Shown here: positions 1 through 63,520 of the stretch, piece after piece
How the letters are laid out: every line of letters starts with the position of its first letter
How positions within the stretch are numbered: position 1 is the stretch's first letter
IMG/VR virus record: IMGVR_UViG_3300030613_000001
Span: 1 to 63,520 of that record
Length of the DNA: 63,520 bases
Reading direction: 5' to 3' (one strand)
Source: a virus
Program-made: the position numbers and the translations under genes
Notes under the pieces: generated by a model
The model's database searches: none
Told to the model about the DNA's origin: nothing
Seen by the model: the letters and a program-made list of their open reading frames with translations, nothing else

Positions 1-127
1 CCTCGAAATCGTCGGCGCATTTCGCTTGACACGCCGGATCGGATGGTCTAATCGACCAGTCCAGCGCCTCAAATCCAGAACAGCCGCAGGCTTGCAAAAC
101 ATCATCTCCGAAGACCCCCGCCCCCCG
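1..127. repeat. Terminal direct repeat, left copy (identical to 63394..63520)
   Basis: First 127 nt (cctcgaaatcgtcggcgcat...aagacccccgccccccg) recur exactly as the last 127 nt of the window; expected for a circular or terminally redundant genome closed by assembly overlap. Confidence 0.95.
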
Positions 128-251
128 TGAGTCCCCAAAGACTACCGAGCACGAATGGTTGACCTGCCTCACTCCATCCGCGTCAACTGCGCCAAGAAAC
201 CCCAACCGCTCCCACCCCGTCACCTGTTTTGAATCAATTGCCGAGGACTTG

Positions 252-546
252 AGACGCCAATAGTTGTCAAAAACGATTCATTTTGGAAGGCGGCGGAAAG
301 GCGCGCCGGTTGTGGCTCCGCCAAAAGTTCCGCCAAAATCCAATAGTTTTCTCTATTTGTATCTATCCTGTTATCATTTATTATTTTCCTCACTCCCCTT
401 ATATAAATATTCTATTTATTTTTTCGCCCAATGAAAACAAATAGGCTAAACTATTGGATTTTGGCGGAACTTTTGACAACCTACTGTAATCACATCATAT
501 AAAAATACATCTTTAACACCCCCCAAACACCAAACTATTGGCGTCT
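252..546. promoter_or_regulatory. Nested inverted-repeat region with four CCAATAGTT boxes; function unknown (origin, operator array or invertible segment)
   Basis: CCAATAGTT at 257..265 and 340..348 (forward), 449..457 and 533..541 (reverse). Perfect 28-bp IR 322..349 / 448..475 around a 98-nt AT-rich core. Outer 14-bp IR 252..265 / 533..546. Extra 10-bp IR 263..272 / 471..480. Confidence 0.8.
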
Positions 547-880
547 ATGCTCTCAAAAACAAAACCGGGCGACGGGTAGAGCCTTTAACATTGTATGACA
601 ACAAAAGTTTATTTTATTGAATTTTATTGGCATATAGTTAAGAAAAGTGAATCCAATGCACTTTGTAAGTTTATCACTATGTTATACACTTTCTTAGTGG
701 ATAGTTACCAGGAGCGGTTCACAAAAATAAACCAAATGGATGCCATCGAAAAAACCATAAACTTTTCAACATGCTGATATGTATGTAATTTGTCAATTTA
801 TGTTTCTTGGCACCATATTTGCACTTAAAAAGTGTATAACATTAACATTCCCACAACCCCAACAGAAAGGAAAACAGACA

Positions 881-1975
881 ATGGCACTCAAGACTTGGAA
901 AGCGAAAATCGGCGAGCACGAGTTCAACTTAAAAACCAAGAAGGACGACGCCGGGCGGATCGCCAATCAGATCAAGAACGCGGTCCACCTGCACCAGTTC
1001 ACCCGGGAGATCTCCACCAGCTTTGACGGCAAGGAATACGTCAGCACCACCATGGCGCTGTTTGGGACCGGCCAGGCCCCGATCAAGGATCAGGCAGGCT
1101 ACGAGGCAGACCTCGCCGTTGCCCTCGCCAAATGGGCTCCTATCCTTATTACCGAGGCCAACCGCGCCGAGGTAGTGTCCGACTTCAACGTGGTTTACGA
1201 AAAGCACATTCCCATCCTGGACACCCGCAAGTCCGCCGAGCAGCTGGCCGAGGAAAAGCGGGAGCGGTCAGAACGCGAAGCCACCCGCGCCGCCCAGGAG
1301 AACGCATGCCGCGCCGCACACCTCACGCAGTTCAGCAACGGCCCCGACACCGAAATGGTCCAAATCCAGCAGCCCGGCAGCATGGCCATCTACCTCGAAA
1401 CCATTTACGACGGCAGCGACCCGCAAACCGACTATTTCAATCCCCACGTGCAAGTCGGCCCGGATCTCCTCCTCGCCATCGTTCCCAAGCAGGCCAAGAC
1501 CCAGGCCCTCGCCCGCATGGCCGTCAGCCGCTACCCGGAGCTCGCCGCCATCGACTTCACCTGGCACACCGAGAATTACAGCATGGGCAAAGGCAACTAC
1601 CTCGAATCCGGCTACTGCGTCGACGTGACGGCCGGCCCGGAAACCAAGCAATGCCAGTATGCCGTCAAATTCGACGAGTATAGCAAGGCGAAATTTCCCT
1701 ATAAGGCCTATCCCGGAATCGTGGCCACCCCCGCCGCCGGATCCCCCGCCACGGTCTCAAACGGCGCCGCCACCATCCGCCACAACACCGAGAAGGCAGG
1801 CATCGAGATCCGGTTCGCCGATCGGCCTGACGAGTCCGTCCTCGACCGCCTAAAGTCCCACGGCTGGCGCTGGAGCAGGTTTTCCAAATGCTGGTATTCC
1901 CGCCAGTCTGACGCGGCCGAGGCCTTCGCCAACGAGTTGGTAGGCTCTCTAACCCCGCAGCAGGCGGCCGCCTGA
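881..1975 (+). CDS. Hypothetical protein, 364 aa, with a conserved-looking C-terminal module (GIEIRFADRPDESVLDRLKSHGWRWSRFSKCWY)
   Basis: Track ORF 779..1975; ATG at 881 follows an aaagga SD-like motif; first gene of the rightward operon. The C-terminal motif resembles a small module seen on phage and plasmid proteins, but no family is assigned. Confidence 0.7.
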   Translation: MALKTWKAKIGEHEFNLKTKKDDAGRIANQIKNAVHLHQFTREISTSFDGKEYVSTTMALFGTGQAPIKDQAGYEADLAVALAKWAPILITEANRAEVVSDFNVVYEKHIPILDTRKSAEQLAEEKRERSEREATRAAQENACRAAHLTQFSNGPDTEMVQIQQPGSMAIYLETIYDGSDPQTDYFNPHVQVGPDLLLAIVPKQAKTQALARMAVSRYPELAAIDFTWHTENYSMGKGNYLESGYCVDVTAGPETKQCQYAVKFDEYSKAKFPYKAYPGIVATPAAGSPATVSNGAATIRHNTEKAGIEIRFADRPDESVLDRLKSHGWRWSRFSKCWYSRQSDAAEAFANELVGSLTPQQAAA

Positions 1976-1989
1976 GTTGATCCCGAGCA

Positions 1990-2022
1990 AGCCGGCCGAG
2001 GGCGCCGCACCTTCGGCCGGCT
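1990..2022 (+). terminator. GC-rich hairpin after the 881..1975 gene
   Basis: AGCCGGCCGA (1990..1999) pairs with TCGGCCGGCT (2013..2022), 13-nt loop, followed by TTTCAGG. Confidence 0.55.
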
Positions 2023-2088
2023 TTCAGGAAGATCAACCGCCCTTGACGAGATCATGGGCTATTGTTTAAAACTGAAAGGAGGGTCACG

Positions 2089-2340
2089 ATGAAAAAGCGC
2101 AAGTTCAAAGTCACTGTAGATCCAGGGTTCGATCCGCATGAGGGTACCGATCTTGAAGCCGTTTGTGCAGCTATCGATTACTCTGAAAATTTCCAGACGG
2201 TCCCCGCCAACGTCACGGAAGACGCCAACGGCGAAATTTTTGTTGAACTGGAAAGCGGCTCCTACATAGGCACTGCGCTCGAAGTGGTATGCGATGCCCT
2301 GGAAGCTTGGGACATCCCGGCCGAAGTGACCGAGGTTTAA
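2089..2340 (+). CDS. Small acidic hypothetical protein (83 aa)
   Basis: ATG 2089 lies about 6 nt after AAAGGAGGG; the product is rich in D/E (MKKRKFKVTVDPGFDPHEGTDLEAV...). Confidence 0.7.
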   Translation: MKKRKFKVTVDPGFDPHEGTDLEAVCAAIDYSENFQTVPANVTEDANGEIFVELESGSYIGTALEVVCDALEAWDIPAEVTEV

Positions 2341-2352
2341 AGGAGGACCATC

Positions 2353-2607
2353 ATGAAACGAGATACTAAAACAGCCAAGGTGAGATATTCAGTCCTTTTG
2401 CTCTACCCGGATTACGTGGCCGATGCTTTCGGACAAGAAACCTATTATTCGTTCGAGGTGGCAGCCACCCCGTGCGAAGCGCTGGAAAAAGCCCGGCGCC
2501 GCTGCATGAAAGCCAACCGAGGTATAAACGATCCCTTAGACCTTTTCTGTTTGCTTATGATCCATGGCCACAAGCACGACATGACCAGCGTCGCACAGGA
2601 GGTTTAA
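2353..2607 (+). CDS. Hypothetical protein (84 aa)
   Basis: ATG 2353 preceded by AGGAGG at 2341..2346; tightly packed in the operon. Confidence 0.7.
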   Translation: MKRDTKTAKVRYSVLLLYPDYVADAFGQETYYSFEVAATPCEALEKARRRCMKANRGINDPLDLFCLLMIHGHKHDMTSVAQEV

Positions 2608-2609
2608 CC

Positions 2610-3269
2610 ATGCCAAACCCCAACCACCCCGCCGCCGGCAGCCAGATCAAGGTCGAGCCGATCCGCGACCTGAAGGACATCAAGTCCATTAAAAAGCTCC
2701 TTGCCGACACCCCCCGGGACCTGGCGCTCTTCACGATCGGCATCAACACATCCCTGCGCGCATCCGACCTGGTGCGCCTCACCGTGGGCCAGCTGCGCAC
2801 CCTCAAGCCCATGGGCGAGCTGGAGCTCAAGGAGCGCAAAACCGGCAACCTCCGCCGCATCAGCATCAACCGCGCCTGCATCGAGGTGATTGCCGGCCAG
2901 GTCAAACACCTAACCCATGAATGTGCAGCAGAATCAAATGACAGCCATCCTTCATTGATTGATACCCATCCTTTGTCTGTTTATCCAATAGACGCCCAGC
3001 CTTTTTTTGCCAGTAGGAGGGGAGGGGGGGCGCTGACAGTCAGCAGCGTGCACAGGCTGGTCAAGGGGTGGTGTCGATCGATCAATCTCAAGGGAAACTA
3101 CGGCAGTCACACGCTGCGCAAAACATGGGGCTACCACCAGCGTGTGACCTACGGACAGGCCCTGCCGGTCCTCTGCGAGGTCCTGGGGCACTCAACGCAG
3201 CGCCAGACGCTCACCTACCTCTGCATCCAGGCCGAGGAGATCCGCAGCGTCTACGCCAACGAGCTATAG
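2610..3269 (+). CDS. Small tyrosine recombinase (catalytic domain only, 219 aa)
   Basis: ATG 2610 after AGGAGG. Motifs TSLRASDL (Arg I), HTLRKTWGY (H-x-x-R) and LGHSTQRQTLTYL (His/Tyr nucleophile region). No N-terminal SAM-like or arm-binding domain. Confidence 0.85.
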   Translation: MPNPNHPAAGSQIKVEPIRDLKDIKSIKKLLADTPRDLALFTIGINTSLRASDLVRLTVGQLRTLKPMGELELKERKTGNLRRISINRACIEVIAGQVKHLTHECAAESNDSHPSLIDTHPLSVYPIDAQPFFASRRGGGALTVSSVHRLVKGWCRSINLKGNYGSHTLRKTWGYHQRVTYGQALPVLCEVLGHSTQRQTLTYLCIQAEEIRSVYANEL

Positions 3270-3278
3270 GAGGGTTTC

Positions 3279-3473
3279 ATGGATAACCAGCTTGCCGAAT
3301 TATGGGTTTCGCTTGATAAGGTAAAGAGCGAAATAAACAACACCTGCATCCCCTACGGTATGCACTTGGGTATTGAGGATCCTGAATTAATGGCAGCCCT
3401 TGAGGCCACCACCCAGGCGATTGACAATCACTTCGGAAGCTTCCGCCTTCAGGCGAGCCGTGTGAAAGGATAA
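3279..3473 (+). CDS. Hypothetical protein (64 aa)
   Basis: ATG 3279 preceded by TAGGAGGG. Confidence 0.6.
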   Translation: MDNQLAELWVSLDKVKSEINNTCIPYGMHLGIEDPELMAALEATTQAIDNHFGSFRLQASRVKG

Positions 3474-3478
3474 ACACC

Positions 3479-3799
3479 ATGCTCAAGATCATCGACGGAT
3501 TCCGCTACGACACGGACAAGGCCACGGAGATCGGCGCGGCCAGCTCCACCGGCAGCCAGAGCGATTTCCATTACTGGAGTGAAACGCTTTACAAATCTCC
3601 ACGCGCCGGCCGCTTCTTCCTCGCCGGCGAAGGGCATGCCATGAGCCGGTGGGGCAAGCGGACCGGGGACGGAAACATGGGATGGGGGTCCGGGATCCTG
3701 CCGCTCAGTGTCGTCGACGCCCGCGCTTGGTGCGAACAGCACCTTGAGGACGACGAGTGGGCCAAGCACTTCCCGGCCGACTCGGTCCAAGACGCATAG
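3479..3799 (+). CDS. Hypothetical protein (106 aa)
   Basis: ATG 3479 after GAAAGGA; last gene of the rightward operon. Confidence 0.65.
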   Translation: MLKIIDGFRYDTDKATEIGAASSTGSQSDFHYWSETLYKSPRAGRFFLAGEGHAMSRWGKRTGDGNMGWGSGILPLSVVDARAWCEQHLEDDEWAKHFPADSVQDA

Positions 3800-3815
3800 C
3801 CGCCTAAAATAAGTC

Positions 3816-3846
3816 GGGCGCCGGCTGTTTCGAACGGCCGGCGCCC
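3816..3846. terminator. Hairpin between convergent genes
   Basis: GGGCGCCGGC (3816..3825) pairs with GCCGGCGCCC (3837..3846). On the minus sense it is followed by a T-rich run (gacttatttt), so it can terminate the leftward gene 3871..4125. Confidence 0.6.
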
Positions 3847-3870
3847 ATCTGCACTCAATCCTTCCGATTC

Positions 3871-4125
3871 TCACTTATCATCCACTACCTGGTAAACCCC
3901 GCTCTTAATCAAATACCCCTCGCACCTGGCCACCGACTCGAACAGGACGAATTCTCCCCCATGGGCCTTTTGCAGCCGGATCAGCTCATCCTCGGCCGCC
4001 GCACGCTCCAGGTGCACAAAGCTCGGCCGCACGCGCTCCGGAAGCCACCCGTGCGACGGGAGTCCGCGCCCGGCGTTCATCGCCCGGGCGCGGCCCATAT
4101 CAACGATAATATAAAAACCGCTCAT
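3871..4125 (-). CDS. Hypothetical protein (84 aa)
   Basis: ATG-initiated track ORF; last gene of the leftward block. Confidence 0.6.
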   Translation of the reverse strand: MSGFYIIVDMGRARAMNAGRGLPSHGWLPERVRPSFVHLERAAAEDELIRLQKAHGGEFVLFESVARCEGYLIKSGVYQVVDDK

Positions 4126-4139
4126 TTCTTCTAACGGCC

Positions 4140-4634
4140 CTAACCCCTCTTACTCTTCCCGATCATAAGCCCGGCCAGGTAGCTTCCCTTTGCGGCCTCC
4201 CAAGCCGCCGGCGAGATCGCGCTCAGGTCTATTACCTCGCCTTTGGGTCCGATCGTGGCCCCCATGGCCGCCAACGCATTCACGCAGGTCAGCATCAGGT
4301 ATTCGTCGTCTACCTTGAGGCCCTGCAGCGCTTTGGTTATTTCAACCTCGCTCAGCTTGCCGGTAACCGCCAGGTTGTAGGCCTGCTCGATCGCCACGTT
4401 GTCGGCCTCGGTCTTGCTCTTGCCGACGAACATCCCCAGGGTCATGGCGGTCTGCTTGATCCCGAACAAGCTCAACTGGTCGTTGCCGACATTCGTGAGG
4501 GCAAACTTGCATCCCACCACTCCCATCGCAAATATCCCGATCACCGCAATCAGCACCAGCAGCTCAAGCAACGAAAGCCCACGCTTCTGCCGGCACGGAT
4601 AGATTATGCTTATGAGTCCATCCCACATGGCCAT
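4140..4634 (-). CDS. Prepilin-type N-terminal cleavage/methylation domain protein (pilin or pseudopilin-like, 164 aa)
   Basis: ATG 4634 preceded by AAGGAGGA. N-terminus ...CRQKRG/LSLLELLVLIAVIGIFA matches the class III signal (K/R-G, then hydrophobic residues with Glu at +5). Confidence 0.75.
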   Translation of the reverse strand: MAMWDGLISIIYPCRQKRGLSLLELLVLIAVIGIFAMGVVGCKFALTNVGNDQLSLFGIKQTAMTLGMFVGKSKTEADNVAIEQAYNLAVTGKLSEVEITKALQGLKVDDEYLMLTCVNALAAMGATIGPKGEVIDLSAISPAAWEAAKGSYLAGLMIGKSKRG

Positions 4635-4864
4635 TCCTCCTTCTCTACTATTCTTTTTGGTGATATCGGCGGCGGCCTCGGAGGTCGTGAATAGCCGCCT
4701 TATGCCGCCGCCGCTGCCTCGGCCTGCGCAAAGTCTGCGCTCGCCCCCCTGGGGCGATCTCTTATTTCCGCATAGGCGCCACCTCCCTTCATCGCCCGTA
4801 AATCCTTGATTCGTGGTGCGGGTGTTACCCTTCGCCTGCCGGCGATCGTTGAACCTTGGGCTTC

Positions 4865-5356
4865 CTATTGAGTCGTTTTTTCGCCATTTTGACAAGAACA
4901 AGGCCCGGCCGACGCAATCCATGTTTCCGTGCCCAAATCGCTCAGCGGATATATACCCACGTTCACCGCTGCGTTGTGTGCCATCATCATGCAGAAATTT
5001 GATATATTCACCGCCGCGCGGATCAGTGAATTATTTTTGTCGTGGGTTGCATGCCCCGTCAGCGCACCTAAAACTTGCTGCAGCTCAGCCATCATCCGGT
5101 GCACCAGGCTCTCGGGAAGCAATTTTTTATATGAATCCCCTCTCACCGGATCATGGTACTTCAGCGACTTCTCACACTCACCTATGAACCAAGACAATTC
5201 AGGGCGTATCAGTGACGGCTGATCCAGCACCGATGCCTTTTCTCTCAAAGCAGCAACCTCCGCAGCATATTTCGCCAACTGCTCTTTCGCCTCATTAAAT
5301 GCTTCTTTCAACGCCTCATGTCTCTTGATCGATACAACCGTTGGCTTTGTTCCCAT
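4865..5356 (-). CDS. Hypothetical protein (163 aa), coiled-coil N-terminus
   Basis: ATG 5356 preceded by GAGGAGGA; the longer upstream extension in the track is unlikely to be coding. Confidence 0.65.
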   Translation of the reverse strand: MGTKPTVVSIKRHEALKEAFNEAKEQLAKYAAEVAALREKASVLDQPSLIRPELSWFIGECEKSLKYHDPVRGDSYKKLLPESLVHRMMAELQQVLGALTGHATHDKNNSLIRAAVNISNFCMMMAHNAAVNVGIYPLSDLGTETWIASAGPCSCQNGEKTTQ

Positions 5357-5369
5357 AGCAATCCTCCTC

Positions 5370-5738
5370 TCAAAACAGTTTCCCGCCGTGCTTAACCGGG
5401 CGGGTCTCGTTATATGCCGCCTTGGCCAGCACCGCCTCGGCAACGCGCAGTTTGAAGTGTGAGGCAAAGTCCATGATCCGGATGATTACGTCTGCCAGTT
5501 CCGCCTCCGATCCACTGAACCCCGGGATCTTGTCGTCCGGCGGGTCGCCATTCCTTAGCGCCTCCAGCGCCTCGGACAGCTCGCTGTGCATCAGCGCTAT
5601 CTTTTCTCCGGTATTCGCCTCGCCGTCCCACCAGCCCTTTCCTACGGCCGTGGAGTGCACCACCTCCTGCACCCGGAAAAACTCGAAAACAAAATCGGAT
5701 AGGAACTCCAACTTTTTAGGTTTTACCATCTCCATCAT
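5370..5738 (-). CDS. mazG: MazG-like nucleoside triphosphate pyrophosphohydrolase
   Basis: All-alpha NTP-PPase signature: EKIALMHSELSEALEALR ... EAELADVIIRIMDFA (paired acidic helices); size typical of phage MazG. Confidence 0.75.
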   Translation of the reverse strand: MMEMVKPKKLEFLSDFVFEFFRVQEVVHSTAVGKGWWDGEANTGEKIALMHSELSEALEALRNGDPPDDKIPGFSGSEAELADVIIRIMDFASHFKLRVAEAVLAKAAYNETRPVKHGGKLF

Positions 5739-5965
5739 CCCCTCTTTCCCATATAGGCCCCAAACACGCATGCTCCCACCGCCGCGGCCCACATCAACCG
5801 CGGAACCCACCTCCTCCAGCCTGCCGGACTTTCGCCGACACTCAGCACGACCATCACCTCGACCACTACCGCCGGCCGCTCCGCCTGGCTATCCACTGCC
5901 ATCACCACGCCGCGCGAAATGCTTTTGATGCAATATCCTATCGGCGAGAGACCCGCAGCGCTCAT
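5735..5965 (-). CDS. Small membrane protein (76 aa)
   Basis: ATG 5965 overlaps the upstream stop by 4 nt (5962..5965; ATGA-type coupling); two hydrophobic segments. Confidence 0.5.
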   Translation of the reverse strand: MSAAGLSPIGYCIKSISRGVVMAVDSQAERPAVVVEVMVVLSVGESPAGWRRWVPRLMWAAAVGACVFGAYMGKRG

Positions 5966-6225
5966 ACGATATCCTCTATTTTCCACGCCGGCCGAACCGC
6001 GTCATGAAATAGCACCGGACAAAACTTCCGCCCCGAACCGGCCTCGATGACGTGGCAGATGCAGCCATGCCACGGGCATTGCTTGCACATACCGGTGAGC
6101 TCAGGGACTTGGTTATCGACCATCAGGTCGAAGACCCTGTCCGGGATTATCCCTGGCAATAGCGCCCCGTAATAGACATACGGATCACCGGTCTTTTTGC
6201 TTTTAAGCCAAATCCAATACTGCAT
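5962..6225 (-). CDS. Hypothetical Cys-rich protein (87 aa)
   Basis: ATG 6225 overlaps the primase stop by one base (TGATG); motif CKQCPWHGCICH. Confidence 0.6.
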   Translation of the reverse strand: MQYWIWLKSKKTGDPYVYYGALLPGIIPDRVFDLMVDNQVPELTGMCKQCPWHGCICHVIEAGSGRKFCPVLFHDAVRPAWKIEDIV

Positions 6226-8864
6226 CACACCGCCCTCAACCCGATCCCGAGCATACCGGGCTTGCGTCCCATGTCCTCCGGCAGCCGGCCCTTCTTCACC
6301 GCCGGCAGGTAGTTCAGGACGCTGTGATAGAACTTGATCTTCCCCAGGCCCTGCAGCCCCGACTTCTCCGCCCAGGCTCGGTAGTTTTCAAACAACGTCT
6401 CAGCCGCCGCCTTATTGTCCGGCCCCAACTCACAGTTTTCGCTAACCCACATTAAAAACGGGTTCATCTCCTGAAGGAATCGCTGCTTGTCCTCTTCCAG
6501 TGTGTCCGTTTCCGCAAATCCCCGGCGCCGTATCAGCTCGCATGCCCCCTCCAGCATCCATAGAAAAATGCCGGCGCGTTCCTCTTGCAGCTTGGCCACC
6601 AGGTCCACGTCCCGCCGGTCCCCCTCGAAACGCTGGTTGAAATTCAGGATCAGGATCTTGCGCACGAACCCGTAGGACTTATCCACGATCGAGGGCACCT
6701 CGTTCAGCGCAAAACAGAACTTTGCCGTCGGGTAGAAGTCGATCCGTTGCTTGTACTTCCACTCCCCGCTCACCATGTCGCCCGAAATGCACTTCTTCAG
6801 CACGGATACCGCACTCGGCTCCCGCGTAGTCATCTCCGAGCACGTCACCAGCAGCTTGTCCTGCAGGTATGGTATGTTGAAACTCCGCGCCAGGTCGTCC
6901 AGGCTCATTTCAATGGTGTTCTCTTTTCCCAAAACCTGGATAAATGTGTTAATCACCGTGCTCTTGCCGTTCGCACCCGCCCCCACCAGGAACGCCGCCC
7001 GCTCGTACTTGCACGTCGGCAGCAGCAGATACCCGCCGTATTGCTGCAGCAGCTCCAGCTTGTCGTCGCCGGCGCAGTTTTTTCCGGTTTCCGCACACTC
7101 GCGTCCCTCGGGAAACATCTCCCATAGGGTCTTTGTCCACTTGTTGCACATTGCGTCGGGATCGAACTCCACCGGCAGCTGTGCCCGGCATCCATAAGCC
7201 GGATCGTGCGGCTTCAGGAGCTTGCCTATATCGATTTCCTCGCGCGGCGCGAACACCAACTGCTCAAGGTCGACCACGCCGTTCTTCAGGTTGATGATAT
7301 ACGGCCACCGCGCCCACTCGCTTTCTTCCCGGTTCACCATTGCGCTTAAGACCTGGCGGCTGCTCTTGATCCAATCAGCCTGAACCCGGTCCTTCATGGC
7401 CTGCACCACCATCTGATCGATTTTACTGTCCTTGTACCGCTTCCAGCACCCGTCCTGATACCGCCAGAACCCACCGTCCGTGCACACTATGGGCGCCAGG
7501 TACGCCGCCAGGTAGTTCGCCATGGTTTGCACCACGAACGCCGGCCTTCCGTGGTTGCCGCGCACCGTGAAAAACTCCATGGGATCGATGTCGAGCGGGC
7601 TCGGCAGTTCGGGCGCCCCCACCTCCACGCGCTCCGGCGTGATCGTCAACCCCTCCAGAACCCCGCTTCCGCACGTCTCCGGCGGCTTCCAGTTCGGGTC
7701 GTAGCCGGTCATGAACTTGATCAGCTTCTCGTCGCCCGAAATAACTTTCCGCGCATCGGCAAACGTCTTCCCGCGGCAACTGTTGTGCGAGCAGTGGTAT
7801 GATAGCTTGCCGTTGCTGTCCTGCAGGACCGCCGCGTCCTTCGCCTTGTGATCCGGGTTGAAGACGCACTCGGCAAGGTTGAAGCGCGTCATCACCCCCT
7901 GGTCGTCGACGCTGTGCACCGTGCGCCCGAACGCGGAAAGATACTCCTCGACCTTCAGCTTCCCCAGGTCGGGCGCCGGGTTCATGCGCTCGGCGGTTTT
8001 CCCCGTCGGACTCCCCCGCTTCGCCGGCACCCCCGTTTTACCTGATGTTGTGGGAGCGGCATCCTGCCGCGATTTTTTTTCAGCCGCCGGCGCCAGCGCC
8101 GCAAGCTGCTCCACCAACTCGATCGGCGTCACCGGCACCTGGTCGAACGTTTCCGGCGTATCCCCGAAAAGCTGGCTGCGCCGGTGCGGCCGGCTCTTGG
8201 TGGAGTCCCCCTTCCGCGCCAGGGTGGAGTAAAGCTTCCAGATCCTGGCCGGGTTGAACACCGACAAATCCACCTTCACCTTGTCGGTCGAAACCTTAGC
8301 CGCCACCGCCGCGAGGCAGCGCTTTACGATCGGGTCCCGCCGGTACTCCTCCGTGCAGGGGATGTCCGCGATCCGGTAGCACAGGTGATAGCCGTTACCG
8401 GAGAGCGCCTTGACCGGGGCCGCCCACCCCAGCCCGCGCAGGAACTCTGCCGCCGCCTTGGCCGCCTCGCCGGCAAGCGTCAGCTCCTCATCGGTCGCGG
8501 ACACCCCGGCCATCCGCTCCGGATCGAAGTCGAGCAGCAGCCAGCGCACCGCCCGGATATGCTGGTCGCTCGTCTGCGGCCGCTTCTTACTCGCCGTCAC
8601 CAGGTGGTTCGCGGCCTTGGAGATCGATTCCGGGTCCACCACGTTCGGCACGAAATAGACGCCGGCGGCCTCCGCCTTGTCGAGGGCTGCTGCCGCCCGG
8701 CCGAAGTCCTCGGCATTGTCGAAATAGCCGAAGACTACCGCGTCGTCGCCCTTGGCGAATCCATTCCAGGCTTGAGATCGGCCCGAAAGCCCCAGGGCCC
8801 GGATCTCCGTCACCTCGCCCGGACGGAAGAAGAGTCGATATACCTGCTCGGGAGTGCTCGGCAT
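6225..8864 (-). CDS. Bifunctional prim-pol (AEP) primase fused to an SF3 (P4/D5-type) helicase, 879 aa
   Basis: N-terminus has LLLDFDPER and SGNGYHLCYR (prim-pol motifs). C-terminus has the Walker A motif VGAGANGKST and D5/P4-type C-terminal region. Carries an in-frame REP-like insert (KKSRQDAAPT) in the interdomain linker. Confidence 0.9.
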   Translation of the reverse strand: MPSTPEQVYRLFFRPGEVTEIRALGLSGRSQAWNGFAKGDDAVVFGYFDNAEDFGRAAAALDKAEAAGVYFVPNVVDPESISKAANHLVTASKKRPQTSDQHIRAVRWLLLDFDPERMAGVSATDEELTLAGEAAKAAAEFLRGLGWAAPVKALSGNGYHLCYRIADIPCTEEYRRDPIVKRCLAAVAAKVSTDKVKVDLSVFNPARIWKLYSTLARKGDSTKSRPHRRSQLFGDTPETFDQVPVTPIELVEQLAALAPAAEKKSRQDAAPTTSGKTGVPAKRGSPTGKTAERMNPAPDLGKLKVEEYLSAFGRTVHSVDDQGVMTRFNLAECVFNPDHKAKDAAVLQDSNGKLSYHCSHNSCRGKTFADARKVISGDEKLIKFMTGYDPNWKPPETCGSGVLEGLTITPERVEVGAPELPSPLDIDPMEFFTVRGNHGRPAFVVQTMANYLAAYLAPIVCTDGGFWRYQDGCWKRYKDSKIDQMVVQAMKDRVQADWIKSSRQVLSAMVNREESEWARWPYIINLKNGVVDLEQLVFAPREEIDIGKLLKPHDPAYGCRAQLPVEFDPDAMCNKWTKTLWEMFPEGRECAETGKNCAGDDKLELLQQYGGYLLLPTCKYERAAFLVGAGANGKSTVINTFIQVLGKENTIEMSLDDLARSFNIPYLQDKLLVTCSEMTTREPSAVSVLKKCISGDMVSGEWKYKQRIDFYPTAKFCFALNEVPSIVDKSYGFVRKILILNFNQRFEGDRRDVDLVAKLQEERAGIFLWMLEGACELIRRRGFAETDTLEEDKQRFLQEMNPFLMWVSENCELGPDNKAAAETLFENYRAWAEKSGLQGLGKIKFYHSVLNYLPAVKKGRLPEDMGRKPGMLGIGLRAV
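8050..8073 (+). repeat. REP-like palindromic element, copy 1 (A/T-swapped stem)
   Basis: GTGGGAGCGGCATCCTGCCGCGAT; in frame in the primase linker (SRQDAAPT). Confidence 0.9.
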
Positions 8865-9487
8865 TATTTTTCAGGTGGCGGGGCGGCGGGGCCGGCGGCC
8901 GCCGGCCGTGGTTCATCCGGCAGCTTCAGCGTCCCGAAATTATCCTCATGATAACGAACGGCCCTGGCCACCAGATAAAACACCTGCTCCTCCAACCCAC
9001 GGTACTGCGACAGCGCCAAAAGCTTCAGCTTTCCGTAAAGCATCGGCACCCCGGCAAACACCTGGTCAAGCGCCCGGGCCGGCGGAACCGTCTCGCCGGC
9101 AAACGGCAACCGCCGCTGCGCTTCACCCGCGGGAGCGGCTTCCAGCCGCGATTCTTTTGCGGGAACGGCATCCTGCCGCGATTCTTCCGCCGCCTTGATC
9201 TTCTTAACGGCGGTGTAAATCGTGTTGATATTCCTGCCCATCTTCTGCGCCAGGGCGACAGTGGTCATCCGGTCGCGCATACCCTGCCGCACGATCGCCA
9301 TTTCCTCTTCGCTCATTTTCTTCCAGCGGCCCATGCCCCCTCCGGTAATATTCGTCTGATCGATCGGCACATTCTCACTCATCGGCCCCAGCCCGTGCAC
9401 ATATGCCACCCGCTTCGCGCACCGAACACACGTCGAATTGTTCTTGTCCGCCAGCTCATGCCGGCATCCGAGGCACGGGCTTTTCAT
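8864..9487 (-). CDS. Cys4 zinc-ribbon plus HTH DNA-binding protein (207 aa)
   Basis: N-terminus CLGC-x12-CVRC; HTH-like TTVALAQKMGRNINTIYTAVKK; two tandem in-frame REP-like inserts (EESRQDAVPAKESRLEAAPA). Confidence 0.7.
   Translation of the reverse strand: MKSPCLGCRHELADKNNSTCVRCAKRVAYVHGLGPMSENVPIDQTNITGGGMGRWKKMSEEEMAIVRQGMRDRMTTVALAQKMGRNINTIYTAVKKIKAAEESRQDAVPAKESRLEAAPAGEAQRRLPFAGETVPPARALDQVFAGVPMLYGKLKLLALSQYRGLEEQVFYLVARAVRYHEDNFGTLKLPDEPRPAAAGPAAPPPEK
9129..9152 (+). repeat. REP-like element, copy 2a
   Basis: GCGGGAGCGGCTTCCAGCCGCGAT; in frame in 8864..9487 (SRLEAAPA). Confidence 0.9.
9159..9182 (+). repeat. REP-like element, copy 2b (A/T-swapped stem), 30 nt from copy 2a
   Basis: GCGGGAACGGCATCCTGCCGCGAT; in frame (SRQDAVPA). 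Confidence 0.85.
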
Positions 9488-10272
9488 CAGACGACGAATC
9501 CATCATGTCTCAACAGCGTGACGGCTCCTGCCAGCATCCATAGAAACACGCCGTCTTTCTCGGCGGTAAGCTTCTCCAGCAAATCGGGATCGCGGTAACT
9601 GGCTGTGAATTGATGTGTAAATGGGATGATCAGCAGCCTGTCCATCAGCCCGTGCGCGAGCTCGTACCGCATCTCCATATTTATGTTCTGGCAGAAAATG
9701 GGCTTGCACGTGGGCTTGAAAGCGATCACCTCCCGTTTATACTTCCACCAGCCCTCCACAATGTCGCCGGCGATTATCGACTTCAATACGGCAACCGCGC
9801 GCTTGCTCCGGGGATTTAGATCACTGAAGGACAGTAACCTTTTGCCTTGCAAGGCAGGCGTGCTGAAAGCACTCTGCAAGTCGTCCATCACAGCAATCTC
9901 CGCCACAAGCGCGGACCCAAGAATCCTCCAAAGCAGTTGAACGAAAACGCTCTTTCCGTTGGCGCCGGCGCCTTGCAGAATGCACGCGCGGTTGTATCTA
10001 TTGTCCGGCAGCAGGATATATCCCGCGAACTGCTGCAGCAGATTGGCCTTCCCCCTTTCCATCGGAAATACTTCCTGCAGGTAGGCATTGAAACGCGGGC
10101 ATTTCGCCTCCGGCTGAAACTCGACGTTCAGCGGCGGATCGGACGCATCGCCTGCTCCATGCGGCTCAAAGACAACCGCATCCATAAGATCAGACCCGGC
10201 CGCCGCCAGCTTGCTTATGTTCACAACACCATTTTTTACTCTCACTCTGATATCGCCCTGCTCTTTTTCCAT
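9487..10272 (-). CDS. SF3 helicase / P4-family primase C-terminal domain paralog (261 aa)
   Basis: LQGAGANGKSVF Walker A and flanking sequence parallel the C-terminal half of 6225..8864 (FAGYILLPDNRYNRACILQGAGANGKS versus YGGYLLLPTCKYERAAFLVGAGANGKS). Confidence 0.8.
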   Translation of the reverse strand: MEKEQGDIRVRVKNGVVNISKLAAAGSDLMDAVVFEPHGAGDASDPPLNVEFQPEAKCPRFNAYLQEVFPMERGKANLLQQFAGYILLPDNRYNRACILQGAGANGKSVFVQLLWRILGSALVAEIAVMDDLQSAFSTPALQGKRLLSFSDLNPRSKRAVAVLKSIIAGDIVEGWWKYKREVIAFKPTCKPIFCQNINMEMRYELAHGLMDRLLIIPFTHQFTASYRDPDLLEKLTAEKDGVFLWMLAGAVTLLRHDGFVV

Positions 10273-10312
10273 ATGGCCATCCCTTCATTCGTTTTGAGTC
10301 GTGCAATGAGGT

Positions 10313-10693
10313 TCAAACCACCTTCCTCTTCACCAGCGCAAAGCACATCCCCGAACTCACCACCATCCAGGGAATCCGCCGGCGCGTGTAGTCGACCGCA
10401 AACTGGTAAAGAATCCCCCACTCCTCCGGCGCAATCGCCGGCAGCACGTCGTAAAGCTCCTTCGGCGCAGCCCGCATCAGCGCATCCGACCGGAACCCAG
10501 CCACCGCCTGCCCGGCCGCCGGGCAAATCTGCACCATGCCGGCCTTGCGCCAGTCCTCCCGCAACTGGCATTGCCTGCCGGCCGGGCTCGCACACACCGG
10601 CTTGGCCGTAACCCCCCAGGTCCCCTCGATCGGCGTCAGACAATGCCGGCAACCACCGAAATACAGACACACCTCAAGCGTCCGCGAGGCCAT
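10313..10693 (-). CDS. Hypothetical Cys-rich protein (126 aa)
   Basis: ATG 10693 preceded by GGAGGAAGG; the track ORF starts 6 nt upstream at a GTG. Confidence 0.6.
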   Translation of the reverse strand: MASRTLEVCLYFGGCRHCLTPIEGTWGVTAKPVCASPAGRQCQLREDWRKAGMVQICPAAGQAVAGFRSDALMRAAPKELYDVLPAIAPEEWGILYQFAVDYTRRRIPWMVVSSGMCFALVKRKVV

Positions 10694-10695
10694 GC

Positions 10696-10896
10696 TCACC
10701 TTCCTCCATCCCTGTGCCGCTTCAAATATTCATCGATCTCGCGCACGTCATATCGCACCTGGACCCCCACCTTTTGCCGTGGCATCGGCATATCCTTCAT
10801 GGTCCGCACCGAAATCCCCAGGTAAACCGCCGCCTCTTCCACCGTCAGCAACGGCGTCGTAATGGTCACCCCTTTTCCAATGTCGATCGTCTTCAT
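10696..10896 (-). CDS. Excisionase / AlpA-MerR-like HTH DNA-binding protein (66 aa)
   Basis: LLTVEEAAVYLGISVRTMKDM ... typical of the excisionase-family helix-turn-helix; SD GTGAGGAAA. Confidence 0.7.
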   Translation of the reverse strand: MKTIDIGKGVTITTPLLTVEEAAVYLGISVRTMKDMPMPRQKVGVQVRYDVREIDEYLKRHRDGGR

Positions 10897-11084
10897 GCAA
10901 TTTTCCTCACCGCATAGCGGCTGGTGATCACCCTGAAGCCATCACAAAACTCCACCAGGCACGAATTCTTCTTGCCCCGGGCCAGCACACGGCAGAGCTG
11001 CCCTTTACGCTCCGGCAGCCACTTCCGCCAAAACCACACATGCGTCAAAACGGGAAGAACGATGTCCCTGGCATCTGGCGCCAT
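10893..11084 (-). CDS. Possible small hypothetical protein (63 aa)
   Basis: In-frame ATG at 11084 within track ORF 10893..11249; overlaps the end of the upstream gene by 40 nt; weak support. Confidence 0.3.
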   Translation of the reverse strand: MAPDARDIVLPVLTHVWFWRKWLPERKGQLCRVLARGKKNSCLVEFCDGFRVITSRYAVRKIA

Positions 11085-11917
11085 ACCGGCCCATCCAGCG
11101 TCGGCATTCTCTCGACCCTGCCGTTTACATCCATCTGCTTCAAAAAAAACATTACCTGCGCTGCAACGAATTGATCCCGCAGCTTGCGAATGTGCGCGAT
11201 ATCCGTGGGCCGGCGCCGGGATCCCGACTCGCACCCCACGATGCCCCACTCGATTCCATTTCTCCGGGGGATCACATCAAAGCAGCCTTTCATCGGCTCG
11301 ACCTGCTCCCATAGCCAGTGGTCAACATCAATTTCCCCCAGCAACGGCTCGAAGCACACGAACTTGTGCCCGCCCGGGATCTCCAGCAGCTTCTCGATCC
11401 GCCAAACCTGATCTTTGTCCTCGACCGTCACCCCGATCCACAGATTCTCCGGCAGCGTCGGGCTATCTCCGTACTCCTCCCACTCGAAAAAAGCCTTCAT
11501 TCGCTTGGGCCGCTTGGTGAGCATGAAGAAGGTATGCTCGGGATATTCAGGGTTAGATCCGGTGCACTGCCAGATAATGTTTGAAATCTTAGCCACTTCC
11601 GGGAACGGGATATCGTCATGAAAAAGATCCGTCATGCTCCCCACAAAGATATCCCGATGCTTCCGCCATCGCAGCGGCGCCTCCAGCCGCTCCGGATGCA
11701 GCACGATCTGCGAAAACGGCACGCCCGGGCCGCCATGCAGCGCCGGGAACCTCCGCGTCATCTCCTTGGCCCAGCAGTTCTTGCAAGCCGGCGAGCTCGG
11801 CGTGCAGCCGGTCACAGGATTCCAACTCTCATCCCACCACTGGCCCGGCTTCTTCGCAATTTCGGCCAGGACCTTAGCTACCGCGTTATACTTCGGGAGA
11901 TGTCCCAATTTCGTCAT
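11045..11917 (-). CDS. Phage Gp37/Gp68-family protein (DUF5131-like)
   Basis: N-terminal WNPVTGCTPSSPACKNCWA, then IFVGSMTDLFH, FEPLLGEID and GCESG motifs characteristic of this family. Confidence 0.75.
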   Translation of the reverse strand: MTKLGHLPKYNAVAKVLAEIAKKPGQWWDESWNPVTGCTPSSPACKNCWAKEMTRRFPALHGGPGVPFSQIVLHPERLEAPLRWRKHRDIFVGSMTDLFHDDIPFPEVAKISNIIWQCTGSNPEYPEHTFFMLTKRPKRMKAFFEWEEYGDSPTLPENLWIGVTVEDKDQVWRIEKLLEIPGGHKFVCFEPLLGEIDVDHWLWEQVEPMKGCFDVIPRRNGIEWGIVGCESGSRRRPTDIAHIRKLRDQFVAAQVMFFLKQMDVNGRVERMPTLDGPVWRQMPGTSFFPF

Positions 11918-12104
11918 CGGCCTGATCCTCCATCAGCTCCTCGATCCGCACCCGGGCGGAATTTCGCGGCGCCCGCGCGCCGGCCTCCCATCTCGAAACC
12001 GTGGCCTGATTAACCCCCACGGCCGCGCCAAACTCCGACTGGCTCAGGTGCAGGCGCACCCTCAGCCGCAGCACCCGGTCTGCCATCATGCCGGCGTCGA
12101 TCAT
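11886..12104 (-). CDS. XRE-family HTH transcriptional regulator (72 aa)
   Basis: LRVRLHLSQSEFGAAVGVNQATVSRWEAG is a canonical HTH_3. Start chosen at ATG 12104, just downstream of the stop of the frameshifted gene at 12115. Confidence 0.7.
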   Translation of the reverse strand: MIDAGMMADRVLRLRVRLHLSQSEFGAAVGVNQATVSRWEAGARAPRNSARVRIEELMEDQADDEIGTSPEV

Positions 12105-12114
12105 CAGGCCGCCC

Positions 12115-12380
12115 TCATTGCTTAACCCCGTCGAACGTAAGCGCCTGCTCCGGTATCGGCCCATACTGCTCCTCCCATGCGGCCGTGCAGCGTTCCAGCA
12201 GCCGCTGTAGGCTGCGCGCGTGCATCGGGCTCATGTAGGCCTTCGCCACCGGAACGCAGGGCTCCTTGTCCCCCCCCCCGAACCCGCCACCGGAATCAAC
12301 CGCATAAAGTCGATCACCAGGTCGAACGGCCGCGTGTAAACCAGCACCCTGTTGCTGTAGATCACCGGAACGTCATTCAT
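12115..12380 (-). pseudogene. Gene interrupted at a G10 homopolymer (two reading frames; -1 shift or 11/8 G needed)
   Basis: SD AGGAGGGTGAGGG plus ATG 12380 opens MNDVPVIYSNRVLVYTRPFDLVIDFMRLIPVAGSGGG. After the G10 run (C10 on + strand, 12270..12279), GC3-rich coding continues in the -1 frame: DKEPCVPVAKAYMSPMHARSLQRLLERCTAAWEEQYGPIPEQALTFDGVKQ, stop at 12115. Confidence 0.6.
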
Positions 12381-12948
12381 TTCCCTCACCCTCCTGCGCC
12401 TGGGGGATGTCTGCATTTGTGGGAGCGGCTTCCAGCCGCGATTCTTTTTCGTCAGCCTTGCCCGCCGGCGGCAACGCAGCAATCTTTTCGCCGCCGTAGC
12501 CATATTCGGCCCCGCAATCCTTGCAGAAATACGCCGGCGCCAGCACAATCTGGTCCTTGGCCGCTCCCACCGCCAGACGCGAGACCCGCTGCACGCCATA
12601 GCCGACCGCAAACAGCTCCCCGGCGCCGATAAGCGGCGCGCATACCCGACAGCGTTCGAGCTTGCCGTGGTCCTTCACGAACGCGGGAATGTCCTCGTTT
12701 TCAAGCGCCCGGCCGCAGCAACGGCAGCACATCACCTCGACCATGGTAAGGCTTTCCTGCCTGGTCCGGCCCGACGACACCACGGCCGGCAGCCGGTAGA
12801 TGTTCATCACGCGGTCGAAATACCTTCCACCGCATTCCCCGCACACGACCGGCGTCATGTGCTCCTGCCGGATCGGCGTCGTTCGAATCCCGCCCGAAAC
12901 CGCCGGCTTGTGCTGATTAATGAATTGCTCCTGAAACCTACGTCCCAT
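12373..12948 (-). CDS. Multi-CxxC zinc-finger protein (191 aa)
   Basis: CGECGGRYF, CCRCCGR, CRVC and CKDCG motifs; in-frame REP-like insert near the C-terminus (EKESRLEAAPT). Confidence 0.7.
   Translation of the reverse strand: MGRRFQEQFINQHKPAVSGGIRTTPIRQEHMTPVVCGECGGRYFDRVMNIYRLPAVVSSGRTRQESLTMVEVMCCRCCGRALENEDIPAFVKDHGKLERCRVCAPLIGAGELFAVGYGVQRVSRLAVGAAKDQIVLAPAYFCKDCGAEYGYGGEKIAALPPAGKADEKESRLEAAPTNADIPQAQEGEGNE
12419..12442 (+). repeat. REP-like element, copy 3
   Basis: GTGGGAGCGGCTTCCAGCCGCGAT; in frame near the C-terminus of 12373..12948. Confidence 0.9.
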
Positions 12949-13019
12949 GGTTTCCCGCCTTTCGATCCACCAGGATCATCAGCCCGCAGCCTAACGCCAT
13001 GACCGCAATCCCGATAAAG

Positions 13020-13130
13020 TTAAAAGGTTCGATCGCAAGCTCTTTCCCAGGGCAGGTTTCGCGCCAGCCCGGCCACAAACACCAGCACCGCTTCGACCCG
13101 CGTCACCCACGCAAGCAAACCGTTATCCAT
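13020..13130 (-). CDS. Possible micro-protein (36 aa) with a hydrophobic core
   Basis: ATG 13130 overlaps the stop of the upstream micro-gene (ATGGATAA); below the track size cut-off. Confidence 0.35.
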   Translation of the reverse strand: MDNGLLAWVTRVEAVLVFVAGLARNLPWERACDRTF

Positions 13131-13266
13131 GCTCCACCGGCCTTTCCACTGGGGCAATGTCCGTGCGCACTGCCGCGCCGCTCTTGATGCCCACAAACCA
13201 CGCCATTCCGCCCACACCGATAACGCCCCCGACAAAAATACCGATCAAAAAACCCCACCAGAACAT
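13123..13266 (-). CDS. Small single-pass membrane protein (47 aa)
   Basis: TGAGGAGGTG SD 5 nt before ATG 13266; MFWWGFLIGIFVGGVIGVGGMAWFVGI transmembrane segment; directly downstream of the SLT gene. Confidence 0.55.
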   Translation of the reverse strand: MFWWGFLIGIFVGGVIGVGGMAWFVGIKSGAAVRTDIAPVERPVEHG

Positions 13267-13277
13267 GCCACACCTCC

Positions 13278-13763
13278 TCAAGCCTTCTTGCCCAGCACGT
13301 ACCACTGATACGCGGTCAGCGCCTCGGCCGCCGTCGCGGCACCCGCCGGGGTGTTCCAGTATTTTTTGTAGTAGATCGCCTGCTCCGCCCGATCCGCAGG
13401 GATCCCCCCGGGGAAACGCAGATAATTCGCACGCGCCATTGCCGCCTGGTAAGCCAGGTTGAAAATCATGTCGCGGTCGCCGCCCGGCAGGTTGTCGTCG
13501 GCCTTGACGTTCAACGCCATTATCTTCACGTGCAGATCCGGATGCTGCCGCGCAAGCCAGGCAAGCAGATCGCGCTCGGTCGCGGGCTCCATCTGGAAAA
13601 TCCCCCGCGCCGGGCCCGGCGCCTGCTTGATCCACCGCCCGAGCTGGCTCTCCTGGGCCGCGGTCAGCAGCAGCAGCTCCACCGCATCGGTGGAAAACGG
13701 GATCTCGGGCGTCAGGTACTGCAACGTCTCGGTTATCAACTGCCGAACCTGCTTCGCGTCCAT
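13278..13763 (-). CDS. Lytic transglycosylase (SLT-domain) protein
   Basis: LLLTAAQESQLGRW...ARGIFQMEP matches the catalytic Glu-Ser and GxFQ motifs of SLT/goose-type transglycosylases. Confidence 0.75.
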   Translation of the reverse strand: MDAKQVRQLITETLQYLTPEIPFSTDAVELLLLTAAQESQLGRWIKQAPGPARGIFQMEPATERDLLAWLARQHPDLHVKIMALNVKADDNLPGGDRDMIFNLAYQAAMARANYLRFPGGIPADRAEQAIYYKKYWNTPAGAATAAEALTAYQWYVLGKKA

Positions 13764-13778
13764 AGATGCCCCCCCTGG

Positions 13779-14057
13779 CTAAAGCTTCATCACCGCGTAC
13801 GCTGCCATCATCCGCAGCACCGCCTCGATAATTCCCATGCCTGTGTGACAGTAAAAGTGGGTCACGAACCGCCTCTCAACCTCGACCGGCTGCAAAACAT
13901 ATTCGTGGACAACCGCCTGCCCGTCTATTTCCATCCGATGCTCATAACGCATAGGCTTCCCCTGGATCTCTATCAACTGCCCGTCCAGCGGCCCGCCCAC
14001 AAACAACCACCAGCCATCTTCCAGCTTCGTGCACTCGGCTTCGCGCTCACCGCTCAT
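13779..14057 (-). CDS. Hypothetical protein (92 aa)
   Basis: ATG 14057 overlaps the methyltransferase stop (ATGA coupling). Confidence 0.6.
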   Translation of the reverse strand: MSGEREAECTKLEDGWWLFVGGPLDGQLIEIQGKPMRYEHRMEIDGQAVVHEYVLQPVEVERRFVTHFYCHTGMGIIEAVLRMMAAYAVMKL

Positions 14058-15382
14058 CCCGCCACCTCCACCCGCTGCATGTCGCAGAAGATCCCGGTCT
14101 GTGACGTGCGGAATTTCGCCATCTCGCAATTTTCAGGCTTAAGCTCTATCAAAATAGAATTGCGCCCATTCTGTTCGGCCACCATCCCGGTGGTACCGCT
14201 GCCGCCGAACGGATCAAGCACGATCCCGCCGCGCGGGCATCCGGCCAGGATGCACGGCTCCACCAGTTTGGCGGGAAAGGTAGCAAAGTGCGCCCCGGAG
14301 AAACCCTTGCACGGAATCCGCCACACGGAGCGCAGGTTTCTTTCTTCCACAACATCCTTTACTGCATTAGAAAACGATTGGTTCTGTTTGTAGCGGCCGC
14401 GCCGGGCACGATGAGATCCTGGACCTGTATCCCAGCCGGTAGGAACCGCCATCTTCGCTTTTGGATTTACCCCAGGCTTTTCCAACATGTGCTCAAATGT
14501 TTTGGCGATGGTCTGCCTTCCAGGGCCGCCGTCGGTATATTTGTGGGAGTTGCTGCGGCCCCGCGCATAGCGCGGATGTGAATCGGGTGATGCGGGGACC
14601 TTAACGGCGTCTTGGTCGTAGTAATACTTGGCGCTTTTTGACAGAAAGAAGAGATACTCGTGAGAATTCGTCGGCCGATCTTTGCAGGACTCCGGCATGC
14701 AATTGGGCTTATCCCAAATAATGTCCTTACGCAGCCACCAGCCATCGGCGCGAAGGGCTAAGGCCGTCGTCCATGGTATTCCGGCCAAGTCTTTAGGTTT
14801 TAGACCTGCACCTTTAGCAATTTTTGGGGGAAGAACGGTCGCGCGGTCGCGACGGAATGATGCTCTATTGCAAGAGTTATCTCCTATTCGGTTACGGCCG
14901 GTTGGATATTTTGGATCGAAAGTCGATCCGTTCCCATGAGGCTGGGTGATATAGCAATCCCCAAGGTTAAGCCAAAGCGTGCCGTCATCCCGCAAGACCC
15001 GGCGTACTTCACTAAAAACGATAACGCTGTGATCAACGTAAAGCTCCGGGGTAGGCTCCAGTCCGTATGCGCAAATGTGGGTCTTCTTGTTTGGCGCCCA
15101 AACAATCCCTCTATTATCGGCACGCACTTTTATTCTAAATTTCCAGTGCTTGCGCTTGTTGCCTTTTTTTGGAAGGTTGAAATCAGACCATGAACCTGAC
15201 CAAAGAACCTGCATCTCCCAACCTCCATACCGGCGCAGGCCCCAGTAAGGTGGACTCGTAATGCAACAGTTCACCGACTCGGCCGGCATCGCGCGTAGCA
15301 TTTCAAGGCAATCTCCCTGGCGTATTTCAACTGTCATTATACCGCTATGCCTATCTGCTCGATCATTCCGTGCTTTTTCCAT
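14054..15382 (-). CDS. DNA methyltransferase, N4-cytosine/N6-adenine beta class (442 aa)
   Basis: Motif IV CITSPPYWGLR precedes motif I VLDPFGGSGTTGMVA (beta-class order); typical N-4/N-6 methylase domain. Confidence 0.9.
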   Translation of the reverse strand: MEKARNDRADRHSGIMTVEIRQGDCLEMLRAMPAESVNCCITSPPYWGLRRYGGWEMQVLWSGSWSDFNLPKKGNKRKHWKFRIKVRADNRGIVWAPNKKTHICAYGLEPTPELYVDHSVIVFSEVRRVLRDDGTLWLNLGDCYITQPHGNGSTFDPKYPTGRNRIGDNSCNRASFRRDRATVLPPKIAKGAGLKPKDLAGIPWTTALALRADGWWLRKDIIWDKPNCMPESCKDRPTNSHEYLFFLSKSAKYYYDQDAVKVPASPDSHPRYARGRSNSHKYTDGGPGRQTIAKTFEHMLEKPGVNPKAKMAVPTGWDTGPGSHRARRGRYKQNQSFSNAVKDVVEERNLRSVWRIPCKGFSGAHFATFPAKLVEPCILAGCPRGGIVLDPFGGSGTTGMVAEQNGRNSILIELKPENCEMAKFRTSQTGIFCDMQRVEVAG

Positions 15383-15617
15383 CTGTTATCGTTTTCAGCC
15401 GGATGATCAGGCTGCGGTCAACGTACCTGTTGCTCGCACAATTTGAAAAATCACTCTGCTTTACCCATCCGCCGCGGGAGTCATAAAACGATCCGCTGAA
15501 GATATGCGCATCCATCGGCCTGTCTTCGAACGACCGCAGCGCGTTCTTCTCGAACTCCGATTCCGGGCTGATCACCAGCTGCACCGTCCCGTCCTCAATA
15601 TAGATTGCAGTTTTCAT
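15363..15617 (-). CDS. Hypothetical protein (84 aa)
   Basis: ATG 15617 after AGAGAGGA. Confidence 0.6.
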   Translation of the reverse strand: MKTAIYIEDGTVQLVISPESEFEKNALRSFEDRPMDAHIFSGSFYDSRGGWVKQSDFSNCASNRYVDRSLIIRLKTITDGKSTE

Positions 15618-15643
15618 GACCACTGTCCTCTCTTGCTATTCCT

Positions 15644-15991
15644 TCAATCGTCCAGGTTCTCGGGCAGGACCAACATGCCCTTCAATGCTCTCTGGGCGAT
15701 AACACTGATTCTTGAGTGCCCTATCTTCGCAGCTTCGCCACGGATCAATTTCAGACCATCAGACATGATATCCAGCTTCGCTTTCAACGCAGACATGGGA
15801 TGCTCGGGACATTTTTCGATGTGCTCTTTCAGAACATCGGCCATAGACATCGGGGTCGATTCTCGCGGCCCGTATCGGTGGCCACAGTACACACAGTTGA
15901 TGTACATGCCGGAGAGCAGATCGTTAACCCATTGTTTGAGTTTTGCATTCTCGTCCAATAGTTGCTTGGTTGCTTCATTCGGGTCGGTCAT
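15644..15991 (-). CDS. Hypothetical protein (115 aa)
   Basis: ATG 15991 after AAAGAAAGGA; motifs CVYCGH...EKCPEHP. Confidence 0.6.
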   Translation of the reverse strand: MTDPNEATKQLLDENAKLKQWVNDLLSGMYINCVYCGHRYGPRESTPMSMADVLKEHIEKCPEHPMSALKAKLDIMSDGLKLIRGEAAKIGHSRISVIAQRALKGMLVLPENLDD

Positions 15992-16007
15992 TTTTATGAT
16001 CCTTTCT

Positions 16008-16230
16008 TTACTCCCTACGCGCGATCGCGGCATTGGCCCAAAAGACAGCTTCTTCTATCTTGGTAAGGGCGAGCGACGCCTCGCGGCTCTCCGGGCAATG
16101 CTTTCCGATCAGGATCGCCCATGATGTGCCCCGCGTGCCGGATATCCTGGTACTTCTCATTCTGCCCTGCCTTCGGCGCATGGTACGTGAACCGGTTCTC
16201 CAACTCTTTAGGATCTATCATTAGTTCCAT
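16008..16230 (-). pseudogene. Frameshifted small conserved phage gene (+1 shift near GGG 16118..16120)
   Basis: Frame A: MELMIDPKELENRFTYHAPKAGQNEKYQDIRHAGHIM, then junk. Frame B from 16118: AILIGKHCPESREASLALTKIEEAVFWANAAIARRE, stop at 16008. Together they fit a small phage protein pattern (F-x-YH-x-P ... P-x-SRE-x-S-L-A-L-T ... W-A-N-A-x-I-A). Confidence 0.55.
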
Positions 16231-16231
16231 C

Positions 16232-16429
16232 CTATTTTTTCGGTATCAGCGAGCATTTACCCACCCAGCGCTTGCGCGCCGCTGCTTCCGGTTCTACCCA
16301 TCCTCCCGGGTCGCCGGGGTCCAAACTCGGAGACCACACATATCCGCCGGGAATATTCGCGGGCCGGGGCGGTTCGGTCTCGCTCATCCAGTCACTAAAC
16401 TTTTCCGGCGTCACCGCCATCCGTCCCAT
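16232..16429 (-). CDS. Hypothetical protein (65 aa)
   Basis: ATG-initiated track ORF; start uncertain (alternative ATG at 16420). Confidence 0.5.
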   Translation of the reverse strand: MGRMAVTPEKFSDWMSETEPPRPANIPGGYVWSPSLDPGDPGGWVEPEAAARKRWVGKCSLIPKK

Positions 16430-16493
16430 ATTTTTTCATCGCCAGGCCATGCAAAGACTGGCCCGGCAAATTTGTGGAATAAACGGGCATCTT

Positions 16494-16730
16494 TTAAATT
16501 GTGCATCTGCCTCTAACATCCAATCCATCTCCATCCCTCGCTTTTTCTATGGTTGGCTTGTAAATCGTCTTCCAGCACCACTCGGATACGAACACCCGCC
16601 GGTGCCCGAAATCTATCTCGCTGCGCGGAAGGCGCACTTCCATTCCGGTCGCGGCGTCAATCACCGTCACCTGGCGTTCCGTCGTCGCCGCGATCCCGCT
16701 GATCTCCCGGCACAACATGGTTCTCGCCAT
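16494..16730 (-). CDS. Hypothetical protein (78 aa)
   Basis: ATG 16730 after GGGGGTGG; GC3-rich codons; overlaps the tail of the upstream ORF by 74 nt. Confidence 0.55.
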   Translation of the reverse strand: MARTMLCREISGIAATTERQVTVIDAATGMEVRLPRSEIDFGHRRVFVSEWCWKTIYKPTIEKARDGDGLDVRGRCTI

Positions 16731-16923
16731 CGGCCACCCCCACAGAGGGGACGTTCATTCCAGGTTTGTCTAAATATTTGCCCCAATCCATTCCGCTCGG
16801 GCATGGCGTCGCAAGCACCTCAACCCGGCCGGTTTTGAAATTCATCCGGTTACGCAAAGCATCCCACGCCATTTCGCTGATGGGGCTGGGCTCTTCGTCC
16901 TGGATTCTGTATGGATCCATCAT
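16657..16923 (-). CDS. Hypothetical protein (88 aa; 3' end uncertain)
   Basis: ATG 16923 overlaps the TraR-like stop; the C-terminal 25 residues overlap the next gene and look non-coding. Confidence 0.5.
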   Translation of the reverse strand: MMDPYRIQDEEPSPISEMAWDALRNRMNFKTGRVEVLATPCPSGMDWGKYLDKPGMNVPSVGVADGENHVVPGDQRDRGDDGTPGDGD

Positions 16924-17135
16924 TGCTCGCCGGCCTCCCACCTCTGCTGGCACGAAACGCACCGGGGGCACCCTGGCAGGGCCTTCCGCCGGGCCGCCGG
17001 GATCTCCTCGCCGCAGTCCACGCACTCGGGCTCAGGCTCCCGCAGCAGGCGCGGCCTCAATCCTTCGCGCGCCTGCTCGATTGCCTTCGCCGTGAAATAC
17101 TCCGCCCGCTCATTCGCCTCGTCGATGATGTCCAT
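16920..17135 (-). CDS. DksA/TraR-family C4 zinc-finger protein (71 aa)
   Basis: CVDCGEEIPAARRKALPGCPRCVSCQ is the TraR/DksA C4 finger. Confidence 0.8.
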   Translation of the reverse strand: MDIIDEANERAEYFTAKAIEQAREGLRPRLLREPEPECVDCGEEIPAARRKALPGCPRCVSCQQRWEAGEQ

Positions 17136-17138
17136 GCC

Positions 17139-17372
17139 CTACCTCGCCGCCGCCATCCGCCGCCAACTGTACTGATGCCACTTCTCAAGCGCCGCCTTGA
17201 ACGTCAGGTCGAAATGCAAAAACGCCTGGAAGTCGCACGGATCGGCGCTTAACCGCTGCCATTCACGAAATGCAAGATCAATGAACTCCTTCGGCAACTC
17301 GCACTCGGACGTCACCACCTCGCACTCGATCACTATGTCCTCTTCCGGATCTATCCGCAGTTCGTCCGTCAT
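17139..17372 (-). CDS. Hypothetical acidic protein (77 aa)
   Basis: ATG 17372 overlaps the C5-methyltransferase stop (ATGA). Confidence 0.6.
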   Translation of the reverse strand: MTDELRIDPEEDIVIECEVVTSECELPKEFIDLAFREWQRLSADPCDFQAFLHFDLTFKAALEKWHQYSWRRMAAAR

Positions 17373-19099
17373 TGCGCACCGCCCGCGGCAGCCAATCCCG
17401 CCGCAGCATCCATGTTGGCAATTACAATGGCATAGGCATCCGGCGGGGGAACAGAGTTGCCGCACAGCCTCACCTGGTCCGTCTTCGTGATCCTTTTGCC
17501 GGCCACCTCGATATCGATCTTGTATTCGTCCGAAAACCCCTGCGCGCGGAAAAGCTCCCGAGGCTGAAGCATCCGCATCCCGATATCCACGATCACATAG
17601 GGCTCGCCCTGGATCGTGACCGTCACAAGGCCCATGCGGTCTTTCGTGGTTTGGGTATGCAGAGGTTCGGAGAGACGCGGATCCTGGTCGGTGCCGTAAT
17701 ATTTGAGCAGGAAAGCCCGCACCTCGCCGTAATGCTGCCCGGTCTGGATGGTGTGCAGTGGCTCCTGGACCGGCTGTCCGTCCTTGCTGGTGCCTTTGAA
17801 CTTGACGATGTGGGATGTTACGAGCTGCTGCTGGGTGCCACGGTGAACTATGGTTGACAGCGGGACATCGACCGGCCGCCCCGGACCGTCATAGAAACCG
17901 CCGTTGTGTTGGGCCATGAAGGCGGTCACCAGCGCAGCCTTGCCGCCACCGCCGGCCGTGATCGTTCCGATGGGTTGGTCGGCCGGACTGCCGACGCTCT
18001 GCCCGAAATCCCGGTGGATGTGCGCGGTGACCAGGGCGTGCTTGTTGCCCTGGGTGGTAATCGTATGAAGCGGTTCGTCTACACCGTGGCAGGGCTTCTC
18101 GCCGAAGTTCTGCTTGACGATGGTGGCCGTGACAAGCGCATGCTTCTGCCCGCCGGCCACCACGGTGCCGAGCGGCTTTTCGAGTCCGGGAACACGCGGC
18201 GCCTGGCCCTCGCGTTCGCCGTAGCCGGTTTGCACCAACGTCGGTGCCACCAACGCAAACTCGCCCCGATGGGCAGTCGTGACCGTGCGTAACGGCTCAT
18301 CGATTCCATGCACGCGACCCTCTCCGCCCGCGTGCGTGATCGGCACAATGAACGTCGATGCCGCATCGATCACATAGCGCTTGATCCCGGCCGCGATCCG
18401 CCGCAGCGTGTTGTCGGCGAGTGGCTTCTTGCGCTCGAAAATGCTCGGGCACGGCAGCGACCAGTCGATGCACTCTGCCGCCGTGCGGTAAGGTATGCGC
18501 CCGGGGCCGTGAGTAGGCGCAGGCCAAACGATCGGGGCCCCGTCGCACCGGGCGACCAGAAAAAGCCGCTTGCGGATCGTCGGGGCACCGTAGTCGCAGG
18601 CCTTCAACTCGCGCCGCTCCACCTTGTACCCCAAACGCCGCAGCGAGCGCACAAACGCGCAGAAGGTGGTTCCCTTCTGGCTCTTGATGATGCACCCGGT
18701 CCGGTCCAGAGGTCCCCACTGCACGAACTCCTCGACGTTCTCCAGGATGATCACGCGGGGTCTCACTTCGCGGGCCCACTTCTCGACCACCCAGGCGAGA
18801 TCCCGGCGCTTGCGGTCGCGGTTGGGCGGGCCGCCCTTGGCCTTCGAGTGATGGGTGCAGTCCGGGGAGGACCACAGCAGCCCCACCGGCCGCCGGCGGG
18901 TGGCCCAGCGCGGCGGCACCTGCCAGACGTCCTGCTGCAGGTGTCGTGTGTGGGGATGGTTCGCCGCGTGCATGGCGAGCGCGATCGGGTCGTGGTTAAT
19001 CGCTACATCCGGGTCCCGGCCGAGCGCCAGCCTGATCCCCGTCGAAGCCCCGCCGCCGCCCGCAAACAGGTCGACTATTATCTCTCCTGGAAGAAGCAT
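17369..19099 (-). CDS. DNA (cytosine-5) methyltransferase with an expanded, repetitive target-recognition region (576 aa)
   Basis: Motif I DLFAGGGGAS, motif IV SSPDCTHHS, motif VI ILENVEEF, QGFSDEY, motif X GNSVPPP. Seven tandem modules ([DE]xPLxTxT...ALV) lie between motifs VIII and IX. ATG 19099 after GTGAGGA. Confidence 0.9.
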   Translation of the reverse strand: MLLPGEIIVDLFAGGGGASTGIRLALGRDPDVAINHDPIALAMHAANHPHTRHLQQDVWQVPPRWATRRRPVGLLWSSPDCTHHSKAKGGPPNRDRKRRDLAWVVEKWAREVRPRVIILENVEEFVQWGPLDRTGCIIKSQKGTTFCAFVRSLRRLGYKVERRELKACDYGAPTIRKRLFLVARCDGAPIVWPAPTHGPGRIPYRTAAECIDWSLPCPSIFERKKPLADNTLRRIAAGIKRYVIDAASTFIVPITHAGGEGRVHGIDEPLRTVTTAHRGEFALVAPTLVQTGYGEREGQAPRVPGLEKPLGTVVAGGQKHALVTATIVKQNFGEKPCHGVDEPLHTITTQGNKHALVTAHIHRDFGQSVGSPADQPIGTITAGGGGKAALVTAFMAQHNGGFYDGPGRPVDVPLSTIVHRGTQQQLVTSHIVKFKGTSKDGQPVQEPLHTIQTGQHYGEVRAFLLKYYGTDQDPRLSEPLHTQTTKDRMGLVTVTIQGEPYVIVDIGMRMLQPRELFRAQGFSDEYKIDIEVAGKRITKTDQVRLCGNSVPPPDAYAIVIANMDAAAGLAAAGGAQ

Positions 19100-19104
19100 G
19101 TTCC

Positions 19105-19266
19105 TCACCCGCACAGGAGCGCCATCATGCCAAGCACCATGACCGCGCACAAAAACAGAACGCCCAGCAAATTCTTGATAACCTCGCCCGGCGTCACCCT
19201 TTCATCGGATCCGGTGTCGCGCATCCAGTGTCCGCGCTCGTAGACGTAGCTGATAGGCGTGCTCAT
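19105..19266 (-). CDS. Micro-protein with a C-terminal TM segment (53 aa; not in ORF track)
   Basis: Hand translation: MSTPISYVYERGHWMRDTGSDERVTPGEVIKNLLGVLFLCAVMVLGMMALLCG. The ATG overlaps the upstream stop (ATGA) and the stop lies 3 nt before the methyltransferase start codon (inside its SD). Confidence 0.5.
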   Translation of the reverse strand: MSTPISYVYERGHWMRDTGSDERVTPGEVIKNLLGVLFLCAVMVLGMMALLCG

Positions 19267-19451
19267 GCCGGCACCTCCGGGCAGCTTTTATGCTTGTCGG
19301 TGAACTCGCGTAGGACTTTCAGATAATCGTCAACCGGCATCGGAGTCGCAATCTTTTCAAAAAATCCGCACCGCTCGCACCCGACCCCAAACGGCCGCCC
19401 GCCGCGGCCATCGTGTGCGTAGATCCATTCGACTCTTGGCTTAATGCTCAT
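19263..19451 (-). CDS. Hypothetical protein (62 aa)
   Basis: ATG-initiated track ORF, ATGA-coupled on both sides. Confidence 0.6.
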   Translation of the reverse strand: MSIKPRVEWIYAHDGRGGRPFGVGCERCGFFEKIATPMPVDDYLKVLREFTDKHKSCPEVPA

Positions 19452-19627
19452 ACCGCCCCCACCTGCGCCCGATCCGGCGGCAGTGCCGCGAACTGGCGAT
19501 CGAGATCGGCCAGAACCAACGCTCCGCAGGCTTGGCAGTATGTGTGGCTAACATCCACCTCGGCCTTGCCGTCATCGATGGGCGGACCGGTTTCGATGCC
19601 GCACGTCATGCAGATCCGCAGGATCAT
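19448..19627 (-). CDS. Zinc-ribbon micro-protein (59 aa; not in ORF track)
   Basis: Hand translation: MILRICMTCGIETGPPIDDGKAEVDVSHTYCQACGALVLADLDRQFAALPPDRAQVGAV (CxxC...CxxC); ATGA-coupled to both neighbours. Confidence 0.5.
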   Translation of the reverse strand: MILRICMTCGIETGPPIDDGKAEVDVSHTYCQACGALVLADLDRQFAALPPDRAQVGAV

Positions 19628-20016
19628 TTTGCCGCCCCTTGGGATGATAGGCCGTTCGCCTTTCTTGATCTTTTAACAACCGCGAGCGCCGCAAGCCCTC
19701 CGCCCAGCAGAAAGATGGACGCGGCCTCGGGTACGGGCTGCGGGGTTACGGGAATCACGGGGATAACAGGAACCACTGGAAGCCCTGGTACATCGGGCAT
19801 GAAGGGCGCGTCGGGCTTCACCGGTACGACGGGCTTCAGCGGAAGCTGCGCGTAGTAGCCCAGGTTCGGTTTGTGGTGATGATGGTGATTCCCACAGAAC
19901 AAGTTGAAATTCTTGCCGAAGTTCTTTTTCAGACCGTTCAGGTTGAAAAGCGATGCATCCGCCGGTAATGCGAAAACTGCCAGGATCAATAAAATAACGA
20001 GCGTTACCTTCTTCAT
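19624..20016 (-). CDS. Secreted Pro-rich protein with a PEP-CTERM-like sorting tail (130 aa)
   Basis: AGGAGGAAA SD before ATG 20016; signal peptide MKKVTLVILLILAVFALPADA; His5 run; proline-rich repeat; C-terminal VPEAASIFLLGGGLAALAVVKRSRK (PE-motif, TM, basic cluster). Confidence 0.7.
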   Translation of the reverse strand: MKKVTLVILLILAVFALPADASLFNLNGLKKNFGKNFNLFCGNHHHHHKPNLGYYAQLPLKPVVPVKPDAPFMPDVPGLPVVPVIPVIPVTPQPVPEAASIFLLGGGLAALAVVKRSRKANGLSSQGAAK

Positions 20017-20051
20017 GGATTTCCTCCTATTTTGCATCGGGGAGCCGATCA

Positions 20052-20456
20052 TCAGAATCCAATCCCCAGCCCGACGCTGAAATTGTTGATCACGCAAGCG
20101 CCCGACACCCCGATAAACACGTACTGCGCCCAGGGCCTGTACGCCGCCGGCAGCACGTGCACGAGGGCCGTCTGCGCTATGTACCCGCCGATGAACATGG
20201 CCGCCACCTTCCCCTCGGACGGATGGTCGCCGATCAGCGGGTTGCGCTCGTGGTAGTTCTCGGGTTCCCGGGCGATCTTCAGCGTTTGCGAAAAATCCAC
20301 CAAATAGAGCGAAGTCCAGACGGCATGCCGGGTGATGTCCGCATCGCTCCATTCATCGAAAGCCAAGGTTTTGTTCACACCGACGGCCGCGCCGACCGCA
20401 CATGCGATGACGATGCATACGATGACCGTGCGTACCTGGTGCAAATGCTCATTCAT
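20052..20456 (-). CDS. Membrane-associated hypothetical protein (134 aa)
   Basis: GGGGAGGA SD; N-terminal TM segment VIVCIVIACAVGAAVGV. Confidence 0.65.
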   Translation of the reverse strand: MNEHLHQVRTVIVCIVIACAVGAAVGVNKTLAFDEWSDADITRHAVWTSLYLVDFSQTLKIAREPENYHERNPLIGDHPSEGKVAAMFIGGYIAQTALVHVLPAAYRPWAQYVFIGVSGACVINNFSVGLGIGF

Positions 20457-20498
20457 GGCTTGTCCTCCCCGCGCTGTCTTACCTTCGTCTTACGTTTT

Positions 20499-20519
20499 GA
20501 GGCCCTTCGCGCGGGCCTC
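20499..20519 (+). terminator. GC hairpin in the intergenic gap, terminator-like only in + orientation
   Basis: GAGGCCC ttcgcgc GGGCCTC followed by GTTTTCGTCTT on the + strand; sits between two leftward genes. Confidence 0.4.
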
Positions 20520-20539
20520 GTTTTCGTCTTACCAAAGTA

Positions 20540-20749
20540 TTATTTACATCCCGCGCCCAGCCGAATATCTTCGAACCGCACATGATCGATCAGGCTTGGA
20601 TTAGAGCAAATAATAGGAAGGGCCAGCAGGATGCAGCAGCGAACGACATCGGATTTCGACCGGTCCAGCTTCCCAACGGCACCGTTCAGCCAGGTTGCGA
20701 ATTCCTCGCAGCTCTTGAAGTTGTGCACCTCTTCTTTCTTGCCGGCCAC
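20540..20749 (-). CDS. Hypothetical protein (69 aa), GTG start
   Basis: GTG 20749 lies 5 nt after a strong GAGGAGGTG SD. Confidence 0.6.
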   Translation of the reverse strand: MAGKKEEVHNFKSCEEFATWLNGAVGKLDRSKSDVVRCCILLALPIICSNPSLIDHVRFEDIRLGAGCK

Positions 20750-20765
20750 GATTCACCTCCTCGGC

Positions 20766-21005
20766 TCACCCGATGATCTTGAACTTGTGGGAGCGGCTTC
20801 CAGCCGCGATCTTCTTCTCTTTGCCATCCAGGTAACGGCCCCAGTCGTCCCTCGTGAAACGCTTGAACGCGCATCCCCGTCCGCTCTCGACCTGGGGCAG
20901 AAGCAGATCGACCTGGGCCGCAAGCGCGTCCAGGTCGAGAATCGTGCGCTGCTTGAGCGCCTCGATGGATTGCCGGATCAATCTCAGTTCGTCGTAGGTT
21001 GACAT
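20766..21005 (-). CDS. Hypothetical coiled-coil protein (79 aa)
   Basis: ATG 21005. The C-terminal tail KKIAAGSRSHKFKIIG is encoded by a REP-like copy read in a different frame from the other embedded copies. Confidence 0.55.
   Translation of the reverse strand: MSTYDELRLIRQSIEALKQRTILDLDALAAQVDLLLPQVESGRGCAFKRFTRDDWGRYLDGKEKKIAAGSRSHKFKIIG
20787..20810 (+). repeat. REP-like element, copy 4
   Basis: Consensus sequence; read in another frame (IAAGSRSHK) at the C-terminus of 20766..21005. Confidence 0.9.
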
Positions 21006-21066
21006 TGACAATTTTCCGATGTTAATCTATGTCAACGCAAATCCGCGCCCGAGAACCGGGCACGGA

Positions 21067-21309
21067 TCAATTACAAGCGCATTGCTTGGGACATTCAGCC
21101 AACCGCTGAGTGTACTGACCGGGAAACACGTCCTCGACCGAACGGCCGATGCTACGCGCGATTTCGCAGGCCACCGTGAACGACGTGGCCCTGCCGTCCC
21201 GCACCGCATATACGAGCGTGTAGGATACCCCGAGACGGCGCGCGATGACCCTTGCGCCGGCTTCTTTGCGATGGATGAACATTTCGATTTTTCGTTCTTC
21301 GGGTGTCAT
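21067..21309 (-). CDS. Cro-like HTH regulator (80 aa)
   Basis: HTH ARVIARRLGVSYTLVYAVRDG; divergent from the CI-like gene across an AT-rich operator region. Confidence 0.7.
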   Translation of the reverse strand: MTPEERKIEMFIHRKEAGARVIARRLGVSYTLVYAVRDGRATSFTVACEIARSIGRSVEDVFPGQYTQRLAECPKQCACN

Positions 21310-21407
21310 GTCTTATGTCAGTTTTTTTAATAAATTCATTATAAAAAATTCATAACGTAAATTTATATTATTCAATGGCCGGCCATTTGTCAAGAGAAAA
21401 GTGACAT
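21310..21407. promoter_or_regulatory. Divergent lysis/lysogeny control region with TGTCA/TGACA half-sites
   Basis: AT-rich 98-nt gap. TGTCA-N9-TGACA inverted repeat at 21388..21406; additional TGTCA at 21304 and 21316 and TGACA at 21409. 14-bp palindrome AATGGCCGGCCATT at 21374..21387; direct repeats AAATTCAT at 21332 and 21346. Confidence 0.55.
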
Positions 21408-22064
21408 ATGACAGATAACACAAAAGATTTCTATGCCCCGGATTGGCTCAAGCAGGTGCGGGGGGGATTGACAAAGGAGTTGTTTGCAAAGAATATAGGC
21501 GTAAGCGTCAGGCATTATTATAGATACGAAAGCGGAGAGCAGGTCGTACCTCAGAAGGTGGTCGATGCGGTCCTGCGCTACATACGCGACATGGAGCATG
21601 CCGTCGCTGAGCCGAAGGATGATTACGCCAAGCACGGCGGCCACAAGCCGGACTTCGAAAAGTCCATGGGGGTTGAGAAGAGCTCGGACGAGTGGGACGC
21701 GCTCGGCCTGCTCTACGAGATCGTCAAGGAGGGAGACCCCGCCTACCGCCGCGCCATCATGGCGAACCTCGTGGCCTTCAGCACGGCGATCCGCGAGCGC
21801 AAGAAGAGCGCTGGGCTTGAATCCGAAGTTGCGGGGATGAAGGCCGAGCAGGTGAAGACCGCCGGCGAGATGGAAAAACTACGGCAGGAACTATCAGAGC
21901 TGCGAGCTATCGTGCAGACTCACGCGCGCGAGGTCACATACACGGGCCCCGAACGGCGCCTCGGACCGGATCGGAGAATCGCGGACGGTGCAAGCCCGGA
22001 CGGAATCGAGCACCGCAGCGGCCTCGAACGGCGAGCGGGAGGGGGCGACAACGGCCCCGCCTGA
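21408..22064 (+). CDS. CI-like repressor: N-terminal XRE HTH plus coiled-coil, Arg/Gly-rich C-terminus (218 aa)
   Basis: LTKELFAKNIGVSVRHYYRYESGEQVVPQKVV is an HTH_3; position and divergence from the Cro-like gene. Confidence 0.7.
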   Translation: MTDNTKDFYAPDWLKQVRGGLTKELFAKNIGVSVRHYYRYESGEQVVPQKVVDAVLRYIRDMEHAVAEPKDDYAKHGGHKPDFEKSMGVEKSSDEWDALGLLYEIVKEGDPAYRRAIMANLVAFSTAIRERKKSAGLESEVAGMKAEQVKTAGEMEKLRQELSELRAIVQTHAREVTYTGPERRLGPDRRIADGASPDGIEHRSGLERRAGGGDNGPA

Positions 22065-22081
22065 AACGAAGGAAGGATAGT

Positions 22082-22825
22082 ATGAATTCGACTCAAAAGG
22101 TCATACTGTTTGCTGTTGCGGCTGTTATTACAGCGATGTTGGCGTATCCCCCTTTTCAGGTCATCGACAAACTCAATGTCACTCACAACATGGGATACAG
22201 CTGGCTTCTTGAGCCGCCCAGAAGGCTTGGCATTTCCGCAACCGTCAACAGCCAAATGCTCATGGTGCAGATAATCGCTGTCGCTTTTCTTGGCGGCATA
22301 CTTTTTCTTGCTTCTAAAACCATTAAGAAAAAACCTTCCGAATCTGCTTCGCCCACCACAGATGCGAGCAATAGTTTGCCTTGCGGCATTGGGGGATGGC
22401 TTCTTTTTCTATGTATATCGTTGACGATAATCACCCCTGCTTACGCGGCGCTCAGTCTATTTATGTTCTGGCGAGAAGTCTCCCCATTCTTCTCGAACAA
22501 CCCTGATTTACGCACCGCATTTCATTTTTTTGTAGCTGGATCTGTTTTTGTATGCGGGTATGGGGTCTACGCCGGATACCGGCTGTGGGTGCTTAAGTCT
22601 GATGCCGTAGCGAAAGCAAAGACATATTTGTGGATTTCTCTTTGCTTTTCAGTTTTTGGAACAATAGCCTTCATAGTCATGGCAGATTTGCCCACCACAG
22701 GAGCCCTTGCATATCTGCAAACCGCCGGAATCAAAGACGTGCTCAAAGGCTTCATCCCGTTTGCCATTTGGTATGCATATCTTAAATCCTCCAAAAGGGT
22801 GCGGAACACTTATCCGTTGCTTTAA
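22082..22825 (+). CDS. Multi-pass inner-membrane protein (247 aa); moron or superinfection-exclusion candidate
   Basis: Five or more hydrophobic segments; visibly AT-richer than the genome; sits between the repressor and the integrase. Confidence 0.7.
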   Translation: MNSTQKVILFAVAAVITAMLAYPPFQVIDKLNVTHNMGYSWLLEPPRRLGISATVNSQMLMVQIIAVAFLGGILFLASKTIKKKPSESASPTTDASNSLPCGIGGWLLFLCISLTIITPAYAALSLFMFWREVSPFFSNNPDLRTAFHFFVAGSVFVCGYGVYAGYRLWVLKSDAVAKAKTYLWISLCFSVFGTIAFIVMADLPTTGALAYLQTAGIKDVLKGFIPFAIWYAYLKSSKRVRNTYPLL

Positions 22826-22836
22826 AAATATCCCCC

Positions 22837-23937
22837 ATGGCCATAACCCAACTCAAAGACGGCCGCTGGCAGTGCTACTACCGCGCCAAACGCCCGGACG
22901 GCAGGCCCTACCTGCGCCGCGAATACTTCGGCCGGGGACCGGAGGGCGAGTCCGCCGCCCGCGAGCATGAGCGGGGACTGAACCTCAAACCGCGGCGGCC
23001 GGCGGCGGCCCGCGAAGGCCCCACTTTCGCCGAGATCGCCCGCGCCTACTTCACCGCCCACCAGTTCGCCTCGGCAAACACCCGCAACCAGCACCGCATC
23101 CGCATGGCGGGCATGCTGTTGCCGTTCTTCGGACCCAAGCCGGCCACCCGCGTGAACGACGCGGACATGGAGCGCTATATCGCCTGGCGGCGGTCCTCGC
23201 CGCGAAAAAAGAACCGGAAGACCGCCATCAGCTACAGCACCATCCGCCGCGAGCTCGCGGATCTCAAGGCCATCTTCAGCTTCGCCGCCCGGCGGAGGCC
23301 GGCGCTCATCGCCTTCAATCCGATCCGGGACTTCCGCCTGCCGCGCGAGGACCGCGAGGTGATCCTGCCGCCGACGCTACAGGAATTCGCCGCCATTCTA
23401 TCCGCGGCCCCCGAGCACCTGCGCCGCGTCTGCCTCATCGCCTACTACGTCGGTCTGCGGCCGGGCCCCGTCGAGCTTTACCGCCTGCGCTGGGAACGGG
23501 TGGATTGGTCGACCGGCACCATCCTGATTGCGAGCGCAAAAAAGGGCGGACCGGTCGCGCGCAGCGTCCCGATCCACCCCGATTTTTTACCAATCCTGAA
23601 GGCCTGGCACACGGCCGACCAGTCGCAAAACAGGCCCTGGCTCATTCATTGGGCCGGAAAGCCCGTCGCCAAGATCGCTTGCACCTGGAATGCCACCCTG
23701 AAGCGCGTCGGCATCACCCGCCACCTGCGCCCCTACGACCTGCGCCACCTCTTCATCACCCAGGCGCTCGAAAGGGGCGCCGACATCGGCGCTCTATCCG
23801 CCGTAGCCGGCTCCGACCCGCAAACCCTGCGCAAATCCTACCAGCACGTCGCCATCCCCATGCTGCACCGCACCATCAACCTGATCCCGGCCTTGGTGAT
23901 ACCTGCTCCTAATTTATCATCAAATAAAACAAAATAA
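22837..23937 (+). CDS. int: Tyrosine integrase (full-length, 366 aa)
   Basis: N-terminal arm/core-binding region (AITQLKDGRWQCYYR), GLRPGPVELYRLRW (Arg I), LRPYDLRHLFIT (H-x-x-R), SDPQTLRKSYQHV (Tyr). Confidence 0.9.
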   Translation: MAITQLKDGRWQCYYRAKRPDGRPYLRREYFGRGPEGESAAREHERGLNLKPRRPAAAREGPTFAEIARAYFTAHQFASANTRNQHRIRMAGMLLPFFGPKPATRVNDADMERYIAWRRSSPRKKNRKTAISYSTIRRELADLKAIFSFAARRRPALIAFNPIRDFRLPREDREVILPPTLQEFAAILSAAPEHLRRVCLIAYYVGLRPGPVELYRLRWERVDWSTGTILIASAKKGGPVARSVPIHPDFLPILKAWHTADQSQNRPWLIHWAGKPVAKIACTWNATLKRVGITRHLRPYDLRHLFITQALERGADIGALSAVAGSDPQTLRKSYQHVAIPMLHRTINLIPALVIPAPNLSSNKTK

Positions 23938-24068
23938 CAAAGCGTAATAATTGACTATATTATTATATCACAACCCCAGGTAGGCGGCCTGGAGTCCAAT
24001 AAAATCAATCGTCTTCACGCTTTTTATGGTGATATATTCGTATCACAAACACGCCGATCACGTTTCGC
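23938..24068. other. AT-rich region downstream of int; candidate attP
   Basis: Non-coding and AT-rich; direct repeats TATCACAA at 23966 and 24041. Location next to int is typical for attP, but no tRNA fragment was recognised. Confidence 0.25.
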
Positions 24069-24299
24069 CTACCCATCGAAGGACACCATCAGGTCCCAGT
24101 CGGAAAGCTGCGGCACGGCGCCACAGCTTCGAACAAGTCCCACCGGCGCCGCCGCGTATGCAGTTCCGCCAGTCTGCTTCAGATAATCCACTCCGTCCAG
24201 AAAAGCAAGCCGGCGGGCGCACCTGCGACATTGCCGGCCGTTCTTGTCATCATGCTCAAGGGTGCAGCCGAAGCACGGCGACCGCTGACCGACCGGCAT
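24069..24299 (-). CDS. Cys4 zinc-ribbon protein (76 aa), paralogous to the N-terminus of 8864..9487
   Basis: SPCFGCTLEHDDKNGRQCRRCARRLAFLDG versus SPCLGCRHELADKNNSTCVRCAKRVAYVHG. Confidence 0.65.
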   Translation of the reverse strand: MPVGQRSPCFGCTLEHDDKNGRQCRRCARRLAFLDGVDYLKQTGGTAYAAAPVGLVRSCGAVPQLSDWDLMVSFDG

Positions 24300-24300
24300 C

Positions 24301-24648
24301 TCACTTGGTGCCTTCAGGCGGAGGGTCCGCAGGTGCCGCCAGTTTCGCCCTTGCAGCCGCCGCCAGAGCCTCCAGGGCCTTGAATTTCAACTGGGTGCGG
24401 CCCAGGGTATAGCCCTTGGTGGCATCCACAGCCTTGCCGCCCACAACGATTCCGCCGATAATTGTCACCCCTTTGATCGCCAGCAGCACGAGCGCCTGCA
24501 CCGACTCGGGCAGATTGGCTATCGCCTGCTTGATCAGGTCAATCGTCTCCTGATCCATCACCCCGAACAGCAGCGCAATCACTACGCCATAGGGCCCAAG
24601 GCTGTTCAGCCAGAACTCGGTGGACTGGTAACCTTTTTTGTTCTCCAT
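24301..24648 (-). CDS. Holin-like membrane protein (115 aa)
   Basis: Two hydrophobic segments (GVVIALLFGVM; AIKGVTIIGGIVVGG), charged C-terminus, immediately downstream of the endolysin. Confidence 0.5.
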   Translation of the reverse strand: MENKKGYQSTEFWLNSLGPYGVVIALLFGVMDQETIDLIKQAIANLPESVQALVLLAIKGVTIIGGIVVGGKAVDATKGYTLGRTQLKFKALEALAAAARAKLAAPADPPPEGTK

Positions 24649-24666
24649 GTTTCCCCTTCTCTCCTT

Positions 24667-25038
24667 TTAGCTTTTATAGGTCCAAACGACATCCTGCGGC
24701 AGGTGTACTGCCACGTCGGCATGGATGAAATTCGCCCCGAGGCCAATCCTGCGGAAGCGGGCTCCCATCAGCCCGGCCAGGATGTAATACCGCTGCGCGG
24801 AATTCCCGGCACTGATGTCCACTGCCTCGCCGGTCAGGTGCGCCGACTGGTCCTTTCCGCCCTCGGACTGGTTGTGCCGGGGACAGCGGCAGGCCGACCG
24901 GATCCCGAACGGCACGCCGGCCAGGTGCCGGGCCAGGTTCAGGCGCCGCACCAGCTCCGGGCTCACCGAATCGAATCCGCAGCCGCACCTGCAGGCCCAT
25001 GGCCGCTCCGGAAAATAGTCCTTTATGCCTTCTTCCAT
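24667..25038 (-). CDS. Peptidase M15-family cell-wall hydrolase (endolysin candidate, 123 aa)
   Basis: RSACRCPRHNQSEGG...SAHLTGEAVDI...FIHADV: the H/D/H zinc ligand pattern of M15A/YcbK-like D-Ala-D-Ala peptidases. Confidence 0.75.
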   Translation of the reverse strand: MEEGIKDYFPERPWACRCGCGFDSVSPELVRRLNLARHLAGVPFGIRSACRCPRHNQSEGGKDQSAHLTGEAVDISAGNSAQRYYILAGLMGARFRRIGLGANFIHADVAVHLPQDVVWTYKS

Positions 25039-25048
25039 GACCTTTCTC

Positions 25049-25324
25049 CTATTTCCCCAGCCCGAGGGTGGTCAACACCGCCGTAACGGCCCCGGATATC
25101 ACCGCGATGGTCTTGTCCCACCATCTGCGTCTCTCTAACTTGCAGAATCTGGCTTCGCAGGTCTTGCGGTGTTGGATGAAAGTGTCGTACATGATCCATG
25201 AGCGCTCCACCTCGGAGAACTCCTTCCACCGCTCCTCGCTGATCATGAATTCGCCGTTTGCCAATATCCTGCCCCCCTCTGGCCTTGGATTTTTCTCCGT
25301 GATGCCCTGGTCAATAACCATCAT
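25049..25324 (-). CDS. Hypothetical protein with a C-terminal TM anchor (91 aa)
   Basis: ATG-initiated track ORF; C-terminus KTIAVISGAVTAVLTTLGLGK. Confidence 0.6.
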   Translation of the reverse strand: MMVIDQGITEKNPRPEGGRILANGEFMISEERWKEFSEVERSWIMYDTFIQHRKTCEARFCKLERRRWWDKTIAVISGAVTAVLTTLGLGK

Positions 25325-25350
25325 TTCTTCTTCGCCTTTTCCCGGGCGTA

Positions 25351-25470
25351 GTCATACATGCCGTATCACTGCCCGGCGGCCTGCTTTTGCGTCTTGCCCT
25401 CTTTGATTACCTGCGGGATGCACCGGTCGACGTACTTTTTTTGGCTTTCGCGTTTGCGGGGCTCGGGCAT
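25351..25470 (-). CDS. Possible micro-protein (39 aa; not in ORF track)
   Basis: AAGGAGGCGATAA then ATG 25470; hand translation MPEPRKRESQKKYVDRCIPQVIKEGKTQKQGRRAVIRHV. Confidence 0.35.
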
Positions 25471-25824
25471 TTATCGCCTCCTTTTCTTTCTCGGAACATA
25501 TGTCCTTGTTCCAACATGCCAGATATCGCGTTTTTTAATTCGATCATAAACACGATATTCAGTAGGCTTGTGCGAGCCATCGGTAGATAAGGTCTCGTAA
25601 CCTCTTGGAATATAATTTGACCACATCATCCAAAGATCCCACTCGCCTGCCTTGTCCGTGAACATCGCGGACAGTCTCCAGGATAATGAAGGAGACTTTG
25701 AAAAGCACACATATGGCGGTTTCCACAGACCGCATTTCGACAGGTGGCCAGGGCACAAGCCGTATTTCAGTATGCTTTTGCGGCGGCAAACCGGCGACCA
25801 GTGAAATAGCAGGAATGGTTTCAT
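25471..25824 (-). CDS. Hypothetical basic protein (117 aa)
   Basis: ATG 25824; AT-richer segment; C-terminal KKRRR. Confidence 0.55.
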   Translation of the reverse strand: MKPFLLFHWSPVCRRKSILKYGLCPGHLSKCGLWKPPYVCFSKSPSLSWRLSAMFTDKAGEWDLWMMWSNYIPRGYETLSTDGSHKPTEYRVYDRIKKRDIWHVGTRTYVPRKKRRR

Positions 25825-25828
25825 CCAA

Positions 25829-26317
25829 TCACGCCGCCGCCTGCTCCCGCCGGGCATGGCGCTCGCGCAACCGGTCCCAGGTCGATATCTCCATGCGCCG
25901 CCAGTTGGCGCCGATCGCCGATTCCGCCAGCCGATACTTCACGTTCTCGACCTGGTACCGCTCCCAGGTCTTCCAGCCGCCGATCCGCACTCCGCGGTAG
26001 GCCGCCCAGCGCTTCCACGAGGCGATCTTTTCGGTTTCCATTCCGGCAGAGAATGCCAGGTCGCAGAACTGCTGGTCCCGGTAGCACGTGAAATACAGAA
26101 AATCGTGCAGCACGGGAGCACGTCCAAGCTCGTAGGGGTCGAGGATCACCCACAGGAATCCCGGTATCGATGCGAAATCGGTCCAGAAGCCGACCGGAAC
26201 GACTATCTCGACCTCATCCACCATGACCCGCAGCGGCTTCTCCAGCGTCCAGCGCCGGCCCTTGTCCGGGTTGGTGTGATACCGCGTCACGAGCTCATCC
26301 ATGAATACGACGTTCAT
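25829..26317 (-). CDS. DUF1353-like phage protein (162 aa)
   Basis: GFWTDFASIPGFLW...APVLHDFLY pattern typical of that family. Confidence 0.6.
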   Translation of the reverse strand: MNVVFMDELVTRYHTNPDKGRRWTLEKPLRVMVDEVEIVVPVGFWTDFASIPGFLWVILDPYELGRAPVLHDFLYFTCYRDQQFCDLAFSAGMETEKIASWKRWAAYRGVRIGGWKTWERYQVENVKYRLAESAIGANWRRMEISTWDRLRERHARREQAAA

Positions 26318-26544
26318 TAGGATCGCCTTCCTTTCGCATAGTCCGACTCCGGATAAAGCATCCGGGCCTTGTGGTCCAGCCACCGGGCCGCTTCGTCCAT
26401 TTCGCCGATCCCGAAGCGGCGGTTATCCAGGGTCAAGTTACCGCCGCCGCCAAGCCACACCTCGATCCCATCCTCGCGTGACATCTGCATGCCGCAACTG
26501 ATCTCGCTTGCATGCAACCCCATCAGCACGGTGGCCAAGTCCAT
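26317..26544 (-). CDS. Hypothetical protein (75 aa)
   Basis: GGGAGGA SD before ATG 26544; a REP-like copy lies just upstream of the SD. Confidence 0.6.
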   Translation of the reverse strand: MDLATVLMGLHASEISCGMQMSREDGIEVWLGGGGNLTLDNRRFGIGEMDEAARWLDHKARMLYPESDYAKGRRS

Positions 26545-26560
26545 CAGCGATCCTCCCGTT

Positions 26561-26584
26561 GTGGGAGCGGCTTCCAGCCGCGAT
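26561..26584 (+). repeat. REP-like element, copy 5 (intergenic)
   Basis: Consensus sequence between the lipoprotein stop (26591) and the SD of 26317..26544. Confidence 0.9.
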
Positions 26585-26590
26585 TTTTCT

Positions 26591-26749
26591 TCAGAACTGG
26601 CTTGCGGAAATGAAGCAATACAAAAACGGCTGCAGATACCACGGGATGTCGGGGAACCCGTGCGCCAGCGGCACGGGAGCATTGAAAAACCGGCATCCGC
26701 CCACAACCACCACGGCAGCCACGGCAGCCACCAGCAGATACTTCTTCAT
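26591..26749 (-). CDS. Small lipoprotein (52 aa; not in ORF track); o-spanin candidate
   Basis: GGAGGGGAAAG SD, ATG 26749; MKKYLLVAAVAAVVVVGGC lipobox-like signal; stop at 26591..26593. Confidence 0.5.
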   Translation of the reverse strand: MKKYLLVAAVAAVVVVGGCRFFNAPVPLAHGFPDIPWYLQPFLYCFISASQF

Positions 26750-26764
26750 CTTTCCCCTCCTTTC

Positions 26765-27124
26765 TTAGTACGGCCCGGGCGGGGATATGCTAAGCCCATG
26801 CGGCGTGGATAATATGCTGTGACGCCGCCCCGGCCACACGAAAGTCAGGTGCGATCCAGGGAGCACATAGGCTGCCCCGTCCTCGAATTTAACGGTCGTA
26901 ACATCCCCGCCGGCGAGCGAATATTCGACATTGCTAACCACGCCCGTGTGCACCACGTTCGCGCCCGCCGAAACCGGCTCCGATACGGCCGCCGGCGCAG
27001 TGACTTCCGGCTCCGAAAACACCTCGAGTACCGCGCTCATCCCTCCCAGAACGAAAATCACGGCCACGGTAATAATAGTTGCAATGCTGGTGAAGACCTC
27101 TCCGCGATTGTCACCGATTCTCAT
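26765..27124 (-). CDS. N-terminally anchored membrane protein (119 aa); weak i-spanin candidate
   Basis: ATG 27124 overlaps the giant-gene stop (ATGA); TM segment FTSIATIITVAVIFVLGGMSAVL. Confidence 0.55.
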   Translation of the reverse strand: MRIGDNRGEVFTSIATIITVAVIFVLGGMSAVLEVFSEPEVTAPAAVSEPVSAGANVVHTGVVSNVEYSLAGGDVTTVKFEDGAAYVLPGSHLTFVWPGRRHSILSTPHGLSISPPGPY

Positions 27125-30100
27125 GGCGTCCTCCTTTTGTAGGCTTCCTTGTACCACTTGCCCGCCCGCTTCACCGTCTCCCGGTCCTCGGAAGAAAGCG
27201 AGTTATAGAACTTCGTGCGGTACTTTTTCGGCAACGCCGCCAGCGGGTTGGCGCGGTCCACCGACATTTTCAACCCCTTCATGTTGCCGCCCAGCTCCTT
27301 GTACTTCTTGAGATACCGGGCGGCCGCCTCGGCATCCCCGTACTTTAGCGCGGTTTTGTACCAGTAAAGCGCGTTGCCCCGATCGGTGGGCTCGTGGAAT
27401 GGCCGCTCTATGTTCCGGTCCTCGAGGAACCGGGAAACCAGTTCGCGTGCTCCGTAATAGGCCGTCTCCCCCGGGTTCGCGCTGTAGGAAAACGTCCGCA
27501 TGATGTCGTCCCACACCTGGCCGGCCAGGTCCCCGCCTTTCATCGGGCGCCCAACGACGCGCCGGTAGAAGGATTCCAGGGACAGCATACGCGCCACGTA
27601 CTCGCCCTTGTCGCGGATCGGCCGCGGCCGCCAGAACTCGGGATAAACCGTACGTCCGGAAATAAGTTCCGCCCCGCCCTTGATGTCCGGCCGCATGCCC
27701 TGTATCAGTTTGTTCGCGGGTTCGGCAGCCGCCTCCCCCAGCCACCGGTAGACCGTCTTTTTCCCGGTGGCGAGATCCTTCATATCCTCCGGGAAATCGT
27801 GTAGGTTGAACCAGCTCAATGCGTCGGAGAGCGCCCCCTGCAGGCGCAGGCTTATGATCGACCCGTCCGACCGCCGCCCCAGAATCAGGTGCATCTGCCG
27901 GCGGCCCTCTTCGCCCAGCTCGTCCTCCTCGTCCGGGAACATCAGCGCATTCCAGAGTGCGACTGCCCCGTAAATCATGAAAGCCTTGGCACCAAGGAAG
28001 GCCGCCTTCTTGCCGGCTACCGCCCCCATCAGCGCGACACGCCGGCCGGCCGGCTCGCCCTCCACCGCGATATTTCGCATCATCCGCCAGTAGCGCGGCG
28101 CGTTGATCTCCTGCCAGCTGTAAAACGGAATCAGCTTGCGCCGTAGCCAGCGCCCACCCTTGGAAAGCCCGCCATAGTCGCCCACCAGCTCGCGCGAGAG
28201 CAACCCCGCCTTGCGGTCGATCTCGTCGTTTGCGATCGCATCCACCTTCGACGGCAGACTCGCCCCATAGACCCGCTCGCCGGCGGCAACCCGTTCCTTG
28301 AAGTACCTGAAGGCGGCAAGCCGCAGCACGTTTTCCCGCCAGCTCGTGAAATTCTTGGAGCCGTGCCAGAATCGCGCAATCAAATCGATTGCCACGTTGT
28401 CGCGGGCACCCATTGCGCGCTCAAGCTGCCGGAATTCGGGAAGCTTGCCCACGTCCGGGATATCGTGGGCCGTGATCCCGCCGATCACCCCGTGCTGGAG
28501 TGCGGCCTTGAACTCGGCTTTAAGCTCCGGGCTCATCGACTTGTCGTAGTGGTAGGCCCATAGGTCGCGCATGGCGCGGCCGGCGTGCTTGAGGATCCTC
28601 GGATCGTAGGCAAGGGCGATGTCCAGATCGCCACTCAGGTTGTTCAGGTTGTACTTGACCACGCGAAGCGGGTTGATCAGGATCCAGCGCTTCCACATGT
28701 TGAGGGTGTTTTCCGCCAGGCCGCTCACCACGTTGTCCTTGCCCTTGCTCTGGAAGTCGGCACCGTCCATCACCTCGGCGAGCTCGGCCGGAATCACCCA
28801 GCGCACGTCGGCACCGCGCGCGAGCACCGGTCGCGTGTCGCCGGACTCAAGCTGCCGGTTGCCTGCCAGCACCTCGCCCAGGATCTGGTCGTTGATGGAG
28901 TTCGTCATGTACCAGGCCGTCCCCGGCCGCGGCACCCACTCGGCCCATCCGGTCGATCCGGCCCGAGGTGCCAGTTGTTTCATCGTGTTGCGCCAGGTGA
29001 CATACCGGCGTCCGAGTGCCTGCTTCCTGAAGGCGCCTTTCTCGGTCGGGTCAAGCGCCTCGTACTGCTGCTTGAGTTGCGGATCGGATTTCAGCATGGC
29101 CTTGAACGCCGCCTTGTTCTGCCTGCGCGCCACGTTCCGCAACTGGGAGATGACGTTCGCGGACCGGCCGATATCGTCCAGCACCTTCTTCCTGGCCAGC
29201 CGCTCGTAGCCCTGCGCCAGCACCTGGAACTCGCTCTCGATGTACTTGGTGTTGTAGTCCTTGATCGACCCGGTGCGCGCGTACTGCCAGCCCGCCTTGC
29301 GTACCCGCACCTCGCCCGCCTCGACCCCGGCGGCGTGCTTGGCGTTGGCGTATTCGAGCACCTGGTGGTGAAAGTAGCGATCGTCGTCCAGCACACTCTC
29401 GGGCAGCATTTGCGCGTTGACCAACGCCTGCCGCAGTTTGCCCATTACCGCCTGGCGCCGGTTGAGCGCGTCCCGCACCTTGGGACGGGCGACCATGGCC
29501 GCGTCCACCTTGGCGATCGCGGCATCCACCTCGTCCTTGCTCTTGAACCCGAAGGCGATCTCGCCCTCCGCGTCCACGATCTCCCGCCAGCTCTCCAGCA
29601 CCCCGCCCGGCTCCATGTCGCGCGTCAGGTCGTCCAGCACGAGCTTCAGCCCGAACAGGTCATGCTCGGCGGCGGTCATGTTTTTCGGCTCCAGGATGTC
29701 CTTCAACTCCATGATGGCGCGGGCCTTGCCGTAGTCCCCGGCCTCCATGAATTCCCGCAACAGCACGTTTTCGCGGCCGAAACGCGCGTTCGGCATCTTG
29801 GGAAACATCCGGCCCGGAGTGAAGGTTGCCACGGCAAGCTTCGTTTTCTCTTTGATCGTTTCCAGCAGCTTCGTCCGTTCTATCTTGGAGGCGCGGTACC
29901 GCTCCGCCACCGCCGCCGGCAGCACGTCCGTCACGATGTCGTATTCCTCTTCCCCCGCTTTTGTGGGAGCGGCTTCCAGCCGCGATTCCTCTCGCGCCCG
30001 CAGCGCCCCCGCCTCGCGGTATCCCGGCCCGGCGGCGCGCTCGGCCGCCAATGTACCCTCCCCGCGCCGCTCATACACCCGGCCGCTCTCGATCTCCCGC

Positions 30101-33100
30101 ACCACCCCGCGCGCCGTCACCTTGAACAGGTTCACGATCGCATCCAGGAAGTCGGCCACCGTGTCCAGGATCCGCTTGAGCGATCCGCGATGCTCCTTGC
30201 GGTCGGCGAGCTCCTGCCGGATCCAGTTCGCCCGGTCCTCCTTGCCGCCGATGTCCTTCGGGTTCTTAGGCTCCCACCGGCCGGCCGCGGCCTCCTGCCG
30301 GATCTTGTTCCGCAGGGCCACGATGTCGTCCTTGGCGAGGATCCCGGCGTCCTCCATCCAGTGCACGGCTTCGTGCTGCAGCACCCAGGCGTTGGTGCCC
30401 GCCCCGCGCACAAGCCGCACGACCCCGCGTCGGCGCACGTAGGCCCCGGCGGCCTTGTACTCGCCTGCAGGCTGCTTCGTGCCGAAATAGGCGTCCACCG
30501 TCGCCTGGTCCACGGAAACATGCTCGACGCTGTGCACGTAAAGCTGCCGCCCGGCCATGGTGGTGATCCAGATCCCGCCATCGTCCTGCGTGATCTTCTG
30601 CCCCGGAAACACCGCCTGCACGTCTTCAAGAGGGATGTCATTGCCGGCGATTTTTTTGCCAGGCTCGATCGCGTATTCCTCTTCTCCGGCGCCGGCCGCG
30701 GGGATTTCCGCCGCCGCCTCTTCCGCCTCGGGCGTCTCCGCCGGACCTTCGCCTTCCGTGTCCACCTTCGTCATACTCAGCAGACCGTCCAGCGCATTGC
30801 CCTCGCCCGCCTCTTTGCTAACCTGGGACGGTATTTTTTTAAGCTCTTCCTCGATTGCGTGCAGCCGTTCCTCGGCCTCTTTAAGCTCGGCGGCCTGGCC
30901 GAACGGCCGCGTCGCTATTTTCTTGAACTCGCCCAGGTCCTTGCGCATCTGCTCGATGTGCTTTTCGGTGTTCGCGGGCCGCTCGTTGATTCGTGCGATC
31001 TCGTTTTCGAGCGAGCTCAGCAGCCCGCCCATCTTGTTGACGGCGCGTTTGATTAGAAAATCTTCGCCCTTGCGGCCAAACCCCACGGCGATATCGAACC
31101 CGGATAATTTATATTCATTGATTTCATGCAGTTTGTCGTAGGCTATGAGTTCTTTTTTCCGCTGGTCTATATTGGAATATCCGTTTTTGTTTGTATAAAC
31201 CGGACGGATGCCGACCTGCACATTGTGCCTGTGCGCGGTGAAGTTGAAATGCATCACCGGGCGGTTTTCCTTGTAATCCGCCCATTCCGCTGTGGTCATT
31301 GTCGTCGGCAGCTTCTTCTGTTCGGTCGTCTCAAAAGCAACAAGCGCCTCGTTTAGCGCCTTGCGGTCGGCCGGTTTCCCGCGCACCACGAACTCGGCAA
31401 GTTTACCGCCAGGGATGGTGCGCTCAAGCTCCGCCGTCTGGTCTTTTTCTTCTTTAAGTGCCGTCTCCCAGTTCGGTATCCGGTCCCCTTCGAGTTCGCC
31501 CGCCTGGCGCCGCGCCATGGAAACCTCATGCTCCCAGCGCAGGCGCGCCCGCCGCAGCTTCTTCACCTTCAGATCGACGTCGGTCTTTTCAAACACCAGG
31601 GGGTTGCCGGAGAAAGCCGCCATCATTTCGGCAAGGCTTGCCTGCTCTTCGCTCAACGGATCGTCGAACTCGCGGCCCTCGATGTCGCCCACCAGCATCT
31701 GATCGATGAAGCGCTGCTTTTTCGTCAGCCGGTCGTACATCACCGAGTCAAGGGTCGCGCGCACCCCGTAGTTGTAAATCCGCACCTTGGGGTTGCTGTT
31801 TCCCTCGCGCACAATCCTGCCGTTTCTCTGCTCGATGTCCATCGGCCGCGGCGGCACGTCCACGTGGTGCGCGGCGTACAGCAGATCCTGCATGTTGACG
31901 CCCACGCCGAGCTTCTGGCTGCTGCCGATCACGACCCGCACCGCACCCGAGCGCACCCGGTCGAACAGCGCCTCGCGTGCCGCGTCTCCCTTTGCATCGG
32001 TCACGACCGCCACTTCTTCCTTGGGGATACCCTGCTCGATCAGCTTGGCGCGGATGTCCTCGTAGGCGTTGAAACGCCCGGTGCTGTCGCGGTAGCTGTC
32101 CAGAAACACCACCTGCGTCGAGCGGTTGCCGGCGGTCCCCTTCCACACCTCGAAGACGTTCTTGACCACCTGGTTGAGCTTGCTGTCCGGGTGGTCGTCG
32201 TTCCTCGCGTTCACCAGGCGCATATCCACCGCGGCCTTTTTGGCAAGCCCGAAGAGCACGAGCGGCACGTGCCGGTTCTTCATCTTCTCCTTACCGGACA
32301 GATGGTCCCACTGCTCGCGCGCAGCCCTGATCTGGTCGATGAACCGGTTTAGCTGGGGCGTGCGCTCGACCGTCACGAATTCGGGTTTCCCGCCGGCGAT
32401 GTCCGGCAGTTTCAGCCCGGCGTCGCGGGTCAGCTGCACGTCGGCCGCGGTGCGCCACATGGTGAGCAGCTCCAGGCCGTTCACGTACTTGTTGAAGCGC
32501 TCCACCTCGCGGTAGGTTCCGGTCTCGGTTTCCTCGAGGGCCGTCTGTGTCCGGCCGAAGGTCGCCGCAAAATCGTCGAACAGCTCGATCCCGTAGTCTT
32601 CCAGCAGGTCCGGCCGCACGTAGCGCACGATCGTCCAGAGTTCGGCCGTGGTGTTCGATATCGGGGTCCCGGTCGCAAGGATCACGTTCTTGCCGCCGGT
32701 TTTGCCCTGCACGTAGCGCGCCTTGAGGAAAAGCGATGTCGAGCGCTGGGAGGCGCCGCTGTCGATTCCCTTCACCTTCGCCATCTTGGTGAAGAACTCG
32801 CTTCTCTTATAGGCGTGCGCCTCGTCCACCAGGAGCGCGTCGATTCCCATCTGCTCGAACGGTATGGCCTTGTCCTTCCTCCGGTCGAGCGCTTTTTCCA
32901 GGCGCGTCTCCTTGCGCTGCTTTAACGCCTCGAGATCCTTTACCGTCCAGTGGTCGGCGCCCTCGTCCTCGGCTTCGGCCAGCGCGGTATTGATCATGTC
33001 GATCTGCTCTCGGATGAAAGCCGCCTCGCGTTCGGGGTCGTCGGCGATCCCGTCGAAAAAGCTGTGCGGCATCACGATTGCGTCCCAGTCGCCGGTGGCC

Positions 33101-36100
33101 ATCTGCGAAAGCAGCCGCTGCCGGTAGCGTGCCGCGCGCTGTTTTTCGTCCGGGATCAGGACACGGGCGCCGGGGTAAAGCCGGTTGAAAGCCTTGCGGT
33201 ATTGCCCGATCGTGGAATTCTGCACCACGATCAAGGGCTTCTTCGCCGTTCCCACTCGGCGCATTTCCATGGCCAGGCTGATGAAGGAGTAGGTCTTGCC
33301 GGTGCCCACCCCGTAGGAAAAGATCGTGCTCTCGCGCAAGCCGCGCGCCACGAACCGCTTTTGCAACGGACGCAGCTTGATCTGCGGGTTGGCTCCCGGG
33401 AAGTGCTCGATCCTGGGGTTGGTCTGCGCGCGCAGCACGTGCCCGTTTTTTTCTTCGTTGTAGATCTCGGCAAGATCCTTCTTCCAGCGCTCATGCGCCC
33501 GGGCCCAGCGCAGAAACTCTTCCTGGATCTCTTCCTGCTTGGCCTGGGCCGCCTCGGTCGCCTCGACGTCCTTGACGGTCCGGCGCACGCCGTCGTCTAT
33601 CTCCGTGTAAGTGACCTGCGGACGCTTTAGGTTAAGCGCGTCGGCCACGAGATCGGAGCCGCTCATCCCGCCGGCGCCCCAGGTCTCGCGGTTAAGCGCC
33701 GCGTACTCGCCGTTGGTCACCTCCATGTGCCAGCGGCTCATCTCGTTGTTCTTGCTGAAGGCCGCCCGTGCATCGACCCCCATGGTCTCTTTTAAAAAAT
33801 CCTGGATGGATTCGGCCGGAAGCCACGGGGACCCCAGCTTGAAGTGGATAAACTCGATGTCGACCGCAGCCGGCTGCACCGCTTCGAGTGCCTTGACGTT
33901 GCCGGCGTACTCCGGGTTGTCCTCGGCTGCCGCCTGGGCGGCTTTCAGCTTCTTCTTGACATTGCCGGAAAGGTAGGCGTCGGGCGCTTCGAGCAGCCCG
34001 GTCTGCGGGTTTAAGAAGGCCAGGCCCTTGGTCACGAGTTCGGTGCGCACGTCGGTCTCGTCACGGCCGATCAGTTGCGCGATGTAACCCGTGTCCATCC
34101 CCGCGCGATAGACCTCGGATAGCGAAACGGCGTCCTCGATGTTTTCGGCCGTCGTGGGTTCGACAAAGGGGTAGATCGTGCGCTTGGTGAAGGTGTCGCT
34201 CTTGGTGAAGGTCTTTACCTTGCGGTTGGTCGGCTGGCCCTTGTTCTTGCCGCTTTTGACCGTATCGGCCACGATGGCCACTTCCTCGTTTTCGAGGGAG
34301 TCGACCACCGGGAACTCGATATCGATCTTCTTTAAAAAGCTGTTGGAGGTATCGCCGATGTAGCCGTAAAGGCGCACGTATTCGTCGTAGGAGCGGTTCA
34401 GCTCGGCGCGCAGGGTGGCAAGTTCCGCGTCGGTTGCCTCGTGCGTGTTGCTGCGTTCGATCAGGGTCTTGTGGGCCGACTTGATCTTCAGGTACTGGGC
34501 GGCGCGGGCCTTGCGGCTTGCGCTCGCAAGTGCCGCGACCTCTTTCCCCTTGGAGTCGATCAGGGTCGGGGCGACAAGCTTCCCCTCGGTGACCATGTAG
34601 ATCTCGCCGTCGCGCTCGATCAGGGCGCCGTCCGGGTCCCCGCGCTCGGCGTACTTCACCGGGCCGGCCGCCGCCTCGGCCGCCTGGCCCTCGCCCATGA
34701 TGTTCTCGGGGAAACGGCCGACCGCATGAATCAGTTGCAGGTTGAAGTCGTTCCGGTCGCCGAGCGGCTCCACCGTGTATTCATTATCGGAGTACATGGT
34801 GCCCTGGGTGGAGTGCTTGCCGAGCACCATCTCAGGGTGTTTCACGAAATACTCGTTCACGAACGCCTTGCCGTCTTTGCCGATCGCAATCTCTTCGGCC
34901 ACCCGGAAATCCTGGGCGAGCCCGTAGCTCGATGCATCTTTCTTGCGGAACACCAGGATGTCGGTCACGACCTCGGTGCCGGCGTTCTTCTTGAACGCAT
35001 TGTTCGGCAGCCGGATCCCGCCCACGAAATCCGCTTTCTTGGCGAGCTCCGCGCGGATCTCGCCGTTGGTTGCGGCGTCCAGGGTAAAGTGGCTGGTGAT
35101 CGCAACCACCAGGCCGCCCGGCCGCACCGCGTCGAGTGAGCGGCCGAAGAAATAGTTGTGGATGCTCCATTTCTCGTATTGCTTGCGTTTGGGATCGAAA
35201 ACCGAGAATTTGCCGAAGGGGAAATTCGAGATCACCAGGTCCTGGGTGTTGTCTCCCAGTCCGCGCGCCTTCTCGAAACCGCTGATTTGCACGCGCGCCT
35301 GCGGGTAAAGCTTGGTCAGGATCTTGCCGGTAATGGCATCGAGCTCGACCGCGTTGACCCTTGACTTTTCCGCAAGCGTTTCGGGCATCATGCCGATGAA
35401 ATGCCCGACGCCGGCGGCAGGCTCGAGTACCGCTCCGCCCTTGAACCCCAGGCGCGCGACCATGGCCCACATGCGGGTGATCACGTCGCGGTCCGTGTAG
35501 TGGGCGTTTAACGTCGAGGCGCGCGCGGCGTCCCACTCTTCTTGGGTGAGGGCCCCGCCCAGCGCTGGGTGCAGTTTTTTTCCGTACTTGGATTTCCAGG
35601 TGTTGAATTTGTCGAGCGTGCCGGTCTGCCAGAAGGTCCGCTCGGGGGTCCTGCGGCCCGCGGCAAAATCGTCCAGGGGGCGGGTGTATTCCTCGTTGAA
35701 GATTTTTTGCGCAAAGGCGCCCCACCCCACGTACTGGGCGAGCACCTTCTTTTCTTCGGGGGATGGGTTGCGGTTTTCGGCGTAAAGGCGATTGACAAGC
35801 TCGATGGCCTTGATATTGGCCTTGATCTTGCCTTCGTCGCCCGGGGCGATCAGCTCGTCATCGGGAGCAATGACGTGGTTGCGGTCCTCGGGAGCTAACT
35901 CAACAGGGCGTCGAGTATCTTCTCCCGCTCGCTTTCCGGCAGCGGCTTCGGGGGATTCGAGGAGAGCGCCGGTCCGTCCGCCGGCGCCACGATCCGGGCG
36001 AGCACCAGTTCGTCCGCCTCGGTGCGGTCGATTCCCTGTTGCAGCAGCCGCACCTGCTCCAGGCTCGCCACTTGCAGGTTGCGCAGCAGCTCCGCCTTCA

Positions 36101-39100
36101 GCTTCGCCGGGGATTTCTCGAACAGGTTCTTCACCCGCTGCGGCTGGTTGTCCAGCAGCCAGATCAGCCGCGCTTCGTACATCGGATCGCTTTGCGGGTT
36201 CTCGATCTCCAGGCTCGAGGACTCGACCTGGTTCAGATCCTTCAGGCTCAAAGCTTTCATCGGCCACCTCCTTGGTTGGTGGTGACGTTTGTTCAATTAT
36301 AACGCTTTCCGGGGGTTTTTCAAGAGTTTTCTTCCCCGTCAACGTAGCCGTGGCGTCTGTCTTAGGCTTTGCGCTCAGCTTGATCGCATGAAATTTACCA
36401 TTGCGGTCGCTCAGATCCAGCCGGTCCAGGGTGATCTCCTGGCCGCTGAAACGCTTGTCTCCGGCGTATTCCTTGCCCTTTCCGGGCATCACATAGGCGA
36501 TCGTGACGTGCGGCTTATAATCCTTGTGTGTCTCGCCCGGGGCCTTCTCGGTTTCGCCTACCAGCCGGTTTGCCCGGTCGAGGTCGGGGCTCGTGACGTC
36601 GGCCTTGACGACATCGTACTTCTCGCCCGCAAAAATAGAGACGTCACCGAGGGTTGCCTTGATGGGCCCGAAACCTTTGAACGCCTTCCGCAGGTTCTCC
36701 GGGGAATCGGTCGCAAGCCCATAGCGCACCGTTACGTGGGGTTTCTCCTCGCGCCCATAGCCATCCGTGTCCGCCGGATCTACATAGAGATCTTCGTCCG
36801 GGATCTCGCGGGCGAAGTCCCTGATGGAATCCGCCACATCCGCCGGCATGTCCACCTGGGTGCTGCTGTAATCGTGAGCGATCGGTATCTGCTCTTCAGA
36901 TTTCGCTTCGGCGGCTGGAACCGCCTTCTTTCCCGTCAACGTTTCCACCGCGCGGGTCTTGTGTTTTTCAGGAATCGCCGCCGCGGGGACGGACTCCCGG
37001 GCCGCCTCACCTTCCAGGCCCTCGCCGGCCCTCGGCCGCAGAACGAATCCACCCTCCACCGCGGCGACATCGTGAGAGCCTTCGAGTTTCTTGCCCCGCC
37101 GCGCAAAACGCGCCGCATTCGCGTTTTTGTATGGCTGGCCATCCTTGTTGAGAATGTCGCCCTGAGGGATCGGTTTGCCGGGCAGCGTCGCCGCCGCGAC
37201 TTCAGCGACTTCCTCCTTGCCGATCAGACTCTCTATCTCTTTCCGGCTGTACGGGCCGCGCCACCCGCTGACTTTCTCTATGGTAATCGGAGCGGACACC
37301 CATTGCGGCTTGTCATCCGCAGCGATGTACCATCCGCCGGTTTTGGTCCGGGCGTCTTCCTGGAACGCCTGCTCGTCTTGAGATATGTAACTCTCCGGGA
37401 TTACCCGCGGTCTTCCGGTCAGCGTCGCTACTGCATCGGTCCTGGGCTTTTCGGACTGGTCTCTTTCCTGCTGCAAACTGTCCGTGATGCCCGGGTACTC
37501 GTCGAGCACCTCCTGCGGCACGGGCTTGTCTTCACGCAAAGCATTGAGCACCCGGACGTAGTGGTTGGCTCGCGCCAGACGTTCTTGCCCTTTAAAACGG
37601 GCAGCGTCGCGCCACTTGATGATAACCGCCGCCTGCGCGTGCTTGTTGGGCATGGAGACGTTTTCGCCGATCGTGCGCGCGATCTCACGCAGCGAATCGG
37701 CATGCTCGCGCTCGGCCAGGGACTCGATTGTGTCATCTGAGATCCGGCGGCGTATGTCGATCGACCGGGCGATCCTACGGGCACGCTCTTCTTTTGTGCC
37801 GGATTTCGGGATGCCCATGACGATGGCGAGCTGCTCAATCTCTTTATTGGAACGGTCCTTAACCTGCGCGTAGTCGATATTTTGCGGATCGAGCGCCAAG
37901 ATCGACTTGGCGGGAACCTTGAGCGCATCGGGGTGTCCTTTCCTAAACTCCCGGGGAGTCATCTGCCATGGTTCTTTTTTCTCGGCAGTGTCGGTTTTTA
38001 CCGCTTCCGCGGCCTGCGGCTGTACGACCTCGGCGGCTGACACCGGTGGTGCTTGTCCCTGCATAGGGGAAGGCGAGATCGTTGAACCTTGGGCCTCTAA
38101 TGCAGTCGCCCCGGCAAGCCACGGCGCCGCTGCTTCCACGGGTAGAGTTTCGGTCTTTTGCGCGGTTTCCGCCTGAGGAAGAGCTTCCGCCGCCGCTGCT
38201 TCCTCCACCGCCACCACGGAAGCCTGCCGCATCGGGGCGGATCGGCCGGTCAAAAGCTTGCGGATATCGGTCTTCTTCCGCTCCGGGGCTTTTGCCTGGG
38301 CGGTTACGTCCTCGCCGGTGGCGCCGATCGGCGGCGCCTTCTCTTCCGTGGGAGCGGCCTCCAGCCGCGATTCCTCGATGTCCTCCGAAATGGCCCTGCC
38401 CTGCAATACCGCCTGCAGCGCCCCCTCGCGCCAGCGCTCGGCAAGCCCCTTGTCCACCCGACCTAATTCGTCCGCCACGGCACCCACGGCCGAAAACCGG
38501 TCTTCCGCACCGGCATCTGGGTCCATCAGCGCGTCCCGGACCTGCCCGGTGCGCAGCTTGTGCACCCCGCCGCCGACAGCGCCGAAGATCAGGCTCGCCA
38601 CCCCGATCTGACCGAAATTCTCCTTTACCGCACCCCAGAACCGTTCGTCGCCCACCTTGTAGGTGTGCTCGATCTCGGCCTGGGTGCCCACGTTGACAAG
38701 CTCGCCCGCCGTCTCCGTCCCGGTCACCGCAAGACCGCGCTTGGCCGCCTCGGACCAGGAGGACGAAATCAATCTCTTGATACCGTCCTTCGCCGCCGCC
38801 TTGGCCGGCTTGGTGAGCACACCGCCCATTCCGACGGTAGCAAGCTCCAGGGCGTCCGTAAAAAACTCGAACCCCGCCTCGGAGGCCCCCATCAAAAGCG
38901 CCGCGTGCTGCGCCTCGTCCTTTGGAACCCCTTTCTTGACGTATTCGTCATAGGACTGCTGGTACTGCGCAAGGCCAAAGAGCGGCGCCCCCATGATGTA
39001 GCCGAGTGCCGCTCCGGCGGCTCCGCCCGTCGCAGCACCGAGCGCCACCGTGGGAGCCGCCACCCCCAGGGAGGTAACGGCCGACTCAACCCCGCCCGTC

Positions 39101-39513
39101 CATGCCTTCCGCACCGGATCCGTCCGCGCCTGGCGCGACACCGGCAGCACGTCCTCGCGGAAACCGGCGATGTCCCGGGCCGCTTCGGCCATTATCGGCG
39201 CCTCTTCGCCCCCCAGGGTGTCAACCGCCGCGAGGGCCCGGGCGCCCATCTCGGCTACCCCGACCGCACCTCGCGCAACCGACGCCCCGACGTCCGCGAG
39301 CACCCCCCGATCGGGCGCAGGCGCACGGTGCGGAGCTATGTTCGCGTCGACAAACTCGGTCCTGATCGCCGCCTGCTCATTATCCGGCAACTCGCGGAAG
39401 CGCTCGTCGGCCAGGTCCTGATCGAAGTAACGGCTTATCAGCCGCTCCTTGTCGACCGTTGGAAGCTTGGCGAAATCAGGCTCGCCGAACCACTGCTGTA
39501 CGGTTCTGTTCAT
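27121..39513 (-). CDS. Giant polyvalent virion/ejection protein (4130 aa): 2H phosphoesterase + N6-adenine DNA methyltransferase + SNF2/DEAD-type helicase + HExxH metallopeptidase-like motif + large C-terminal region
   Basis: Single uninterrupted ORF; all motifs listed in the domain features were checked to lie in frame 0. Sits after three putative internal virion proteins and before the lysis genes. DarB-like methyltransferase-helicase core. Confidence 0.85.
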   Translation of the reverse strand: MNRTVQQWFGEPDFAKLPTVDKERLISRYFDQDLADERFRELPDNEQAAIRTEFVDANIAPHRAPAPDRGVLADVGASVARGAVGVAEMGARALAAVDTLGGEEAPIMAEAARDIAGFREDVLPVSRQARTDPVRKAWTGGVESAVTSLGVAAPTVALGAATGGAAGAALGYIMGAPLFGLAQYQQSYDEYVKKGVPKDEAQHAALLMGASEAGFEFFTDALELATVGMGGVLTKPAKAAAKDGIKRLISSSWSEAAKRGLAVTGTETAGELVNVGTQAEIEHTYKVGDERFWGAVKENFGQIGVASLIFGAVGGGVHKLRTGQVRDALMDPDAGAEDRFSAVGAVADELGRVDKGLAERWREGALQAVLQGRAISEDIEESRLEAAPTEEKAPPIGATGEDVTAQAKAPERKKTDIRKLLTGRSAPMRQASVVAVEEAAAAEALPQAETAQKTETLPVEAAAPWLAGATALEAQGSTISPSPMQGQAPPVSAAEVVQPQAAEAVKTDTAEKKEPWQMTPREFRKGHPDALKVPAKSILALDPQNIDYAQVKDRSNKEIEQLAIVMGIPKSGTKEERARRIARSIDIRRRISDDTIESLAEREHADSLREIARTIGENVSMPNKHAQAAVIIKWRDAARFKGQERLARANHYVRVLNALREDKPVPQEVLDEYPGITDSLQQERDQSEKPRTDAVATLTGRPRVIPESYISQDEQAFQEDARTKTGGWYIAADDKPQWVSAPITIEKVSGWRGPYSRKEIESLIGKEEVAEVAAATLPGKPIPQGDILNKDGQPYKNANAARFARRGKKLEGSHDVAAVEGGFVLRPRAGEGLEGEAARESVPAAAIPEKHKTRAVETLTGKKAVPAAEAKSEEQIPIAHDYSSTQVDMPADVADSIRDFAREIPDEDLYVDPADTDGYGREEKPHVTVRYGLATDSPENLRKAFKGFGPIKATLGDVSIFAGEKYDVVKADVTSPDLDRANRLVGETEKAPGETHKDYKPHVTIAYVMPGKGKEYAGDKRFSGQEITLDRLDLSDRNGKFHAIKLSAKPKTDATATLTGKKTLEKPPESVIIEQTSPPTKEVADESFEPEGSEPGRVLEPGDREPAKRSDVRSAADLAAGQPAAAGEEPVREIPGEAEGGAAAQPASGEPGAGAAAATGNRPHRGGRTGARPDRGAGGRTGALLESPEAAAGKRAGEDTRRPVELAPEDRNHVIAPDDELIAPGDEGKIKANIKAIELVNRLYAENRNPSPEEKKVLAQYVGWGAFAQKIFNEEYTRPLDDFAAGRRTPERTFWQTGTLDKFNTWKSKYGKKLHPALGGALTQEEWDAARASTLNAHYTDRDVITRMWAMVARLGFKGGAVLEPAAGVGHFIGMMPETLAEKSRVNAVELDAITGKILTKLYPQARVQISGFEKARGLGDNTQDLVISNFPFGKFSVFDPKRKQYEKWSIHNYFFGRSLDAVRPGGLVVAITSHFTLDAATNGEIRAELAKKADFVGGIRLPNNAFKKNAGTEVVTDILVFRKKDASSYGLAQDFRVAEEIAIGKDGKAFVNEYFVKHPEMVLGKHSTQGTMYSDNEYTVEPLGDRNDFNLQLIHAVGRFPENIMGEGQAAEAAAGPVKYAERGDPDGALIERDGEIYMVTEGKLVAPTLIDSKGKEVAALASASRKARAAQYLKIKSAHKTLIERSNTHEATDAELATLRAELNRSYDEYVRLYGYIGDTSNSFLKKIDIEFPVVDSLENEEVAIVADTVKSGKNKGQPTNRKVKTFTKSDTFTKRTIYPFVEPTTAENIEDAVSLSEVYRAGMDTGYIAQLIGRDETDVRTELVTKGLAFLNPQTGLLEAPDAYLSGNVKKKLKAAQAAAEDNPEYAGNVKALEAVQPAAVDIEFIHFKLGSPWLPAESIQDFLKETMGVDARAAFSKNNEMSRWHMEVTNGEYAALNRETWGAGGMSGSDLVADALNLKRPQVTYTEIDDGVRRTVKDVEATEAAQAKQEEIQEEFLRWARAHERWKKDLAEIYNEEKNGHVLRAQTNPRIEHFPGANPQIKLRPLQKRFVARGLRESTIFSYGVGTGKTYSFISLAMEMRRVGTAKKPLIVVQNSTIGQYRKAFNRLYPGARVLIPDEKQRAARYRQRLLSQMATGDWDAIVMPHSFFDGIADDPEREAAFIREQIDMINTALAEAEDEGADHWTVKDLEALKQRKETRLEKALDRRKDKAIPFEQMGIDALLVDEAHAYKRSEFFTKMAKVKGIDSGASQRSTSLFLKARYVQGKTGGKNVILATGTPISNTTAELWTIVRYVRPDLLEDYGIELFDDFAATFGRTQTALEETETGTYREVERFNKYVNGLELLTMWRTAADVQLTRDAGLKLPDIAGGKPEFVTVERTPQLNRFIDQIRAAREQWDHLSGKEKMKNRHVPLVLFGLAKKAAVDMRLVNARNDDHPDSKLNQVVKNVFEVWKGTAGNRSTQVVFLDSYRDSTGRFNAYEDIRAKLIEQGIPKEEVAVVTDAKGDAAREALFDRVRSGAVRVVIGSSQKLGVGVNMQDLLYAAHHVDVPPRPMDIEQRNGRIVREGNSNPKVRIYNYGVRATLDSVMYDRLTKKQRFIDQMLVGDIEGREFDDPLSEEQASLAEMMAAFSGNPLVFEKTDVDLKVKKLRRARLRWEHEVSMARRQAGELEGDRIPNWETALKEEKDQTAELERTIPGGKLAEFVVRGKPADRKALNEALVAFETTEQKKLPTTMTTAEWADYKENRPVMHFNFTAHRHNVQVGIRPVYTNKNGYSNIDQRKKELIAYDKLHEINEYKLSGFDIAVGFGRKGEDFLIKRAVNKMGGLLSSLENEIARINERPANTEKHIEQMRKDLGEFKKIATRPFGQAAELKEAEERLHAIEEELKKIPSQVSKEAGEGNALDGLLSMTKVDTEGEGPAETPEAEEAAAEIPAAGAGEEEYAIEPGKKIAGNDIPLEDVQAVFPGQKITQDDGGIWITTMAGRQLYVHSVEHVSVDQATVDAYFGTKQPAGEYKAAGAYVRRRGVVRLVRGAGTNAWVLQHEAVHWMEDAGILAKDDIVALRNKIRQEAAAGRWEPKNPKDIGGKEDRANWIRQELADRKEHRGSLKRILDTVADFLDAIVNLFKVTARGVVREIESGRVYERRGEGTLAAERAAGPGYREAGALRAREESRLEAAPTKAGEEEYDIVTDVLPAAVAERYRASKIERTKLLETIKEKTKLAVATFTPGRMFPKMPNARFGRENVLLREFMEAGDYGKARAIMELKDILEPKNMTAAEHDLFGLKLVLDDLTRDMEPGGVLESWREIVDAEGEIAFGFKSKDEVDAAIAKVDAAMVARPKVRDALNRRQAVMGKLRQALVNAQMLPESVLDDDRYFHHQVLEYANAKHAAGVEAGEVRVRKAGWQYARTGSIKDYNTKYIESEFQVLAQGYERLARKKVLDDIGRSANVISQLRNVARRQNKAAFKAMLKSDPQLKQQYEALDPTEKGAFRKQALGRRYVTWRNTMKQLAPRAGSTGWAEWVPRPGTAWYMTNSINDQILGEVLAGNRQLESGDTRPVLARGADVRWVIPAELAEVMDGADFQSKGKDNVVSGLAENTLNMWKRWILINPLRVVKYNLNNLSGDLDIALAYDPRILKHAGRAMRDLWAYHYDKSMSPELKAEFKAALQHGVIGGITAHDIPDVGKLPEFRQLERAMGARDNVAIDLIARFWHGSKNFTSWRENVLRLAAFRYFKERVAAGERVYGASLPSKVDAIANDEIDRKAGLLSRELVGDYGGLSKGGRWLRRKLIPFYSWQEINAPRYWRMMRNIAVEGEPAGRRVALMGAVAGKKAAFLGAKAFMIYGAVALWNALMFPDEEDELGEEGRRQMHLILGRRSDGSIISLRLQGALSDALSWFNLHDFPEDMKDLATGKKTVYRWLGEAAAEPANKLIQGMRPDIKGGAELISGRTVYPEFWRPRPIRDKGEYVARMLSLESFYRRVVGRPMKGGDLAGQVWDDIMRTFSYSANPGETAYYGARELVSRFLEDRNIERPFHEPTDRGNALYWYKTALKYGDAEAAARYLKKYKELGGNMKGLKMSVDRANPLAALPKKYRTKFYNSLSSEDRETVKRAGKWYKEAYKRRTP
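29963..29986 (+). repeat. REP-like element, copy 6
   Basis: Consensus sequence; in frame in the giant protein (REESRLEAAPTKAGEEEY). Confidence 0.9.
30361..30375 (-). other. HEAVH (HExxH) zincin-like motif in the giant protein
   Basis: cac gaa gcc gtg cac in frame 0, in the context WVLQHEAVHWMEDAGI. Confidence 0.5.
31750..33380 (-). other. SNF2/DEAD-like helicase domain of the giant protein
   Basis: Walker A GVGTGKT (33292..33312), VDEAH (32815..32829), LATGTPISN, motif VI QRNGRIVREGN (about 31798..31830). Confidence 0.85.
34936..35840 (-). other. N6-adenine DNA methyltransferase domain of the giant protein
   Basis: Motif I LEPAAGVGH (35401..35427) and motif IV SNFPFG (35212..35229), preceded by the LAQYVGWG helix typical of methyltransferase-helicase fusion proteins. 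Confidence 0.8.
35895..36260 (-). CDS. Nested ORF (121 aa) in the +1 frame of the giant gene
   Basis: Perfect AAGGAGGT 5 nt before ATG 36260, TAG stop at 35895. Product MKALSLKDLNQVESSSLEIENPQSDPMYEARLIWLLDNQPQRVKNLFEKSPAKLKAELLRNLQVASLEQVRLLQQG... is helical and protein-like. About 105 of 121 codons end in G/C by hand count, whereas frame 0 here is low-complexity. Confidence 0.6.
   Translation of the reverse strand: MKALSLKDLNQVESSSLEIENPQSDPMYEARLIWLLDNQPQRVKNLFEKSPAKLKAELLRNLQVASLEQVRLLQQGIDRTEADELVLARIVAPADGPALSSNPPKPLPESEREKILDALLS
36376..36880 (-). other. 2H phosphoesterase (LigT / cyclic phosphodiesterase-like) domain of the giant protein
   Basis: Two H-x-T motifs at the right spacing: PHVTVR (36724..36741) and PHVTIA (36496..36513), about 75 residues apart. 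Confidence 0.7.
38348..38371 (+). repeat. REP-like element, copy 7 (one unpaired stem change)
   Basis: GTGGGAGCGGCCTCCAGCCGCGAT; in frame in the giant protein (IEESRLEAAPTEEK). Confidence 0.9.
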
Positions 39514-39536
39514 TTATTTGCGAATTTGTTCATTTT

Positions 39537-41075
39537 TTACGGTTGCGCCGCTGCGGCCTGCCGCCTGTCGCGGCCCCACGCATTGATCTTTTCCACCGCC
39601 GCCTCGGCAAGCGACCCCGGCTGAGTCATTCTCCCGCGTCCTCCGGCCGCAGCGTCGGGGTAAAGCCCCGCCGCCGGCGCAGCCTTGCTTTCGGCAGCCT
39701 TAATTTCCTTTCCGCCCTGGGTCTCCTGCAGCGGCTTATTCTTGGCGGCCGTCTCTTCGGCCATGAGCTTGCTCAGGCGGCTTTTAGCCCCGCGCCGGTA
39801 AAACCCCCAGTCGCCCTGGTCGTCGGGGCTTTCGTTTTTCTTACCGTCTGCGTTCGCCGCCTTGCCTGCCCCCATCAGCTCGTTAAGCTTCTTCTGCATA
39901 TCCCCCACGGTCAGCTTGCGCATCTGGCCCTTGCCGTCGTCCACCTCGCCGGGATTCAGCTCGGCCCATTCGCGGAACTTCGGCAGCACCTCGGTCATGA
40001 GGCGCCGCTGCTCGGTCGGGTCCTCGGTCGCGTCAAGCATCGCCCCGAAGATCCCCTTGGCCTTCTTCTCGTGGGCCGGGTCCTCGTCGGTGTCCGGCCA
40101 ATAGAGGTTCTTCCAGTGCTCGGTCTCCTTCTTGGTGCGCGCCTTGTAACCGGTCCAGGTGGTGCCGGGCAGCGGAATGACCTTGATCTTGTCCCCGTCG
40201 TTCCTGTCCATCACCGTAACCCCCAGGCGGTCGTCCGACATGGGTACGGGCCCGGTGCCGATCGGCTTGTACCGGTCCTCGATCTTGATCCCGGAAGCCT
40301 CTTTCAACTGCCATTCATCCATGTCCGGGAATTTCTGCTTTAGGTGCAGATACTTGTCGTATTCGGTCGTGGCTATTCCGAGCGCCTTCTTGACGCCCAT
40401 TTCGGCACTCTCGTATTTGCGGGCCGTTGCGATCTTCTGCTCATCCTCGTTAATTTTTTTCGCCGTCTCGCCCATGATGGCCGCGACGACTTCCGGGTGC
40501 TGCGCACCGAAAAATCGATCCACGGCGTCCTGGGCGGTCCCCTTGAACAGCGGGGCCACCTGGCCGTCGGGGCCCTCGTTTCCTACCGTCCACTCCTCGT
40601 CGCCGGCGGCGTTTTTTTCGCCGGTCGGAGTTACGGCCAGCTTGTTCACACCTAAAAATTTCCTGGTCTTGTCGCTGCGGTTGATTACGTCGGCCAGATG
40701 CCCGAGGTCCTTGTGGTAGCGGCTGTCGGTCTTTATGACCGCTGGCAGTACTTGCGCAAACGTCTTCTTCGCCTCGTCCAGCATGTCCTTTTTCTCGGCC
40801 TGTTCCATCGCCACCCGGTGGCTCTCGGCCCCCTGCTCGGCCGCTTGCTTTTGCAGCGCAAGGGTCTGCGTCTGAAGGATCGGCTTGCCGAACCCGAGCT
40901 TATAGGACAGCATGTCCACGATGGCGTGCCCGACGCCGTAACCGTCGTCTTTAGCGGCGGGCTTTTCCGCCGCGGTCTGCCCCGCGGGCTGCGCCTGTGC
41001 GGCGGGTGCCGGCACCGGTTGGGCCTGCGGAAATTCTCCGGTTCCGCCCTCGTTTATGTCGGGATACAGTCCCAT
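39537..41075 (-). CDS. Internal virion / ejection protein candidate (512 aa)
   Basis: AAAGGGAGGGG SD; Ala/Lys/Glu-rich, no enzymatic motif; position immediately upstream of the giant gene. Confidence 0.6.
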   Translation of the reverse strand: MGLYPDINEGGTGEFPQAQPVPAPAAQAQPAGQTAAEKPAAKDDGYGVGHAIVDMLSYKLGFGKPILQTQTLALQKQAAEQGAESHRVAMEQAEKKDMLDEAKKTFAQVLPAVIKTDSRYHKDLGHLADVINRSDKTRKFLGVNKLAVTPTGEKNAAGDEEWTVGNEGPDGQVAPLFKGTAQDAVDRFFGAQHPEVVAAIMGETAKKINEDEQKIATARKYESAEMGVKKALGIATTEYDKYLHLKQKFPDMDEWQLKEASGIKIEDRYKPIGTGPVPMSDDRLGVTVMDRNDGDKIKVIPLPGTTWTGYKARTKKETEHWKNLYWPDTDEDPAHEKKAKGIFGAMLDATEDPTEQRRLMTEVLPKFREWAELNPGEVDDGKGQMRKLTVGDMQKKLNELMGAGKAANADGKKNESPDDQGDWGFYRRGAKSRLSKLMAEETAAKNKPLQETQGGKEIKAAESKAAPAAGLYPDAAAGGRGRMTQPGSLAEAAVEKINAWGRDRRQAAAAQP

Positions 41076-41090
41076 GCGTCCCCTCCCTTT

Positions 41091-41729
41091 TTACTGCTTG
41101 GTATTTCGCCCTTTGCGCCGGGCGCGTTGCTTCTCCGGCGTGTCGTTCAGCCACTCGGATAGCGCGGTAACCTTCTGCCCGAATTCGCCCTGCTCGCCCG
41201 CCCCGCCCGAATCGGCGGCGGCAGCCACGATCCCGGACGCCCCGCCGAGCTTCCTGGCCATCTTCTGCCGGGCGTATTCCTTCACGGCGTTTTTCAGGTA
41301 ATCCTGGATGGCGGGGGATGTCTTTTCCGCCGTTGCGGCGGCCTTGTCGCCATAGGTCTCTCCGCCCATGACGTCTATCGCCTGAGGGGCCGGCGCTTGA
41401 GGCAGACTACCGCCGCCATCGATGGCCCCGAGCTCGCCGGCGGACCCTGCTTTTTCCGACCCATAGGCCTCCATCCCGCCATCGAGGGCGCCTACCATCC
41501 CTTCACCGCCCCCACCGCCTTCGGCTCCGGAGGCGATGGAACCAATCACGCCTCCCAACTTCGATGATGGCGCCGCCGGCGGCGGCGCCTGAGAAACCTG
41601 GGACACATCCGTCCCTTCAGGCGACTGTGCGGGGGCTTCGATTTGCTCCTGTTGCGCCTGGAGCGTCTTTTGCTGAGACGCCTTTTGGCCCTTTACAGCG
41701 TTGACGATCGCTCCGATTATTTGCCACAT
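41091..41729 (-). CDS. Internal virion protein candidate (212 aa), Gly/Ala-rich with a hydrophobic N-terminus
   Basis: ATG-initiated track ORF; MWQIIGAIVNAV N-terminus. Confidence 0.6.
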   Translation of the reverse strand: MWQIIGAIVNAVKGQKASQQKTLQAQQEQIEAPAQSPEGTDVSQVSQAPPPAAPSSKLGGVIGSIASGAEGGGGGEGMVGALDGGMEAYGSEKAGSAGELGAIDGGGSLPQAPAPQAIDVMGGETYGDKAAATAEKTSPAIQDYLKNAVKEYARQKMARKLGGASGIVAAAADSGGAGEQGEFGQKVTALSEWLNDTPEKQRARRKGRNTKQ

Positions 41730-41744
41730 GGTTGTTATACCTCT

Positions 41745-42518
41745 CTAAGAAAACCCGAGGGCGAGGCCGCTGCTGGAGCCCGTGGACAGGCCTTTCATGC
41801 CGGCTTCGTTCGCGGCGATCGCATTGCCGTAAAGGCCGGTCGCCGTGTCGGCCGCGGATTTAAGCTGATAATTCCCGAGCTGCTCCTCGCCCTGGGCGTA
41901 GGGCGTCGTGTCGGTAGCGATATTGATCCCCGAACGCGCCGCCATGCCGGTCTTGAGCTTGTTCAATGTTTCGTCGCGGGCGCCGACGCGGGCGGTCGCG
42001 CGGCTCCCCGAAACGGCCTTGGCCCGGTCGAGCGCTATGGCTTTAAGCAGGTTCTGGTATTTTGCGCCCGTAAGCTTTACCCCGGACCGGGACACGTTCC
42101 GCCGCACCGATTCGGGCACGTTGGCGTACTCGGAAACCACACCCGCCTCGGCCTCGGATTCGCGCGCGGCGACATCGACCGGCTTCATGACCTCATCGTA
42201 GAAGGCCGCCATTACCGGCTCGGACGTTTGCAGTTCCTTCAGGGACTGCGCCCGCTGCTCGTCCTTCAGCGCCCGGCCCTCGGTGATGTCGCGCGTGCCT
42301 TCCTCCATGCGCGTGCGCATCAATTCCTCGTTGGGCTTGATCAGCGCCTGGTTGCTCTCGACCAGCGCCTGCTCGTAGGGCATGTACAATTCCTTGGCAA
42401 GCGCCCACTGCTCCTCGCCCAGCGCCTGCGAGCGCTCGGCCACCCCGGCCATGCGCCGGGCGGCCTCGGGGTCGGTCACCTCGTTTTTAGTTTCCGACTT
42501 ATTGCTGCTGAAGCTCAT
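41745..42518 (-). CDS. Virion-associated hypothetical protein (257 aa)
   Basis: GAAGGAGGCGG SD before ATG 42518. Confidence 0.6.
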   Translation of the reverse strand: MSFSSNKSETKNEVTDPEAARRMAGVAERSQALGEEQWALAKELYMPYEQALVESNQALIKPNEELMRTRMEEGTRDITEGRALKDEQRAQSLKELQTSEPVMAAFYDEVMKPVDVAARESEAEAGVVSEYANVPESVRRNVSRSGVKLTGAKYQNLLKAIALDRAKAVSGSRATARVGARDETLNKLKTGMAARSGINIATDTTPYAQGEEQLGNYQLKSAADTATGLYGNAIAANEAGMKGLSTGSSSGLALGFS

Positions 42519-43126
42519 GCCGCCTCCTTCCTTCCCGCGACCGCGCGTACGCGGCTTTCCGCCGCGATTTCCCGGGTGATGTAGCTCAGCACCGCGCCCA
42601 CGCGCCGGCCTTCATGTTCGTCCCAGAACATCTCCGGTATCGTCGCGGCGATCCGCCCTCCGAGGGCCTCGGCAAAGCGCACACCGAGCCGGTTGTTTAC
42701 GGGCGTAAGCCCCATTATCACCGGGTAGAGCGCCTGCCCGGCGCCGTCCTCCATGCCGAGCAGAAAATCGAACACGAACCGCCCGATCTCCCGCGCCTGC
42801 GCCCCCCAGTAATCCCGGAAATAGCAGTGATGCACCAGAGCGCTCCCGCCCATGTAATTGGTCAAAAAAACCAGCGCGGCGAATTGCTGCCTGTCTTTAT
42901 CGGTATCGTACACGGCGAACAGGTGCACTCCGGCGGAGGTCGCCAGCGCCACGAAATCGTCCGCCGTTCCGACACTGCCGTCATGGAAGATCCACCGGTC
43001 GAGCCGCTCCATCTTCATCTGAAAGAACAGCCCCCGCAGCAAACTCGGCCGCAAACTCGCCACCCCGTCCACCACGGCGTAGGGTATGATCCGCCAGCGC
43101 TCGCCTTCGCTCATCATATCCACCAT
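42515..43126 (-). CDS. Hypothetical protein (203 aa), possibly acetyltransferase-fold
   Basis: ATG 43126. The C-terminal half (VIMGLTPVNNRLGVRFAEALGGRIAATIP) is reminiscent of a GNAT cofactor-binding region, but this is not established. Confidence 0.5.
   Translation of the reverse strand: MVDMMSEGERWRIIPYAVVDGVASLRPSLLRGLFFQMKMERLDRWIFHDGSVGTADDFVALATSAGVHLFAVYDTDKDRQQFAALVFLTNYMGGSALVHHCYFRDYWGAQAREIGRFVFDFLLGMEDGAGQALYPVIMGLTPVNNRLGVRFAEALGGRIAATIPEMFWDEHEGRRVGAVLSYITREIAAESRVRAVAGRKEAA
42551..42569 (+). repeat. Possible degenerate REP-like remnant
   Basis: GCGGCTTTCCGCCGCGATT versus consensus GCGGCTTCCAGCCGCGATT (2 mismatches, no GTGG head); lies in the C-terminal tail of 42515..43126. 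Confidence 0.35.
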
Positions 43127-43614
43127 GCGCAAACGGTGACGGAAATGGAAACAAACGCGACATTGGAAGCCAGGTATTGAATCCTGCGGGAGGCATCCAC
43201 ACTCACGGTGCCGTATCCGTCGGTCGTGACATTGACGACCTGGCTCCGCACGACCAGCGAATTGAACTGGTTGGAATTTCCTTTCTTGAACAGAGCCAGA
43301 TAGCTCTGCACGGCATCGTCGTTTACGGTTACCCTCAGCTCTACGGCCTTGGTCCCTATCGGCACGATGCCGCTCAGATCGAGATCGTGAACGGCCCCGT
43401 CCGTTGTAAGGGAGGTGAAGTCCGCCGCCGGCGGATCTCCACGGTCGACCCGCCTTACGGCTTCCGCCAGCGTCGGCGCCCGCCGCGCTTCCGGCGCGCG
43501 GCCGTGGGTCCCCTGCAGCACTTCGACCGCCTCCTTCAGCCGCGAAAGGAACCCGTAAACCCCTTCCGTAAAACCGCCCGGAACATCCGGTATCGTGACC
43601 GCCCCGTCCCTCAC
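43114..43614 (-). CDS. Hypothetical structural protein (166 aa), GTG start
   Basis: GTG 43614 overlaps the upstream TGA (GTGA) with GGAGGA 9 nt upstream. Only this 3' part of the 811-aa track ORF 43114..45549 looks coding. Confidence 0.5.
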   Translation of the reverse strand: MRDGAVTIPDVPGGFTEGVYGFLSRLKEAVEVLQGTHGRAPEARRAPTLAEAVRRVDRGDPPAADFTSLTTDGAVHDLDLSGIVPIGTKAVELRVTVNDDAVQSYLALFKKGNSNQFNSLVVRSQVVNVTTDGYGTVSVDASRRIQYLASNVAFVSISVTVCAWWI

Positions 43615-45545
43615 CTGTAAAGCTCCTCCATCCCGCTCGCCAGCTCGATCGTCTTGGCCGGCGCATAGCCCTCCACCTGCACCTCGTGCCGGCGCGCGCG
43701 AAAACCTCCCGGCAGCTTGAAGCCCCGCGCGTTTGTAATCGTCTTGCGCTTTTTCTGCACGCCGTCCGCGAAATAGGTGAACGTCACACTCACCCCGGTG
43801 GAGATGTTCGCCGCACTCATCAGCGCGTCCCCGGCAAGCCCGCGCACGGCGAAACCGGCCGAGGCGAAACCACCGCCGACATCCCCCGTCGCAAACAGGG
43901 ACGCATTGTATGCGGCGGCCTCCTCGCTTTCCGCGATGGCAGCCGCCACCGCCAGCGTGAAATCGCCGTCGACGATCACCCGGGCGGCCCCCAGGTTCAC
44001 CTCGGCATCCGTTATGAATAGCCGGCTCTTCCACGTCCCGTACAGGTAGTTGGTCCCGTCGGGCACCCATTTTCGGACCGCGAGCGGCACCGGGTCCGGC
44101 GGGTTTTCCGGGTCGATGTCGTCGTTGGACGCGAGATACAGAATGCCGTCGTCGTCCGCCACGTGCAGGGCGAAAGCCGCGAAATCGAACTCGAAGAACC
44201 CGCGCGCGGGATCCACCATGATCCCGGCCTCCCCCCCATAGAACCCGATGTACTTGTCGTTGTGAAACCGCCCGATCAGGTTGGCCGGGGTGTAAGCCTG
44301 CCAGTCCTCCTCGCTCACCACGGCGGCAAGGACATTCGTAAGTCCGTCGGCGTTCGCCTGGATCAGTCCCGCGCGTGCCGCGTATAAAGTGCCGGTGGGG
44401 GACGCGCTGATGCTGCGCTTGGAAACGCAGGGGAAGTATCCCGCCAGATCGTGCGGGATCATCTGGTCCGGCTGGGTGCCCGACACGATGGCGGTCTTGC
44501 CGGTCGTCATCGCGGCCAGGCTCGCCCCCTGCACGTCGAGCCCCACGATGGGCGCATTCAACGTCAGCCGGAAATCGTCCGAGTAGGTGCCCTGGGGCCA
44601 GGCGTTCGCATATCCCGGCTCGCTCATGTAGATCGTGCGCCCCAGGAAGCCGGCAAGCACCCCGTTGGGCAGTGCCACTATCCCCTGCAACCCGGCCGGC
44701 GGCGGCTCCCAGTCCATGGACACCAGGACATCGGGTTGAAGATCGGCGTCGGCAATGCCGTCGTACCAGTCGTCCCATTCGGCCGCCGATCCGATCGGTG
44801 TAACCCCCGTGGTGTTGTTCTGAACGCACTTGAAAAGGCTCCCGTTGTAGACCACGAGGTCCCCGCTCATGTAGGTCGCGGTCGCCGAATAAATCTTGAT
44901 ATCGGTTGCAAAAACAAGCTGGAACTCGGAGATATCGACGGTCGCGCTGTTCGTGCGGTACAGGCGGATGAACTCGATCGCCCTTCCCGATGGCGGCGCC
45001 GAAAAACCGGTAAGCGTCACGTTGCCGGAGGCGTAGTTGGCAACCGTCTCGAGCGGAGAAGGCGGGCCTTCCTCGCCGTAGCGGTTGACAAACGTGTAGA
45101 CGTAAACCCGGTATCCGGTGCCGGGGGTGTATCCGCTGGCCGTCAATCCCGCCGCAGGGGCCGTGACCCCCAGCTTTATGAAGTCTGTCGCCGGGTCGAA
45201 GGGATCTGAAATGTTGTCGTTTGCGAAAAACCGCGGCTCGGTCAACCCCGTGAAGATCACGCGCTCGAATTCGTCGTCGGGGGCCGGGTGCCGCACGGCG
45301 TCGACGTCGGCTGTAAACGCAGCCCAGTATTCCTCGCTGTTGGCCGGCCACTTGAAGAAGCCTGCAACCGTTTCTCCGGTCAGCGGGGCCACCTTGGGCG
45401 GCTTGAACATCGGGGCGGTCGTCCCGGGATCCGGGTCGATGTTGCGCGCTATCTGCGCCTCGGTGTCCTTCAGCAGGTGAGCCGCGGCAATGGGCCGCAT
45501 GCCGCCCATGGGTGATATGGCGATCTTCACAGCACCGCCTTCCAC
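43611..45545 (-). CDS. Large tail / structural protein (about 644 aa; start uncertain)
   Basis: Track ORF with GTG 45545; alternative ATGs at 45509 and 45500; protein-like composition, unlike the overlapping 811-aa frame. Confidence 0.65.
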   Translation of the reverse strand: MEGGAVKIAISPMGGMRPIAAAHLLKDTEAQIARNIDPDPGTTAPMFKPPKVAPLTGETVAGFFKWPANSEEYWAAFTADVDAVRHPAPDDEFERVIFTGLTEPRFFANDNISDPFDPATDFIKLGVTAPAAGLTASGYTPGTGYRVYVYTFVNRYGEEGPPSPLETVANYASGNVTLTGFSAPPSGRAIEFIRLYRTNSATVDISEFQLVFATDIKIYSATATYMSGDLVVYNGSLFKCVQNNTTGVTPIGSAAEWDDWYDGIADADLQPDVLVSMDWEPPPAGLQGIVALPNGVLAGFLGRTIYMSEPGYANAWPQGTYSDDFRLTLNAPIVGLDVQGASLAAMTTGKTAIVSGTQPDQMIPHDLAGYFPCVSKRSISASPTGTLYAARAGLIQANADGLTNVLAAVVSEEDWQAYTPANLIGRFHNDKYIGFYGGEAGIMVDPARGFFEFDFAAFALHVADDDGILYLASNDDIDPENPPDPVPLAVRKWVPDGTNYLYGTWKSRLFITDAEVNLGAARVIVDGDFTLAVAAAIAESEEAAAYNASLFATGDVGGGFASAGFAVRGLAGDALMSAANISTGVSVTFTYFADGVQKKRKTITNARGFKLPGGFRARRHEVQVEGYAPAKTIELASGMEELYR

Positions 45546-46621
45546 GCATCGCCGATGTTAATTTTCAGGTCGGCAAGGGTTTTCCAGGAATCTCCGATAT
45601 TCACCTTGATATCGGCGACGTCCTTCCAGGAATCGCCGATATTCACCTTGATCGGGTACTCATAGGTGACGGTGAGCTGCGGGTGATTGCTCGCGCTGTC
45701 CCGGCTGTGTATGTAGTAAAAAACGCTTACGTATCCGGTCAGCGTGGGATCGGTGCCGTCCATGTCGCCGCGGTACATCGCCATCAGCGAGGTCGCCGTG
45801 GCGGGGGTGACGGCAGCGGTCGAAAGGGAAATGCTTTTCCCGCCCGTGAAGGCATTCCCCCAATAGCCACCGACGCCGTTCCAGGCGCAGGCGCCGAGGA
45901 CGGATGCCGTGAAGTTATCGAAGTCGGCCCCGGCGGAAACGCTTAAACTCGCGGGCGCCCACGGCACAAAGACGAAATCGTTTTTGTTGTAGGTGCTCCA
46001 AGGGGCGTATCCGCTCGCGGCCCCGAATTCGTACCCGTACAGACTGACGGCGGACACCTTCGCGGCGCGGCCGATGGAGGACGTGTCGAAATTAAGCCCG
46101 CTCCGCCTTAAACGCACCACGTTCCCGGGGGTGGAATAAGCCACGACGATTCCGCCGGTGTAAAGGTAGGTTTCGCCGACTCCGGCGTACCACCACGAGG
46201 CGGTTGTGCGGTGAGCGGAAAAGGGGTCCCCTTCCGGCTCTGCGCGCGAAGTGCTGAACGTGACATCGTAGCAATAGTTTTCACCAGCGGCTGAATTTTT
46301 GGCAAGGGACGCGAACCCGAAGCCGGGGACCATCCGCTGGCGGTCCAGCGCCGCCCAGTCGGCAAAGTGCAGCGTCCACCAGAAGGACGCCCCGTACTTC
46401 CGCAGCCGGTTTGCGTACAGGTTGTTTCCGGACGCCCGGCACTCGCAGAGGAGCTTGCCTTCCCTTACGTTTATCCCGGTGACGAATGAAAAGCCCGCCG
46501 GCGAGATCCCGATGACGGGCACCGCGGGAATCCCGAACACGGCCCTTCCCAGCCCGGTATTGGCGAACCGCACCAGTTTCACCTGATGGCGGTCGAACCA
46601 CTCTTTGCCGAAAACCTGCAT
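45527..46621 (-). CDS. Tail-fibre-like protein (364 aa) with a C-terminal 14-aa tandem repeat
   Basis: C-terminus KVNIGDSWKDVADIKVNIGDSWKTLADLKINIGDAWKAVL. Confidence 0.6.
   Translation of the reverse strand: MQVFGKEWFDRHQVKLVRFANTGLGRAVFGIPAVPVIGISPAGFSFVTGINVREGKLLCECRASGNNLYANRLRKYGASFWWTLHFADWAALDRQRMVPGFGFASLAKNSAAGENYCYDVTFSTSRAEPEGDPFSAHRTTASWWYAGVGETYLYTGGIVVAYSTPGNVVRLRRSGLNFDTSSIGRAAKVSAVSLYGYEFGAASGYAPWSTYNKNDFVFVPWAPASLSVSAGADFDNFTASVLGACAWNGVGGYWGNAFTGGKSISLSTAAVTPATATSLMAMYRGDMDGTDPTLTGYVSVFYYIHSRDSASNHPQLTVTYEYPIKVNIGDSWKDVADIKVNIGDSWKTLADLKINIGDAWKAVL
45530..45652. repeat. 42-bp tandem repeat, about 2.8 units
   Basis: ttccaNNNatcNccgatNtt units start at 45540, 45582 and 45624; they encode the NIGD(S/A)WK repeats. 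Confidence 0.85.
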
Positions 46622-46632
46622 GAGATAGCGCC

Positions 46633-47259
46633 TTACGGTACGTATTGAATCCAGAGTGTCCCGATGGGAACCGTGTCTGCCGACGGTGGGGTTGGATCGT
46701 TATCCAATATTACATTCGCCACTTCGGGCTCGAGCCCTCCGGTGTGATTCCTGGCTTTAATCTTCCGGTCGGCAGCCTCGTTATCCAGTGCTGCGGACCC
46801 CCCGGTGATCGCAACGGCGGAGGCTGCCTGGGTGGACATGCTGCCCAGGCCGTGCACGGCGGTCCCTGTCGCGGCAACGTGGGCGGCGGCCCCGTCGGTG
46901 ACCGCCTGCATGCTCGCCGCCGTCAGCCGGTTCTCGACCACGTGGGGATCGGTGTAGGTGACCGCGAGCGCCGTGGTCCCCTCCTGGGCGCGGCCGGAGA
47001 CGTTTCCGCCGGGTTGATCGGCCATGCTCGAACCCACAACCAGCGTATCCGACCCGGTCGCGCGCTGGACGATCTTTATGATCTCGCGGCTGCCGTTCTC
47101 GTCCACCAGCACCACCAGAAAATACTTGTCCTCGCCCTGCGATATCGCCGGGAACCCCAGGTTGCCGTGCCCGCTCTTGAGTGGAAGGGTCGTGGAGGAC
47201 GCGGTAATCGAGCTTGCAAGCTCCGCCGGGTACTGGTTTGCAAACTTTATCTCGCTCAT
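46633..47259 (-). CDS. Structural hypothetical protein (208 aa)
   Basis: GAGGAAA SD before ATG 47259. Confidence 0.65.
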   Translation of the reverse strand: MSEIKFANQYPAELASSITASSTTLPLKSGHGNLGFPAISQGEDKYFLVVLVDENGSREIIKIVQRATGSDTLVVGSSMADQPGGNVSGRAQEGTTALAVTYTDPHVVENRLTAASMQAVTDGAAAHVAATGTAVHGLGSMSTQAASAVAITGGSAALDNEAADRKIKARNHTGGLEPEVANVILDNDPTPPSADTVPIGTLWIQYVP

Positions 47260-47280
47260 TTTCCTCTATCCCTTTTCCTT

Positions 47281-47304
47281 GTGGGAGCGGCATCATGCCG
47301 CGAT
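47281..47304 (+). repeat. REP-like element, copy 8 (A/T-swapped stem; intergenic)
   Basis: GTGGGAGCGGCATCATGCCGCGAT between the stop of 47304..48002 and the SD of 46633..47259. Confidence 0.9.
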
Positions 47305-48002
47305 CAGCTTATCTCGTGCTGTTCCGTCGAACGGTCCACCGCCTCCGCCTCGACCTGCTCCTTCTTCCCCACCAACCCCGCGAAAAGCTGGTACCAGGCC
47401 GTTGCCCGCTCGCGCGCCCCGGGCGAGAAATCGGCGTCCTTGGCGTAGGCCCAGAACACGTCGTAATAAACCAGCGCGTTCTCGTACTCATCCCCCAGTT
47501 CGATCGCAACGTCATAGGAGCCGGCCGGCTTCACCAGGTCTGGCGCCAGCGCTCCGCGCTGCATCCACACATAGCCTTGGTTGGTCGCAGGCTGCGGCGG
47601 GATCACCGCGAAAAGCTTCGGCGTGCGGTCGTCGTAGGCGTAGTGCTTGACGGCGGCGGTGGGGTCGAGTGCCGCGAAGAACGGATTCCAGGCCTGCATC
47701 TTTTCCAGATCGACCTTGGTGACAAGCCTTCCCGCCGTAATCCCGTCGGTCCCCATGTTGTGGGAGATCCGCAGGAGCGCAAGCTCGTTTGCCGCAAGCG
47801 TTTGCCATGTCCCCGCCGCAAGCTTCACCGCCCCGGAGAGCACGTAGGTGTCCGGCTTCAAAAAGCAGATCTCGCGCTGTCCCCGGTTCACCCCGTCGAA
47901 GAGCCACGCATCCGTCCACCGCCGCTCCGAGGCCTCCTCGTTTTCCTCCTGCAAAAGCCCGGTAGCCGCCGCCATGATCGCCGATGCCAGTACGGTTCCC
48001 AT
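47304..48002 (-). CDS. Structural hypothetical protein (232 aa)
   Basis: ATG-initiated track ORF; the stop abuts a REP-like copy. Confidence 0.65.
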   Translation of the reverse strand: MGTVLASAIMAAATGLLQEENEEASERRWTDAWLFDGVNRGQREICFLKPDTYVLSGAVKLAAGTWQTLAANELALLRISHNMGTDGITAGRLVTKVDLEKMQAWNPFFAALDPTAAVKHYAYDDRTPKLFAVIPPQPATNQGYVWMQRGALAPDLVKPAGSYDVAIELGDEYENALVYYDVFWAYAKDADFSPGARERATAWYQLFAGLVGKKEQVEAEAVDRSTEQHEIS

Positions 48003-48004
48003 GC

Positions 48005-48907
48005 CTACATCCCCCTCAGAATATTCAAAGCCATCTCCCGCTTGGTCTTGACGACCTCCTGCGTGTAATTGGCGTAATGCTGCCGGCGGGGCTCGCCCTT
48101 CTTCTTGGCCACCAGGTACATATAGGCCGCGTAGGCCGCGATCGCGCGGCAGGTGTCCTCCGCGAAGGGCCAGCTCGCGTAATCGGAAAATACCGGCGGG
48201 GGCGCCGAGATATATGGGATCACCAGCGTTTCGGCGGCGGCGTTCGATTTTCGCGCAAGCAGCACCTGCTGGGTGGCCCCCGGCACGATCACGTAGGAGT
48301 CTCCGCTCCCGAAAGATGCCGAGCGCCCGTCGAAAAGCGCGCAGGCAAGGGCGATATCCGATGTCACCGCCAGCACGATCCCGTCCGCCTCGGTGGTCAG
48401 GTCGTGCACCCGGTCGCGCACCTCGACCGCGCTGGCGAATTCGGCGGCCGTATCGTTAAGTATTGCTTCCCCCGCCGCAACCACACCGGCGGAAGTCGTC
48501 GCCCCGCTGATCCGGCCCTCGGCCGTGCCCCGCGCCACCACCGCGAACGCCCTGGGCGGGCTTTCCTCGGTCTCGCTGTCCGGGTCGTTGTTGATCAGCG
48601 CTTCGTTCACGGCGCATGGCCAGGTGACCCCGCCGTCGATGTCCGTGTATTTGCCCATCGGGCGGCTTTCGCGCGTACGGTCCCCGCCGGCAAAGATCGC
48701 CAGATAGTCCGGCGGCAGGTCGTACCGGTTCTCGCCGTCCACGGTCGTGATCGTCGCCTTGTGGGTGATCAGCCTTGTTTGCCGCGCGAAATCGCAGGCC
48801 GCAACGTCGAGCGCATGGTAGATCGTCCGCGGCTGCAGCTCGAGCAGATCCGTCTCGGCCTTGTCGATCGCATCCAGAAACTCGCGGGTCAGTTGCTTGC
48901 CGTCCAT
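48005..48907 (-). CDS. Structural hypothetical protein (300 aa)
   Basis: ATG-initiated track ORF, tightly packed. Confidence 0.65.
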   Translation of the reverse strand: MDGKQLTREFLDAIDKAETDLLELQPRTIYHALDVAACDFARQTRLITHKATITTVDGENRYDLPPDYLAIFAGGDRTRESRPMGKYTDIDGGVTWPCAVNEALINNDPDSETEESPPRAFAVVARGTAEGRISGATTSAGVVAAGEAILNDTAAEFASAVEVRDRVHDLTTEADGIVLAVTSDIALACALFDGRSASFGSGDSYVIVPGATQQVLLARKSNAAAETLVIPYISAPPPVFSDYASWPFAEDTCRAIAAYAAYMYLVAKKKGEPRRQHYANYTQEVVKTKREMALNILRGM

Positions 48908-48929
48908 GGGGTTATCTCTTCATTTGCGC

Positions 48930-49289
48930 TTAATCAGCGATTTCAGCATAAAAAACGTAGTACTTACACGATCCGCCCGACAGGGCGACGTATATGCCGT
49001 TGTCCATGCCCATCAGGGTCGGATATATGATTCCGCCGTGATAGTCCGGCCCTGGAATTTTTACTTCATCCCAAATTACACCAGCCGCCGAGGTGTTGTC
49101 ATAGATAGACAAGGTCACCAGGTTCACCCCGTCCGTCGACCCGTGGATCCCGGTGATCAGGCAAGGACCTGAGAAAATCAGCGCCGACGCCGCCTTTTCT
49201 TTCGAACAGGCCCCTATGATGTGTATGGGGTTCCTGCTCGAAAATTCCTTCGGTCCGTAGCAAACTCGCTGCGCCGTCTTGTTGCTCAT
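48930..49289 (-). CDS. Structural hypothetical protein (119 aa)
   Basis: ATG-initiated track ORF. Confidence 0.6.
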   Translation of the reverse strand: MSNKTAQRVCYGPKEFSSRNPIHIIGACSKEKAASALIFSGPCLITGIHGSTDGVNLVTLSIYDNTSAAGVIWDEVKIPGPDYHGGIIYPTLMGMDNGIYVALSGGSCKYYVFYAEIAD

Positions 49290-49319
49290 TCGCGTCTATC
49301 CTTGGCGAGGATTCGGAAA

Positions 49320-49934
49320 CTATGCCTCGGCGTTGAACGTGCACTCGTAGGTGAACTGGATGGAATCTCCGTTCACGACATTGATGGCGGCAAACACGCT
49401 GCGGTCCATCAATGTGCCGGCACTCGACGCGGAAAATAAACCATGCTCGGTGATCGCACGGGTGCCCGTATAGGCGATCGTGGCGACCGTCTTGTAGATA
49501 TTGGCCGTCGCCCCTTCTATTTGCGTACCGGCCTGGCGGGATTCGACCTCGGTCCCCAGGGCGGTATCGGTGTTAGCCTCGGCCACCGCACCGGTGCCGG
49601 AGGCGTGGTATTTGAAATTGCTCAGGGGCGAGGTCGTGCTGTTTTGCAGCGAATCGACGATATAATCCCGGAAGGCGGTCGTGACCTTTTTTACGGACAT
49701 GACGCCGAGGTCCACTATCGTTCCGTCACCACGGACCAGCCGGGCGGACAAGATCCCCCATATCTCCGCCATGCAGCCCTTGATGGATCCATCGATAGCA
49801 GAAACGATCTCCGCCGAAGTCCTGCCGCGCGGGAGTTTGCCCTTACGTATTTTGCGGGACAGGCGCCAGGATTTGAACTTTGCGAAAAAGCCGTCTACGA
49901 TCTTGCCGGTTGCGTCACGTTTCTGCTTTGCCAT
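49320..49934 (-). CDS. Structural hypothetical protein (204 aa)
   Basis: ATG 49934 after TTGGAGGC; the track start at 49946 is a TTG. Confidence 0.65.
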   Translation of the reverse strand: MAKQKRDATGKIVDGFFAKFKSWRLSRKIRKGKLPRGRTSAEIVSAIDGSIKGCMAEIWGILSARLVRGDGTIVDLGVMSVKKVTTAFRDYIVDSLQNSTTSPLSNFKYHASGTGAVAEANTDTALGTEVESRQAGTQIEGATANIYKTVATIAYTGTRAITEHGLFSASSAGTLMDRSVFAAINVVNGDSIQFTYECTFNAEA

Positions 49935-49935
49935 T

Positions 49936-50868
49936 TTAGCCTCCAATCAGTTTTTTAAACCGCGCGCCGAGGATGCCTGCAACTTTTCTGTAGGTTATCA
50001 GGGGGTTCAGAAGAGTCGCTATGAGCCCGGATGCCGCCGGCATATCTCCTACGGCGGATTGGTGCGTGCTGAAGGCCGGCTGCGCTTCTCCGGTAGGACC
50101 GGGCAGCGCGCCGAAGCGCGAAACAGCCATCCCCTTGGAAACCGCGCCTGCAATCGCACCGAACACTCCTGCCAAACTTTTTAAAATTGATTTTGCAACG
50201 GACCCGCTGCCGGACGGCATGGCACCGAACAGTGCCTTGCGGGTCGCCTTTGAGACCGCCCCGGCCGGACTCGGTGCATTGCCCTCGTTCAGCTTGAGCA
50301 GCACGGCAGAGGCGGACGCGTTTCCGATAGGCCCGGGCAGCGCGCCGAAGCGCGAAACAGCCATCCCCTTGGAAACCGCGCCTGCGATCGCACCGAACAC
50401 TCCTGCCAAACTTTTTAAGATTGATTTTGCAACAGACCCGCTGCCGGACGGCATGGCACCGAACAGTGCTTTGAGGGTTGCTTTGGAGATCGCCCCGGCG
50501 GGACTCGGTGCATTGCCTTCGTTCAGCTTTTGCAACACGGCGGAGGCGGCCAGGGACCCGGATTGTCCGGGAAGGGACCCGGAGGTTCCCTTGCTGGTTT
50601 GCTTGACAGGGCCGCCGGCAAAGGGCGCCGGTAAGGCCCCGGTGAGAATTCTTGCAACAAAGCGCGAGATTGATCCTGATGGCGCCGGGAAAGCGCCGGA
50701 AACGGAGCGCGAAAACAGGACGAGAGCCGATACGGCGCCTGACTGCGCCGGCATGGCCCCCGATACGCCCTGGGTGTATTCCGTCCCGGCGGCCTTGGAC
50801 GGCAGAGGCCACCGGCGCAAGATGCCGCGCAGCGCGTAGTCGAAGGGTCTGCGGAAAACGTAGGGCAT
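49936..50868 (-). CDS. Repeat-rich Gly/Ala/Ser/Pro protein (310 aa) with an internal 78-aa duplication
   Basis: Two near-identical 78-aa units (…LNEGNAPSPAGA(I/V)SKAT(L/R)KALFGAMPSGSGSVAKSILKSLAGVFGAIAGAVSKGMAVSRFGALPGP…). Confidence 0.65.
   Translation of the reverse strand: MPYVFRRPFDYALRGILRRWPLPSKAAGTEYTQGVSGAMPAQSGAVSALVLFSRSVSGAFPAPSGSISRFVARILTGALPAPFAGGPVKQTSKGTSGSLPGQSGSLAASAVLQKLNEGNAPSPAGAISKATLKALFGAMPSGSGSVAKSILKSLAGVFGAIAGAVSKGMAVSRFGALPGPIGNASASAVLLKLNEGNAPSPAGAVSKATRKALFGAMPSGSGSVAKSILKSLAGVFGAIAGAVSKGMAVSRFGALPGPTGEAQPAFSTHQSAVGDMPAASGLIATLLNPLITYRKVAGILGARFKKLIGG
50099..50550. repeat. 234-bp tandem duplication (2 units, few mismatches)
   Basis: ccgggcagcgcgccgaagcgcgaaacagccatcccc... 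begins at 50099 and again at 50333. Confidence 0.9.
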
Positions 50869-50871
50869 GGC

Positions 50872-51342
50872 TTATCCGCCGATTTCCTCGAAGGTGATCG
50901 TGCCGCTCATGGTGATCGCATCCGCCGGGGCGGCCGGCAGTTCGACGCAGGCGCGTCGGCTGGGAGACAGCACAGGCCGCGTCTCAGGGGTCCAGATCTT
51001 GTCGAACGGCCCGCGGATGTTCCAATCCCAGGAATGGTGAGTAACGATTGTACCTGCGCTGGCCTGGGTCGTGTTGTTCGCCTCGACCGTGCCGCCAAAT
51101 GCGGAATCTCCCAATTCGTTCGGAACCGCCGCCGGAGCCGACCCGCTGGAGCCGCTGGTGGTATGGCCCGAGGTGAGCTGGATGTTAAGGATCTCTTCGG
51201 CCGCGTCCCCAACATCTGATTTCTGCGAGAGGTGCAAGTCGTGAATTTTAACGATCGAATCGGCTGGGGCCACGAGCTCAAAGAGATCCTGAATGGCCGA
51301 GACCGCGACATCGGTGAACTGCGCCGTGTAAATTCTGCCCAT
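50872..51342 (-). CDS. Structural hypothetical protein (156 aa)
   Basis: TAGGAGGA SD before ATG 51342. Confidence 0.65.
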   Translation of the reverse strand: MGRIYTAQFTDVAVSAIQDLFELVAPADSIVKIHDLHLSQKSDVGDAAEEILNIQLTSGHTTSGSSGSAPAAVPNELGDSAFGGTVEANNTTQASAGTIVTHHSWDWNIRGPFDKIWTPETRPVLSPSRRACVELPAAPADAITMSGTITFEEIGG

Positions 51343-51351
51343 GAAATCCTC

Positions 51352-52341
51352 CTATCTGACCAGCATATGGTGCATCGGCCTACGCGCTAATAGGTCGATG
51401 GTGATGGAAGTCGTCACCCCGCCAGCGGTGTAGACGATCGTCAACGTTGAATAATAGCTTGGGTTCCCATAGTTGTAATCGACGCCCGTCACGTTGTGGA
51501 ATTCCCCATTGGTGGATTTTCCCCTTACCCAGATCTGGATATGAGCACCACTTGCCAACCCACCGTAGTCGTCAACGAGTTCCTGGATGATCGGCGCTAT
51601 ATCGACCTCGTTGTAACTTCCTCCAATTAACCATGTCAGCCCCCCAGAAGCAGGCCAGCGGATAACAGTTGCAGTTAGAGTCGGCGGAGCAGTACCGCTC
51701 GCCTGCGGCGCGTCGGGACTTTGCTCCCCCATAACTTCAAGACAATCTGATCCGGAATCCCAAGAGGGGCCGCTTGCTCCATAAATACGAAGTATTGTAC
51801 CGGAGTTTATTGTGGCACCGGACGGAATTGCCGCGGGCAAGGTTGACCTAAAGAATCCATATGTAGGATAGCCCGCCCCCCAATCACCCATCCATATTTC
51901 GTTTCCTTCTCCGCTGTAGAGCGTTCCTCCGCCATCGACGGTATAAAGTTCCCCGTCGTCATTATTAGTAGAAATAGCTATGGGGCCGATGGTAGTCATG
52001 GTCTGTGCCCCCTGATGTCGGCTCGCCCGTAGTGCTGTGGCACCAATGTGGGGTGCGGGCTCGCCGGACTGCCAATTGACTTCGTTGGAGTATCCGCTTT
52101 CGTTTTGCGCCAAGTCATAGGCTGTTGCTGCAAAATAAAAGCGGATGCCGTCTTGCAGCCCATGAACAGTGCAGGACGTAGTGTTCCCGACATCGAGCGT
52201 TGTCGTATAAATTCCTGAAACTGTGCCATAGCTGATTCGATAGCCTGCGAGGTCAGGCTCGCTGTTTGGGTCCCATGCAAGCTGAACTTCTGCTGCCCAA
52301 ACCTGCGAGACAAAGCAAAGCAGAAACACAAACCAGCGCAT
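51352..52341 (-). CDS. Signal-peptide protein with a fibronectin type III domain (329 aa)
   Basis: ATG 52341 after GGCGGAGAG; MRWFVFLLCFVSQVWA signal; LAWDPNSEPDLAGYRISYG...FYFAATAYDLAQNESGYSNEV is a canonical bacterial FN3; AT-richer DNA. Confidence 0.7.
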   Translation of the reverse strand: MRWFVFLLCFVSQVWAAEVQLAWDPNSEPDLAGYRISYGTVSGIYTTTLDVGNTTSCTVHGLQDGIRFYFAATAYDLAQNESGYSNEVNWQSGEPAPHIGATALRASRHQGAQTMTTIGPIAISTNNDDGELYTVDGGGTLYSGEGNEIWMGDWGAGYPTYGFFRSTLPAAIPSGATINSGTILRIYGASGPSWDSGSDCLEVMGEQSPDAPQASGTAPPTLTATVIRWPASGGLTWLIGGSYNEVDIAPIIQELVDDYGGLASGAHIQIWVRGKSTNGEFHNVTGVDYNYGNPSYYSTLTIVYTAGGVTTSITIDLLARRPMHHMLVR

Positions 52342-52384
52342 TTCATCTCTCCGCCTTAATCGCCCGGATTGCTGCTGCACCGCA

Positions 52385-52741
52385 TCATTGCTGGTGCTTG
52401 ACACTATTGGTCAGGATAGCCCCCACAACCGACTGAACAGCAACTTTAGGGGAAACAACCGTTAGTCCTCCAATGTAAACTGTGGTCACATAAACACGGT
52501 CGTAAGCGTAACAGGCAGCTGGCACGATCCAGCTGTGTACCTGGGCAGTCGGCCCAACGGTACCGACAAGCGTATCCCCGCCGTCAACTCCATCTGTGTC
52601 GTGATACACCTTCTGTTCGGTGATGGCCGAGGTTGCCGGGTCAGGTGTCCAAGCCACTCCCACGTGGCATTCCTGCGAAAAAGCCGGTACTACGCTGATC
52701 AGGACTGCCAGGATTGCCAGGATGACGATTGCTTTTTTCAT
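52385..52741 (-). CDS. Signal-peptide protein (118 aa), beta-rich
   Basis: GGAGGGAG SD; MKKAIVILAILAVLISVVPAFS signal peptide. Confidence 0.65.
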   Translation of the reverse strand: MKKAIVILAILAVLISVVPAFSQECHVGVAWTPDPATSAITEQKVYHDTDGVDGGDTLVGTVGPTAQVHSWIVPAACYAYDRVYVTTVYIGGLTVVSPKVAVQSVVGAILTNSVKHQQ

Positions 52742-52798
52742 GGTTTAACTCCCTCCAGAGATTACTCGTAATATAGATAAAATACCGTGCCTCCCCGC

Positions 52799-53287
52799 CT
52801 ACCAAATGAACAATTCGATGATCCCCTTCTTGCTGTTGCCGGCGTTCGCGATCGATGGCGTGACGATTTCGTTGTTTAGGTATTTCGTGCGGGCGTCCTT
52901 GTTGGGGACCGACCTGCGCTGCGCGGCGCTGGTGATCGCGCTCGGAACGTCCGCGCCGACGTTGGTGGTCCCGTCGGACAGGATATTCTCGCCGTTGGCG
53001 TTGAGCATCTGCACATCATAGAGGTCGGTCGGGACGGCAGCAGGGTTGGATTTGAAATTTATACCCAGGAGCTCGCCGGTGATCGCTATCCCGCCCACCT
53101 CGGTCACGGCCCCGGTGGTCGCGGATGAAGTCCAGTTAAACGTGCAGACCGTGTTGACGTAAGAGTTGTTCTTGATTACCGGTACACAGGTGGTGTCGCA
53201 GCTTCCGGCTTCGGCGGCGTGGGACCGCCCGCCGCAAAGCAGCCCGGCCAGGAGGACCGCCACGGCCGCGTAAGAGAGTTTGCGCAT
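52799..53287 (-). CDS. Signal-peptide / possible lipoprotein (162 aa)
   Basis: GGAGGGA SD; MRKLSYAAVAVLLAGLLCGG signal. Confidence 0.65.
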   Translation of the reverse strand: MRKLSYAAVAVLLAGLLCGGRSHAAEAGSCDTTCVPVIKNNSYVNTVCTFNWTSSATTGAVTEVGGIAITGELLGINFKSNPAAVPTDLYDVQMLNANGENILSDGTTNVGADVPSAITSAAQRRSVPNKDARTKYLNNEIVTPSIANAGNSKKGIIELFIW

Positions 53288-53326
53288 GATTAATCCCTCC
53301 GTGAAGTTGTAGGGGTCGAAAAGCGC

Positions 53327-53662
53327 CTATTTGCCGGCGACGTAGCTCTTGACCTTCTCCAGCACCTCGGACAGCCCGGCCGGTTCCTTTTTTTCGTCGT
53401 CTCCGGACTCGGCGCATTCCTCGACCTTGCAGCTTTCGAGGTACAGTCCGAGGTTCTTTCCGCCCCAGTCGTACTCGCGGGTCGTGTCCTCGACGTTCTT
53501 GACCTCGCCTTCGACGATCACCCGCACGCGCTTCTTCAATGCGCAGCACTCGAAGCCGCTCGGCTGCACCGTCGAGTCCTTGGGGAAATTAAGGTTCAGG
53601 GTCGGCGGGCGCGGTTTTTCCTTTTCGACTGATACCGGGGCACCGATGGTTACGTCCGTCAT
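53327..53662 (-). CDS. Hypothetical protein (111 aa)
   Basis: ATG 53662 is ATGA-coupled to the upstream micro-gene. Confidence 0.6.
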   Translation of the reverse strand: MTDVTIGAPVSVEKEKPRPPTLNLNFPKDSTVQPSGFECCALKKRVRVIVEGEVKNVEDTTREYDWGGKNLGLYLESCKVEECAESGDDEKKEPAGLSEVLEKVKSYVAGK

Positions 53663-53805
53663 GGTTCGGTTTCTCCTTGTGTGGGCTTGCGCGTGTCGCG
53701 GCCGCAGTGGGGGCAGATCGCGGGATCGACCTGCATCCGGTCGTCCTCGGTCCAGATCGCGTTGCAGTCCGGGTTCGGACAAACCCGCATTTCCCCGTAA
53801 GCCAT
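53659..53805 (-). CDS. Zinc-ribbon micro-protein (48 aa; not in ORF track)
   Basis: Hand translation MAYGEMRVCPNPDCNAIWTEDDRMQVDPAICPHCGRDTRKPTQGETEP (CxxxxC...CxxC). Confidence 0.5.
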   Translation of the reverse strand: MAYGEMRVCPNPDCNAIWTEDDRMQVDPAICPHCGRDTRKPTQGETEP

Positions 53806-53832
53806 GGCGCGTTCGGCCTTTTTTGGAGTAGC

Positions 53833-54525
53833 TTACTTCTGCTTATTCTTGCCGCCGGCCTTCGCGGTACCGGCCGCCGTCTCGACTTCGATCACCGGCT
53901 CTTTGCCTTCCGGCATGGGCGCGGTGACCTGTTCCCCGTCCGGCGGCTGTCCCTGAATGACCGGCTCCTTTACACCCTCGGTTAATCCCGCCATCGCGGG
54001 CGGGCCCGCGTTGATTCCGGCCGGGCGATCTTCATCGTCCAGGGCATCCTGCTGGATGTAGCCGTAGTCGGCGAAGACTATCTGCCTTGCCTGGCCCCAC
54101 CAGTCCGGCCGCTTGTTGAACAGGGAGGGCCAATCGAACGGGCCTTCCACCGCGCTCCGATCCGCGACCGGCGCGCGGTAGTAGAGCACCTGGTCGAACT
54201 TGGATTCTCCGCCGGCGGGCGACTCCGCAAAGTCTCCCATCAGGCGCGCCTCGTGATTGGCCTTGGCCTCGTAGTAGCGGCGGGAAAGCTCCTTGCCCGC
54301 GCGGTTCCACCATGCCATGGCGGACTTGCGCTGAATCGGGGTCCCGATAATGCCGAACTCGCTCTCCTCGCGCACCGGCTCCCCGTTCTTGTACCCGTAG
54401 GAGCCGTTCCCGAACAAAAAGAGCGCATGCCCCGAGGCGTCCTGCCAGGACCTGATCACCATCACCTGCTTTTGGCTCTTGGTGCCGTCCGCCGACGTCA
54501 CCTCGATCGTCAATTTTTGCGGCAT
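53833..54525 (-). CDS. Hypothetical protein (230 aa)
   Basis: GAGAGG SD before ATG 54525. Confidence 0.65.
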   Translation of the reverse strand: MPQKLTIEVTSADGTKSQKQVMVIRSWQDASGHALFLFGNGSYGYKNGEPVREESEFGIIGTPIQRKSAMAWWNRAGKELSRRYYEAKANHEARLMGDFAESPAGGESKFDQVLYYRAPVADRSAVEGPFDWPSLFNKRPDWWGQARQIVFADYGYIQQDALDDEDRPAGINAGPPAMAGLTEGVKEPVIQGQPPDGEQVTAPMPEGKEPVIEVETAAGTAKAGGKNKQK

Positions 54526-54553
54526 AAAAACCTCTCAATGTTTTGTTGTTTTT

Positions 54554-54577
54554 GTGGGAGCGGCTTCCAGCCGCGAT
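54554..54577 (+). repeat. REP-like element, copy 9 (intergenic)
   Basis: Consensus sequence between the stop of 54591..55055 and the SD of 53833..54525. Confidence 0.9.
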
Positions 54578-54590
54578 TACTTATGGGAGG

Positions 54591-55055
54591 CTATTCCCCC
54601 ACCAGCATCATCAGGAAGCTCGTCGCGGCCGGCGCGAATGCCGCCGGCAACTGCTTGAGCGCCCCGAAGATGTAATCGGTGTCGATGGCGGTGCCCATCA
54701 GGCGCACGGCGAGTTCTGCCCCGGCATAGTTTAGCGCCAGGGCCCCGCTCGTCGCATCGGCGGCCGTCGTGTGGCCCGTGGTGACGCCCTGGCCGAAAAT
54801 CATGATCTTGTGGTTGGTCACGTCGTATTTGTAGACGTAACCGTCCAAGGGCGGCATGACCACCCCGAACTCGATCGCCTTCACGAACCCGAACACCCCA
54901 ATCGCCGGCAGCGGGACCCCGCCCGTGGGGTAGGTCAGTGCCGCGTTTCCGAAGGCGACGGTTGCGATCTGGCAGCGCTTGTTCGTCCCTGCCCATATGT
55001 CCCGGTTGCGCGTCGAGACGCTCACCGTAACGTCTGTTGAAGCTAAAGCCGTCAT
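54591..55055 (-). CDS. Head-associated hypothetical protein (154 aa)
   Basis: AAAGGAGA SD; follows the capsid-proximal genes. Confidence 0.65.
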   Translation of the reverse strand: MTALASTDVTVSVSTRNRDIWAGTNKRCQIATVAFGNAALTYPTGGVPLPAIGVFGFVKAIEFGVVMPPLDGYVYKYDVTNHKIMIFGQGVTTGHTTAADATSGALALNYAGAELAVRLMGTAIDTDYIFGALKQLPAAFAPAATSFLMMLVGE

Positions 55056-55151
55056 GGCCTAATCTCCTTTCAGCTTGTGTTGTTCCCGGGGCAGCACCGT
55101 GCCGCCCCGGGTTTTTCACGTTAAACAGACAGCATCTGGTGACGCGGTATC

Positions 55152-55604
55152 TTACGCCGTCACCACGAGGTCGGTCTGGTTGGCCTTGGTCTCCTCGGCA
55201 GGCTTCACCAGCAACACCGGCTCGAAATGCCCGGCGGGCCCGGTAACCGGCTGGGTCGTGATCTGCACCACGATCTCGTCTCCGGCGTTCAGCTTGGTCC
55301 CCTTGGCCACCTCGTCGTAGAGCACCTTGCCCGCGGCGGTGGTTCCCATGGCGAAACTGGCGATATCGCCGTCGCCGCGGGACGTGTCGGATCCGGCGGT
55401 CGGCCGGCGGTCGAACTTGACCACTCCGGGGGTCGTGCCGGCGCAGGTCTCGGTGATGATCAGGGCTGCGAGAAACACCACGCAATTAAACGGCACCAGA
55501 ATACGGGCGACGTCGGCCGCGGCCTGGTCGAGATCGATACCGGCGGCGTCGTCGTAGTCGACGATTTTAGAGACCGGCAGGGGGATTATGTAATGCTCAA
55601 GCAT
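55152..55604 (-). CDS. Head-associated hypothetical protein (150 aa)
   Basis: GGGAAGGAGAAG SD; directly downstream of the major capsid gene. Confidence 0.65.
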   Translation of the reverse strand: MLEHYIIPLPVSKIVDYDDAAGIDLDQAAADVARILVPFNCVVFLAALIITETCAGTTPGVVKFDRRPTAGSDTSRGDGDIASFAMGTTAAGKVLYDEVAKGTKLNAGDEIVVQITTQPVTGPAGHFEPVLLVKPAEETKANQTDLVVTA

Positions 55605-55697
55605 CTTGCTTCTCCTTCCCTTTTGGGCGGCGAGCGTCTCACCCGCCGCCTTGTTTTTAAGTTTTCAGCCTCTATCCTGCGGCTGCGGTCCTGACGG

Positions 55698-56660
55698 TTA
55701 CGCGCTCGCCACGCGCACGATCTTGGCCTCGTAGTCGTCCGCGGAATCCCAGGTGGTCGCGTACGCAACAATCCCGTACCAGGCCACGGCTTTCTTCAGG
55801 CCGAAGTTGCCCTGGAAGTTCGGGTTGGCGCGCAGTTCGGGGGTTACCACCTCGGCGCGGGATACCGCTTCCTCGCCGAAGACCACCCCCTCGCCGAGGA
55901 CCGAACCGGTCCCGACGCCATCCGTCAGCGCGGAACTGTTCACGCACTCGACCAGGCGAATCGACTCGCACCTGCCGGGCTCGCTCCGGAAGATGAAGTC
56001 CCCCTTCCTGAGATACATGTTCCAGCTCTCGAACCGCCGGTCCTGCTTGACGCCCCGGAGGCCCTTCGTGGAGAAGATCCCCACGTAGTTGCTGCCGTCG
56101 TAGAAGGGCGCATGGATCGTGTTCGCCATGTAATCCCTGATGATCCCCAGGTGGTCCGCGTTGATGTTGACGAGCGCCGTTGCGGTAGGAACCCCGTCGG
56201 TCTCCACACTTCCGCCCGTGAGCGAGGTGGGAATGAAGATCACCTTCGCCTGCTTGAAGGCGGTGGCCGCGGCCTTGTCCATGGCACGCTCCATTTGCCG
56301 GGTGAGCTTCTTCTGGGCGGCGTTCGCCGGGTCGAATTTGGAGAGATCCTGCATCATGGACGTGTACTCGACGCCGCGGCCCCAGGGGACCACGGTGATC
56401 TGGCGCTTGTCCATCTGCAGCTTGTCGATGGGGATCCGGGAATCGTCGTCGTCGAGCTGGGCCGACGTCGGGTCCGCGAGGTCCTTGTAGTGCATGAGGG
56501 TCACGGTCTCGCCCATGCCCTTGCCGAAGTCCTGAACCTTGTCCGTGAACGGCACAAAGATCATCTTCTGGGCGCTCTGCTCCATCAGCTTTGAGCTGAT
56601 GTGGTGCGATTTGTAGACGCCGGAGTCGGCGTCGTAAGTCCAGGTGGTCGGGTTGCTCAT
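55698..56660 (-). CDS. Major capsid protein candidate (320 aa)
   Basis: CAAGGAGGA SD; size, composition and position (portal - scaffold - this gene) fit an HK97-fold capsid protein. Confidence 0.7.
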   Translation of the reverse strand: MSNPTTWTYDADSGVYKSHHISSKLMEQSAQKMIFVPFTDKVQDFGKGMGETVTLMHYKDLADPTSAQLDDDDSRIPIDKLQMDKRQITVVPWGRGVEYTSMMQDLSKFDPANAAQKKLTRQMERAMDKAAATAFKQAKVIFIPTSLTGGSVETDGVPTATALVNINADHLGIIRDYMANTIHAPFYDGSNYVGIFSTKGLRGVKQDRRFESWNMYLRKGDFIFRSEPGRCESIRLVECVNSSALTDGVGTGSVLGEGVVFGEEAVSRAEVVTPELRANPNFQGNFGLKKAVAWYGIVAYATTWDSADDYEAKIVRVASA

Positions 56661-56733
56661 TGCTCGTATCCTCCTTGCGAGATCCTGTTGCCGGCGCCGC
56701 GGTCACTTTTATGGCAGTGCCGGCACCGGTAGC

Positions 56734-57831
56734 TCACAGGCGGCGGGCCTCGTTCGCCTTGGCGATCGCGCTGTCCAGGCTGGCCTGTCCTTCGGCGGGT
56801 GCTGCGGCTCCTCCCGGCCCTCCCGGGCCGTGGCCGCCTCCGCCCAGGGGCAGCTCGGATCTCTGGCGCGCCGTGGCCGTGATAGCCGCTATGCGCTCGT
56901 TGTACTTATTGATGGCCCAATCGATCTGCTGATCGATTGTGAGCTTCTGGCCTTTATCGTCGACGGCGGGCGTGCTGCGCGAAATCCCCCACCACAGCTC
57001 GTCGGTGTCGGGCGCGATCCCGGCCGCCCGCGCCTTGCCGTCGATGTAGTTTATGACGGCGGTTTTTCGCTTTTCGGCCTCTGCCTGATCCGGCGCAGGT
57101 CCGGGGGCTGCCGGCTTGGCAGGTGCCGCGGGGGCTGCCGGTATTACGGGGGCGGCGGCGGGAGCCGCCGCGGGGGCTGCCGGCTCCACCACACCGATCG
57201 GCTTGCCGTCCTTCCCCACCGGGTTGCGGGTAAATTTCACCACGGCGACATCGACCTTGCCCCAGATCGCGGCCACCTTGGCGTTGTGCTCCGGGTCGTC
57301 CGGGTCGAGGGCGCTTATTTCCTTCAACGCCGCCTCCCGGCGCTCGGTCGCGAAGACCTCGAGGGCCGCATCCACCACTTCCTGGCGGGCGGCGGCACTC
57401 GTCGCCTCGCCCGCCTTGCGCTCGCGCGCCTCGGCGTCTGCAAGCTTCGCATTCGCCGCCTCGACCGCGGCCTTCGCGGCGGCCGCCTCGGCCGTAGCGG
57501 CCTCGGCGACCCTGCGAGCATCGGCTGCCGCCTGCTCGGCCCGGGTGGTCTTGCCCTGCAGCTCGCTATAGCCGCGCTCGGCCTCGTCGTGGCTTTTGAA
57601 CCTCTTGGGAGGAGGTTCGGCCGGCGCTGCCGGCTTTCCCGTGGGTGCTGCCCCAGGAGCGGGTGTTTCCGTGGCTTCGCCCGGGTGGTCCCCTTCCGGG
57701 GGGGCCGGGGTGGCCTGTTCCGGTGACGGTGCGCCAGGGCTTCCGACGACATCGGCCGGACCGAGCTTGAAAATGTCCAGTCCTCCAACGGTCGTCTCGA
57801 GCGTGGTCTGGCTTTCGGGCTTGTCTGCCAT
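56734..57831 (-). CDS. Scaffolding protein candidate (365 aa)
   Basis: ATG 57831 after CAGGAGAAG (the track start is a TTG). Ala/Pro/Glu-rich with a long coiled coil (AEQAAADARRVAEAATAEAAAAKAAVEAANAKLADAEARERKAGE), between the portal and capsid genes. Confidence 0.65.
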   Translation of the reverse strand: MADKPESQTTLETTVGGLDIFKLGPADVVGSPGAPSPEQATPAPPEGDHPGEATETPAPGAAPTGKPAAPAEPPPKRFKSHDEAERGYSELQGKTTRAEQAAADARRVAEAATAEAAAAKAAVEAANAKLADAEARERKAGEATSAAARQEVVDAALEVFATERREAALKEISALDPDDPEHNAKVAAIWGKVDVAVVKFTRNPVGKDGKPIGVVEPAAPAAAPAAAPVIPAAPAAPAKPAAPGPAPDQAEAEKRKTAVINYIDGKARAAGIAPDTDELWWGISRSTPAVDDKGQKLTIDQQIDWAINKYNERIAAITATARQRSELPLGGGGHGPGGPGGAAAPAEGQASLDSAIAKANEARRL

Positions 57832-57892
57832 GCTGCTTCTCCTGACTTTCTCCGGCGTGGTCTCCGTCAAAGCGGAGGGCCGGGGCTAATGG

Positions 57893-58225
57893 TTAGGGCC
57901 TGTAATTCGGCCGTCGTAGCGTGCGCCCAACGTAGCGCTTGGCGGCTTCCTGGGCCGTCAGCGCCGGCGCGTTTATGGCCCGCAGGATCTCGACGCAGAC
58001 CTGCGCGCGCGGGTTCTTCTTCAAAAAGTCTCCAATCAGCCCTTCGAGCACTCGGGTTACAAGGGCCGCCACCTTGGCTGCCGCCTCTGTTTCCGACAAA
58101 CCGGCCATGCGCATCTTGCCTACCAGCTCGTCGGCCTCGGCTTTTTGCCTGTTACCCAACTCCCGAGCCAGCTCGATCGGAGCTCCGGTCTGGATGTCTA
58201 CCGCGGCCCCGCCCTCGATCGTCAT
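57893..58225 (-). CDS. Hypothetical protein (110 aa)
   Basis: ATGA-coupled to the portal stop. Confidence 0.6.
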   Translation of the reverse strand: MTIEGGAAVDIQTGAPIELARELGNRQKAEADELVGKMRMAGLSETEAAAKVAALVTRVLEGLIGDFLKKNPRAQVCVEILRAINAPALTAQEAAKRYVGRTLRRPNYRP

Positions 58226-60183
58226 TTTCCACCTGCCTTTTTAGCGGGGAGCGGTTTCTTCTTGGACGGCGGTCCTCCGGCCTCTGGATTCCCGGCGCCT
58301 TTCAGCACCCCCAGCCGGTCCAGCAGGTCCAGCATCTGCTGCGTCTGGCCCGTCTCGGCCTGCTCCTTCTGCCAGCTCGACATCTCGGCATCGGCGGCCT
58401 GCTGGGCCTGCTTGACCTTGATGGCCGTCTCCTCGTCCACGATGATCCCTTCGTCGGCAAGATTCGTCCTGCGCTCGATCGCCTTGATCGCCTTGTAGGG
58501 GTCGATGTATGCCGCGTAGCGCGGCCTCTCCGAAAGCGGGATGATGTACTGCACCAAATGCTTGAGCGTTTCGGCGTCCTTCATGAGCGCCGAAACCCCG
58601 GACACGTGGAACCGCCCCGAAAGCTTCGGCAGCCCGCTCACTCCCGCGGGGGCGCCCGGATCCGGCCTGACGCCCGTAACGGCCAGCGGTTCGGCGCCGA
58701 ACATATTCTCGTAGTCCGCGTATCCGGCGAAGGTCTGCGTAACGTCCTGGGCGGCGGCGAGCGCCGCGACCGCACCTGCCTCGACGTTGTGACCGATCAG
58801 CTCGAAAACGGACATCCCTTGCCCAAGGTTCTGCTCGCTCTCGCGCCAGGTGATGTCCTTGCGGTATCCGGGCAGGCCCTGCACGGCGTCGGTCACGAAC
58901 GCCCCCCGCTGAAAGAGCTGGTCGTGATACTGCTGGTTGGCGAGAATCGATCCTGTCATGTCGCGCCGGGATACCTCGCGCACCGCCTGCTGCCCCTGCA
59001 GGCTCTCTTTGACCAGGTAGTTTTTGCCGGGCCAGGCGTCCACGTCGCGCGCGTCCACCAGTTGGTCGACGCAGATCTCCTTGGTGGGGTTCACCAGCCA
59101 AAGCAGCGCGTCCTCGAACAGGCACTGCAGGCTGCACATGGTCTCCCACACGGAGATGATGCCCTTGAGCAGGCCCCGCCCGCCGAAGGCGAGCGGATTC
59201 TCGAATGGCGAAAACGCGATTCCCGGCCAGCGCAGCTTGCGGTAGGGGACGGCCTTGGGTATCTCGATCACCCGCCCGCCGCAAACCGTGTACTGACCGC
59301 GGGGCAGGATCACCTCGCCCTTTTTATCGAGGATGGTCCCGTAGACCTCGGAGACGTGATGCAGCGTGCGGAAAGTGCCGCGCTGGTATGTCTGCTTCTT
59401 GCGCGCCTCGATCGCCTCCTTGCTCATGAATGGATCGGCGGTTGAATTCGCGCCGTCCAGGTTGCGTACGCGCTCGATGTCGAAGTATTTCCGGTTCTGC
59501 GCGGCGGCCTTCAGCACGTGCCAGTCGAGCCATTCCTGGTGGATCCAGTAAAGCCCGCCCTGAGGGTCCCCCGCCGGCGCGTCCGGGTCGCGCAGGATCT
59601 TCCAGGGTTCCACCAGCGAATACTGCAGGCCCTGCCCCGGGATCCAGCGCGGTATGATCTCCATGGAAACCCCCACGGCGAGCGCCATCAGCACCGCCTG
59701 GGTGAAGCAATGCACGAATTTTCCATGCTGGTCGTTGTTCTGGATGTCGAGCACGGTCTTCCAGAACACCTTGGCCGTCTCGGCGGAATCGTCCTCGATC
59801 GAAAGAAAGTCCGGCGAGAAAGCCTTCTTGATCACCGCTGCCCCGAAGTTCACGGTTGAAAATGGTTTCGGCACGATCACGCGCGACTGCCAGGATTCCT
59901 TGTTGCCGTAGCCGAGCGGCTCTTCCTCGTTGTAGGTCCGCCAGCAATGGTCCTGCACGCGGCGGACCTCTTCGAGCGATGTAACCGACGTGCGGACGCA
60001 GTCGGCCGCGAAATCGACGAAGAGCTGCTCGTTTTCGACGGTAAGGGCCGCCGCCGCCTCGTTGCGCTCGGCGGTCTCCTGGGAGTCCATGGCGGGTTTC
60101 GCGTTCGCGGCGCGCTCGATCTCGCTCCGCCGCGCAATCACTTCGTCCATCGGATCCCGCTGTGCCTCAACCACCACCGGCAT
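58222..60183 (-). CDS. Portal protein candidate (653 aa)
   Basis: Large ORF following the terminase genes; size and position typical of a portal. Confidence 0.7.
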   Translation of the reverse strand: MPVVVEAQRDPMDEVIARRSEIERAANAKPAMDSQETAERNEAAAALTVENEQLFVDFAADCVRTSVTSLEEVRRVQDHCWRTYNEEEPLGYGNKESWQSRVIVPKPFSTVNFGAAVIKKAFSPDFLSIEDDSAETAKVFWKTVLDIQNNDQHGKFVHCFTQAVLMALAVGVSMEIIPRWIPGQGLQYSLVEPWKILRDPDAPAGDPQGGLYWIHQEWLDWHVLKAAAQNRKYFDIERVRNLDGANSTADPFMSKEAIEARKKQTYQRGTFRTLHHVSEVYGTILDKKGEVILPRGQYTVCGGRVIEIPKAVPYRKLRWPGIAFSPFENPLAFGGRGLLKGIISVWETMCSLQCLFEDALLWLVNPTKEICVDQLVDARDVDAWPGKNYLVKESLQGQQAVREVSRRDMTGSILANQQYHDQLFQRGAFVTDAVQGLPGYRKDITWRESEQNLGQGMSVFELIGHNVEAGAVAALAAAQDVTQTFAGYADYENMFGAEPLAVTGVRPDPGAPAGVSGLPKLSGRFHVSGVSALMKDAETLKHLVQYIIPLSERPRYAAYIDPYKAIKAIERRTNLADEGIIVDEETAIKVKQAQQAADAEMSSWQKEQAETGQTQQMLDLLDRLGVLKGAGNPEAGGPPSKKKPLPAKKAGGK

Positions 60184-60197
60184 TTTTTCGCCTTTCG

Positions 60198-60464
60198 CTA
60201 AATCCCCGCGCCGGGGCTATTCGGAAATGTCCGGTCGAAATTCGGGCCGTACCCGCGATCCCGGTTCCCGGGCTTCCAGTCCGTCGCGTGGCTCCTGCAA
60301 TTCGGCCCGCAGCGGTGGACATCCGGCTCGCCGTTGAACCCATCCGAATGCCGCGTGACGCCGCCGCAGTCCGTGCATTTGAACACCTCGGTCCCCGGGC
60401 GGCCCTTGCCGCAAAACTCCTTCATCTCCCAGTACCGGCCGAATCTGCCTTGATTCCGTCTCAT
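60198..60464 (-). CDS. Cys-rich small protein (88 aa)
   Basis: ATG 60464 is ATGA-coupled to the TerL stop; FKCTDCGG...HRCGPNC. Confidence 0.55.
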   Translation of the reverse strand: MRRNQGRFGRYWEMKEFCGKGRPGTEVFKCTDCGGVTRHSDGFNGEPDVHRCGPNCRSHATDWKPGNRDRGYGPNFDRTFPNSPGAGI

Positions 60465-61933
60465 CGTCCCATCCCGCCCCGGGCCATCCCGTCCATCGGT
60501 GGTTGCGCCACCCCTGGAAACGGCCGGGTAGAATAGCTCATCGCCCGCCGCAGCGGGTTGTAGTTGATCGCCCGCAGCTGCTTCACCGGCAGCAGCGCCC
60601 GGCTCGGCATCATCACCGCAACCCCGTAGGCGAGCGCGTTTCCGAGATCTCCGTGCTTTTCGCGCTGCACCGGCAAATTCCCGATCCGGCGGCCGTTGTT
60701 GTCGCACTTCCAATGCCACGCGCCGTTGAGCGCCCGGTGCAGGTCATAAGCCGTTGACGAAATCTGGATCAGGGGCGCCCCGTCCGAGGCACAAGTGCTG
60801 GTCAGCGCCTGGCGCAGCGGGTCGATGCGGTAGGTCCAACGGGTGGGCCCGGACTCGAAGCGCGTCTTCAAAATCCGCTCAACCCGCTTCGCGGCCGATT
60901 CCCCCGTCGTGCTCTGGTCCGGGGTCCGCATGGATGGGTCTCCGATGTCGCGCCAATCGGCTATCTTCCCCTTGAACTTGGGGCTCGCGAGAATCGGCAC
61001 CGCCCGCTGTTCGAGCAGTTCCTTGATTCCGAGGCCATCCCCCCATAAAGCGGCGTGGATCCAGATTTTACCGGGTGGGATGTACTGTGCGATGATGCAC
61101 ACGGAATGGTGATAGCCGTCGTAGAACCGCAGCCCGAGCGCATTGGGAATTATCGGCAGTTCGCGGCCGGCGTAGTGGATCTTGGCGTTGTAGAAGGGAG
61201 TTACCCGCTCGCCCTTCTGAACGGGGGCGGGGATTCCATCGACGTAGCGGGCGTATTTTCCGGGATCGTTCCTGAAGGCCGCCTTGTTCGCCAGTCGCGC
61301 TTTTAAGTTAAGATATGTGTTCTCACCGTAGGCGATTCTGAACACTTCTTTGATGATCTGCAGCCCCGTCTCCGGGTCTTCCTCCCAAATGCGGGGGCCG
61401 TTGGCCACCTCTTCGGTCCAGTGGTCTTCGTCGGCGGGGTTTTGGGTGACCTGCACCCGCATGGTCGTTCCCGTCTGGCGCGCCGCGCGTGCGATCGACA
61501 TATCAAACACACTGCGCGGCAGACCGGCGTTCGCCTTCTCGATGATCGGGGCCGGCTCTTCCAGCCAAATCAGCGCATACTGGGGGCCTTGCAGCTTGGA
61601 TAGGCTTGCTTCATCGTCTATTCCGAACAGGTCGGCGGTGACGGTCGGCGTTGAGTGGATCACCATTTTTTTGTCGTCGTCGTGGAAATTGACCCAATAG
61701 CCGAGAATTTCCTTGATGCTGGGTACGGTGGATGTCTTAATGTTCTGGTGGGTGTCGCGCACGAGGGCTATCTGGATATCTTTGCCGCAGCGATGGGCAT
61801 GGCGGATGGCCCCCGCCACGCCCGCATGTGTCTTGCCCTCGCCCATGGGCCCCATGAGCATGACGATGTCCGCATTCGAGTGTACGAACGCGCTCTGCGT
61901 GGCCGAAAGGTCGAATTTCAGGTCAACGGGCAT
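60461..61933 (-). CDS. terL: Terminase large subunit (490 aa)
   Basis: Walker A MLMGPMGEGKTH, Walker B ALIWLEEP, ATPase-nuclease two-domain size, upstream of the portal. Confidence 0.85.
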   Translation of the reverse strand: MPVDLKFDLSATQSAFVHSNADIVMLMGPMGEGKTHAGVAGAIRHAHRCGKDIQIALVRDTHQNIKTSTVPSIKEILGYWVNFHDDDKKMVIHSTPTVTADLFGIDDEASLSKLQGPQYALIWLEEPAPIIEKANAGLPRSVFDMSIARAARQTGTTMRVQVTQNPADEDHWTEEVANGPRIWEEDPETGLQIIKEVFRIAYGENTYLNLKARLANKAAFRNDPGKYARYVDGIPAPVQKGERVTPFYNAKIHYAGRELPIIPNALGLRFYDGYHHSVCIIAQYIPPGKIWIHAALWGDGLGIKELLEQRAVPILASPKFKGKIADWRDIGDPSMRTPDQSTTGESAAKRVERILKTRFESGPTRWTYRIDPLRQALTSTCASDGAPLIQISSTAYDLHRALNGAWHWKCDNNGRRIGNLPVQREKHGDLGNALAYGVAVMMPSRALLPVKQLRAINYNPLRRAMSYSTRPFPGVAQPPMDGMARGGMGR

Positions 61934-62666
61934 TGGGCGGCGCCTCCGGTTTTGTCCCGGGAGGTTTATCGAACCTCACCACCATGCACTTGCGGCCTCT
62001 TTCGGCTGCCGGCTTCTGGGCGTCTTCCGGGTCATACTCGCCCGAGCGGTCAACGATCAGGATCCGGCCGCGGCCCTCGTCCTTGAGAAGCCCTGCCTTG
62101 GAGAGCTTGAGCTCGATGATCTTGATCACCGTGGCGGCGGCCCGTAGCCGCTTGTCCTGCAGACGATCGTCCTTGAGGATGTACCCGAGGCACTTATTGA
62201 TGATCGCTTTGATCGCCGCCGCCCGTTTTTCGAGATTTGATTCACCGGCGGCTGCGGCGATCTGCGCCGACCACTCATCGAGCTCGAAGGCGATCGTCGC
62301 CTTGATACCCGCCAGACGGTCCGCGAGTTCCAGCGGTTCCTCGCGCGTCCACTTAAGCCCCAGTCCCTCAAGCTCCTCGAGGGCCTTCAAGTCGTCCGGG
62401 ATCACCTTGTCGACGTGCTCGGTGATGATCTTCTCGGCGCGCGATGCTGCTACCCGTCCAGCTTTTTTGAGATACCGGTTGACCGCCGCGTCCGAAATAC
62501 TGACACCATCGGCCCGCAGCTTGCGGCCGATCTCGCGGCCCACCGTGATCCCTTCATCGGTCATGATGCGGGTTACGCGTTCGGCCAGCCCGAGCTTTTC
62601 GACTTTTGAGATCTGGTTTCCCACGCGAAAATCATAACATCGGTTTTTGAAGCGAAGACGGGTCAA
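61923..62666 (-). CDS. terS: Terminase small subunit candidate (start uncertain)
   Basis: HTH-like N-terminus (GREIGRKLRADGVSISDAAVNRYLKK), overlaps the terL start. The track start 62666 is a TTG; alternatives are GTG 62624 and ATG 62564. Confidence 0.6.
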   Translation of the reverse strand: MTRLRFKNRCYDFRVGNQISKVEKLGLAERVTRIMTDEGITVGREIGRKLRADGVSISDAAVNRYLKKAGRVAASRAEKIITEHVDKVIPDDLKALEELEGLGLKWTREEPLELADRLAGIKATIAFELDEWSAQIAAAAGESNLEKRAAAIKAIINKCLGYILKDDRLQDKRLRAAATVIKIIELKLSKAGLLKDEGRGRILIVDRSGEYDPEDAQKPAAERGRKCMVVRFDKPPGTKPEAPPNAR

Positions 62667-62728
62667 AAGAGGGGTGTACGCGGTTGCACTCGTTTTCCAT
62701 GCAAAAGGGGGGTTAAGGAGGGTTTATT

Positions 62729-62911
62729 ATGCATTTTATGCATTTAAAGTTCTTGACAAGGTTTTTTGGATATGCTTTTCAGCACCCGTTTTCTCAGGCA
62801 AGCGTCTACCCGCCGCCCGTTCATCCGGCCCAGGCAACCCGCCGCCCGCCATGTCAGTGTATCGGACACGAATGGGTTGAAAGTTGTAAAAATCCCACGG
62901 GTGAAGTTTAA
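62729..62911 (+). CDS. Possible small protein (60 aa), divergent from the packaging genes
   Basis: AAGGAGG (62715..62721) 7 nt before ATG 62729, and a hairpin plus T5 right after the stop; composition is not very protein-like. Confidence 0.4.
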   Translation: MHFMHLKFLTRFFGYAFQHPFSQASVYPPPVHPAQATRRPPCQCIGHEWVESCKNPTGEV

Positions 62912-62915
62912 CCAG

Positions 62916-62945
62916 GGGGGAGGGAGTCCCAGTCCCCCGGTTTTT
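62916..62945 (+). terminator. Intrinsic-terminator-like hairpin
   Basis: GGGGGA (62916..62921) pairs with TCCCCC (62933..62938), followed by GGTTTTT. Confidence 0.45.
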
Positions 62946-63393
62946 CCAATCGGCATCGGCATCCAGGTGGTCCCCGATCCTTCCCCATGCCGTCCTCATC
63001 GATCGAGGTGGCAGCCACCCGCCCAGGCCGCGGCCGACCTTTTTTGACCAGACAGCGGCCGAGCTCGCCACCTGGCCACCTGGCCCGACCAACCCCGAAC
63101 CGCCCGATCTCCGGGTTTGCCATTCCTGGATCCGGCAGCTCGGAGGCATGGCCACCCGAGAAACCACAATCTTTGCCGCCGCCGATTGCCAACTTCCTGC
63201 ATAAGTTAGCAAAGCAGCTTTTGAACTATCTACAATACTTTCGATGCGTTATCGTCAATTCCGGTCGATCCGACCCAAAAAACAAAAACCAGTTCGACAA
63301 GTATTAATGGATTAATGCTAAAAAGAAGCTATTCACCAAATCGATCAGCCGGCCACCAAGATCGGCATCGGCGGCAGCGATCCGGTCGAGTCA

Positions 63394-63520
63394 CCTCGAA
63401 ATCGTCGGCGCATTTCGCTTGACACGCCGGATCGGATGGTCTAATCGACCAGTCCAGCGCCTCAAATCCAGAACAGCCGCAGGCTTGCAAAACATCATCT
63501 CCGAAGACCCCCGCCCCCCG
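63394..63520. repeat. Terminal direct repeat, right copy (identical to 1..127)
   Basis: Exact 127-nt match to window start. Confidence 0.95.

Follow-up and report, generated by a model that had tools for sequence, protein, structure and literature searches.

Single, same-strand units of a bacterial REP family in a temperate phage genome

Ten repeat copies in the phage genome

The window, the whole 63,520 nt stretch of DNA analysed here (IMG/VR record IMGVR_UViG_3300030613_000001), is a complete circular temperate phage genome with a 127 nt terminal overlap and an integrase. Its primase homologues indicate that the host group is probably Desulfobacterales. Nearly all of the phage genes share one direction, and the + strand is C-rich throughout. 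A giant gene (27121-39513, − strand) encodes a 4130 aa DarB-like methyltransferase/helicase with a 2′-5′ RNA ligase-like domain and no RNA polymerase.

This genome contains ten copies of (T)GTGGGAGCGGCTTCCAGCCGCGAT, all on the + strand, where none would be expected by chance. Searching the window with up to three mismatches identified nine of them, starting at 8050, 9129, 12419, 20787, 26561, 29963, 38348, 47281, and 54554, and gave zero matches in 100 dinucleotide shuffles of the window. The tenth, at 9159, has four mismatches (GCGGGAACGGCATCCTGCCGCGAT) and starts exactly 30 nt past the 9129 copy. The ten positions and the common strand given in the initial annotation are confirmed by these searches. 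Each unit is made up of a GTGG head, GA, a stem half (GCGGCT), a 3 nt loop (TCC), the second stem half (AGCCGC), and a GAT tail, and folds as had been described, into a 6 bp stem with a 3 nt loop (−10.1 kcal/mol as RNA). Five of the ten copies are identical to the consensus, and five are identical to the bacterial master sequence.

The ten same-strand units occupy nine positions, as singlets and one head-to-tail pair, and there are no inverted doublets (REPIN). Their density, one per 6.3 kb, is typical of a REP-rich chromosome. A GTGG head had been reported for the family, which holds for the consensus itself and fails for the copies at 9129 and 9159, where the head is GCGG. The C/T-rich tail that had been included in the element follows about eight of the ten copies and is complementary to Glu/Lys codons or A-rich spacers; the bacterial copies described below lack it, and it therefore lies outside the element proper.

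Six of the copies are in frame (SRLEAAPT/SRQDAAPT type), either in variable linkers between domains or in a C-terminal tail. The first (8050..8073, +), of the A/T stem subfamily (GCGGCA and TGCCGC around TCC), is inside the primase/D5-helicase gene (6225-8864, −), encoding SRQDAAPT (residues 265-272) in the variable stretch that links the primase domain to the helicase domain. The head-to-tail pair is in the 207 aa gene (8864-9487, −), where its first unit (9129..9152, +) is read as SRLEAAPA in a linker and its second (9159..9182, +), of the A/T stem subfamily, as SRQDAVPA. An exact copy (12419..12442, +) is read as SRLEAAPT in the C-terminal tail of the 191 aa gene (12373-12948, −). Two copies, both read as SRLEAAPT, are within the giant gene: an exact one (29963..29986, +; residues 3177-3184) at a module boundary, with homology to the giant proteins of the relatives L222 and L223 beginning at residue 3179, and one with a single mismatch (38348..38371, +; residues 382-389) in a linker, the mismatch being an unpaired T-to-C (C.A) at the top of the stem.

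Three or four copies are in short spacers, 16 to 38 nt upstream of start codons. An exact copy (20787..20810, +) is near the C-terminus of a probable 81 aa ORF (20766-21011, −) with a coding-like GC1/2/3 pattern, and is read in the other sense frame as IAAGSRSH; if this ORF is not real, the copy is 38 nt upstream of a GTG start at 20749. The exact copy at 26561..26584 (+) is most likely intergenic, being 16 nt upstream of an ATG (26544) that has GGGAGG as its ribosome-binding site, and the upstream part of the ORF that overlaps it (26317-26706) is not protein-like. Two further copies are intergenic. One (47281..47304, +), of the A/T stem subfamily with a TCA loop, is 21 nt upstream of an ATG (47259), and its last + strand base coincides with the A that ends the TGA stop codon of the gene at 47304-48002 (−). 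The other (54554..54577, +) is exact; it follows the TAG stop (54591) of the gene at 54591-55055 (−) by 13 nt and precedes an ATG (54525) by 28 nt. The paired T-to-A and A-to-T stem change noted previously in copies 8050, 9159, and 47281 is present in all three, yet the LE-to-QD change attributed to it does not extend to 47281, since an intergenic copy encodes no such change.

Two proposed relics are not supported. The degenerate copy (42545..42568, +), in the same orientation and with a 5 bp hairpin, matches at 18 of 24 positions and has no head motif; about 0.2 matches with six mismatches are expected by chance, so it falls short of significance and remains doubtful. Nor is the 10 nt head fragment at 206 significant. 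It is true that the two rightward gene blocks contain no copies, as had been observed; this is uninformative, as these blocks are about 11 % of the genome, in which about one copy would be expected.

The bacterial REP family and its RAYT genes

The exact 22-mer core is present in more than 120 bacterial MAG stretches among the matches listed, which is a lower bound (Desulfobacterales, Woeseiaceae, Thioalkalivibrio, and others), and a relaxed search within those stretches found at least 250 copies. Single genomes hold many loci, for example the Desulfosudis oleivorans MAG DYJD01 and the chromosome CP070694.1. The bacterial unit has sharp boundaries, with a length of 24-26 nt and unconserved flanks, and its head is more than 93 % conserved across the 152 bacterial copies among the matches listed. 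Inverted doublets 25-60 nt apart (REPIN-like, as in L004, L014, L044, and L067) and tandem arrays are common in these loci; a partner no more than 200 nt away was found for 98 of the 152 near-exact bacterial copies among the matches listed.

REPs of this type are spread by a REP-associated tyrosine transposase (RAYT), an IS200/IS605-like HUH enzyme that works on hairpins in single-stranded DNA. One bacterial RAYT gene (L037:1652-2119; 122.9 bits against NCBIfam NF047646, cutoff 80, E = 9e-36) is bracketed by inverted REPs at 1593 (+) and 2135 (−), and a partial RAYT in L072 (87.6 bits) also has an adjoining REP. These two REP-adjoining RAYTs are only about 47-50 % identical. No RAYT gene is encoded in the phage window. 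The suggestion that these are RAYT-type REPs in a phage that lacks a RAYT is thus supported, the 24-mer being multi-copy in bacterial genomes, in REPIN-like pairs, and beside a RAYT gene.

The stem closing pair among the matches listed is TA in 147 copies, AT in 38, CG in seven, and GC in two, with two non-pairing; as sequence covariation, this points to selection on the hairpin. The hairpin-preserving nature of the paired change in the phage, claimed earlier, holds, but it is not a compensatory change that took place within the phage, as the A/T subfamily pre-exists in bacteria. The phage lineage has T/A, A/T, and G/C versions of the stem, all three of which match bacterial subfamilies. No bacterial loci were found that share more than the REP itself with the phage. 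Judged on sequence, these comparisons support the window repeats being single units of a GTAG-type REP family that is high-copy, and maintained by RAYT, in chromosomes of sediment bacteria, Desulfobacterales among them; the exact REP sequence was not found in the literature searched.

It is very improbable that the likeness to REPs is coincidental and that the repeat is a conserved peptide (SRLEAAPT) or a repeat of another kind (a lone CRISPR repeat, for example, or a hairpin promoter of the N4 type). The six homology-supported intragenic copies do share one frame, as a peptide motif would, but identical nucleotides are present in the intergenic DNA of many bacteria, across phyla, and beside RAYT genes, some primase homologues read the element in a different frame as IAAGSRSH, and related phages lack the peptide at the positions concerned. 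At first sight the giant protein recalls the N4 virion RNA polymerase with its hairpin promoters, but it contains no RNA polymerase, and the copies are distributed along the entire genome. With regard to CRISPR repeats, the bacterial arrays have 6 nt gaps (L035) or repeated 23 nt 'spacers' (L032) and inverted pairs dominate; the window, for which CRISPR-like decoys had been considered, has no Rfam CRISPR-DR match.

Turnover, orientation, and placement in related phages

Comparisons between related phages show that copies are gained and lost at differing sites in the sequences of this lineage. In the relative L129, which has an orthologue of the 8050 copy, the orthologue of the 207 aa gene is without the 9129 and 9159 copies, although conserved on both sides, and that of the 191 aa gene is 164 aa long, without the 12419 REP and without the extended tail. 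In P0121/L224, an 84 %-identical relative, unrelated low-complexity sequence is found at the 38348 position. At the 47281 junction, L194 has a REP with a G/C stem and L124 has 9 nt simple repeats and no REP; at the 54554 junction, (CTTCAGC)n replaces the REP in L122. Conversely, copies are present at sites that are empty in the window in L224 (5612), L122 (9176), L124 (3481 and 3558), and the L142 group. The polymorphic sites are all in hypervariable linkers and spacers, with unrelated simple sequence in relatives. An exact empty site, proposed earlier as a check, was not found: none of precisely 24 nt is present among the relatives compared. Because the sites are filled by unrelated simple sequence in relatives, transposition as opposed to another form of replacement is unproven.

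All of the approximately 15 independent sites in the lineage (~15/~15) are on the equivalent of the window + strand, with a two-sided probability of about 6e-5, but as nearly all of the genes are co-directional, a strand bias of insertion is inseparable here from selection on the transcript. This orientation, fixed relative to transcription, is one reason to consider that the hairpins have been co-opted by the phage as RNA or DNA signals, which we regard as unlikely. On the leftward transcripts they could be barriers to 3′ exonucleases, processing sites, or modulators of translation, with the tail CUCCCAC complementary to ribosome-binding sites; on the + strand they could be terminators of antisense transcription, a hairpin followed by GAT and a T run. 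The copies at 26561, 47281, and 54554 (and 20787, if its ORF is unreal) are just upstream of starts, and at 26561 pairing is possible between the CTCCC in the REP and the GGGAG in the ribosome-binding site. Five copies pass a lenient + strand terminator scan, the 47281 junction has a REP in two relatives with stems that differ yet pair, and bacterial REPs are thought to act as RNA elements downstream of genes (PMC3733652).

Against such a role, copies are not kept at orthologous sites in 80-90 % identical relatives, which have other simple repeats instead, and six copies are deep in ORFs, where a −10 kcal/mol hairpin would regulate little. The T run derives from Glu/Lys codons; four copies (29963, 38348, 47281, and 54554) are without it, as are the bacterial copies. 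On the sense strand there is CUCCCAC and no U run after the hairpin, and on the + strand the T run starts only after a 3 nt gap from the stem. The region has 22 terminator-like sites against 19.5 in shuffles, which is no excess, and the window matches nothing in Rfam.

The unit is 24 nt, or eight codons, and is stop-free in every frame. The six homology-supported copies in the window and all but one or two of those in relatives share one sense frame; the other intragenic copies use the second sense frame, and the third is used by none. Directly upstream on the sense strand, GAA or AAA is common to the phage copies and not to the bacterial ones. GAR triplets are codon-aligned 56 % of the time, and bacterial singlets show no preference in the 3′ flank; the reading-frame bias is only partly accounted for.

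These upstream bases would also fit a lineage in which recombination, and not RAYT transposition, had brought in or spread the copies, whether by illegitimate or microhomology-mediated exchange with host DNA or by exchange among co-infecting phages at linkers of low complexity. The regularities of strand and frame would then be descent from a few founder copies. In keeping with this, there is no clean empty site, filled and empty alleles differ by replacement of the whole linker, and the 29963 REP is exactly where the giant-protein homology begins, like a mosaic joint. However, 1-3 nt outside the 24 nt unit the copies cease to resemble one another and no host flank has been carried along, there are three stem subfamilies in the lineage, each matching a bacterial one, and 24 nt is too short for ordinary homologous recombination. 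Entry or spread by recombination is quite unlikely.

Probable insertion by a host RAYT and comparison with known systems

We consider it likely that a host RAYT inserts single REPs strand-specifically into phage or prophage DNA and that selection keeps only those at harmless positions. As the phage has no RAYT, insertion in trans by a host enzyme is proposed, most probably while the temperate phage is resident or replicating in a REP-bearing host. TnpAREP is strand-specific on single-stranded DNA, with cleavage at C|T and GTAG as a guide (PMC8266576). The RAYT would recognize only the strand with the head 5′ of the hairpin, in single-stranded form; at a fork of constant direction one strand would be exposed, insertions would be on that strand, and this strand specificity may be the cause of the orientation lock. 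In a tightly packed genome, selection would spare only harmless insertions, which fall in linkers and tails that are disordered and rich in Glu, Lys, and Ala, or in the few spare bases separating a stop codon from the ribosome-binding site that follows. The copies are believed to be passengers and not functional parts of the phage, with a RAYT as the presumed inserting agent. One point does not fit well: if the head-bearing strand were the lagging-strand template, forks would be head-on to most genes, and the C-rich + strand does not support this direction, although the skew may merely reflect transcription.

Prophages have been described as REP deserts, and vertical inheritance has been reported for REP/RAYT systems (PMC3390384; bioRxiv 10.1101/2021.07.10.451892); a REP-bearing phage runs counter to this usual pattern. 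With six or seven of ten copies inside ORFs, the phage REPs are not purely extragenic; the initial annotation knew of no precedent for an orientation-locked family in a phage that also occupies ORFs. Bacteria are documented to carry intragenic REPs of the GTAG type and subfamilies whose stems differ by complementary changes (PMC3733652), so location in an ORF does not exclude membership of the family. Intragenic REPs and the REP architecture are therefore already known; the phage location, the chromosome-like density, and the strand lock are new, and the phage setting and strand lock remain unusual.

Of the known subtypes, GTAG-1, as in Pseudomonas, Thioalkalivibrio, and Thauera, has the closest architecture (PMC3733652, PMC3116915, PMC8266576). 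Features in common with GTAG REPs and REPINs are the G+C-rich hairpin, the GT(A/G)G head 5′ of the stem, the extra GA, the 3 nt GAT tail, complementary stem subfamilies, a RAYT gene flanked by repeats, occasional intragenic copies, often in replication or repair genes, and, for the bacterial copies, many chromosomal loci with inverted doublets and tandem arrays. The phage copies differ in their location, in being singlets (with one head-to-tail pair) on one strand only, and in being mostly intragenic. IS200/IS605 elements (IS608, ISDra2) likewise have an HUH tyrosine enzyme, a subterminal hairpin on one strand of single-stranded DNA, and a 5′ guide tetranucleotide, and their strand-specific, replication-coupled insertion would yield an orientation lock; in contrast, the phage copies are without a transposase gene and have one hairpin, not two distinct ends. 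Rickettsia palindromic elements (RPEs) and other CGTC-type repeats are similarly selfish palindromes tolerated in ORFs, with the frame kept, in permissive parts of proteins. Unlike the phage REPs, RPEs fall into a separate superfamily, are in many cases longer, and have no known dedicated transposase; they are chromosomal, in obligate intracellular bacteria.

It is possible, though doubtful, that temperate phages of REP-rich bacteria are live targets of host RAYTs. If so, young, polymorphic, strand-locked phage REPs would record insertion as single units, on one strand, in real time, and phages would preserve an insertion record that chromosomal REPINs have erased. REP-carrying phages could also shuttle REPs between lineages, which might help to explain the presence of an identical 24-mer in several phyla despite the divergence of the RAYTs beside it.

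Phage genome and repeat copies

The first and last 127 nt of the window (1-127 and 63394-63520) are an exact direct repeat; the window therefore represents 63,393 bp, either as a complete circular assembly or as a genome with terminal redundancy. The phage is temperate and encodes an integrase (22837-23937, +), a large terminase (60461-61933, -), a P4/D5-type primase-helicase (6225-8864, -), a DarB-like methyltransferase/helicase of 4130 aa (27121-39513, -), tail and structural proteins, and three DNA methyltransferase-type genes. No tRNA genes or Rfam families were found in the window. Primase homologues with named sources come from Desulfatibacillum, Desulfobacterales, and Thermodesulfobacteriota, and a metagenome scan with the primase returned distant relatives only (identity 41 % or less). 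A stand-alone 261 aa D5-helicase-like gene (9487-10272, -), two genes upstream of the primase-helicase and separated from it by a gene for a 207 aa protein, is a paralogue of the C-terminal half of the primase-helicase and has 36 % identity to the primase of the related viral contig L129.

The giant DarB-like gene has no close relative among GenBank phages. Its protein contains a 2'-5' RNA ligase-like domain (residues ~917-1033) and a DarB-like methyltransferase/SNF2 helicase core (residues ~1040-2900), and its likeness to proteins of the viral contigs L222 and L223 is confined to the last ~950 residues. The viral scan with this protein missed the closest relative. A chimeric giant-protein query of low complexity gave only three homologues, including P0121, the giant-gene protein of contig L224.

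By far the dominant repeat of the window is the REP family. Searching for GTGGGAGCGGCTTCCAGCCGCGAT with up to 3 mismatches gave nine matches, all on the + strand (starting at 8050, 9129, 12419, 20787, 26561, 29963, 38348, 47281, and 54554), where 100 dinucleotide shuffles gave none. A tenth copy, with 4 mismatches, starts at 9159, exactly 30 nt past 9129. All ten same-strand copies reported in the initial annotation were thus recovered, a density of one per 6.3 kb. Five are identical to the consensus, three (8050, 9159, and 47281) have the paired change GCGGCA...TGCCGC in the stem, and in the copy at 38348 a T-to-C change leaves a stem position unpaired; all versions fold into a 6 bp stem with a 3 nt loop (-10.1 kcal/mol as RNA). 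The two supposed relics did not hold up: the one at 42545 has 6 mismatches, with ~0.2 equally good matches expected by chance, and the 10 nt head fragment at 206 is not significant. The copies are, as had been noted, absent from both rightward gene blocks, but this carries no weight, since leftward transcription covers about 89 % of the genome and about one copy would be expected in these blocks. A separate repeat, two tandem 234 nt units with 91 % identity (50083-50550) within ORF 49936-50868 (-), probably represents a domain duplication in a tail or structural protein.

The repeat as a bacterial REP

Among the matches listed, the exact core GGGAGCGGCWTCCWGCCGCGAT was present in at least 120 bacterial genome stretches. 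The sources are mostly MAGs of Desulfobacterales/'delta proteobacteria', Woeseiaceae, Thioalkalivibrio, and other Gammaproteobacteria, and the matches listed also include single ones on long contigs of Poribacteria, Omnitrophota, Ignavibacteriota, Acidobacteriota, and Chloroflexia. A relaxed search of the listed 8 kb stretches gave at least 250 copies. In an alignment of 152 near-exact bacterial copies the unit (Y)(T)GTGGGAGCGGCTTCCAGCCGCGAT is sharply bounded, with no conservation outside it; the C/T-rich tail previously assigned to the element is therefore not part of it.

In the Desulfosudis oleivorans MAG stretch L037, repeats at 1593 (+) and 2135 (-) flank a 155 aa gene matching the NCBIfam family 'REP-associated tyrosine transposase' (RAYT; NF047646, 122.9 bits, cutoff 80, E = 9e-36) and also Pfam Y1_Tnp. 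A partial RAYT gene (87.6 bits) with an adjoining repeat is present in L072 (Woeseiaceae). The repeat has the layout of the GTAG-type REP superfamily and in particular of its GTAG-1 pattern, in which a GT(A/G)G head is followed by two extra bases, a stem-loop, and a 3 nt tail (PMC3733652). Both the proposed REP-like identity and the expected occurrence of the 24-mer in multiple bacterial copies beside a RAYT are supported by these findings, and no RAYT gene was found in the window itself, in agreement with the initial annotation. The 24-mer is identical in MAGs of several phyla, yet the adjacent RAYTs of L037 and L072 are only about 47-50 % identical over their shared part; its sharing across phyla reflects either very tight constraint by the enzyme or horizontal movement of the repeat.

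Across the bacterial copies the stem-closing pair is T/A in 147, A/T in 38, C/G in 7, G/C in 2, and non-pairing in 2. This covariation indicates that the hairpin is under selection, as had been argued from the compensatory stem pair of the phage copies; that pair did not, however, originate in the phage, but marks one of several pre-existing bacterial subfamilies.

Bacterial copies are commonly arranged as inverted, REPIN-like pairs 25-60 nt apart. Head-to-tail arrays also occur, with six units at a 30 nt period within a 459-codon open frame in one case (L035:4530-4703, -) and a long array at a 47 nt period with a repeated spacer in another (L032:7340-7761). The repeated spacer of the latter and the 6 nt gaps of the former refute identification as a CRISPR repeat. 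Other long arrays alternate in orientation (L114:450-1234) or have a composite period of 228 nt (L060:1400-2259). At nine Desulfosudis oleivorans MAG loci (L005, L008, L020, L024, L066, L075, L086, L106, and L118) the REP is central in a larger palindrome of ~90 nt, CCTTGATCATCGTTTCGGCC...REP...GGCCGAAACGATGATCAAGG, which looks like a MITE-like element with the REP in its loop.

Placement, turnover, and strand of the phage copies

Six copies lie in homology-supported ORFs: in the inter-domain linker of the primase-helicase (8050), in a linker of the 207 aa protein (9129 and 9159), in the C-terminal tail of a 191 aa protein (12419), and in the giant protein (29963 and 38348), where 29963 coincides exactly with the start of homology to other giant proteins. 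The six share one sense frame, SR(L/Q)(E/D)AAP(T/A), and are surrounded by Glu/Lys/Ala-rich low-complexity segments. The copy at 20787, near the end of a probable 81 aa ORF, is read in the other sense frame (IAAGSRSH). The remaining three are at gene boundaries. That at 26561 is probably non-coding and stands 16 nt before an ATG that has a good ribosome-binding site; that at 47281 extends from the last base of a TGA stop to 21 nt before the next ATG; and that at 54554 lies 13 nt past a TAG stop, with the next ATG 28 nt on. An ORF of 302 codons that seems to end at this last copy (54577-55485, -) is probably spurious, as tblastx with relatives supports two genes in other frames (54591-55055 and 55152-55604, with a 96 nt spacer). 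On the - strand at 26544-26584, pairing of CTCCC in the REP tail with the GGGAG ribosome-binding site of the following gene would give a 5 bp hairpin with a 5 nt loop, which could mask that site.

The frame bias is marked: SRLEAAPT is far commoner than IAAGSRSH, and neither RGWKPLP nor an antisense reading occurs. GA^R predominates in the sense-strand flanks of the phage copies, and 56 % of GAR triplets are codon-aligned; no GA^R-type 3' flank preference is seen in bacterial singlets. A GA^R target preference is therefore only partly supported as the cause of the frame bias, to which the fitness of the peptide for linkers may add. Stop codon read-through or gene fusion does not explain the constant frame, as the homologous regions of L222 and L223 are also within giant ORFs, with no fusion evident. 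Nor is the peptide itself a conserved motif: the same nucleotides occur in bacterial genomes, and primase homologues, most of which have nothing at this linker, carry SRQDAAPT, SRRDAAPT or, in another frame, (I/V)AAGSRSH.

Related viral contigs share the gene order of the window. They cover the primase region (L129, primase 89 % aa identity), the start of the giant gene (L224, 84 % aa identity in P0121), and the window at 54.1-57.1 kb (L122), 46.9-48.9 kb (L124), 40-48 kb (L194), and 55-60 kb (L132, L142, L168, L193, and L202). L129 keeps the primase-linker copy alone, the 9129/9159 and 12419 sites being without copies. L224 has no 38348 copy, and an exact copy elsewhere in the giant gene (P0121 residue 519) has no counterpart in the window. 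The 54554 copy is missing from L122, which has one in a linker of the 378 aa protein; in L124 two copies occupy a spacer whose window counterpart is 22 nt long and contains none; and in the L142 group the spacer matching 55056-55151 holds a G/C-stem copy. The junction at 47281 holds an A/T-stem copy in the window, a G/C-stem copy in L194, and none in L124.

All sites compared between the window and L129, L224, L122, L124, and L194 are polymorphic. In the same comparisons, the anticipated empty sites of exactly 24-30 nt did not appear, as there is no clean 24 nt gap, and no precise excision footprint is demonstrable because the sites sit in hypervariable linkers and spacers. Where the window has REPs, the junctions of relatives contain short tandem repeats, (CTTCAGC)n, (CGCCTTC)n, and (TTTAGTCAC)n (L122:6590-6640; L194 near 1480-1570; L124:1700-1830 and 3500-3560). 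The intergenic spacers and linkers of the lineage are hot spots of simple-repeat turnover.

The lack of clean empty sites would fit the arrival of the copies by recombination and not by transposition. This is nevertheless unlikely, as similarity stops within 1-3 nt of the unit, three bacterial stem subfamilies are present in the lineage, and host flank is never present; no phage-host homology beyond the REP was found in the 120 bacterial loci compared.

All copies in relatives are on the equivalent of the window + strand (~15 independent sites, two-sided P ~6e-5). Longest-ORF orientation calls on 82 relaxed-pattern viral matches were dropped, being noisy in G+C-rich DNA and including many non-REP matches.

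Proposed strand-specific insertion of single units

The simplest account is insertion of single REP units by the host RAYT into phage DNA, with selection then acting as a filter. TnpAREP acts on single-stranded DNA and recognizes a strand only if the head lies 5' of the hairpin on it; cleavage is at C|T, with the head as a guide (PMC8266576). For the IS200/IS605 relatives of these enzymes, the target is the lagging-strand template (PMC6006769). Insertions would then accumulate on a single strand in a prophage with a fixed attachment site, or in a phage whose replication runs one way; replication direction would thus underlie the strand lock. The + strand of the window is C-rich throughout and so gives no support to the head-bearing strand as lagging-strand template, although the skew may reflect transcription. 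As the unit is 24 nt and free of stop codons in every frame, insertion would never break a reading frame, and in a genome nearly without spacers the surviving copies would be limited to disordered linkers, tails, and gaps between stop codons and ribosome-binding sites. On this account the copies would be passengers.

A co-opted RNA or DNA signal, whether an mRNA barrier or processing site, a translational modulator acting by way of the anti-Shine-Dalgarno-like CUCCCAC, or a terminator of antisense transcription, remains a rival because orientation to transcription and orientation to replication are confounded. It is unlikely, however, that such a function is required, given that copies turn over rapidly between relatives, lie deep inside genes, and at four positions have no T-run; the terminator count is no higher than in shuffles. 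An N4-like hairpin promoter was also rejected, the giant ORF being DarB-like and not an RNA polymerase.

GTAG-type REPs, RAYTs, stem subfamilies, tandem and inverted layouts, and in-gene copies, often in replication or repair genes, have already been described (PMC3733652, PMC3116915). The unusual part is the setting, a phage genome with a copy every 6.3 kb, whereas prophages and other mobile elements are reported to be REP deserts (PMC3390384) and REP/RAYT systems to be inherited vertically and not carried on mobile agents (bioRxiv 10.1101/2021.07.10.451892). No report of this repeat sequence or of REPs in phage genes was found in the literature searched, the coverage of which was incomplete. 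The spread of REPs has so far been argued from old chromosomal copies and in vitro cleavage assays. The copies of this lineage differ between close relatives, are on one strand, and are mostly single units, as fresh insertion events would be, so that strand choice, target choice, and the transposition unit could be read directly. Most useful is that single units are strand-locked across the whole lineage, which may offer a direct view of strand-specific REP insertion. For annotation, where SRLEAAPT or IAAGSRSH recurs as an 8-residue patch in phage proteins of sediment metagenomes, it is linker filler derived from the repeat and not a protein motif.

Follow-up and report, generated by a model that had tools for sequence, protein, structure and literature searches.

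The closest described relatives of the repeat considered here are the REP/REPIN–RAYT systems of Proteobacteria, whose units combine a GT[A/G]G tag, an unpaired dinucleotide, a short GC stem-loop with covarying stem variants, and a 3-nt foot (Nunvar 2010, PMC2817692; Bertels and Rainey 2011, PMC3116915; Di Nocera 2013, PMC3733652). In the GTAG-1 subtype, the unpaired dinucleotide precedes the stem and a conserved 3-nt motif follows it (PMC3733652). In-frame intragenic REPs have been documented in bacteria as a minority (PMC3733652), where single REPs or dimers supply 7–30 extra residues to unrelated proteins, many of them engaged in replication or repair (Di Nocera 2013, Additional file 3, PMC3733652). 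REPs are normally so scarce in prophages and in mobile elements of other kinds that these count as “REP deserts” (PMC3390384). Within the Y1 HUH group, RAYTs are related to TnpA of IS200, and the IS200/IS605 elements (IS608, ISDra2) move as single strands, recognize hairpins, and display a strong orientation bias tied to the replication fork (PMC6006769).

The stretch analyzed here, called the window (63,520 nt), is the complete 63-kb genome of a temperate phage with a 127-nt overlap at its termini. It carries a repeat that shares this REP architecture, that is identical to a sequence flanking a bacterial RAYT gene in inverted arrangement, and that is dispersed at high copy in bacteria; it differs in residing in a phage genome without a RAYT, as singletons rather than inverted doublets, on one strand, and mostly inside genes. 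Bacterial intragenic REPs lie in the REP-bearing bacterium's own chromosomal genes and include the same ...APT frame of GTAG-1 REPs (e.g., ASKLAPT in a P. fluorescens LolA-family protein), whereas here the genes are viral, strand and frame are uniform, and presence varies among related viruses. The Rickettsia palindromic elements (RPEs) of Ogata et al. (2000) are reportedly selfish palindromic DNA lying in frame in many unrelated protein genes. The phage repeat behaves alike, with the same palindromic DNA in five unrelated ORFs, absent from homologues, and at linker or tail positions, much as RPEs do not occur in orthologues, sit at surface or linker positions where they are tolerated, and are translated. 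RPE-1, however, measures 100–150 bp and adds 30–50 residues as compared to 25–30 nt and 8–10 residues here, and for the phage-borne REP, unlike the RPE, the cognate transposase family (RAYT) is identifiable. Viruses also harbor small non-autonomous elements such as the mycobacteriophage MPMEs and the MITEs of giant viruses, which span hundreds of bp and are usually intergenic or gene-disrupting. These too are small non-autonomous mobile DNA, polymorphic among related viral genomes, but they are not known to be shared with the REP population of a host chromosome.

The repeat has the consensus GTGGGA-GCGGCN-NNN-NGCCGC-GAT(T), and its ten copies in the window all lie on the + strand, antisense to the local genes, at a density of one per 6 kb (Table 1). 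A search with the pattern GGGARCGGCNTCNNGCCGCGAT returned exactly 10 matches, on the + strand only (8052, 9131, 9161, 12421, 20789, 26563, 29965, 38350, 47283, and 54556), against 0.01 copies expected in the shuffled window; none of 100 shuffles reached 10. A covariance model trained on the copies and applied unfiltered recovered the same ten at 50–61 bits (21.7 bits for the overlapped copy at 9161), with the next match at 11 bits, and found no decayed or opposite-strand copies in the window. The architecture GTGG-GA-GCGGCT-TCC-AGCCGC-GAT occurs in eight of the ten copies, and the tag reads GCGG in the tandem pair. All 120 of 120 stem cells pair, and the closing pair covaries among UA, AU, and GC. 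From the canonical bacterial variants, the copies depart by only three single bases in 220 core bases, as compared to a divergence of ~20% between the window and the related contig L222, which points to young copies. Seven copies are in frame within five unrelated ORFs, as the preliminary description had reported, and pattern search and translation agree; the other three occupy short spacers just past stop codons.

Table 1. REP copies of the window, the ORFs that contain them, and the REP pair around the bacterial RAYT gene
Feature	Position	Strand	Remarks
Primase-helicase	6225..8864	-	weak Prim-Pol match aa 77–194; D5_N, DUF5906, Pox_D5 aa 459–853; REP peptide KKSRQDAAPTTSG (translation)
207-aa protein	8864..9487	-	Zn ribbon, helical middle domain, variable linker, conserved C-terminal helices; REP peptide EESRQDAVPAKESRLEAAPAG, aa 103–120; two copies 30 nt apart
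191-aa multi-CxxC protein	12373..12948	-	REP in C-terminal tail, EKESRLEAAPTNA
79-aa protein	20766..21005	-	REP-coded C-terminal extension, KKIAAGSRSHKFKIIG*
Giant 4130-aa multidomain protein	27121..39513	-	2′-5′ RNA ligase-like, ResIII/SNF2/Helicase_C, conserved C-terminal module
REP copy 1	8050..8074	+	stem variant GCGGCA/TGCCGC; primase-helicase linker, SRQDAAPT, aa 265–272
REP copy 2	9129..9153	+	tag GCGG, stem GCGGCT/AGCCGC; first member of head-to-tail pair; SRLEAAPA, 207-aa protein
REP copy 3	9159..9183	+	GCGGGAACGGCATCCTGCCGC; single stem change, G.U on mRNA-sense strand; SRQDAVPA
REP copy 4	12419..12443	+	non-conserved C-terminal tail of 191-aa CxxC protein; SRLEAAPT, aa 170–177
REP copy 5	20787..20811	+	second frame, IAAGSRSH; 14-residue C-terminal extension of 79-aa protein
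REP copy 6	26561..26585	+	intergenic; core 7 nt and hairpin 9 nt past TGA of 52-aa lipoprotein gene (26591–26749, RBS + ATG); next ATG at 26545
REP copy 7	29963..29987	+	in frame, giant protein aa 3177–3184; linker opening conserved C-terminal module
REP copy 8	38348..38372	+	GCGGCC...AGCCGC, U.G on mRNA-sense strand only; giant protein aa 382–389
REP copy 9	47281..47305	+	intergenic; loop variant ATCAT; one-base overlap with TGA of adaptor gene (47304–48002); most of 44-nt spacer
REP copy 10	54554..54578	+	intergenic; 13 nt past TAG of gene 54591–55055
L108 REP pair	1593–1617 and 2135–2159	+ and reverse complement	bracketing ORF 1652–2119

The repeat had been called REP-like, and the bacterial matches make the term strictly correct. 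In a Desulfosudis oleivorans MAG (L108), a 155-aa Y1_Tnp/RAYT gene has the identical 25-mer GTGGGAGCGGCTTCCAGCCGCGATT on one side and the reverse complement of this 25-mer on the other; the encoded protein matches Pfam PF01797 (Y1_Tnp) with E = 1e-8 and is 35–38% identical to known RAYTs by tblastn with queries taken from a paper's supplement. The copy at 54556 and the REP beside this RAYT gene are identical over 30 nt. The 22-mer recurs in at least 120 bacterial stretches in both orientations, often as inverted pairs (L018, L028, L044, and L058 among them), in MAGs labeled Desulfobacterales, Gammaproteobacteria, Poribacteria, Omnitrophota, Verrucomicrobiia, and Actinobacteria. One MAG holds ten TTCCA copies in seven sampled loci, a non-exhaustive count, as are all per-genome bacterial counts here, drawn from sampled loci only. 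Matches between window and bacteria are confined to the unit (modal length 24–26 nt, maximum 36 nt). With its tag and palindrome, its inverted copies flanking a RAYT, and its many copies dispersed over bacterial chromosomes, the repeat is a genuine bacterial REP of the GTAG-1 type: GTGG tag, GA, 6-bp GC stem, 3-nt loop, and GAT. Other REP-flanked ORFs in the sampled bacterial loci, considered as RAYT candidates, encode Uma2 and DUF4351 proteins instead.

The phage, by comparison, is a carrier of REPs with no REPIN–RAYT system of its own. Neither the 74 ORFs of the window nor the primase and giant proteins contain a Y1_Tnp domain, and tblastn with six RAYTs found no match in the phage, which does encode an integrase. 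Inverted doublets are absent, the copies being singletons plus one head-to-tail pair, and the extragenic location that defines classical REPs does not hold for the seven copies inside ORFs. Tetranucleotide usage correlates best (r = 0.90–0.915) with Desulfobacterales MAGs of 61–64% GC that have the same stem variants, and the host lineage is most likely a Desulfobacterales bacterium of ~61% GC. The spacing of the tandem pair had suggested a 30-nt unit, a multiple of three that would let insertions survive in ORFs, and this gains support from a Woeseiaceae contig (L104) with five tandem copies at an exact 30-nt period. That array lies in a spurious-looking ORF and was left out as a bacterial example of in-frame REPs.

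Six of the seven coding copies share one frame, and with the anti-oriented in-frame copies of other viral contigs the count becomes 10 of 11. For the same-frame copies, the shared peptide (E/K)SR(L/Q)(E/D)AAPT first described stands as to sequence and frame except in the tandem pair, which with its GCGG tags encodes ...APA and ...VPA. The variable residues always come paired (LE, QD, HD, or RD), because they are encoded by the two sides of the stem's covarying closing base pair. Comparison with homologues supports the expectation that the copies fall in linkers or termini, for every coding copy occupies a tolerant site in a hypervariable linker or C-terminal tail. In the primase-helicase, the copy falls in a stretch rich in indels that separates the conserved primase domain at the N terminus from the Zn/D5_N part; homologues of 63% and 41% identity lack the motif, as do 84 homologous loci. 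In the 207-aa protein, both copies sit in a linker that is hypervariable among 16 homologues compared, and AlphaFold assigns low confidence there (pLDDT <50 at residues 116–132). Homology of the CxxC protein stops at aa 149, and a relative's tail is different and 27 aa shorter. The relative's homologue of the 79-aa protein terminates exactly where the REP-coded tail starts; here the REP prolongs the protein beyond its ancestral stop. The first site in the giant protein is a variable segment, different in each of four homologues; the 84%-identical homologue has unrelated sequence there. The second is a G/Q/A-rich linker.

At none of the window's coding sites did any homologue found carry the motif, which leaves standing the proposal that a DNA element was inserted at tolerant sites. 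The companion expectation, that homologues would lack exactly the 8–10 inserted residues, was borne out only in part: the motif is indeed missing, but the REP replaces unrelated sequence within hypervariable segments instead of forming clean insertions. Each of the five host proteins stands alone in its cluster at 90% identity, so that near-identical strain variants, which would give exact empty sites, are lacking. No exact pair of empty and filled sites was recovered among the relatives, and we infer the insertion boundaries and mechanism; a DNA-level comparison was possible at one site, and there the REP stands in place of ~39 nt of unrelated micro-repeat.

Gain and loss among relatives is plain. 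L222, at ~80% nucleotide identity, lacks a copy at the position of window 38350 and has its own ~200 residues away in the same giant protein, and in a 61.7-kb relative the entire contig contains a single copy, while the 22.6 kb surrounding its primase are free of the repeat. The spacer behind the adaptor gene holds a REP in the window, a REP of another variant in L016, and none in L006 and L011. Other, unrelated viral contigs carry in-frame copies in the tail of a lambda-type portal (L012), a capsid fusion protein (L014), and a scaffold-like protein (L009). Searches beyond these contigs added little: among 50,697 deposited phages, megablast found no match to the giant gene, and a 35-nt REP query produced chance-level matches only, a protein search with giant-protein aa 2900–3450 found nothing as low-complexity words swamped it, and a viral-contig scan with the neighboring gene 39537–41075 found no relatives, leaving the rest of the giant gene of the 61.7-kb relative, the closest one, unrecovered.

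We explain these observations, with a probability of roughly 0.7, by insertion of host REP units into phage DNA followed by filtering through selection. The REP would belong to the REP/RAYT system of the phage's host lineage, and single units of ~25–30 nt would have entered the temperate genome without flanking host DNA, probably through the host's RAYT, which would have worked in trans on phage or prophage DNA in single-stranded form. Entry was presumably repeated and recent. Purifying selection would then have spared the harmless copies, namely those in short spacers behind stops and the frame-preserving units in disordered linkers or C-terminal tails, the latter probably being translated as a by-product peptide. 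The enzyme, the timing, the translation, and the cause of the strand and frame bias are what we infer in this scheme. To our knowledge, RAYT-catalyzed insertion has been demonstrated for no REP. REPIN theory takes inverted doublets, which the phage lacks, as the mobile unit, and random insertion does not predict the prevalence of a single coding frame; both points sit awkwardly with the scheme.

What, then, might give all copies one orientation? The bias extends to every copy in the related contigs L001, L009, L011, L016, and L222, whereas bacterial singletons between co-directional genes show none (11 vs. 8, a crude count). By analogy with IS200/IS605, fork-tied orientation would be a natural source of such a bias, although the phage has no transposase gene and no left or right end structures. 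GC skew is negative along the whole + strand, including where genes are on +, which suggests one replication polarity, with replication and transcription effects inseparable by skew; the GTGG tag lies on the C-rich strand, a polarity that does not readily fit a simple IS608 analogy. The absence of decayed copies fits either very recent arrival or upkeep by selection. Total strand bias, frame bias, and the lack of decayed copies are unaccounted for by insertion and filtering and leave room for a strand-specific function.

Such a function is the core of the best surviving alternative, which we regard as unlikely: the copies could be domesticated, strand-specific cis-elements, acting as RNA stem-loops in the long polycistronic transcripts or as DNA hairpins to which some factor of the host or the phage binds. 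They might serve as 3′-exonuclease barriers or processing sites or, behind stops, brake terminating ribosomes or mask the next ribosome-binding site, the peptide being the cost where the signal sits in a gene; a host REP origin is compatible with this. Besides the uniform orientation and the want of decayed copies, the idea draws on the intergenic copies, which start 0–13 nt past stop codons and, at 26563, have a CUCCC tail predicted to base-pair with GGGAG, the ribosome-binding site of the gene that follows. Related phages have other GC hairpins at the same late-operon spacers. E. coli REPs within ~15 nt of a stop codon reportedly lower expression of the upstream gene, as Liang, Rudd, and Deutscher are said to have found in 2015. 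Where the stem has changed on one side only, in two cases, the resulting pair is G.U on the mRNA-sense strand and would be A.C on the other, but two such pairs are statistically not meaningful (p about 0.25). Weighing further against such a signal, close relatives lack copies at the same positions, the hairpin is weak (~ −10 kcal/mol, z-scores mostly above −2), and no Rfam 15 family matches anywhere in the window at its gathering score. An intrinsic (Rho-independent) terminator on the sense strand was rejected, since the sequence after the hairpin, CUCCCACAAAA, contains no U-tract; a terminator-like pattern appears on the antisense + strand only, where six copies were flagged. An N4-like hairpin promoter for a virion RNA polymerase was set aside too, as the domains of the giant protein are of helicase and ligase-like types and the search for an RNA polymerase came up empty. 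A bolder version, which we hold to be rather improbable, is that the phage clade keeps fixed-orientation REP hairpins for its own use, as strand-specific RNA or DNA signals read by the host's REP-binding machinery; they could set mRNA stability and translation or mark phage DNA as “self”, and such phages could also carry REP families between distant bacteria.

A distinctly improbable alternative holds that one or a few REPs were acquired once and then spread within the genome by the phage's own recombination or gene conversion at short purine-rich microhomologies (GAA...AAA), with no need for the host RAYT to act repeatedly. Uniform orientation and frame, and the occurrence of singletons instead of REPIN doublets, would follow readily, and on the sense strand the phage copies share flanks that exceed the bacterial unit (AAGAA before and ACAAAA after), but the A-run on the 3′ side belongs to the bacterial copies as well. 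Of the stem variants canonical in bacteria, no fewer than two (TTCCA and ATCCT) occur in the phage, both also found in Desulfobacterales genomes, which argues for several acquisitions, and relatives have other host-type variants such as GTCCC. A CRISPR repeat was also dismissed; the spacing is irregular and the copies are REP arrays.

That the peptide itself is selected as a short linear motif (e.g., a protease or binding site), with nucleotide similarity secondary, is very improbable and already largely refuted. The shared frame and the hydrophilic peptide in exposed linkers are what one would expect of it. Yet three copies lie outside coding sequence, another is read in a second frame, the six coding copies that share a frame differ by one synonymous change in 42 core codons, the amino acid variants track base-pair covariation, the homologues do without the peptide, the identical DNA flanks a RAYT in bacteria, and the viral contig L013 reads the opposite REP strand in frame as VGAASSRD. 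The preliminary description had argued, from one nucleotide string read in two frames in unrelated proteins, for a DNA element over convergent protein evolution, and we concur. An assembly artefact in which host REP reads were chimerically joined into the phage contig is scarcely credible, for although this is a metagenome assembly and its terminal overlap bears the signature of an assembler, a k141 contig of 63,534 bp from an independent ENA assembly agrees with it at 100% identity over 21 kb that include two of the copies, long ORFs stay intact across copies, and related contigs from other samples have their own.

A REP is usually read as a sign that chromosomal DNA is old and stable, and prophages are regarded as deserts in this respect. 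With one REP per 6 kb, most of them inside genes, this phage shows that the REP/RAYT world extends to viral genomes, where it can remodel viral proteins by adding to linkers, by carrying a C terminus beyond a former stop, and by placing a copy where modules of a giant protein meet. The gain and loss among related phages offers a natural system to date REP movement, which is hard in bacteria, where movement is very slow, and the uniformity of strand and frame provides a concrete way to ask if REPs insert in dependence on a single strand of the DNA. Such repeats can mislead annotation, through spurious “shared motifs” and repeat-based contig joins, and an exact REP match is usable as a host-assignment signal for uncultured phages.

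The in-frame repeats noticed in the preliminary description are real, and its reading of them gains support and precision. The window contains ten copies of the degenerate 22-mer GGGARCGGCNTCNNGCCGCGAT, all on the + strand, against 0.01 expected by chance, and an unfiltered search of the window with a covariance model made from the phage copies returned these ten only (the next match reached 11 bits), with no decayed and no opposite-orientation copies. The unit, GTGG-GA-GCGGCT-TCC-AGCCGC-GAT(T), shows the same architecture as GTAG-1-type REPs (bacterial repetitive extragenic palindromes), which comprise a tag, an unpaired dinucleotide, a short stem-loop and a conserved 3-nt foot (PMC3733652). 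Six-frame translation recovered every peptide of that description and confirmed its seven in-frame copies in five ORFs, six of them reading ...SR(L/Q)(E/D)A(A/V)P(T/A) and one IAAGSRSHK; the other three of the ten are intergenic, each within ~15 nt of a stop codon. Copy 26563 follows the stop codon of a 52-aa ORF that lies immediately downstream of the giant gene cluster and has a strong ribosome-binding site as well as a signal of lipoprotein type (…VVVVGGC). In the tandem pair, the tag is changed from GTGG to GCGG in both copies, which may be immobilised if recognition by RAYT, the cognate Y1 transposase, needs the tag.

Positions of REP copies and other features in the window and in related sequence stretches (L-numbers)
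Feature	Location	Detail
Copy 8052	primase-helicase ORF 6225-8864(-)	coding
Copies 9131, 9161	207-aa ORF 8864-9487(-)	coding; tandem pair 9129-9183
Copy 12421	CxxC ORF 12373-12948(-)	coding
Copy 20789	79-aa ORF 20766-21005(-)	coding
Copies 29965, 38350	giant ORF 27121-39513(-)	coding
Copy 26563	intergenic	between 52-aa lipoprotein gene (26591-26749; good ribosome-binding site) and next ATG
Copy 47283	intergenic	one-base overlap with TGA of adaptor gene
Copy 54556	intergenic	starts 13 nt past a TAG
REP, L001 group	between homologues of 55152-55604 and 54591-55055	
REP, L009	scaffold-like protein	in frame
REP, L011	upstream of 48005-48907 homologue	
REP, L016	after adaptor gene	same spacer as copy 47283, different stem variant
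Micro-repeats	L222 5190-5230; L009 6600-6640, 7190-7240, near 9150-9270; L016 1528-1560	
TLTG motif (repeat family D8)	36295-38253	four times, at aa 421, 698, 859, 1058 of giant protein
Inverted repeat	322-475	39 nt, 92% complementary, arms 76 nt apart, around very AT-rich stretch
Tandem copies in ORF 49936-50868	50083-50550	two of 234 nt, 91% identical
Terminase, capsid protein, SU10-type adaptors	window ORFs	Pfam
M15 peptidase	window ORF	Pfam
DNA methyltransferases, two	window ORFs	Pfam
D5/primase-helicase	window ORF	Pfam
4130-aa multidomain protein (2'-5' RNA ligase-like, ResIII/SNF2/Helicase_C)	window ORF	Pfam
Tyrosine integrase	window ORF	Pfam

First, what had been called "REP-like" is a REP of a bacterial REP/RAYT system. 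A scan of one bacterial genome per species yielded at least 120 stretches with the motif; among the matches listed, the copies are dispersed, in both orientations and frequently in inverted pairs. Their stem variants are lineage-specific, with a closing pair that stays complementary (T-A, A-T, G-C or C-G). With six published RAYT sequences as queries, tblastn picked out two RAYT genes in the motif-bearing bacterial loci. In one locus (L108, from a Desulfosudis oleivorans MAG), a 155-aa ORF matching Pfam Y1_Tnp (E = 1e-8) has GTGGGAGCGGCTTCCAGCCGCGATT upstream and its exact reverse complement downstream. Because this flanking REP is the phage's main variant, with 30-nt identity to copy 54556, the REP–RAYT association, the defining one, holds for this very phage sequence. 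A Y1 transposase is missing from the phage itself, as judged by Pfam on the window ORFs and by tblastn with the six RAYTs. Matches between the window and bacterial loci are confined to the unit (modal length 24-26 nt, maximum 36 nt), and no flanking host DNA accompanied it. Five head-to-tail copies in a Woeseiaceae MAG (L104, 4561-4703) keep an exact 30-nt period, the spacing of the window's tandem pair, which suggests that tandem amplification of a 30-nt unit is possible in bacteria as well.

Second, the repeat recurs as DNA and not as protein. The six same-frame copies have identical codons save for a single synonymous change among 42 core codons, and the peptide alternatives always come paired, as LE, QD, HD or RD, since the two residues derive from opposite sides of a covarying stem closing pair (UA 11, AU 6, GC 2, UG 1; stem cells paired, 120/120). 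Three copies are untranslated, one is read in another frame, and in one unrelated viral contig the opposite REP strand is the one read in frame, as VGAASSRD. Convergent protein evolution, already disfavoured in the preliminary description, is contradicted by the codon identity, the covariation, the untranslated copies and the use of two frames.

Third, the five phage proteins carry the unit where their homologues vary. In the primase-helicase, the REP peptide (aa 265-272) lies within aa 258-299, between the conserved primase domain at the N terminus and the Zn-binding/D5_N part; two relatives, L138 (the closest, 63% identity, full length) and L139 (41%), can be aligned well on either side and show indels and unrelated sequence between, and none of 84 primase-homologue loci holds the nucleotide motif or the peptide. 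The L138 homologue of the 79-aa protein (53% identity) ends in ...EGREGK*, exactly where the REP-coded IAAGSRSHKFKIIG starts, so the unit sits on a former gene end and extends the protein. For the CxxC protein, homology stops at aa 149, and the tail of a relative differs and is 27 residues shorter. The 207-aa protein shares its Zn ribbon and C-terminal helices with 16 homologues, and both of its REP units fall within a linker variable in length and sequence; in its AlphaFold model (mean pLDDT 79.9), a helix runs to residue 107 and pLDDT falls below 50 at residues 116-132. At site 1 of the giant protein (aa 382-389), each of four homologues carries a short sequence of its own, EEADSSELIADSKKP in the 84% identical P0001. 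In the DNA of this last relative, L222 (~80% nucleotide identity), the flanks of the site are ~90% identical and a GCTGATAGC micro-repeat stands in the REP's place; L222 has its own REP ~200 residues further downstream, at a point where the window lacks one, in the same orientation and frame as the window copies (PESRLEAAPTE). At site 2 (aa 3177-3184), similarity to other giant proteins (L140, L141 and P0005-P0024) starts just past the site, and the one homologue aligning across it has a G/Q/A-rich linker. The homologue alignments and the low pLDDT thus agree with the earlier placement in linkers or termini; the expectation that homologues would lack the peptide also held, but what they have is unrelated sequence, such as the L222 micro-repeat, and not a clean gap.

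Short purine-rich micro-repeats of related phages, (GGCTGAA)n, GCTGATAGC x3 and (GGCGGAA)n, occupy the same hypervariable linkers and spacers as the window REPs; these sites appear to be general hotspots of small-repeat turnover. The N-terminal third of the giant protein also repeats a motif, T(D/R)A(V/T)(A/E)TLTG(R/K), and its homologues P0001-P0003 have similar recurring (E/A)(I/L)LTGRxAPxRQPS motifs; this looks like a protein-level repeat unrelated to the REP, perhaps a processing or binding site.

The window is a complete phage genome that assembles as a circle of 63,393 bp (60.6% GC), since bases 1-127 recur at 63394-63520 and an independent ENA assembly holds a k141 contig of 63,534 bp that is 100% identical across the 21 kb compared. 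Its Pfam gene content, including a tyrosine integrase, makes a temperate lifestyle likely. Nearly all genes from ~3.3 kb on lie on the - strand, and the GC skew of the + strand is negative in every 3-kb bin, including two regions with + strand genes; the genome thus shows one strand polarity throughout, for which transcription alone does not account, with replication and transcription effects not separable. The inverted repeat, in a gene-poor region beside the integrase module, is a candidate attP, origin or regulatory region, and the tandem copies in a probable tail or fibre protein duplicate a 78-residue Ala/Gly/Ser-rich segment.

The phage's two stem variants, TTCCA and ATCCT, each present also as a one-base derivative, are found together in Desulfobacterales MAGs, and tetranucleotide usage correlates best with Desulfobacterales MAGs of 61-64% GC (r = 0.90-0.915). 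The protein at 51352-52404 combines a signal peptide with an fn3 domain; over 84 residues, this domain shows 55% identity to a protein from a Desulfobacterales MAG contig (L085, 4877-5122). It may be a surface module of host origin and a host clue. Variants, tetranucleotide usage and fn3 match together are suggestive of a Desulfobacterales host, not proof. The phage proteome also gives weak Pfam matches to PEP-CTERM and N_methyl.

Among viral stretches with the motif, 8/17 are relatives of the window's structural module (45-82% amino-acid identity), with copies at other places than the window's except for the L016 spacer; the spacer after the adaptor gene holds no REP in L006 and L011. A 61.7-kb relative has one copy in the whole contig versus ten in the window. 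Two unrelated phage contigs encode ESRQDAAPT in frame: L012 has it in the tail of a portal of the lambda family, L014 as part of a capsid fusion protein. None of 50,697 deposited phage genomes searched has the element.

The GTGG strand is antisense to genes in the window and all its relatives, with sense orientation in some unrelated viral contigs; a crude count of bacterial singletons between co-directional genes gives 11 antisense versus 8 sense. Stop codons do not explain this bias, since the unit has no stop in any of the six frames. One frame serves 6/7 coding copies (p about 0.02) and, with other viral contigs added, 10/11 anti-oriented in-frame copies (p about 4e-4), which could reflect a preferred target within purine-rich runs of E/K codons, or selection for the peptide. 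Departures from canonical bacterial variants amount to three single-base changes, two of them G.U on the sense strand; this and the lack of decayed copies indicate either very recent arrival or maintenance. A sense-strand terminator is rejected, as no U-tract follows the hairpin, which is terminator-like on the antisense strand only, and Rfam gave no matches for the window. A regulatory or RNA-level role is kept open by the stop-proximal positions, by possible pairing of copy 26563 with the next gene's ribosome-binding site and by the other GC hairpins often found in the same spacers of relatives.

In-frame REPs are documented in bacterial genes (PMC3733652), and mobile elements and prophages are as a rule REP deserts (PMC3390384). 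We found no literature report of REPs in phage coding sequence. Here, the REP of a RAYT-less, likely temperate phage is polymorphic between related phages; linkers and tails are the only places where it is tolerated in frame, and its other copies occupy stop-proximal spacers. Most likely, host machinery would insert single REP units into phage DNA, repeatedly, and selection would then filter them; what enzyme does this, when, and why strand and frame are biased are matters of inference. Compared with in-frame bacterial REPs and the Rickettsia palindromic elements, likewise known in bacteria, what is new is that REPs occur in genes of a virus, as densely as in chromosomes and in a fixed polarity.

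Follow-up and report, generated by a model that had tools for sequence, protein, structure and literature searches.

Results

A giant gene in a complete temperate phage genome

The window analysed here comprises 63,520 nucleotides (positions 1 to 63,520 of IMG/VR record IMGVR_UViG_3300030613_000001) from a temperate phage. It is a complete genome whose ends overlap by 127 bp, so that the giant gene accounts for 19.5% of 63,393 bp. This open reading frame (27121..39513, on the minus strand, as are all features described within it and upstream of it) starts with ATG and encodes 4130 amino acids with no internal stop and no cysteine. The frame is open over 12.4 kb with a coding-type composition (GC3 0.80 vs GC2 0.44), and the extent given in the first-pass annotation, about one fifth of the genome, stands. 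Standalone C5 and N6/N4 methylases are also encoded by the phage.

Three genes lie upstream (39537..42518; 512, 212 and 257 aa). Together with the giant gene they form a block of 5111 residues with zero cysteine, compared with 1.3% elsewhere in the genome. By position and this cysteine-free signature they are candidates for co-ejected internal proteins. An earlier description as three putative internal virion proteins agrees with both features, but a search for homologues of the three proteins detected none. Lysis genes, comprising an M15 peptidase (24667-25038) together with genes for small membrane proteins, follow the giant gene in the order first noted; they are not adjacent to it, about 2.1 kb with four or five small ORFs lying in between.

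Modules of the N-terminal quarter

The N-terminal module N1 (aa 1-375, 38389..39513) is Gly/Ala-rich and contains four moderately hydrophobic stretches, which confirms the hydrophobic N-terminus initially described. Glycine and alanine make up 28-30% of aa 1-400, and the four stretches reach Kyte-Doolittle values of 1.0-1.4, below the classical transmembrane score. In a single-sequence search, 9 of the 150 listed family representatives begin with N1, and an iterated search gave an alignment of 26 sequences. The segment at aa 531-687 (37453..37923), present in 2 of the 150 listed relatives, is helical as annotated, but with a net charge of +2 it is hardly "basic".

A peptide motif, [KR]T[DR]x4LTG[KR], occurs in four copies at module borders: KTDIRKLLTGR (aa 414-424, 38242..38274), RTDAVATLTGR (aa 691-701, 37411..37443), KTRAVETLTGK directly ahead of the 2H domain (aa 852-862, 36928..36960) and KTDATATLTGK directly behind it (aa 1051-1061, 36331..36363). 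The codons of the copies differ synonymously, and at least one copy was obtained in only 2 of 20,000 shuffles; the four-fold motif lacks conservation among homologues. The apparent peptide repeat EESRLEAAPT, at aa 380 (38348..38373) and at aa 3175 where the HExxH domain meets the C-terminal module (29963..29988), is the product of a 26-nt DNA element with eight copies in the genome.

Enzymatic domains

The 2H phosphoesterase domain (aa 870-1048, 36370..36906) carries both HxT motifs, HVTVRY at 926 and HVTIAY at 1002, and matches Pfam 2_5_RNA_ligase2 above the curated cut-off (E 1.4e-6). A profile built from seven sequences retrieved the anti-CBASS enzyme Acb1 (9q2g_A, E 6.7e-6, in an alignment that pairs both HxT motifs; 7t26_A, E 0.021). 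By this profile comparison Acb1 is the nearest solved relative, LigT-like enzymes being almost equally near (2d4g, E 0.016). The initial 2H assignment is thereby upheld. Among the 150 listed family representatives the domain occurs in 5; at least one other member (P0073) combines it with a methyltransferase-helicase, as does the giant protein.

A helical lead-in and an N6-adenine methyltransferase follow (aa 1231-1620, 34654..35823). The GWGA motif of the lead-in fits the GXGU motif described for LPD36. Motif I of the methyltransferase is LEPAAGVGH at 1363, and SNFPFG at 1429 contains motif IV, NFPF, in the clade form N-[VFWP]-P-F. The next segment comprises a conserved middle region and an SNF2-type helicase (aa 1621-2720, 31354..34653) with a Walker A motif GVGTGKT at 2068, VDEAH at 2229 and QRNGRIVREGN (QRxGR) at 2562. 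The helicase exceeds the curated cut-off of Pfam SNF2-rel_dom (E 6.6e-8), and ResIII and Helicase_C score slightly under theirs. PHROG 10089, "DarB-like antirestriction", covers aa 1044-2908 with E = 0, and three colinear BLASTP matches to P1 DarB span aa 1334-2716 (E 2.7e-24, 2.7e-15 and 2.4e-10). Both enzyme calls of the first reading are thus substantiated, and so is its interpretation as a polyvalent protein of P1 DarB architecture, the gene lying within the late/virion operon. A methyltransferase-helicase is found in only 26-29 of the 150 listed family representatives.

The HExxH domain (aa 2950-3170, 30004..30666) is a candidate zincin-like peptidase, with HEAVH at about aa 3046-3047. 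Among 13 homologues H3046, H3050 and E3091 are invariant and E3047 is nearly so. It was detected in 12 of the 150 listed representatives by a single-sequence search and in 20 after iteration. The conserved residues bear out the motif reported at first; the zincin fold, however, gained no peptidase match by Foldseek, PDB profile or Pfam. The proposed domain-by-domain profile and structure check thus upheld the 2H, methyltransferase and SNF2 domains and returned no match for this one.

A family-defining C-terminal module

The remaining C-terminal module (aa 3181-4130, 27124..29973) consists mostly of helices, among them a hydrophobic one at aa 3826-3860. The roughly 1100 terminal residues had been noted as being of unknown function. 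They do not form an orphan region: the module of about 950 aa matches 2311 cluster representatives from metagenomes and prophages. It is nearly always located at the C-terminus (148-150 of the 150 listed representatives) of proteins of 1000-6600 aa with variable domains upstream; further cargo recorded in the family includes GGDEF, RadC, ART-PolyVal, MuF_C, M23 peptidase and ddrB-ParB. Cysteine amounts to 0.043% of 400,296 residues in 150 homologues.

The AlphaFold model of the module (pLDDT 73.5) matched, with E down to 2e-28, fragments from the ends of viral proteins annotated as "large polyvalent protein associated domain", and no match was obtained among solved structures. None of the Pfam LPD families, among them LPD38, reaches E <= 0.1 on the giant protein, so the module represents a sequence family that is either divergent or undescribed. 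A tblastn search of 50,697 isolated phage genomes with the module returned no match, nor did an HMM search against the C-termini of giant proteins of isolated phages. Profile-profile comparison with the latter was colinear over 839 columns at a non-significant E of about 1e-3, and the T7 and N4 controls were clearly weaker (E 0.3-0.7). No sequence or profile similarity to T7 gp15/gp16 or the N4 virion RNA polymerase was found. The branch to which the giant protein belongs is large and has so far been observed in uncultured phages only.

Homologues and gene position in isolated phages

The methyltransferase-helicase core shares 31-35% identity with SopranoGao gp6 (4369 aa), Atu_ph08 gp21 (4877 aa), JC1 gp69 (4515 aa) and Gamede gp42 (4639 aa). 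The order virion proteins, giant gene, lysis genes is found in three of these four phages (SopranoGao, JC1 and Gamede). JC1 gp69 was detected with 51 unique peptides in CsCl-purified virions (PMC9144972), and phi24B gp47 (2811 aa), which carries an LPD38 domain, is an abundant virion protein that has been put forward as an ejection protein. Cysteine is absent from T7 gp15 and gp16, from N4 virion RNA polymerase, gp51 and gp52, and from JC1 gp64, gp67, gp68 and gp69. The equivalent position in isolated podophages, the presence of JC1 gp69 in virions and the cysteine-free block strengthen the original proposal of an ejected-protein slot.

Discussion

From the domains, homologies, family architecture, gene position and cysteine-free composition observed here, we infer a virion-delivered polyvalent protein built from a fixed chassis and swappable cargo, an assignment we consider likely. 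The chassis would consist of the N-terminal hydrophobic module and the helical C-terminal module, with the cargo between them. The protein would be synthesized late, alongside the structural genes, and packaged into the capsid, probably via the C-terminal module, much as N4 virion RNA polymerase is through its own C-terminal region. Upon infection it may thread unfolded through portal and tail, accompanied by the three upstream-encoded proteins that likewise lack cysteine; the complete lack of cysteine supports such packaging and injection. The cargo could then act in the cell ahead of any phage gene expression. The methyltransferase-SNF2 dyad would shield incoming DNA from type I restriction, as P1 DarB does, and the Acb1-like 2H phosphoesterase may hydrolyze the alarm signals of CBASS-like systems, either cyclic oligonucleotides or molecules with 2'-5' linkages. 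The HExxH domain may cleave the polyprotein, and the four [KR]T[DR]x4LTG[KR] motifs are possible sites.

Conservation falls on the chassis and not on the cargo, as would be expected if the protein were mainly a structural ejection conduit like T7 gp16 or phi24B gp47, its terminal modules building or extending a trans-envelope DNA channel and its enzymes being secondary. We regard this as a possible but tentative reading, and one compatible with an injected anti-defence role. The hydrophobic stretches at aa 70-321 and 3826-3860 would suit a channel, yet all lie under the classical transmembrane score. The position behind small cysteine-free proteins recalls T7 gp14-15-16 and phi24B gp47 has been proposed as such a conduit, whereas similarity to T7 gp15/gp16 is absent at sequence and profile level. 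In Bcep22-type homologues, as in T7 gp16, a lytic transglycosylase occupies the N-terminus, but neither this nor any other wall-degrading domain was found in the giant protein.

Alternatively, the protein may not be packaged at all but act in the cytoplasm as a late product, methylating progeny DNA before this is packaged and breaking down signalling nucleotides late in infection, its operon location reflecting only timing. The standalone methylases indeed indicate that DNA modification is part of the lifestyle of this phage. We nevertheless consider this improbable, because it leaves unexplained both the total absence of cysteine common to proven ejected proteins and a non-enzymatic C-terminal module shared by thousands of proteins with unrelated cargo, and because homologues with the same core were detected in virions. 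Least probable is an annotation artefact, in which an error of sequencing or assembly joined several genes or an ORF arose by chance in a GC-rich genome. Two related contigs do show two overlapping gene calls in the equivalent region (at least 2264 and 1767 aa in L001, 2542 and 2815 aa in L094), and directly before the C-terminal module lies a 26-nt repeat copy with a purine-rich stretch and a GTG behind it; separate expression of this module is conceivable. However, the frame is uninterrupted and coding-type, its domain order is colinear with single-gene homologues (4369-4877 aa) of well-sequenced isolated phages, and single ORFs also encode many metagenomic homologues (3000-6600 aa).

The injected anti-defence protein favoured here can be compared with several known systems. 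P1 DarB (2255 aa) contains the homologous N6-adenine methyltransferase, middle region and SNF2 helicase in identical order but, at about half the size, is essentially the dyad alone. It has 9 cysteines, whereas the giant protein has none, and the cysteine-free rule is thus not universal among injected proteins; P1 is moreover a myovirus, in which packaging of DarB needs DarA, Hdf, DdrA and Ulx. Acb1, the anti-CBASS 2H phosphodiesterase encoded by T4 gene 57B, has catalytic HxT motifs that align with those found here, but it is a free-standing enzyme of about 150-165 aa, whereas the present domain forms part of a giant protein that is probably injected. Acb1 is expressed after infection and is not known to be packaged in virions. 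N4 virion RNA polymerase (3500 aa), an injected protein, is likewise giant and cysteine-free, and its plan of N-terminal injection region, catalytic middle and HExxH-bearing C-terminal region needed for encapsidation can be likened to the present one. Its cargo is an RNA polymerase instead of putative anti-defence enzymes, and the C-terminal module bears no similarity to it.

The closest known proteins are the giants of Bcep22-like (Lessievirus), PBC5-like and Lastavirus podophages, namely Bcep22 gp75, JC1 gp69, Atu_ph08 gp21, SopranoGao gp6 (annotated as "PLxRFG protein") and Ralstonia Gamede gp42. Like the protein described here they comprise 4100-4900 aa, about one fifth of a genome of about 60 kb, have no or almost no cysteine, and end in a long helical region in which motif islands are colinear; an HExxH motif lies a few hundred residues past the helicase in three of four, as it does here. 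They differ in that their N- and C-terminal regions cannot be aligned with ours by BLAST or HMM, their neighbouring virion genes are unrelated, they carry a lytic transglycosylase or cell-wall hydrolase domain that is absent here, and no 2H domain was detected in the four isolated-phage giants. Phage-type polyvalent proteins, to which LPD38-bearing proteins such as phi24B gp47 belong, include proteins whose annotations and folds are matched by the model of the C-terminal module; the giant protein itself gives no LPD Pfam score at E <= 0.1. The first-pass annotation had not recognised the domain combination, but 2H, methyltransferase-SNF2 and zincin domains were described together in phage-type polyvalent proteins by Iyer, Burroughs, Anand, de Souza and Aravind in 2017 (PMC5512222), giant DarB-like virion proteins are well documented, and P0073 too joins a 2H domain to a methyltransferase-helicase. 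The phage-type polyvalent proteins are late-expressed polypeptides that unite numerous unrelated enzymatic domains, an HExxH metallopeptidase being among those listed; the giant protein has the 2H and methyltransferase-SNF2 domains and, as a candidate, the HExxH domain. The giant protein is therefore a known kind of multi-enzyme polyvalent protein and not an unprecedented combination.

The giant gene and its genomic setting

The window corresponds to a complete phage genome, the first 127 bases of which recur at its end, and the tyrosine integrase encoded at 22837-23937 (+) marks the phage as temperate. The giant open reading frame at 27121-39513 (-) starts with ATG and runs through 4130 codons without an internal stop, with a GC3 of 0.80 versus a GC2 of 0.44, values typical for real genes of the same genome. 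The motifs quoted for it in the first-pass annotation were all recovered in the proposed order, and ORF check and motif search together show that the gene is real. In two related contigs with equivalents of the giant gene, L001 and L094, it was called as two overlapping genes.

The gene shares strand and operon with the terminase, structural, tail-fibre and lysis genes. Neither the three proteins encoded upstream of it nor most of the structural genes gave a Pfam or PHROG match, and the genes upstream of the giant gene in phages JC1 and Gamede and in contig L094 bear no resemblance to these three. The interval between the giant gene and an M15 peptidase holds a DUF1353 protein ('tail assembly chaperone' in PHROG) and small ORFs (25829-26383 (-) and 24301-25324 (-)). 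Each of these small ORFs encodes one hydrophobic helix, and they may be candidates for a holin or spanin. ORF 26765-27157, with one membrane-spanning stretch, overlaps the giant gene at its end. Elsewhere on the minus strand are genes for a C5 cytosine methylase (17369-19150), an N6/N4 methylase (14054-15382), a D5-type primase-helicase (6225-8864) and a DUF5131 protein (11045-11917). The genome thus encodes two stand-alone DNA methylases besides the methyltransferase of the giant protein; in the related elements L029 and L094 the same pair adjoins the giant gene.

A conserved C-terminal module with variable cargo

With the last 1199 residues as query, 1.84 billion cluster representatives were scanned in full by HMMER. 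A total of 2311 proteins reached E <= 0.001, and for 1543 of these E was <= 1e-30; the matched stretch almost always formed the very C-terminal end of a protein 1000 to 6600 residues long. Among the 150 family representatives listed from this search, a module of about 950 residues (the C-module, aa 3181-4130) was present in 148 to 150, the methyltransferase-helicase pair in 26 to 29 and the 2H domain in 5; the HExxH segment was detected in 12 by single-sequence search and in 20 after iteration. Other relatives carried GGDEF, RadC, ART-PolyVal, MuF_C, M23 peptidase or ddrB-ParB domains as cargo. Since the C-module is nearly universal among the listed relatives and the other domains are patchy, we describe the protein as a constant chassis with variable cargo. 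The C-terminal part of about 1100 residues, which had been left without a function in the first-pass annotation, is therefore no orphan sequence.

Several relatives lie on contigs of 60 to 65 kb, similar to this genome. Nitrospirota, Desulfobacterota, Gemmatimonadota, Bryobacterales, Synergistota and sphingomonads also have relatives, located in chromosomes and in metagenome-assembled genomes; prophage examples are those of Sphingopyxis flava R11H and Novosphingobium sp. FKTRR1 (loci L029 and L034). Bryobacterales genomes contained up to five C-module genes each (L045, L046, L048, L054 and L082 belong to one genome; further loci are L049 and L070), which suggests many related prophages per genome or another mobile element. 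In 50,697 isolated phage genomes, no match was obtained by tblastn with the C-module or by megablast with the giant gene. A word-indexed search with the C-terminal 1232 residues gave one match only.

The AlphaFold model of the C-module (pLDDT 73.5) is mostly helical and had no significant Foldseek match in the PDB. It matched the final fragments of viral proteins annotated as 'large polyvalent protein associated domain', including LPD38, with E values of 2e-28 to 1e-7 and TM-scores of 0.4 to 0.5, and there was no Pfam LPD match by sequence. At the other end of the protein, the N1 module (aa 1-375) consists of 28 to 30% Gly plus Ala and contains four moderately hydrophobic stretches, all scoring below a classical transmembrane segment. 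It occupied the N-terminal end in 9 of the 150 listed relatives. The N-terminal 880 residues had no match among PDB sequences.

The enzymatic cargo

Two enzymatic assignments of the first-pass annotation, a methyltransferase joined to an SNF2 helicase as in P1 DarB and a 2H phosphoesterase, held up. The former spans aa 1231-2720 and matched PHROG 10089, 'DarB-like antirestriction', with E = 0. Its methyltransferase has the features of the EcoKI/TaqI-like N6-adenine enzymes, defined by an xEPxxGxG motif I and an NPPF/Y-like motif IV, here LEPAAGVGH at 1363 and NFPF at 1430, and an SNF2-type helicase is fused C-terminal to it. Because the clade uses N-[VFWP]-P-F as motif IV, NFPF is a family trait and no lesion. 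BLASTP aligned the methyltransferase with that of P1 DarB at 32% identity (E 2.7e-24), and three colinear matches between the giant protein and P1 DarB confirm the homology of the dyad. Pfam SNF2-rel_dom scored above its cut-off, ResIII and Helicase_C just under theirs. The core matched 141 phage records. With the whole protein as query, PDB sequences yielded only SNF2 ATPases, weakly. NCBIfam yielded only sub-threshold helicase and methyltransferase matches to defence-system models. Packaging of such a dyad in the virion is known from relatives such as JC1 gp69, and in the literature, antirestriction, which for DarB means protection of incoming DNA against type I systems, is demonstrated for P1 alone.

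The 2H domain (aa 870-1048) reached 28.9 bits with Pfam 2_5_RNA_ligase2, against a cut-off of 27. The 2H superfamily is defined by two HxT/S motifs on a duplicated alpha/beta fold, and the giant protein has HVT at 926 and at 1002, both HxT motifs being invariant in seven homologues. The best PDB match of a profile built from these seven sequences was the anti-CBASS protein Acb1 (9q2g_A, E 6.7e-6), with both catalytic motifs aligned; T4-type Acb1 (7t26_A) scored E 0.021 and a LigT-like protein (2d4g) E 0.016. Judged by this profile, the domain may be Acb1-like, Acb1 being its nearest solved relative with a LigT-like protein close behind. A tblastn search of the 50,697 phage genomes with the first 1051 residues matched only 2H domains in jumbo phages. 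For polyvalent proteins, 2H domains have been suggested as possible degraders of defence-signalling nucleotides (Iyer et al. 2017, PMC5512222).

In the HExxH segment (aa 2950-3170), both histidines and a glutamate 41 residues past the second histidine were invariant in 13 homologues, and the glutamate of the motif was nearly so. Zincins carry HExxH on a helix and a glutamate as third zinc ligand on the next helix, preceded by a small beta-sheet. In the AlphaFold model (pLDDT 68), helices come after a small sheet, as they would in a minimal zincin. Foldseek against the PDB returned nothing at E < 0.6 with this model, the profile matched no peptidase in the PDB, and the alignment found nothing relevant in Pfam. 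We regard the segment as a plausible candidate for a zincin-like peptidase. A helix past the core (aa ~3105-3135, window ~30109-30201, LKRILDTVADFLDAIVNLF) gave a weak match to LL-37 (E 0.14), which is at chance level and probably reflects an amphipathic helix only.

Cysteine-free composition and proposed delivery

The giant protein and the three proteins encoded upstream of it (512, 212 and 257 aa) contain no cysteine, which amounts to 5111 consecutive residues at 27121-42518 of the window; the rest of the genome averages 1.3% cysteine. From the observed frequencies, the chance of such a run was estimated at ~e^-68. Cysteine made up 0.043% of 400,296 residues in the 150 listed homologues and was absent from 97 of them. 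The comparison with other phages took in T7 (L087), N4 gp50-52 (L086), JC1 (L004), Gamede (L005), SopranoGao (L002) and contig L094. No cysteine was present in T7 gp15 and gp16, in N4 vRNAP, gp51 and gp52, or in JC1 gp64, gp67, gp68 and gp69, the last four being virion proteins confirmed by proteomics, and neighbouring head-closure or tail proteins of the same phages did contain it. The rule is not universal for injected proteins, since P1 DarB has nine cysteines. A literature search found no mention of the signature.

The absence of cysteine fits proteins that unfold and cross a narrow channel and the oxidising periplasm, and it may be a simple predictor of tail-threaded phage proteins. That the three upstream genes encode internal virion proteins is supported by their being cysteine-free like the giant protein. 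The ejection proteins of podoviruses reside in the core of the capsid and leave it ahead of the DNA. By gene position and by the signature shared with T7 gp15/gp16 and N4 vRNAP, the giant protein is a candidate podovirus-type ejection protein, and we infer its injection from position, composition and the presence of homologues in virions.

Repeated elements in the gene and the genome

The motif [KR]T[DR]x4LTG[KR] occurs four times in the giant protein, at aa 414, 691, 852 and 1051, that is, at module borders and on both flanks of the 2H domain. The copies differ by synonymous codons, and the chance expectation is essentially zero. The motif was not found in homologues, and taking the copies for processing sites is speculation. 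Two other peptide repeats were discarded as signals. The two copies of AGEEEY are within chance, with ~0.13 exact 6-mer repeats expected at uniform composition, a rough estimate that would be higher for a protein rich in A, G and E. EESRLEAAPT (aa 380 and 3175) was ruled out as a protease site, since it results from a 26-nt DNA element, present in eight copies, being read in frame.

This element, RAATCGCGGCTGGARGCCGCTCCCAC, lies at 8050-8075, 9129-9154, 12419-12444, 20787-20812, 26561-26586, 29963-29988, 38348-38373 and 54554-54579, always on the minus strand, where none would be expected by chance. It has an A-rich lead-in, a 5-bp GC stem with a pentaloop and a CTCCCACAAAA tail. Six copies are intragenic and are all translated in one phase, as (E/K)SRLEAAPT; two copies precede a ribosome-binding site and ATG by 20 to 30 nt. 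Exact matches to its 24-mer core are present in five IMG/VR contigs (L088-L092), which include unrelated phages. A role as promoter of a phage RNA polymerase was rejected, since the 879-aa ORF is the D5-type primase-helicase and no RNA polymerase emerged when the largest non-structural ORFs were scanned with Pfam. The element may form an RNA hairpin of the boxB/nut type, act as a promoter or in processing, or be a small mobile element. At the border between HExxH segment and C-module (29941-29991), a purine-rich stretch (GGGGGAAGAGGA) and a GTG in frame (aa 3194) come after one copy, so that the C-module might also be produced alone from an internal start.

Comparison with known systems

Giant injected polyvalent proteins are a known, little-studied route by which ready-made counter-defence enzymes enter the cell. 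A broader reading of our data, which we put forward only tentatively and hold as a whole to be rather doubtful, is that N1 and the C-module would form a general protein-injection chassis with interchangeable enzymes. Its users would be ~60-kb temperate phages of a very large group that has yet to be cultured, with prophages in Nitrospirota, Desulfobacterota, Acidobacteriota, Gemmatimonadota, Synergistota and sphingomonads. In the same reading, a pre-made Acb1-like nuclease would destroy CBASS-type signals at DNA entry, and complete cysteine avoidance would be a usable signature for tail-threaded phage proteins. To our knowledge, anti-CBASS action of Acb1 at the moment of DNA entry has not been described. 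Apart from that reading, the conserved part of this example is a probable delivery chassis and not the enzymes, and one branch of that chassis, with more than 2300 protein clusters, is without a cultured representative. An Acb1-like domain can apparently belong to the injected load and, if active, would disarm cyclic-nucleotide immunity before phage transcription. If more widely valid, the cysteine-free signature would allow simple prediction of ejected proteins in uncultured phage genomes.

In the large polyvalent proteins of phages, as defined by Iyer et al. (2017, PMC5512222), a single chain joins several domains of differing biochemistry, and the gene lies among those for late functions or packaging; the domains of polyvalent proteins include 2H, the methyltransferase-SNF2 dyad and zincin peptidases, and 2H and LPD38 are confined to the phage type. 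Here, 2H, methyltransferase, SNF2 and HExxH segments are found in a single ORF of the late operon. In SopranoGao (Klebsiella), JC1 (Burkholderia) and Gamede (Ralstonia), a gene of 4369 to 4639 codons is located between virion-associated proteins and the lysis cassette, in that order. The 4877-aa homologue of Agrobacterium phage Atu_ph08 adjoins genes for virion structure, and the stretch examined there contained no lysis gene. In virions of JC1 purified on CsCl, gp69 ranked second by score among the proteins detected and was represented by 51 unique peptides (PMC9144972). The Bcep22 homologue has an N-terminal lytic transglycosylase (PMC6630229), which the giant protein lacks.

Only the core of the giants SopranoGao gp6, Atu_ph08 gp21, JC1 gp69 and Gamede gp42 aligned with the giant protein by BLAST or HMM; the N1 and C-module HMMs found no match in these four, and the literal PLxRFG motif was not found in the giant protein. 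In profile-profile comparison of the C-terminal regions, the match to SopranoGao, at E about 1e-3, was colinear across 839 columns. Its confident islands included the 'PLxRFG' site (PLARFGDYF) opposite WVPRPGTAWY, RENxLRLAAYR, YYKxAxKxGD and a hydrophobic helix with an acidic patch after it. The controls T7 gp15, T7 gp16 and N4 vRNAP gave E values of 0.3 to 0.7, and this profile comparison indicated no relation of the C-module to them. The C-module and the SopranoGao C-terminal region are therefore probable remote homologues, as far as profiles can tell. The features of interest, namely the Acb1-like cargo, the uncultured chassis branch and the cysteine-free signature, do not make a new kind of system; giant polyvalent anti-defence proteins delivered with the virion are a known class, to which the giant protein genuinely belongs as a divergent member.
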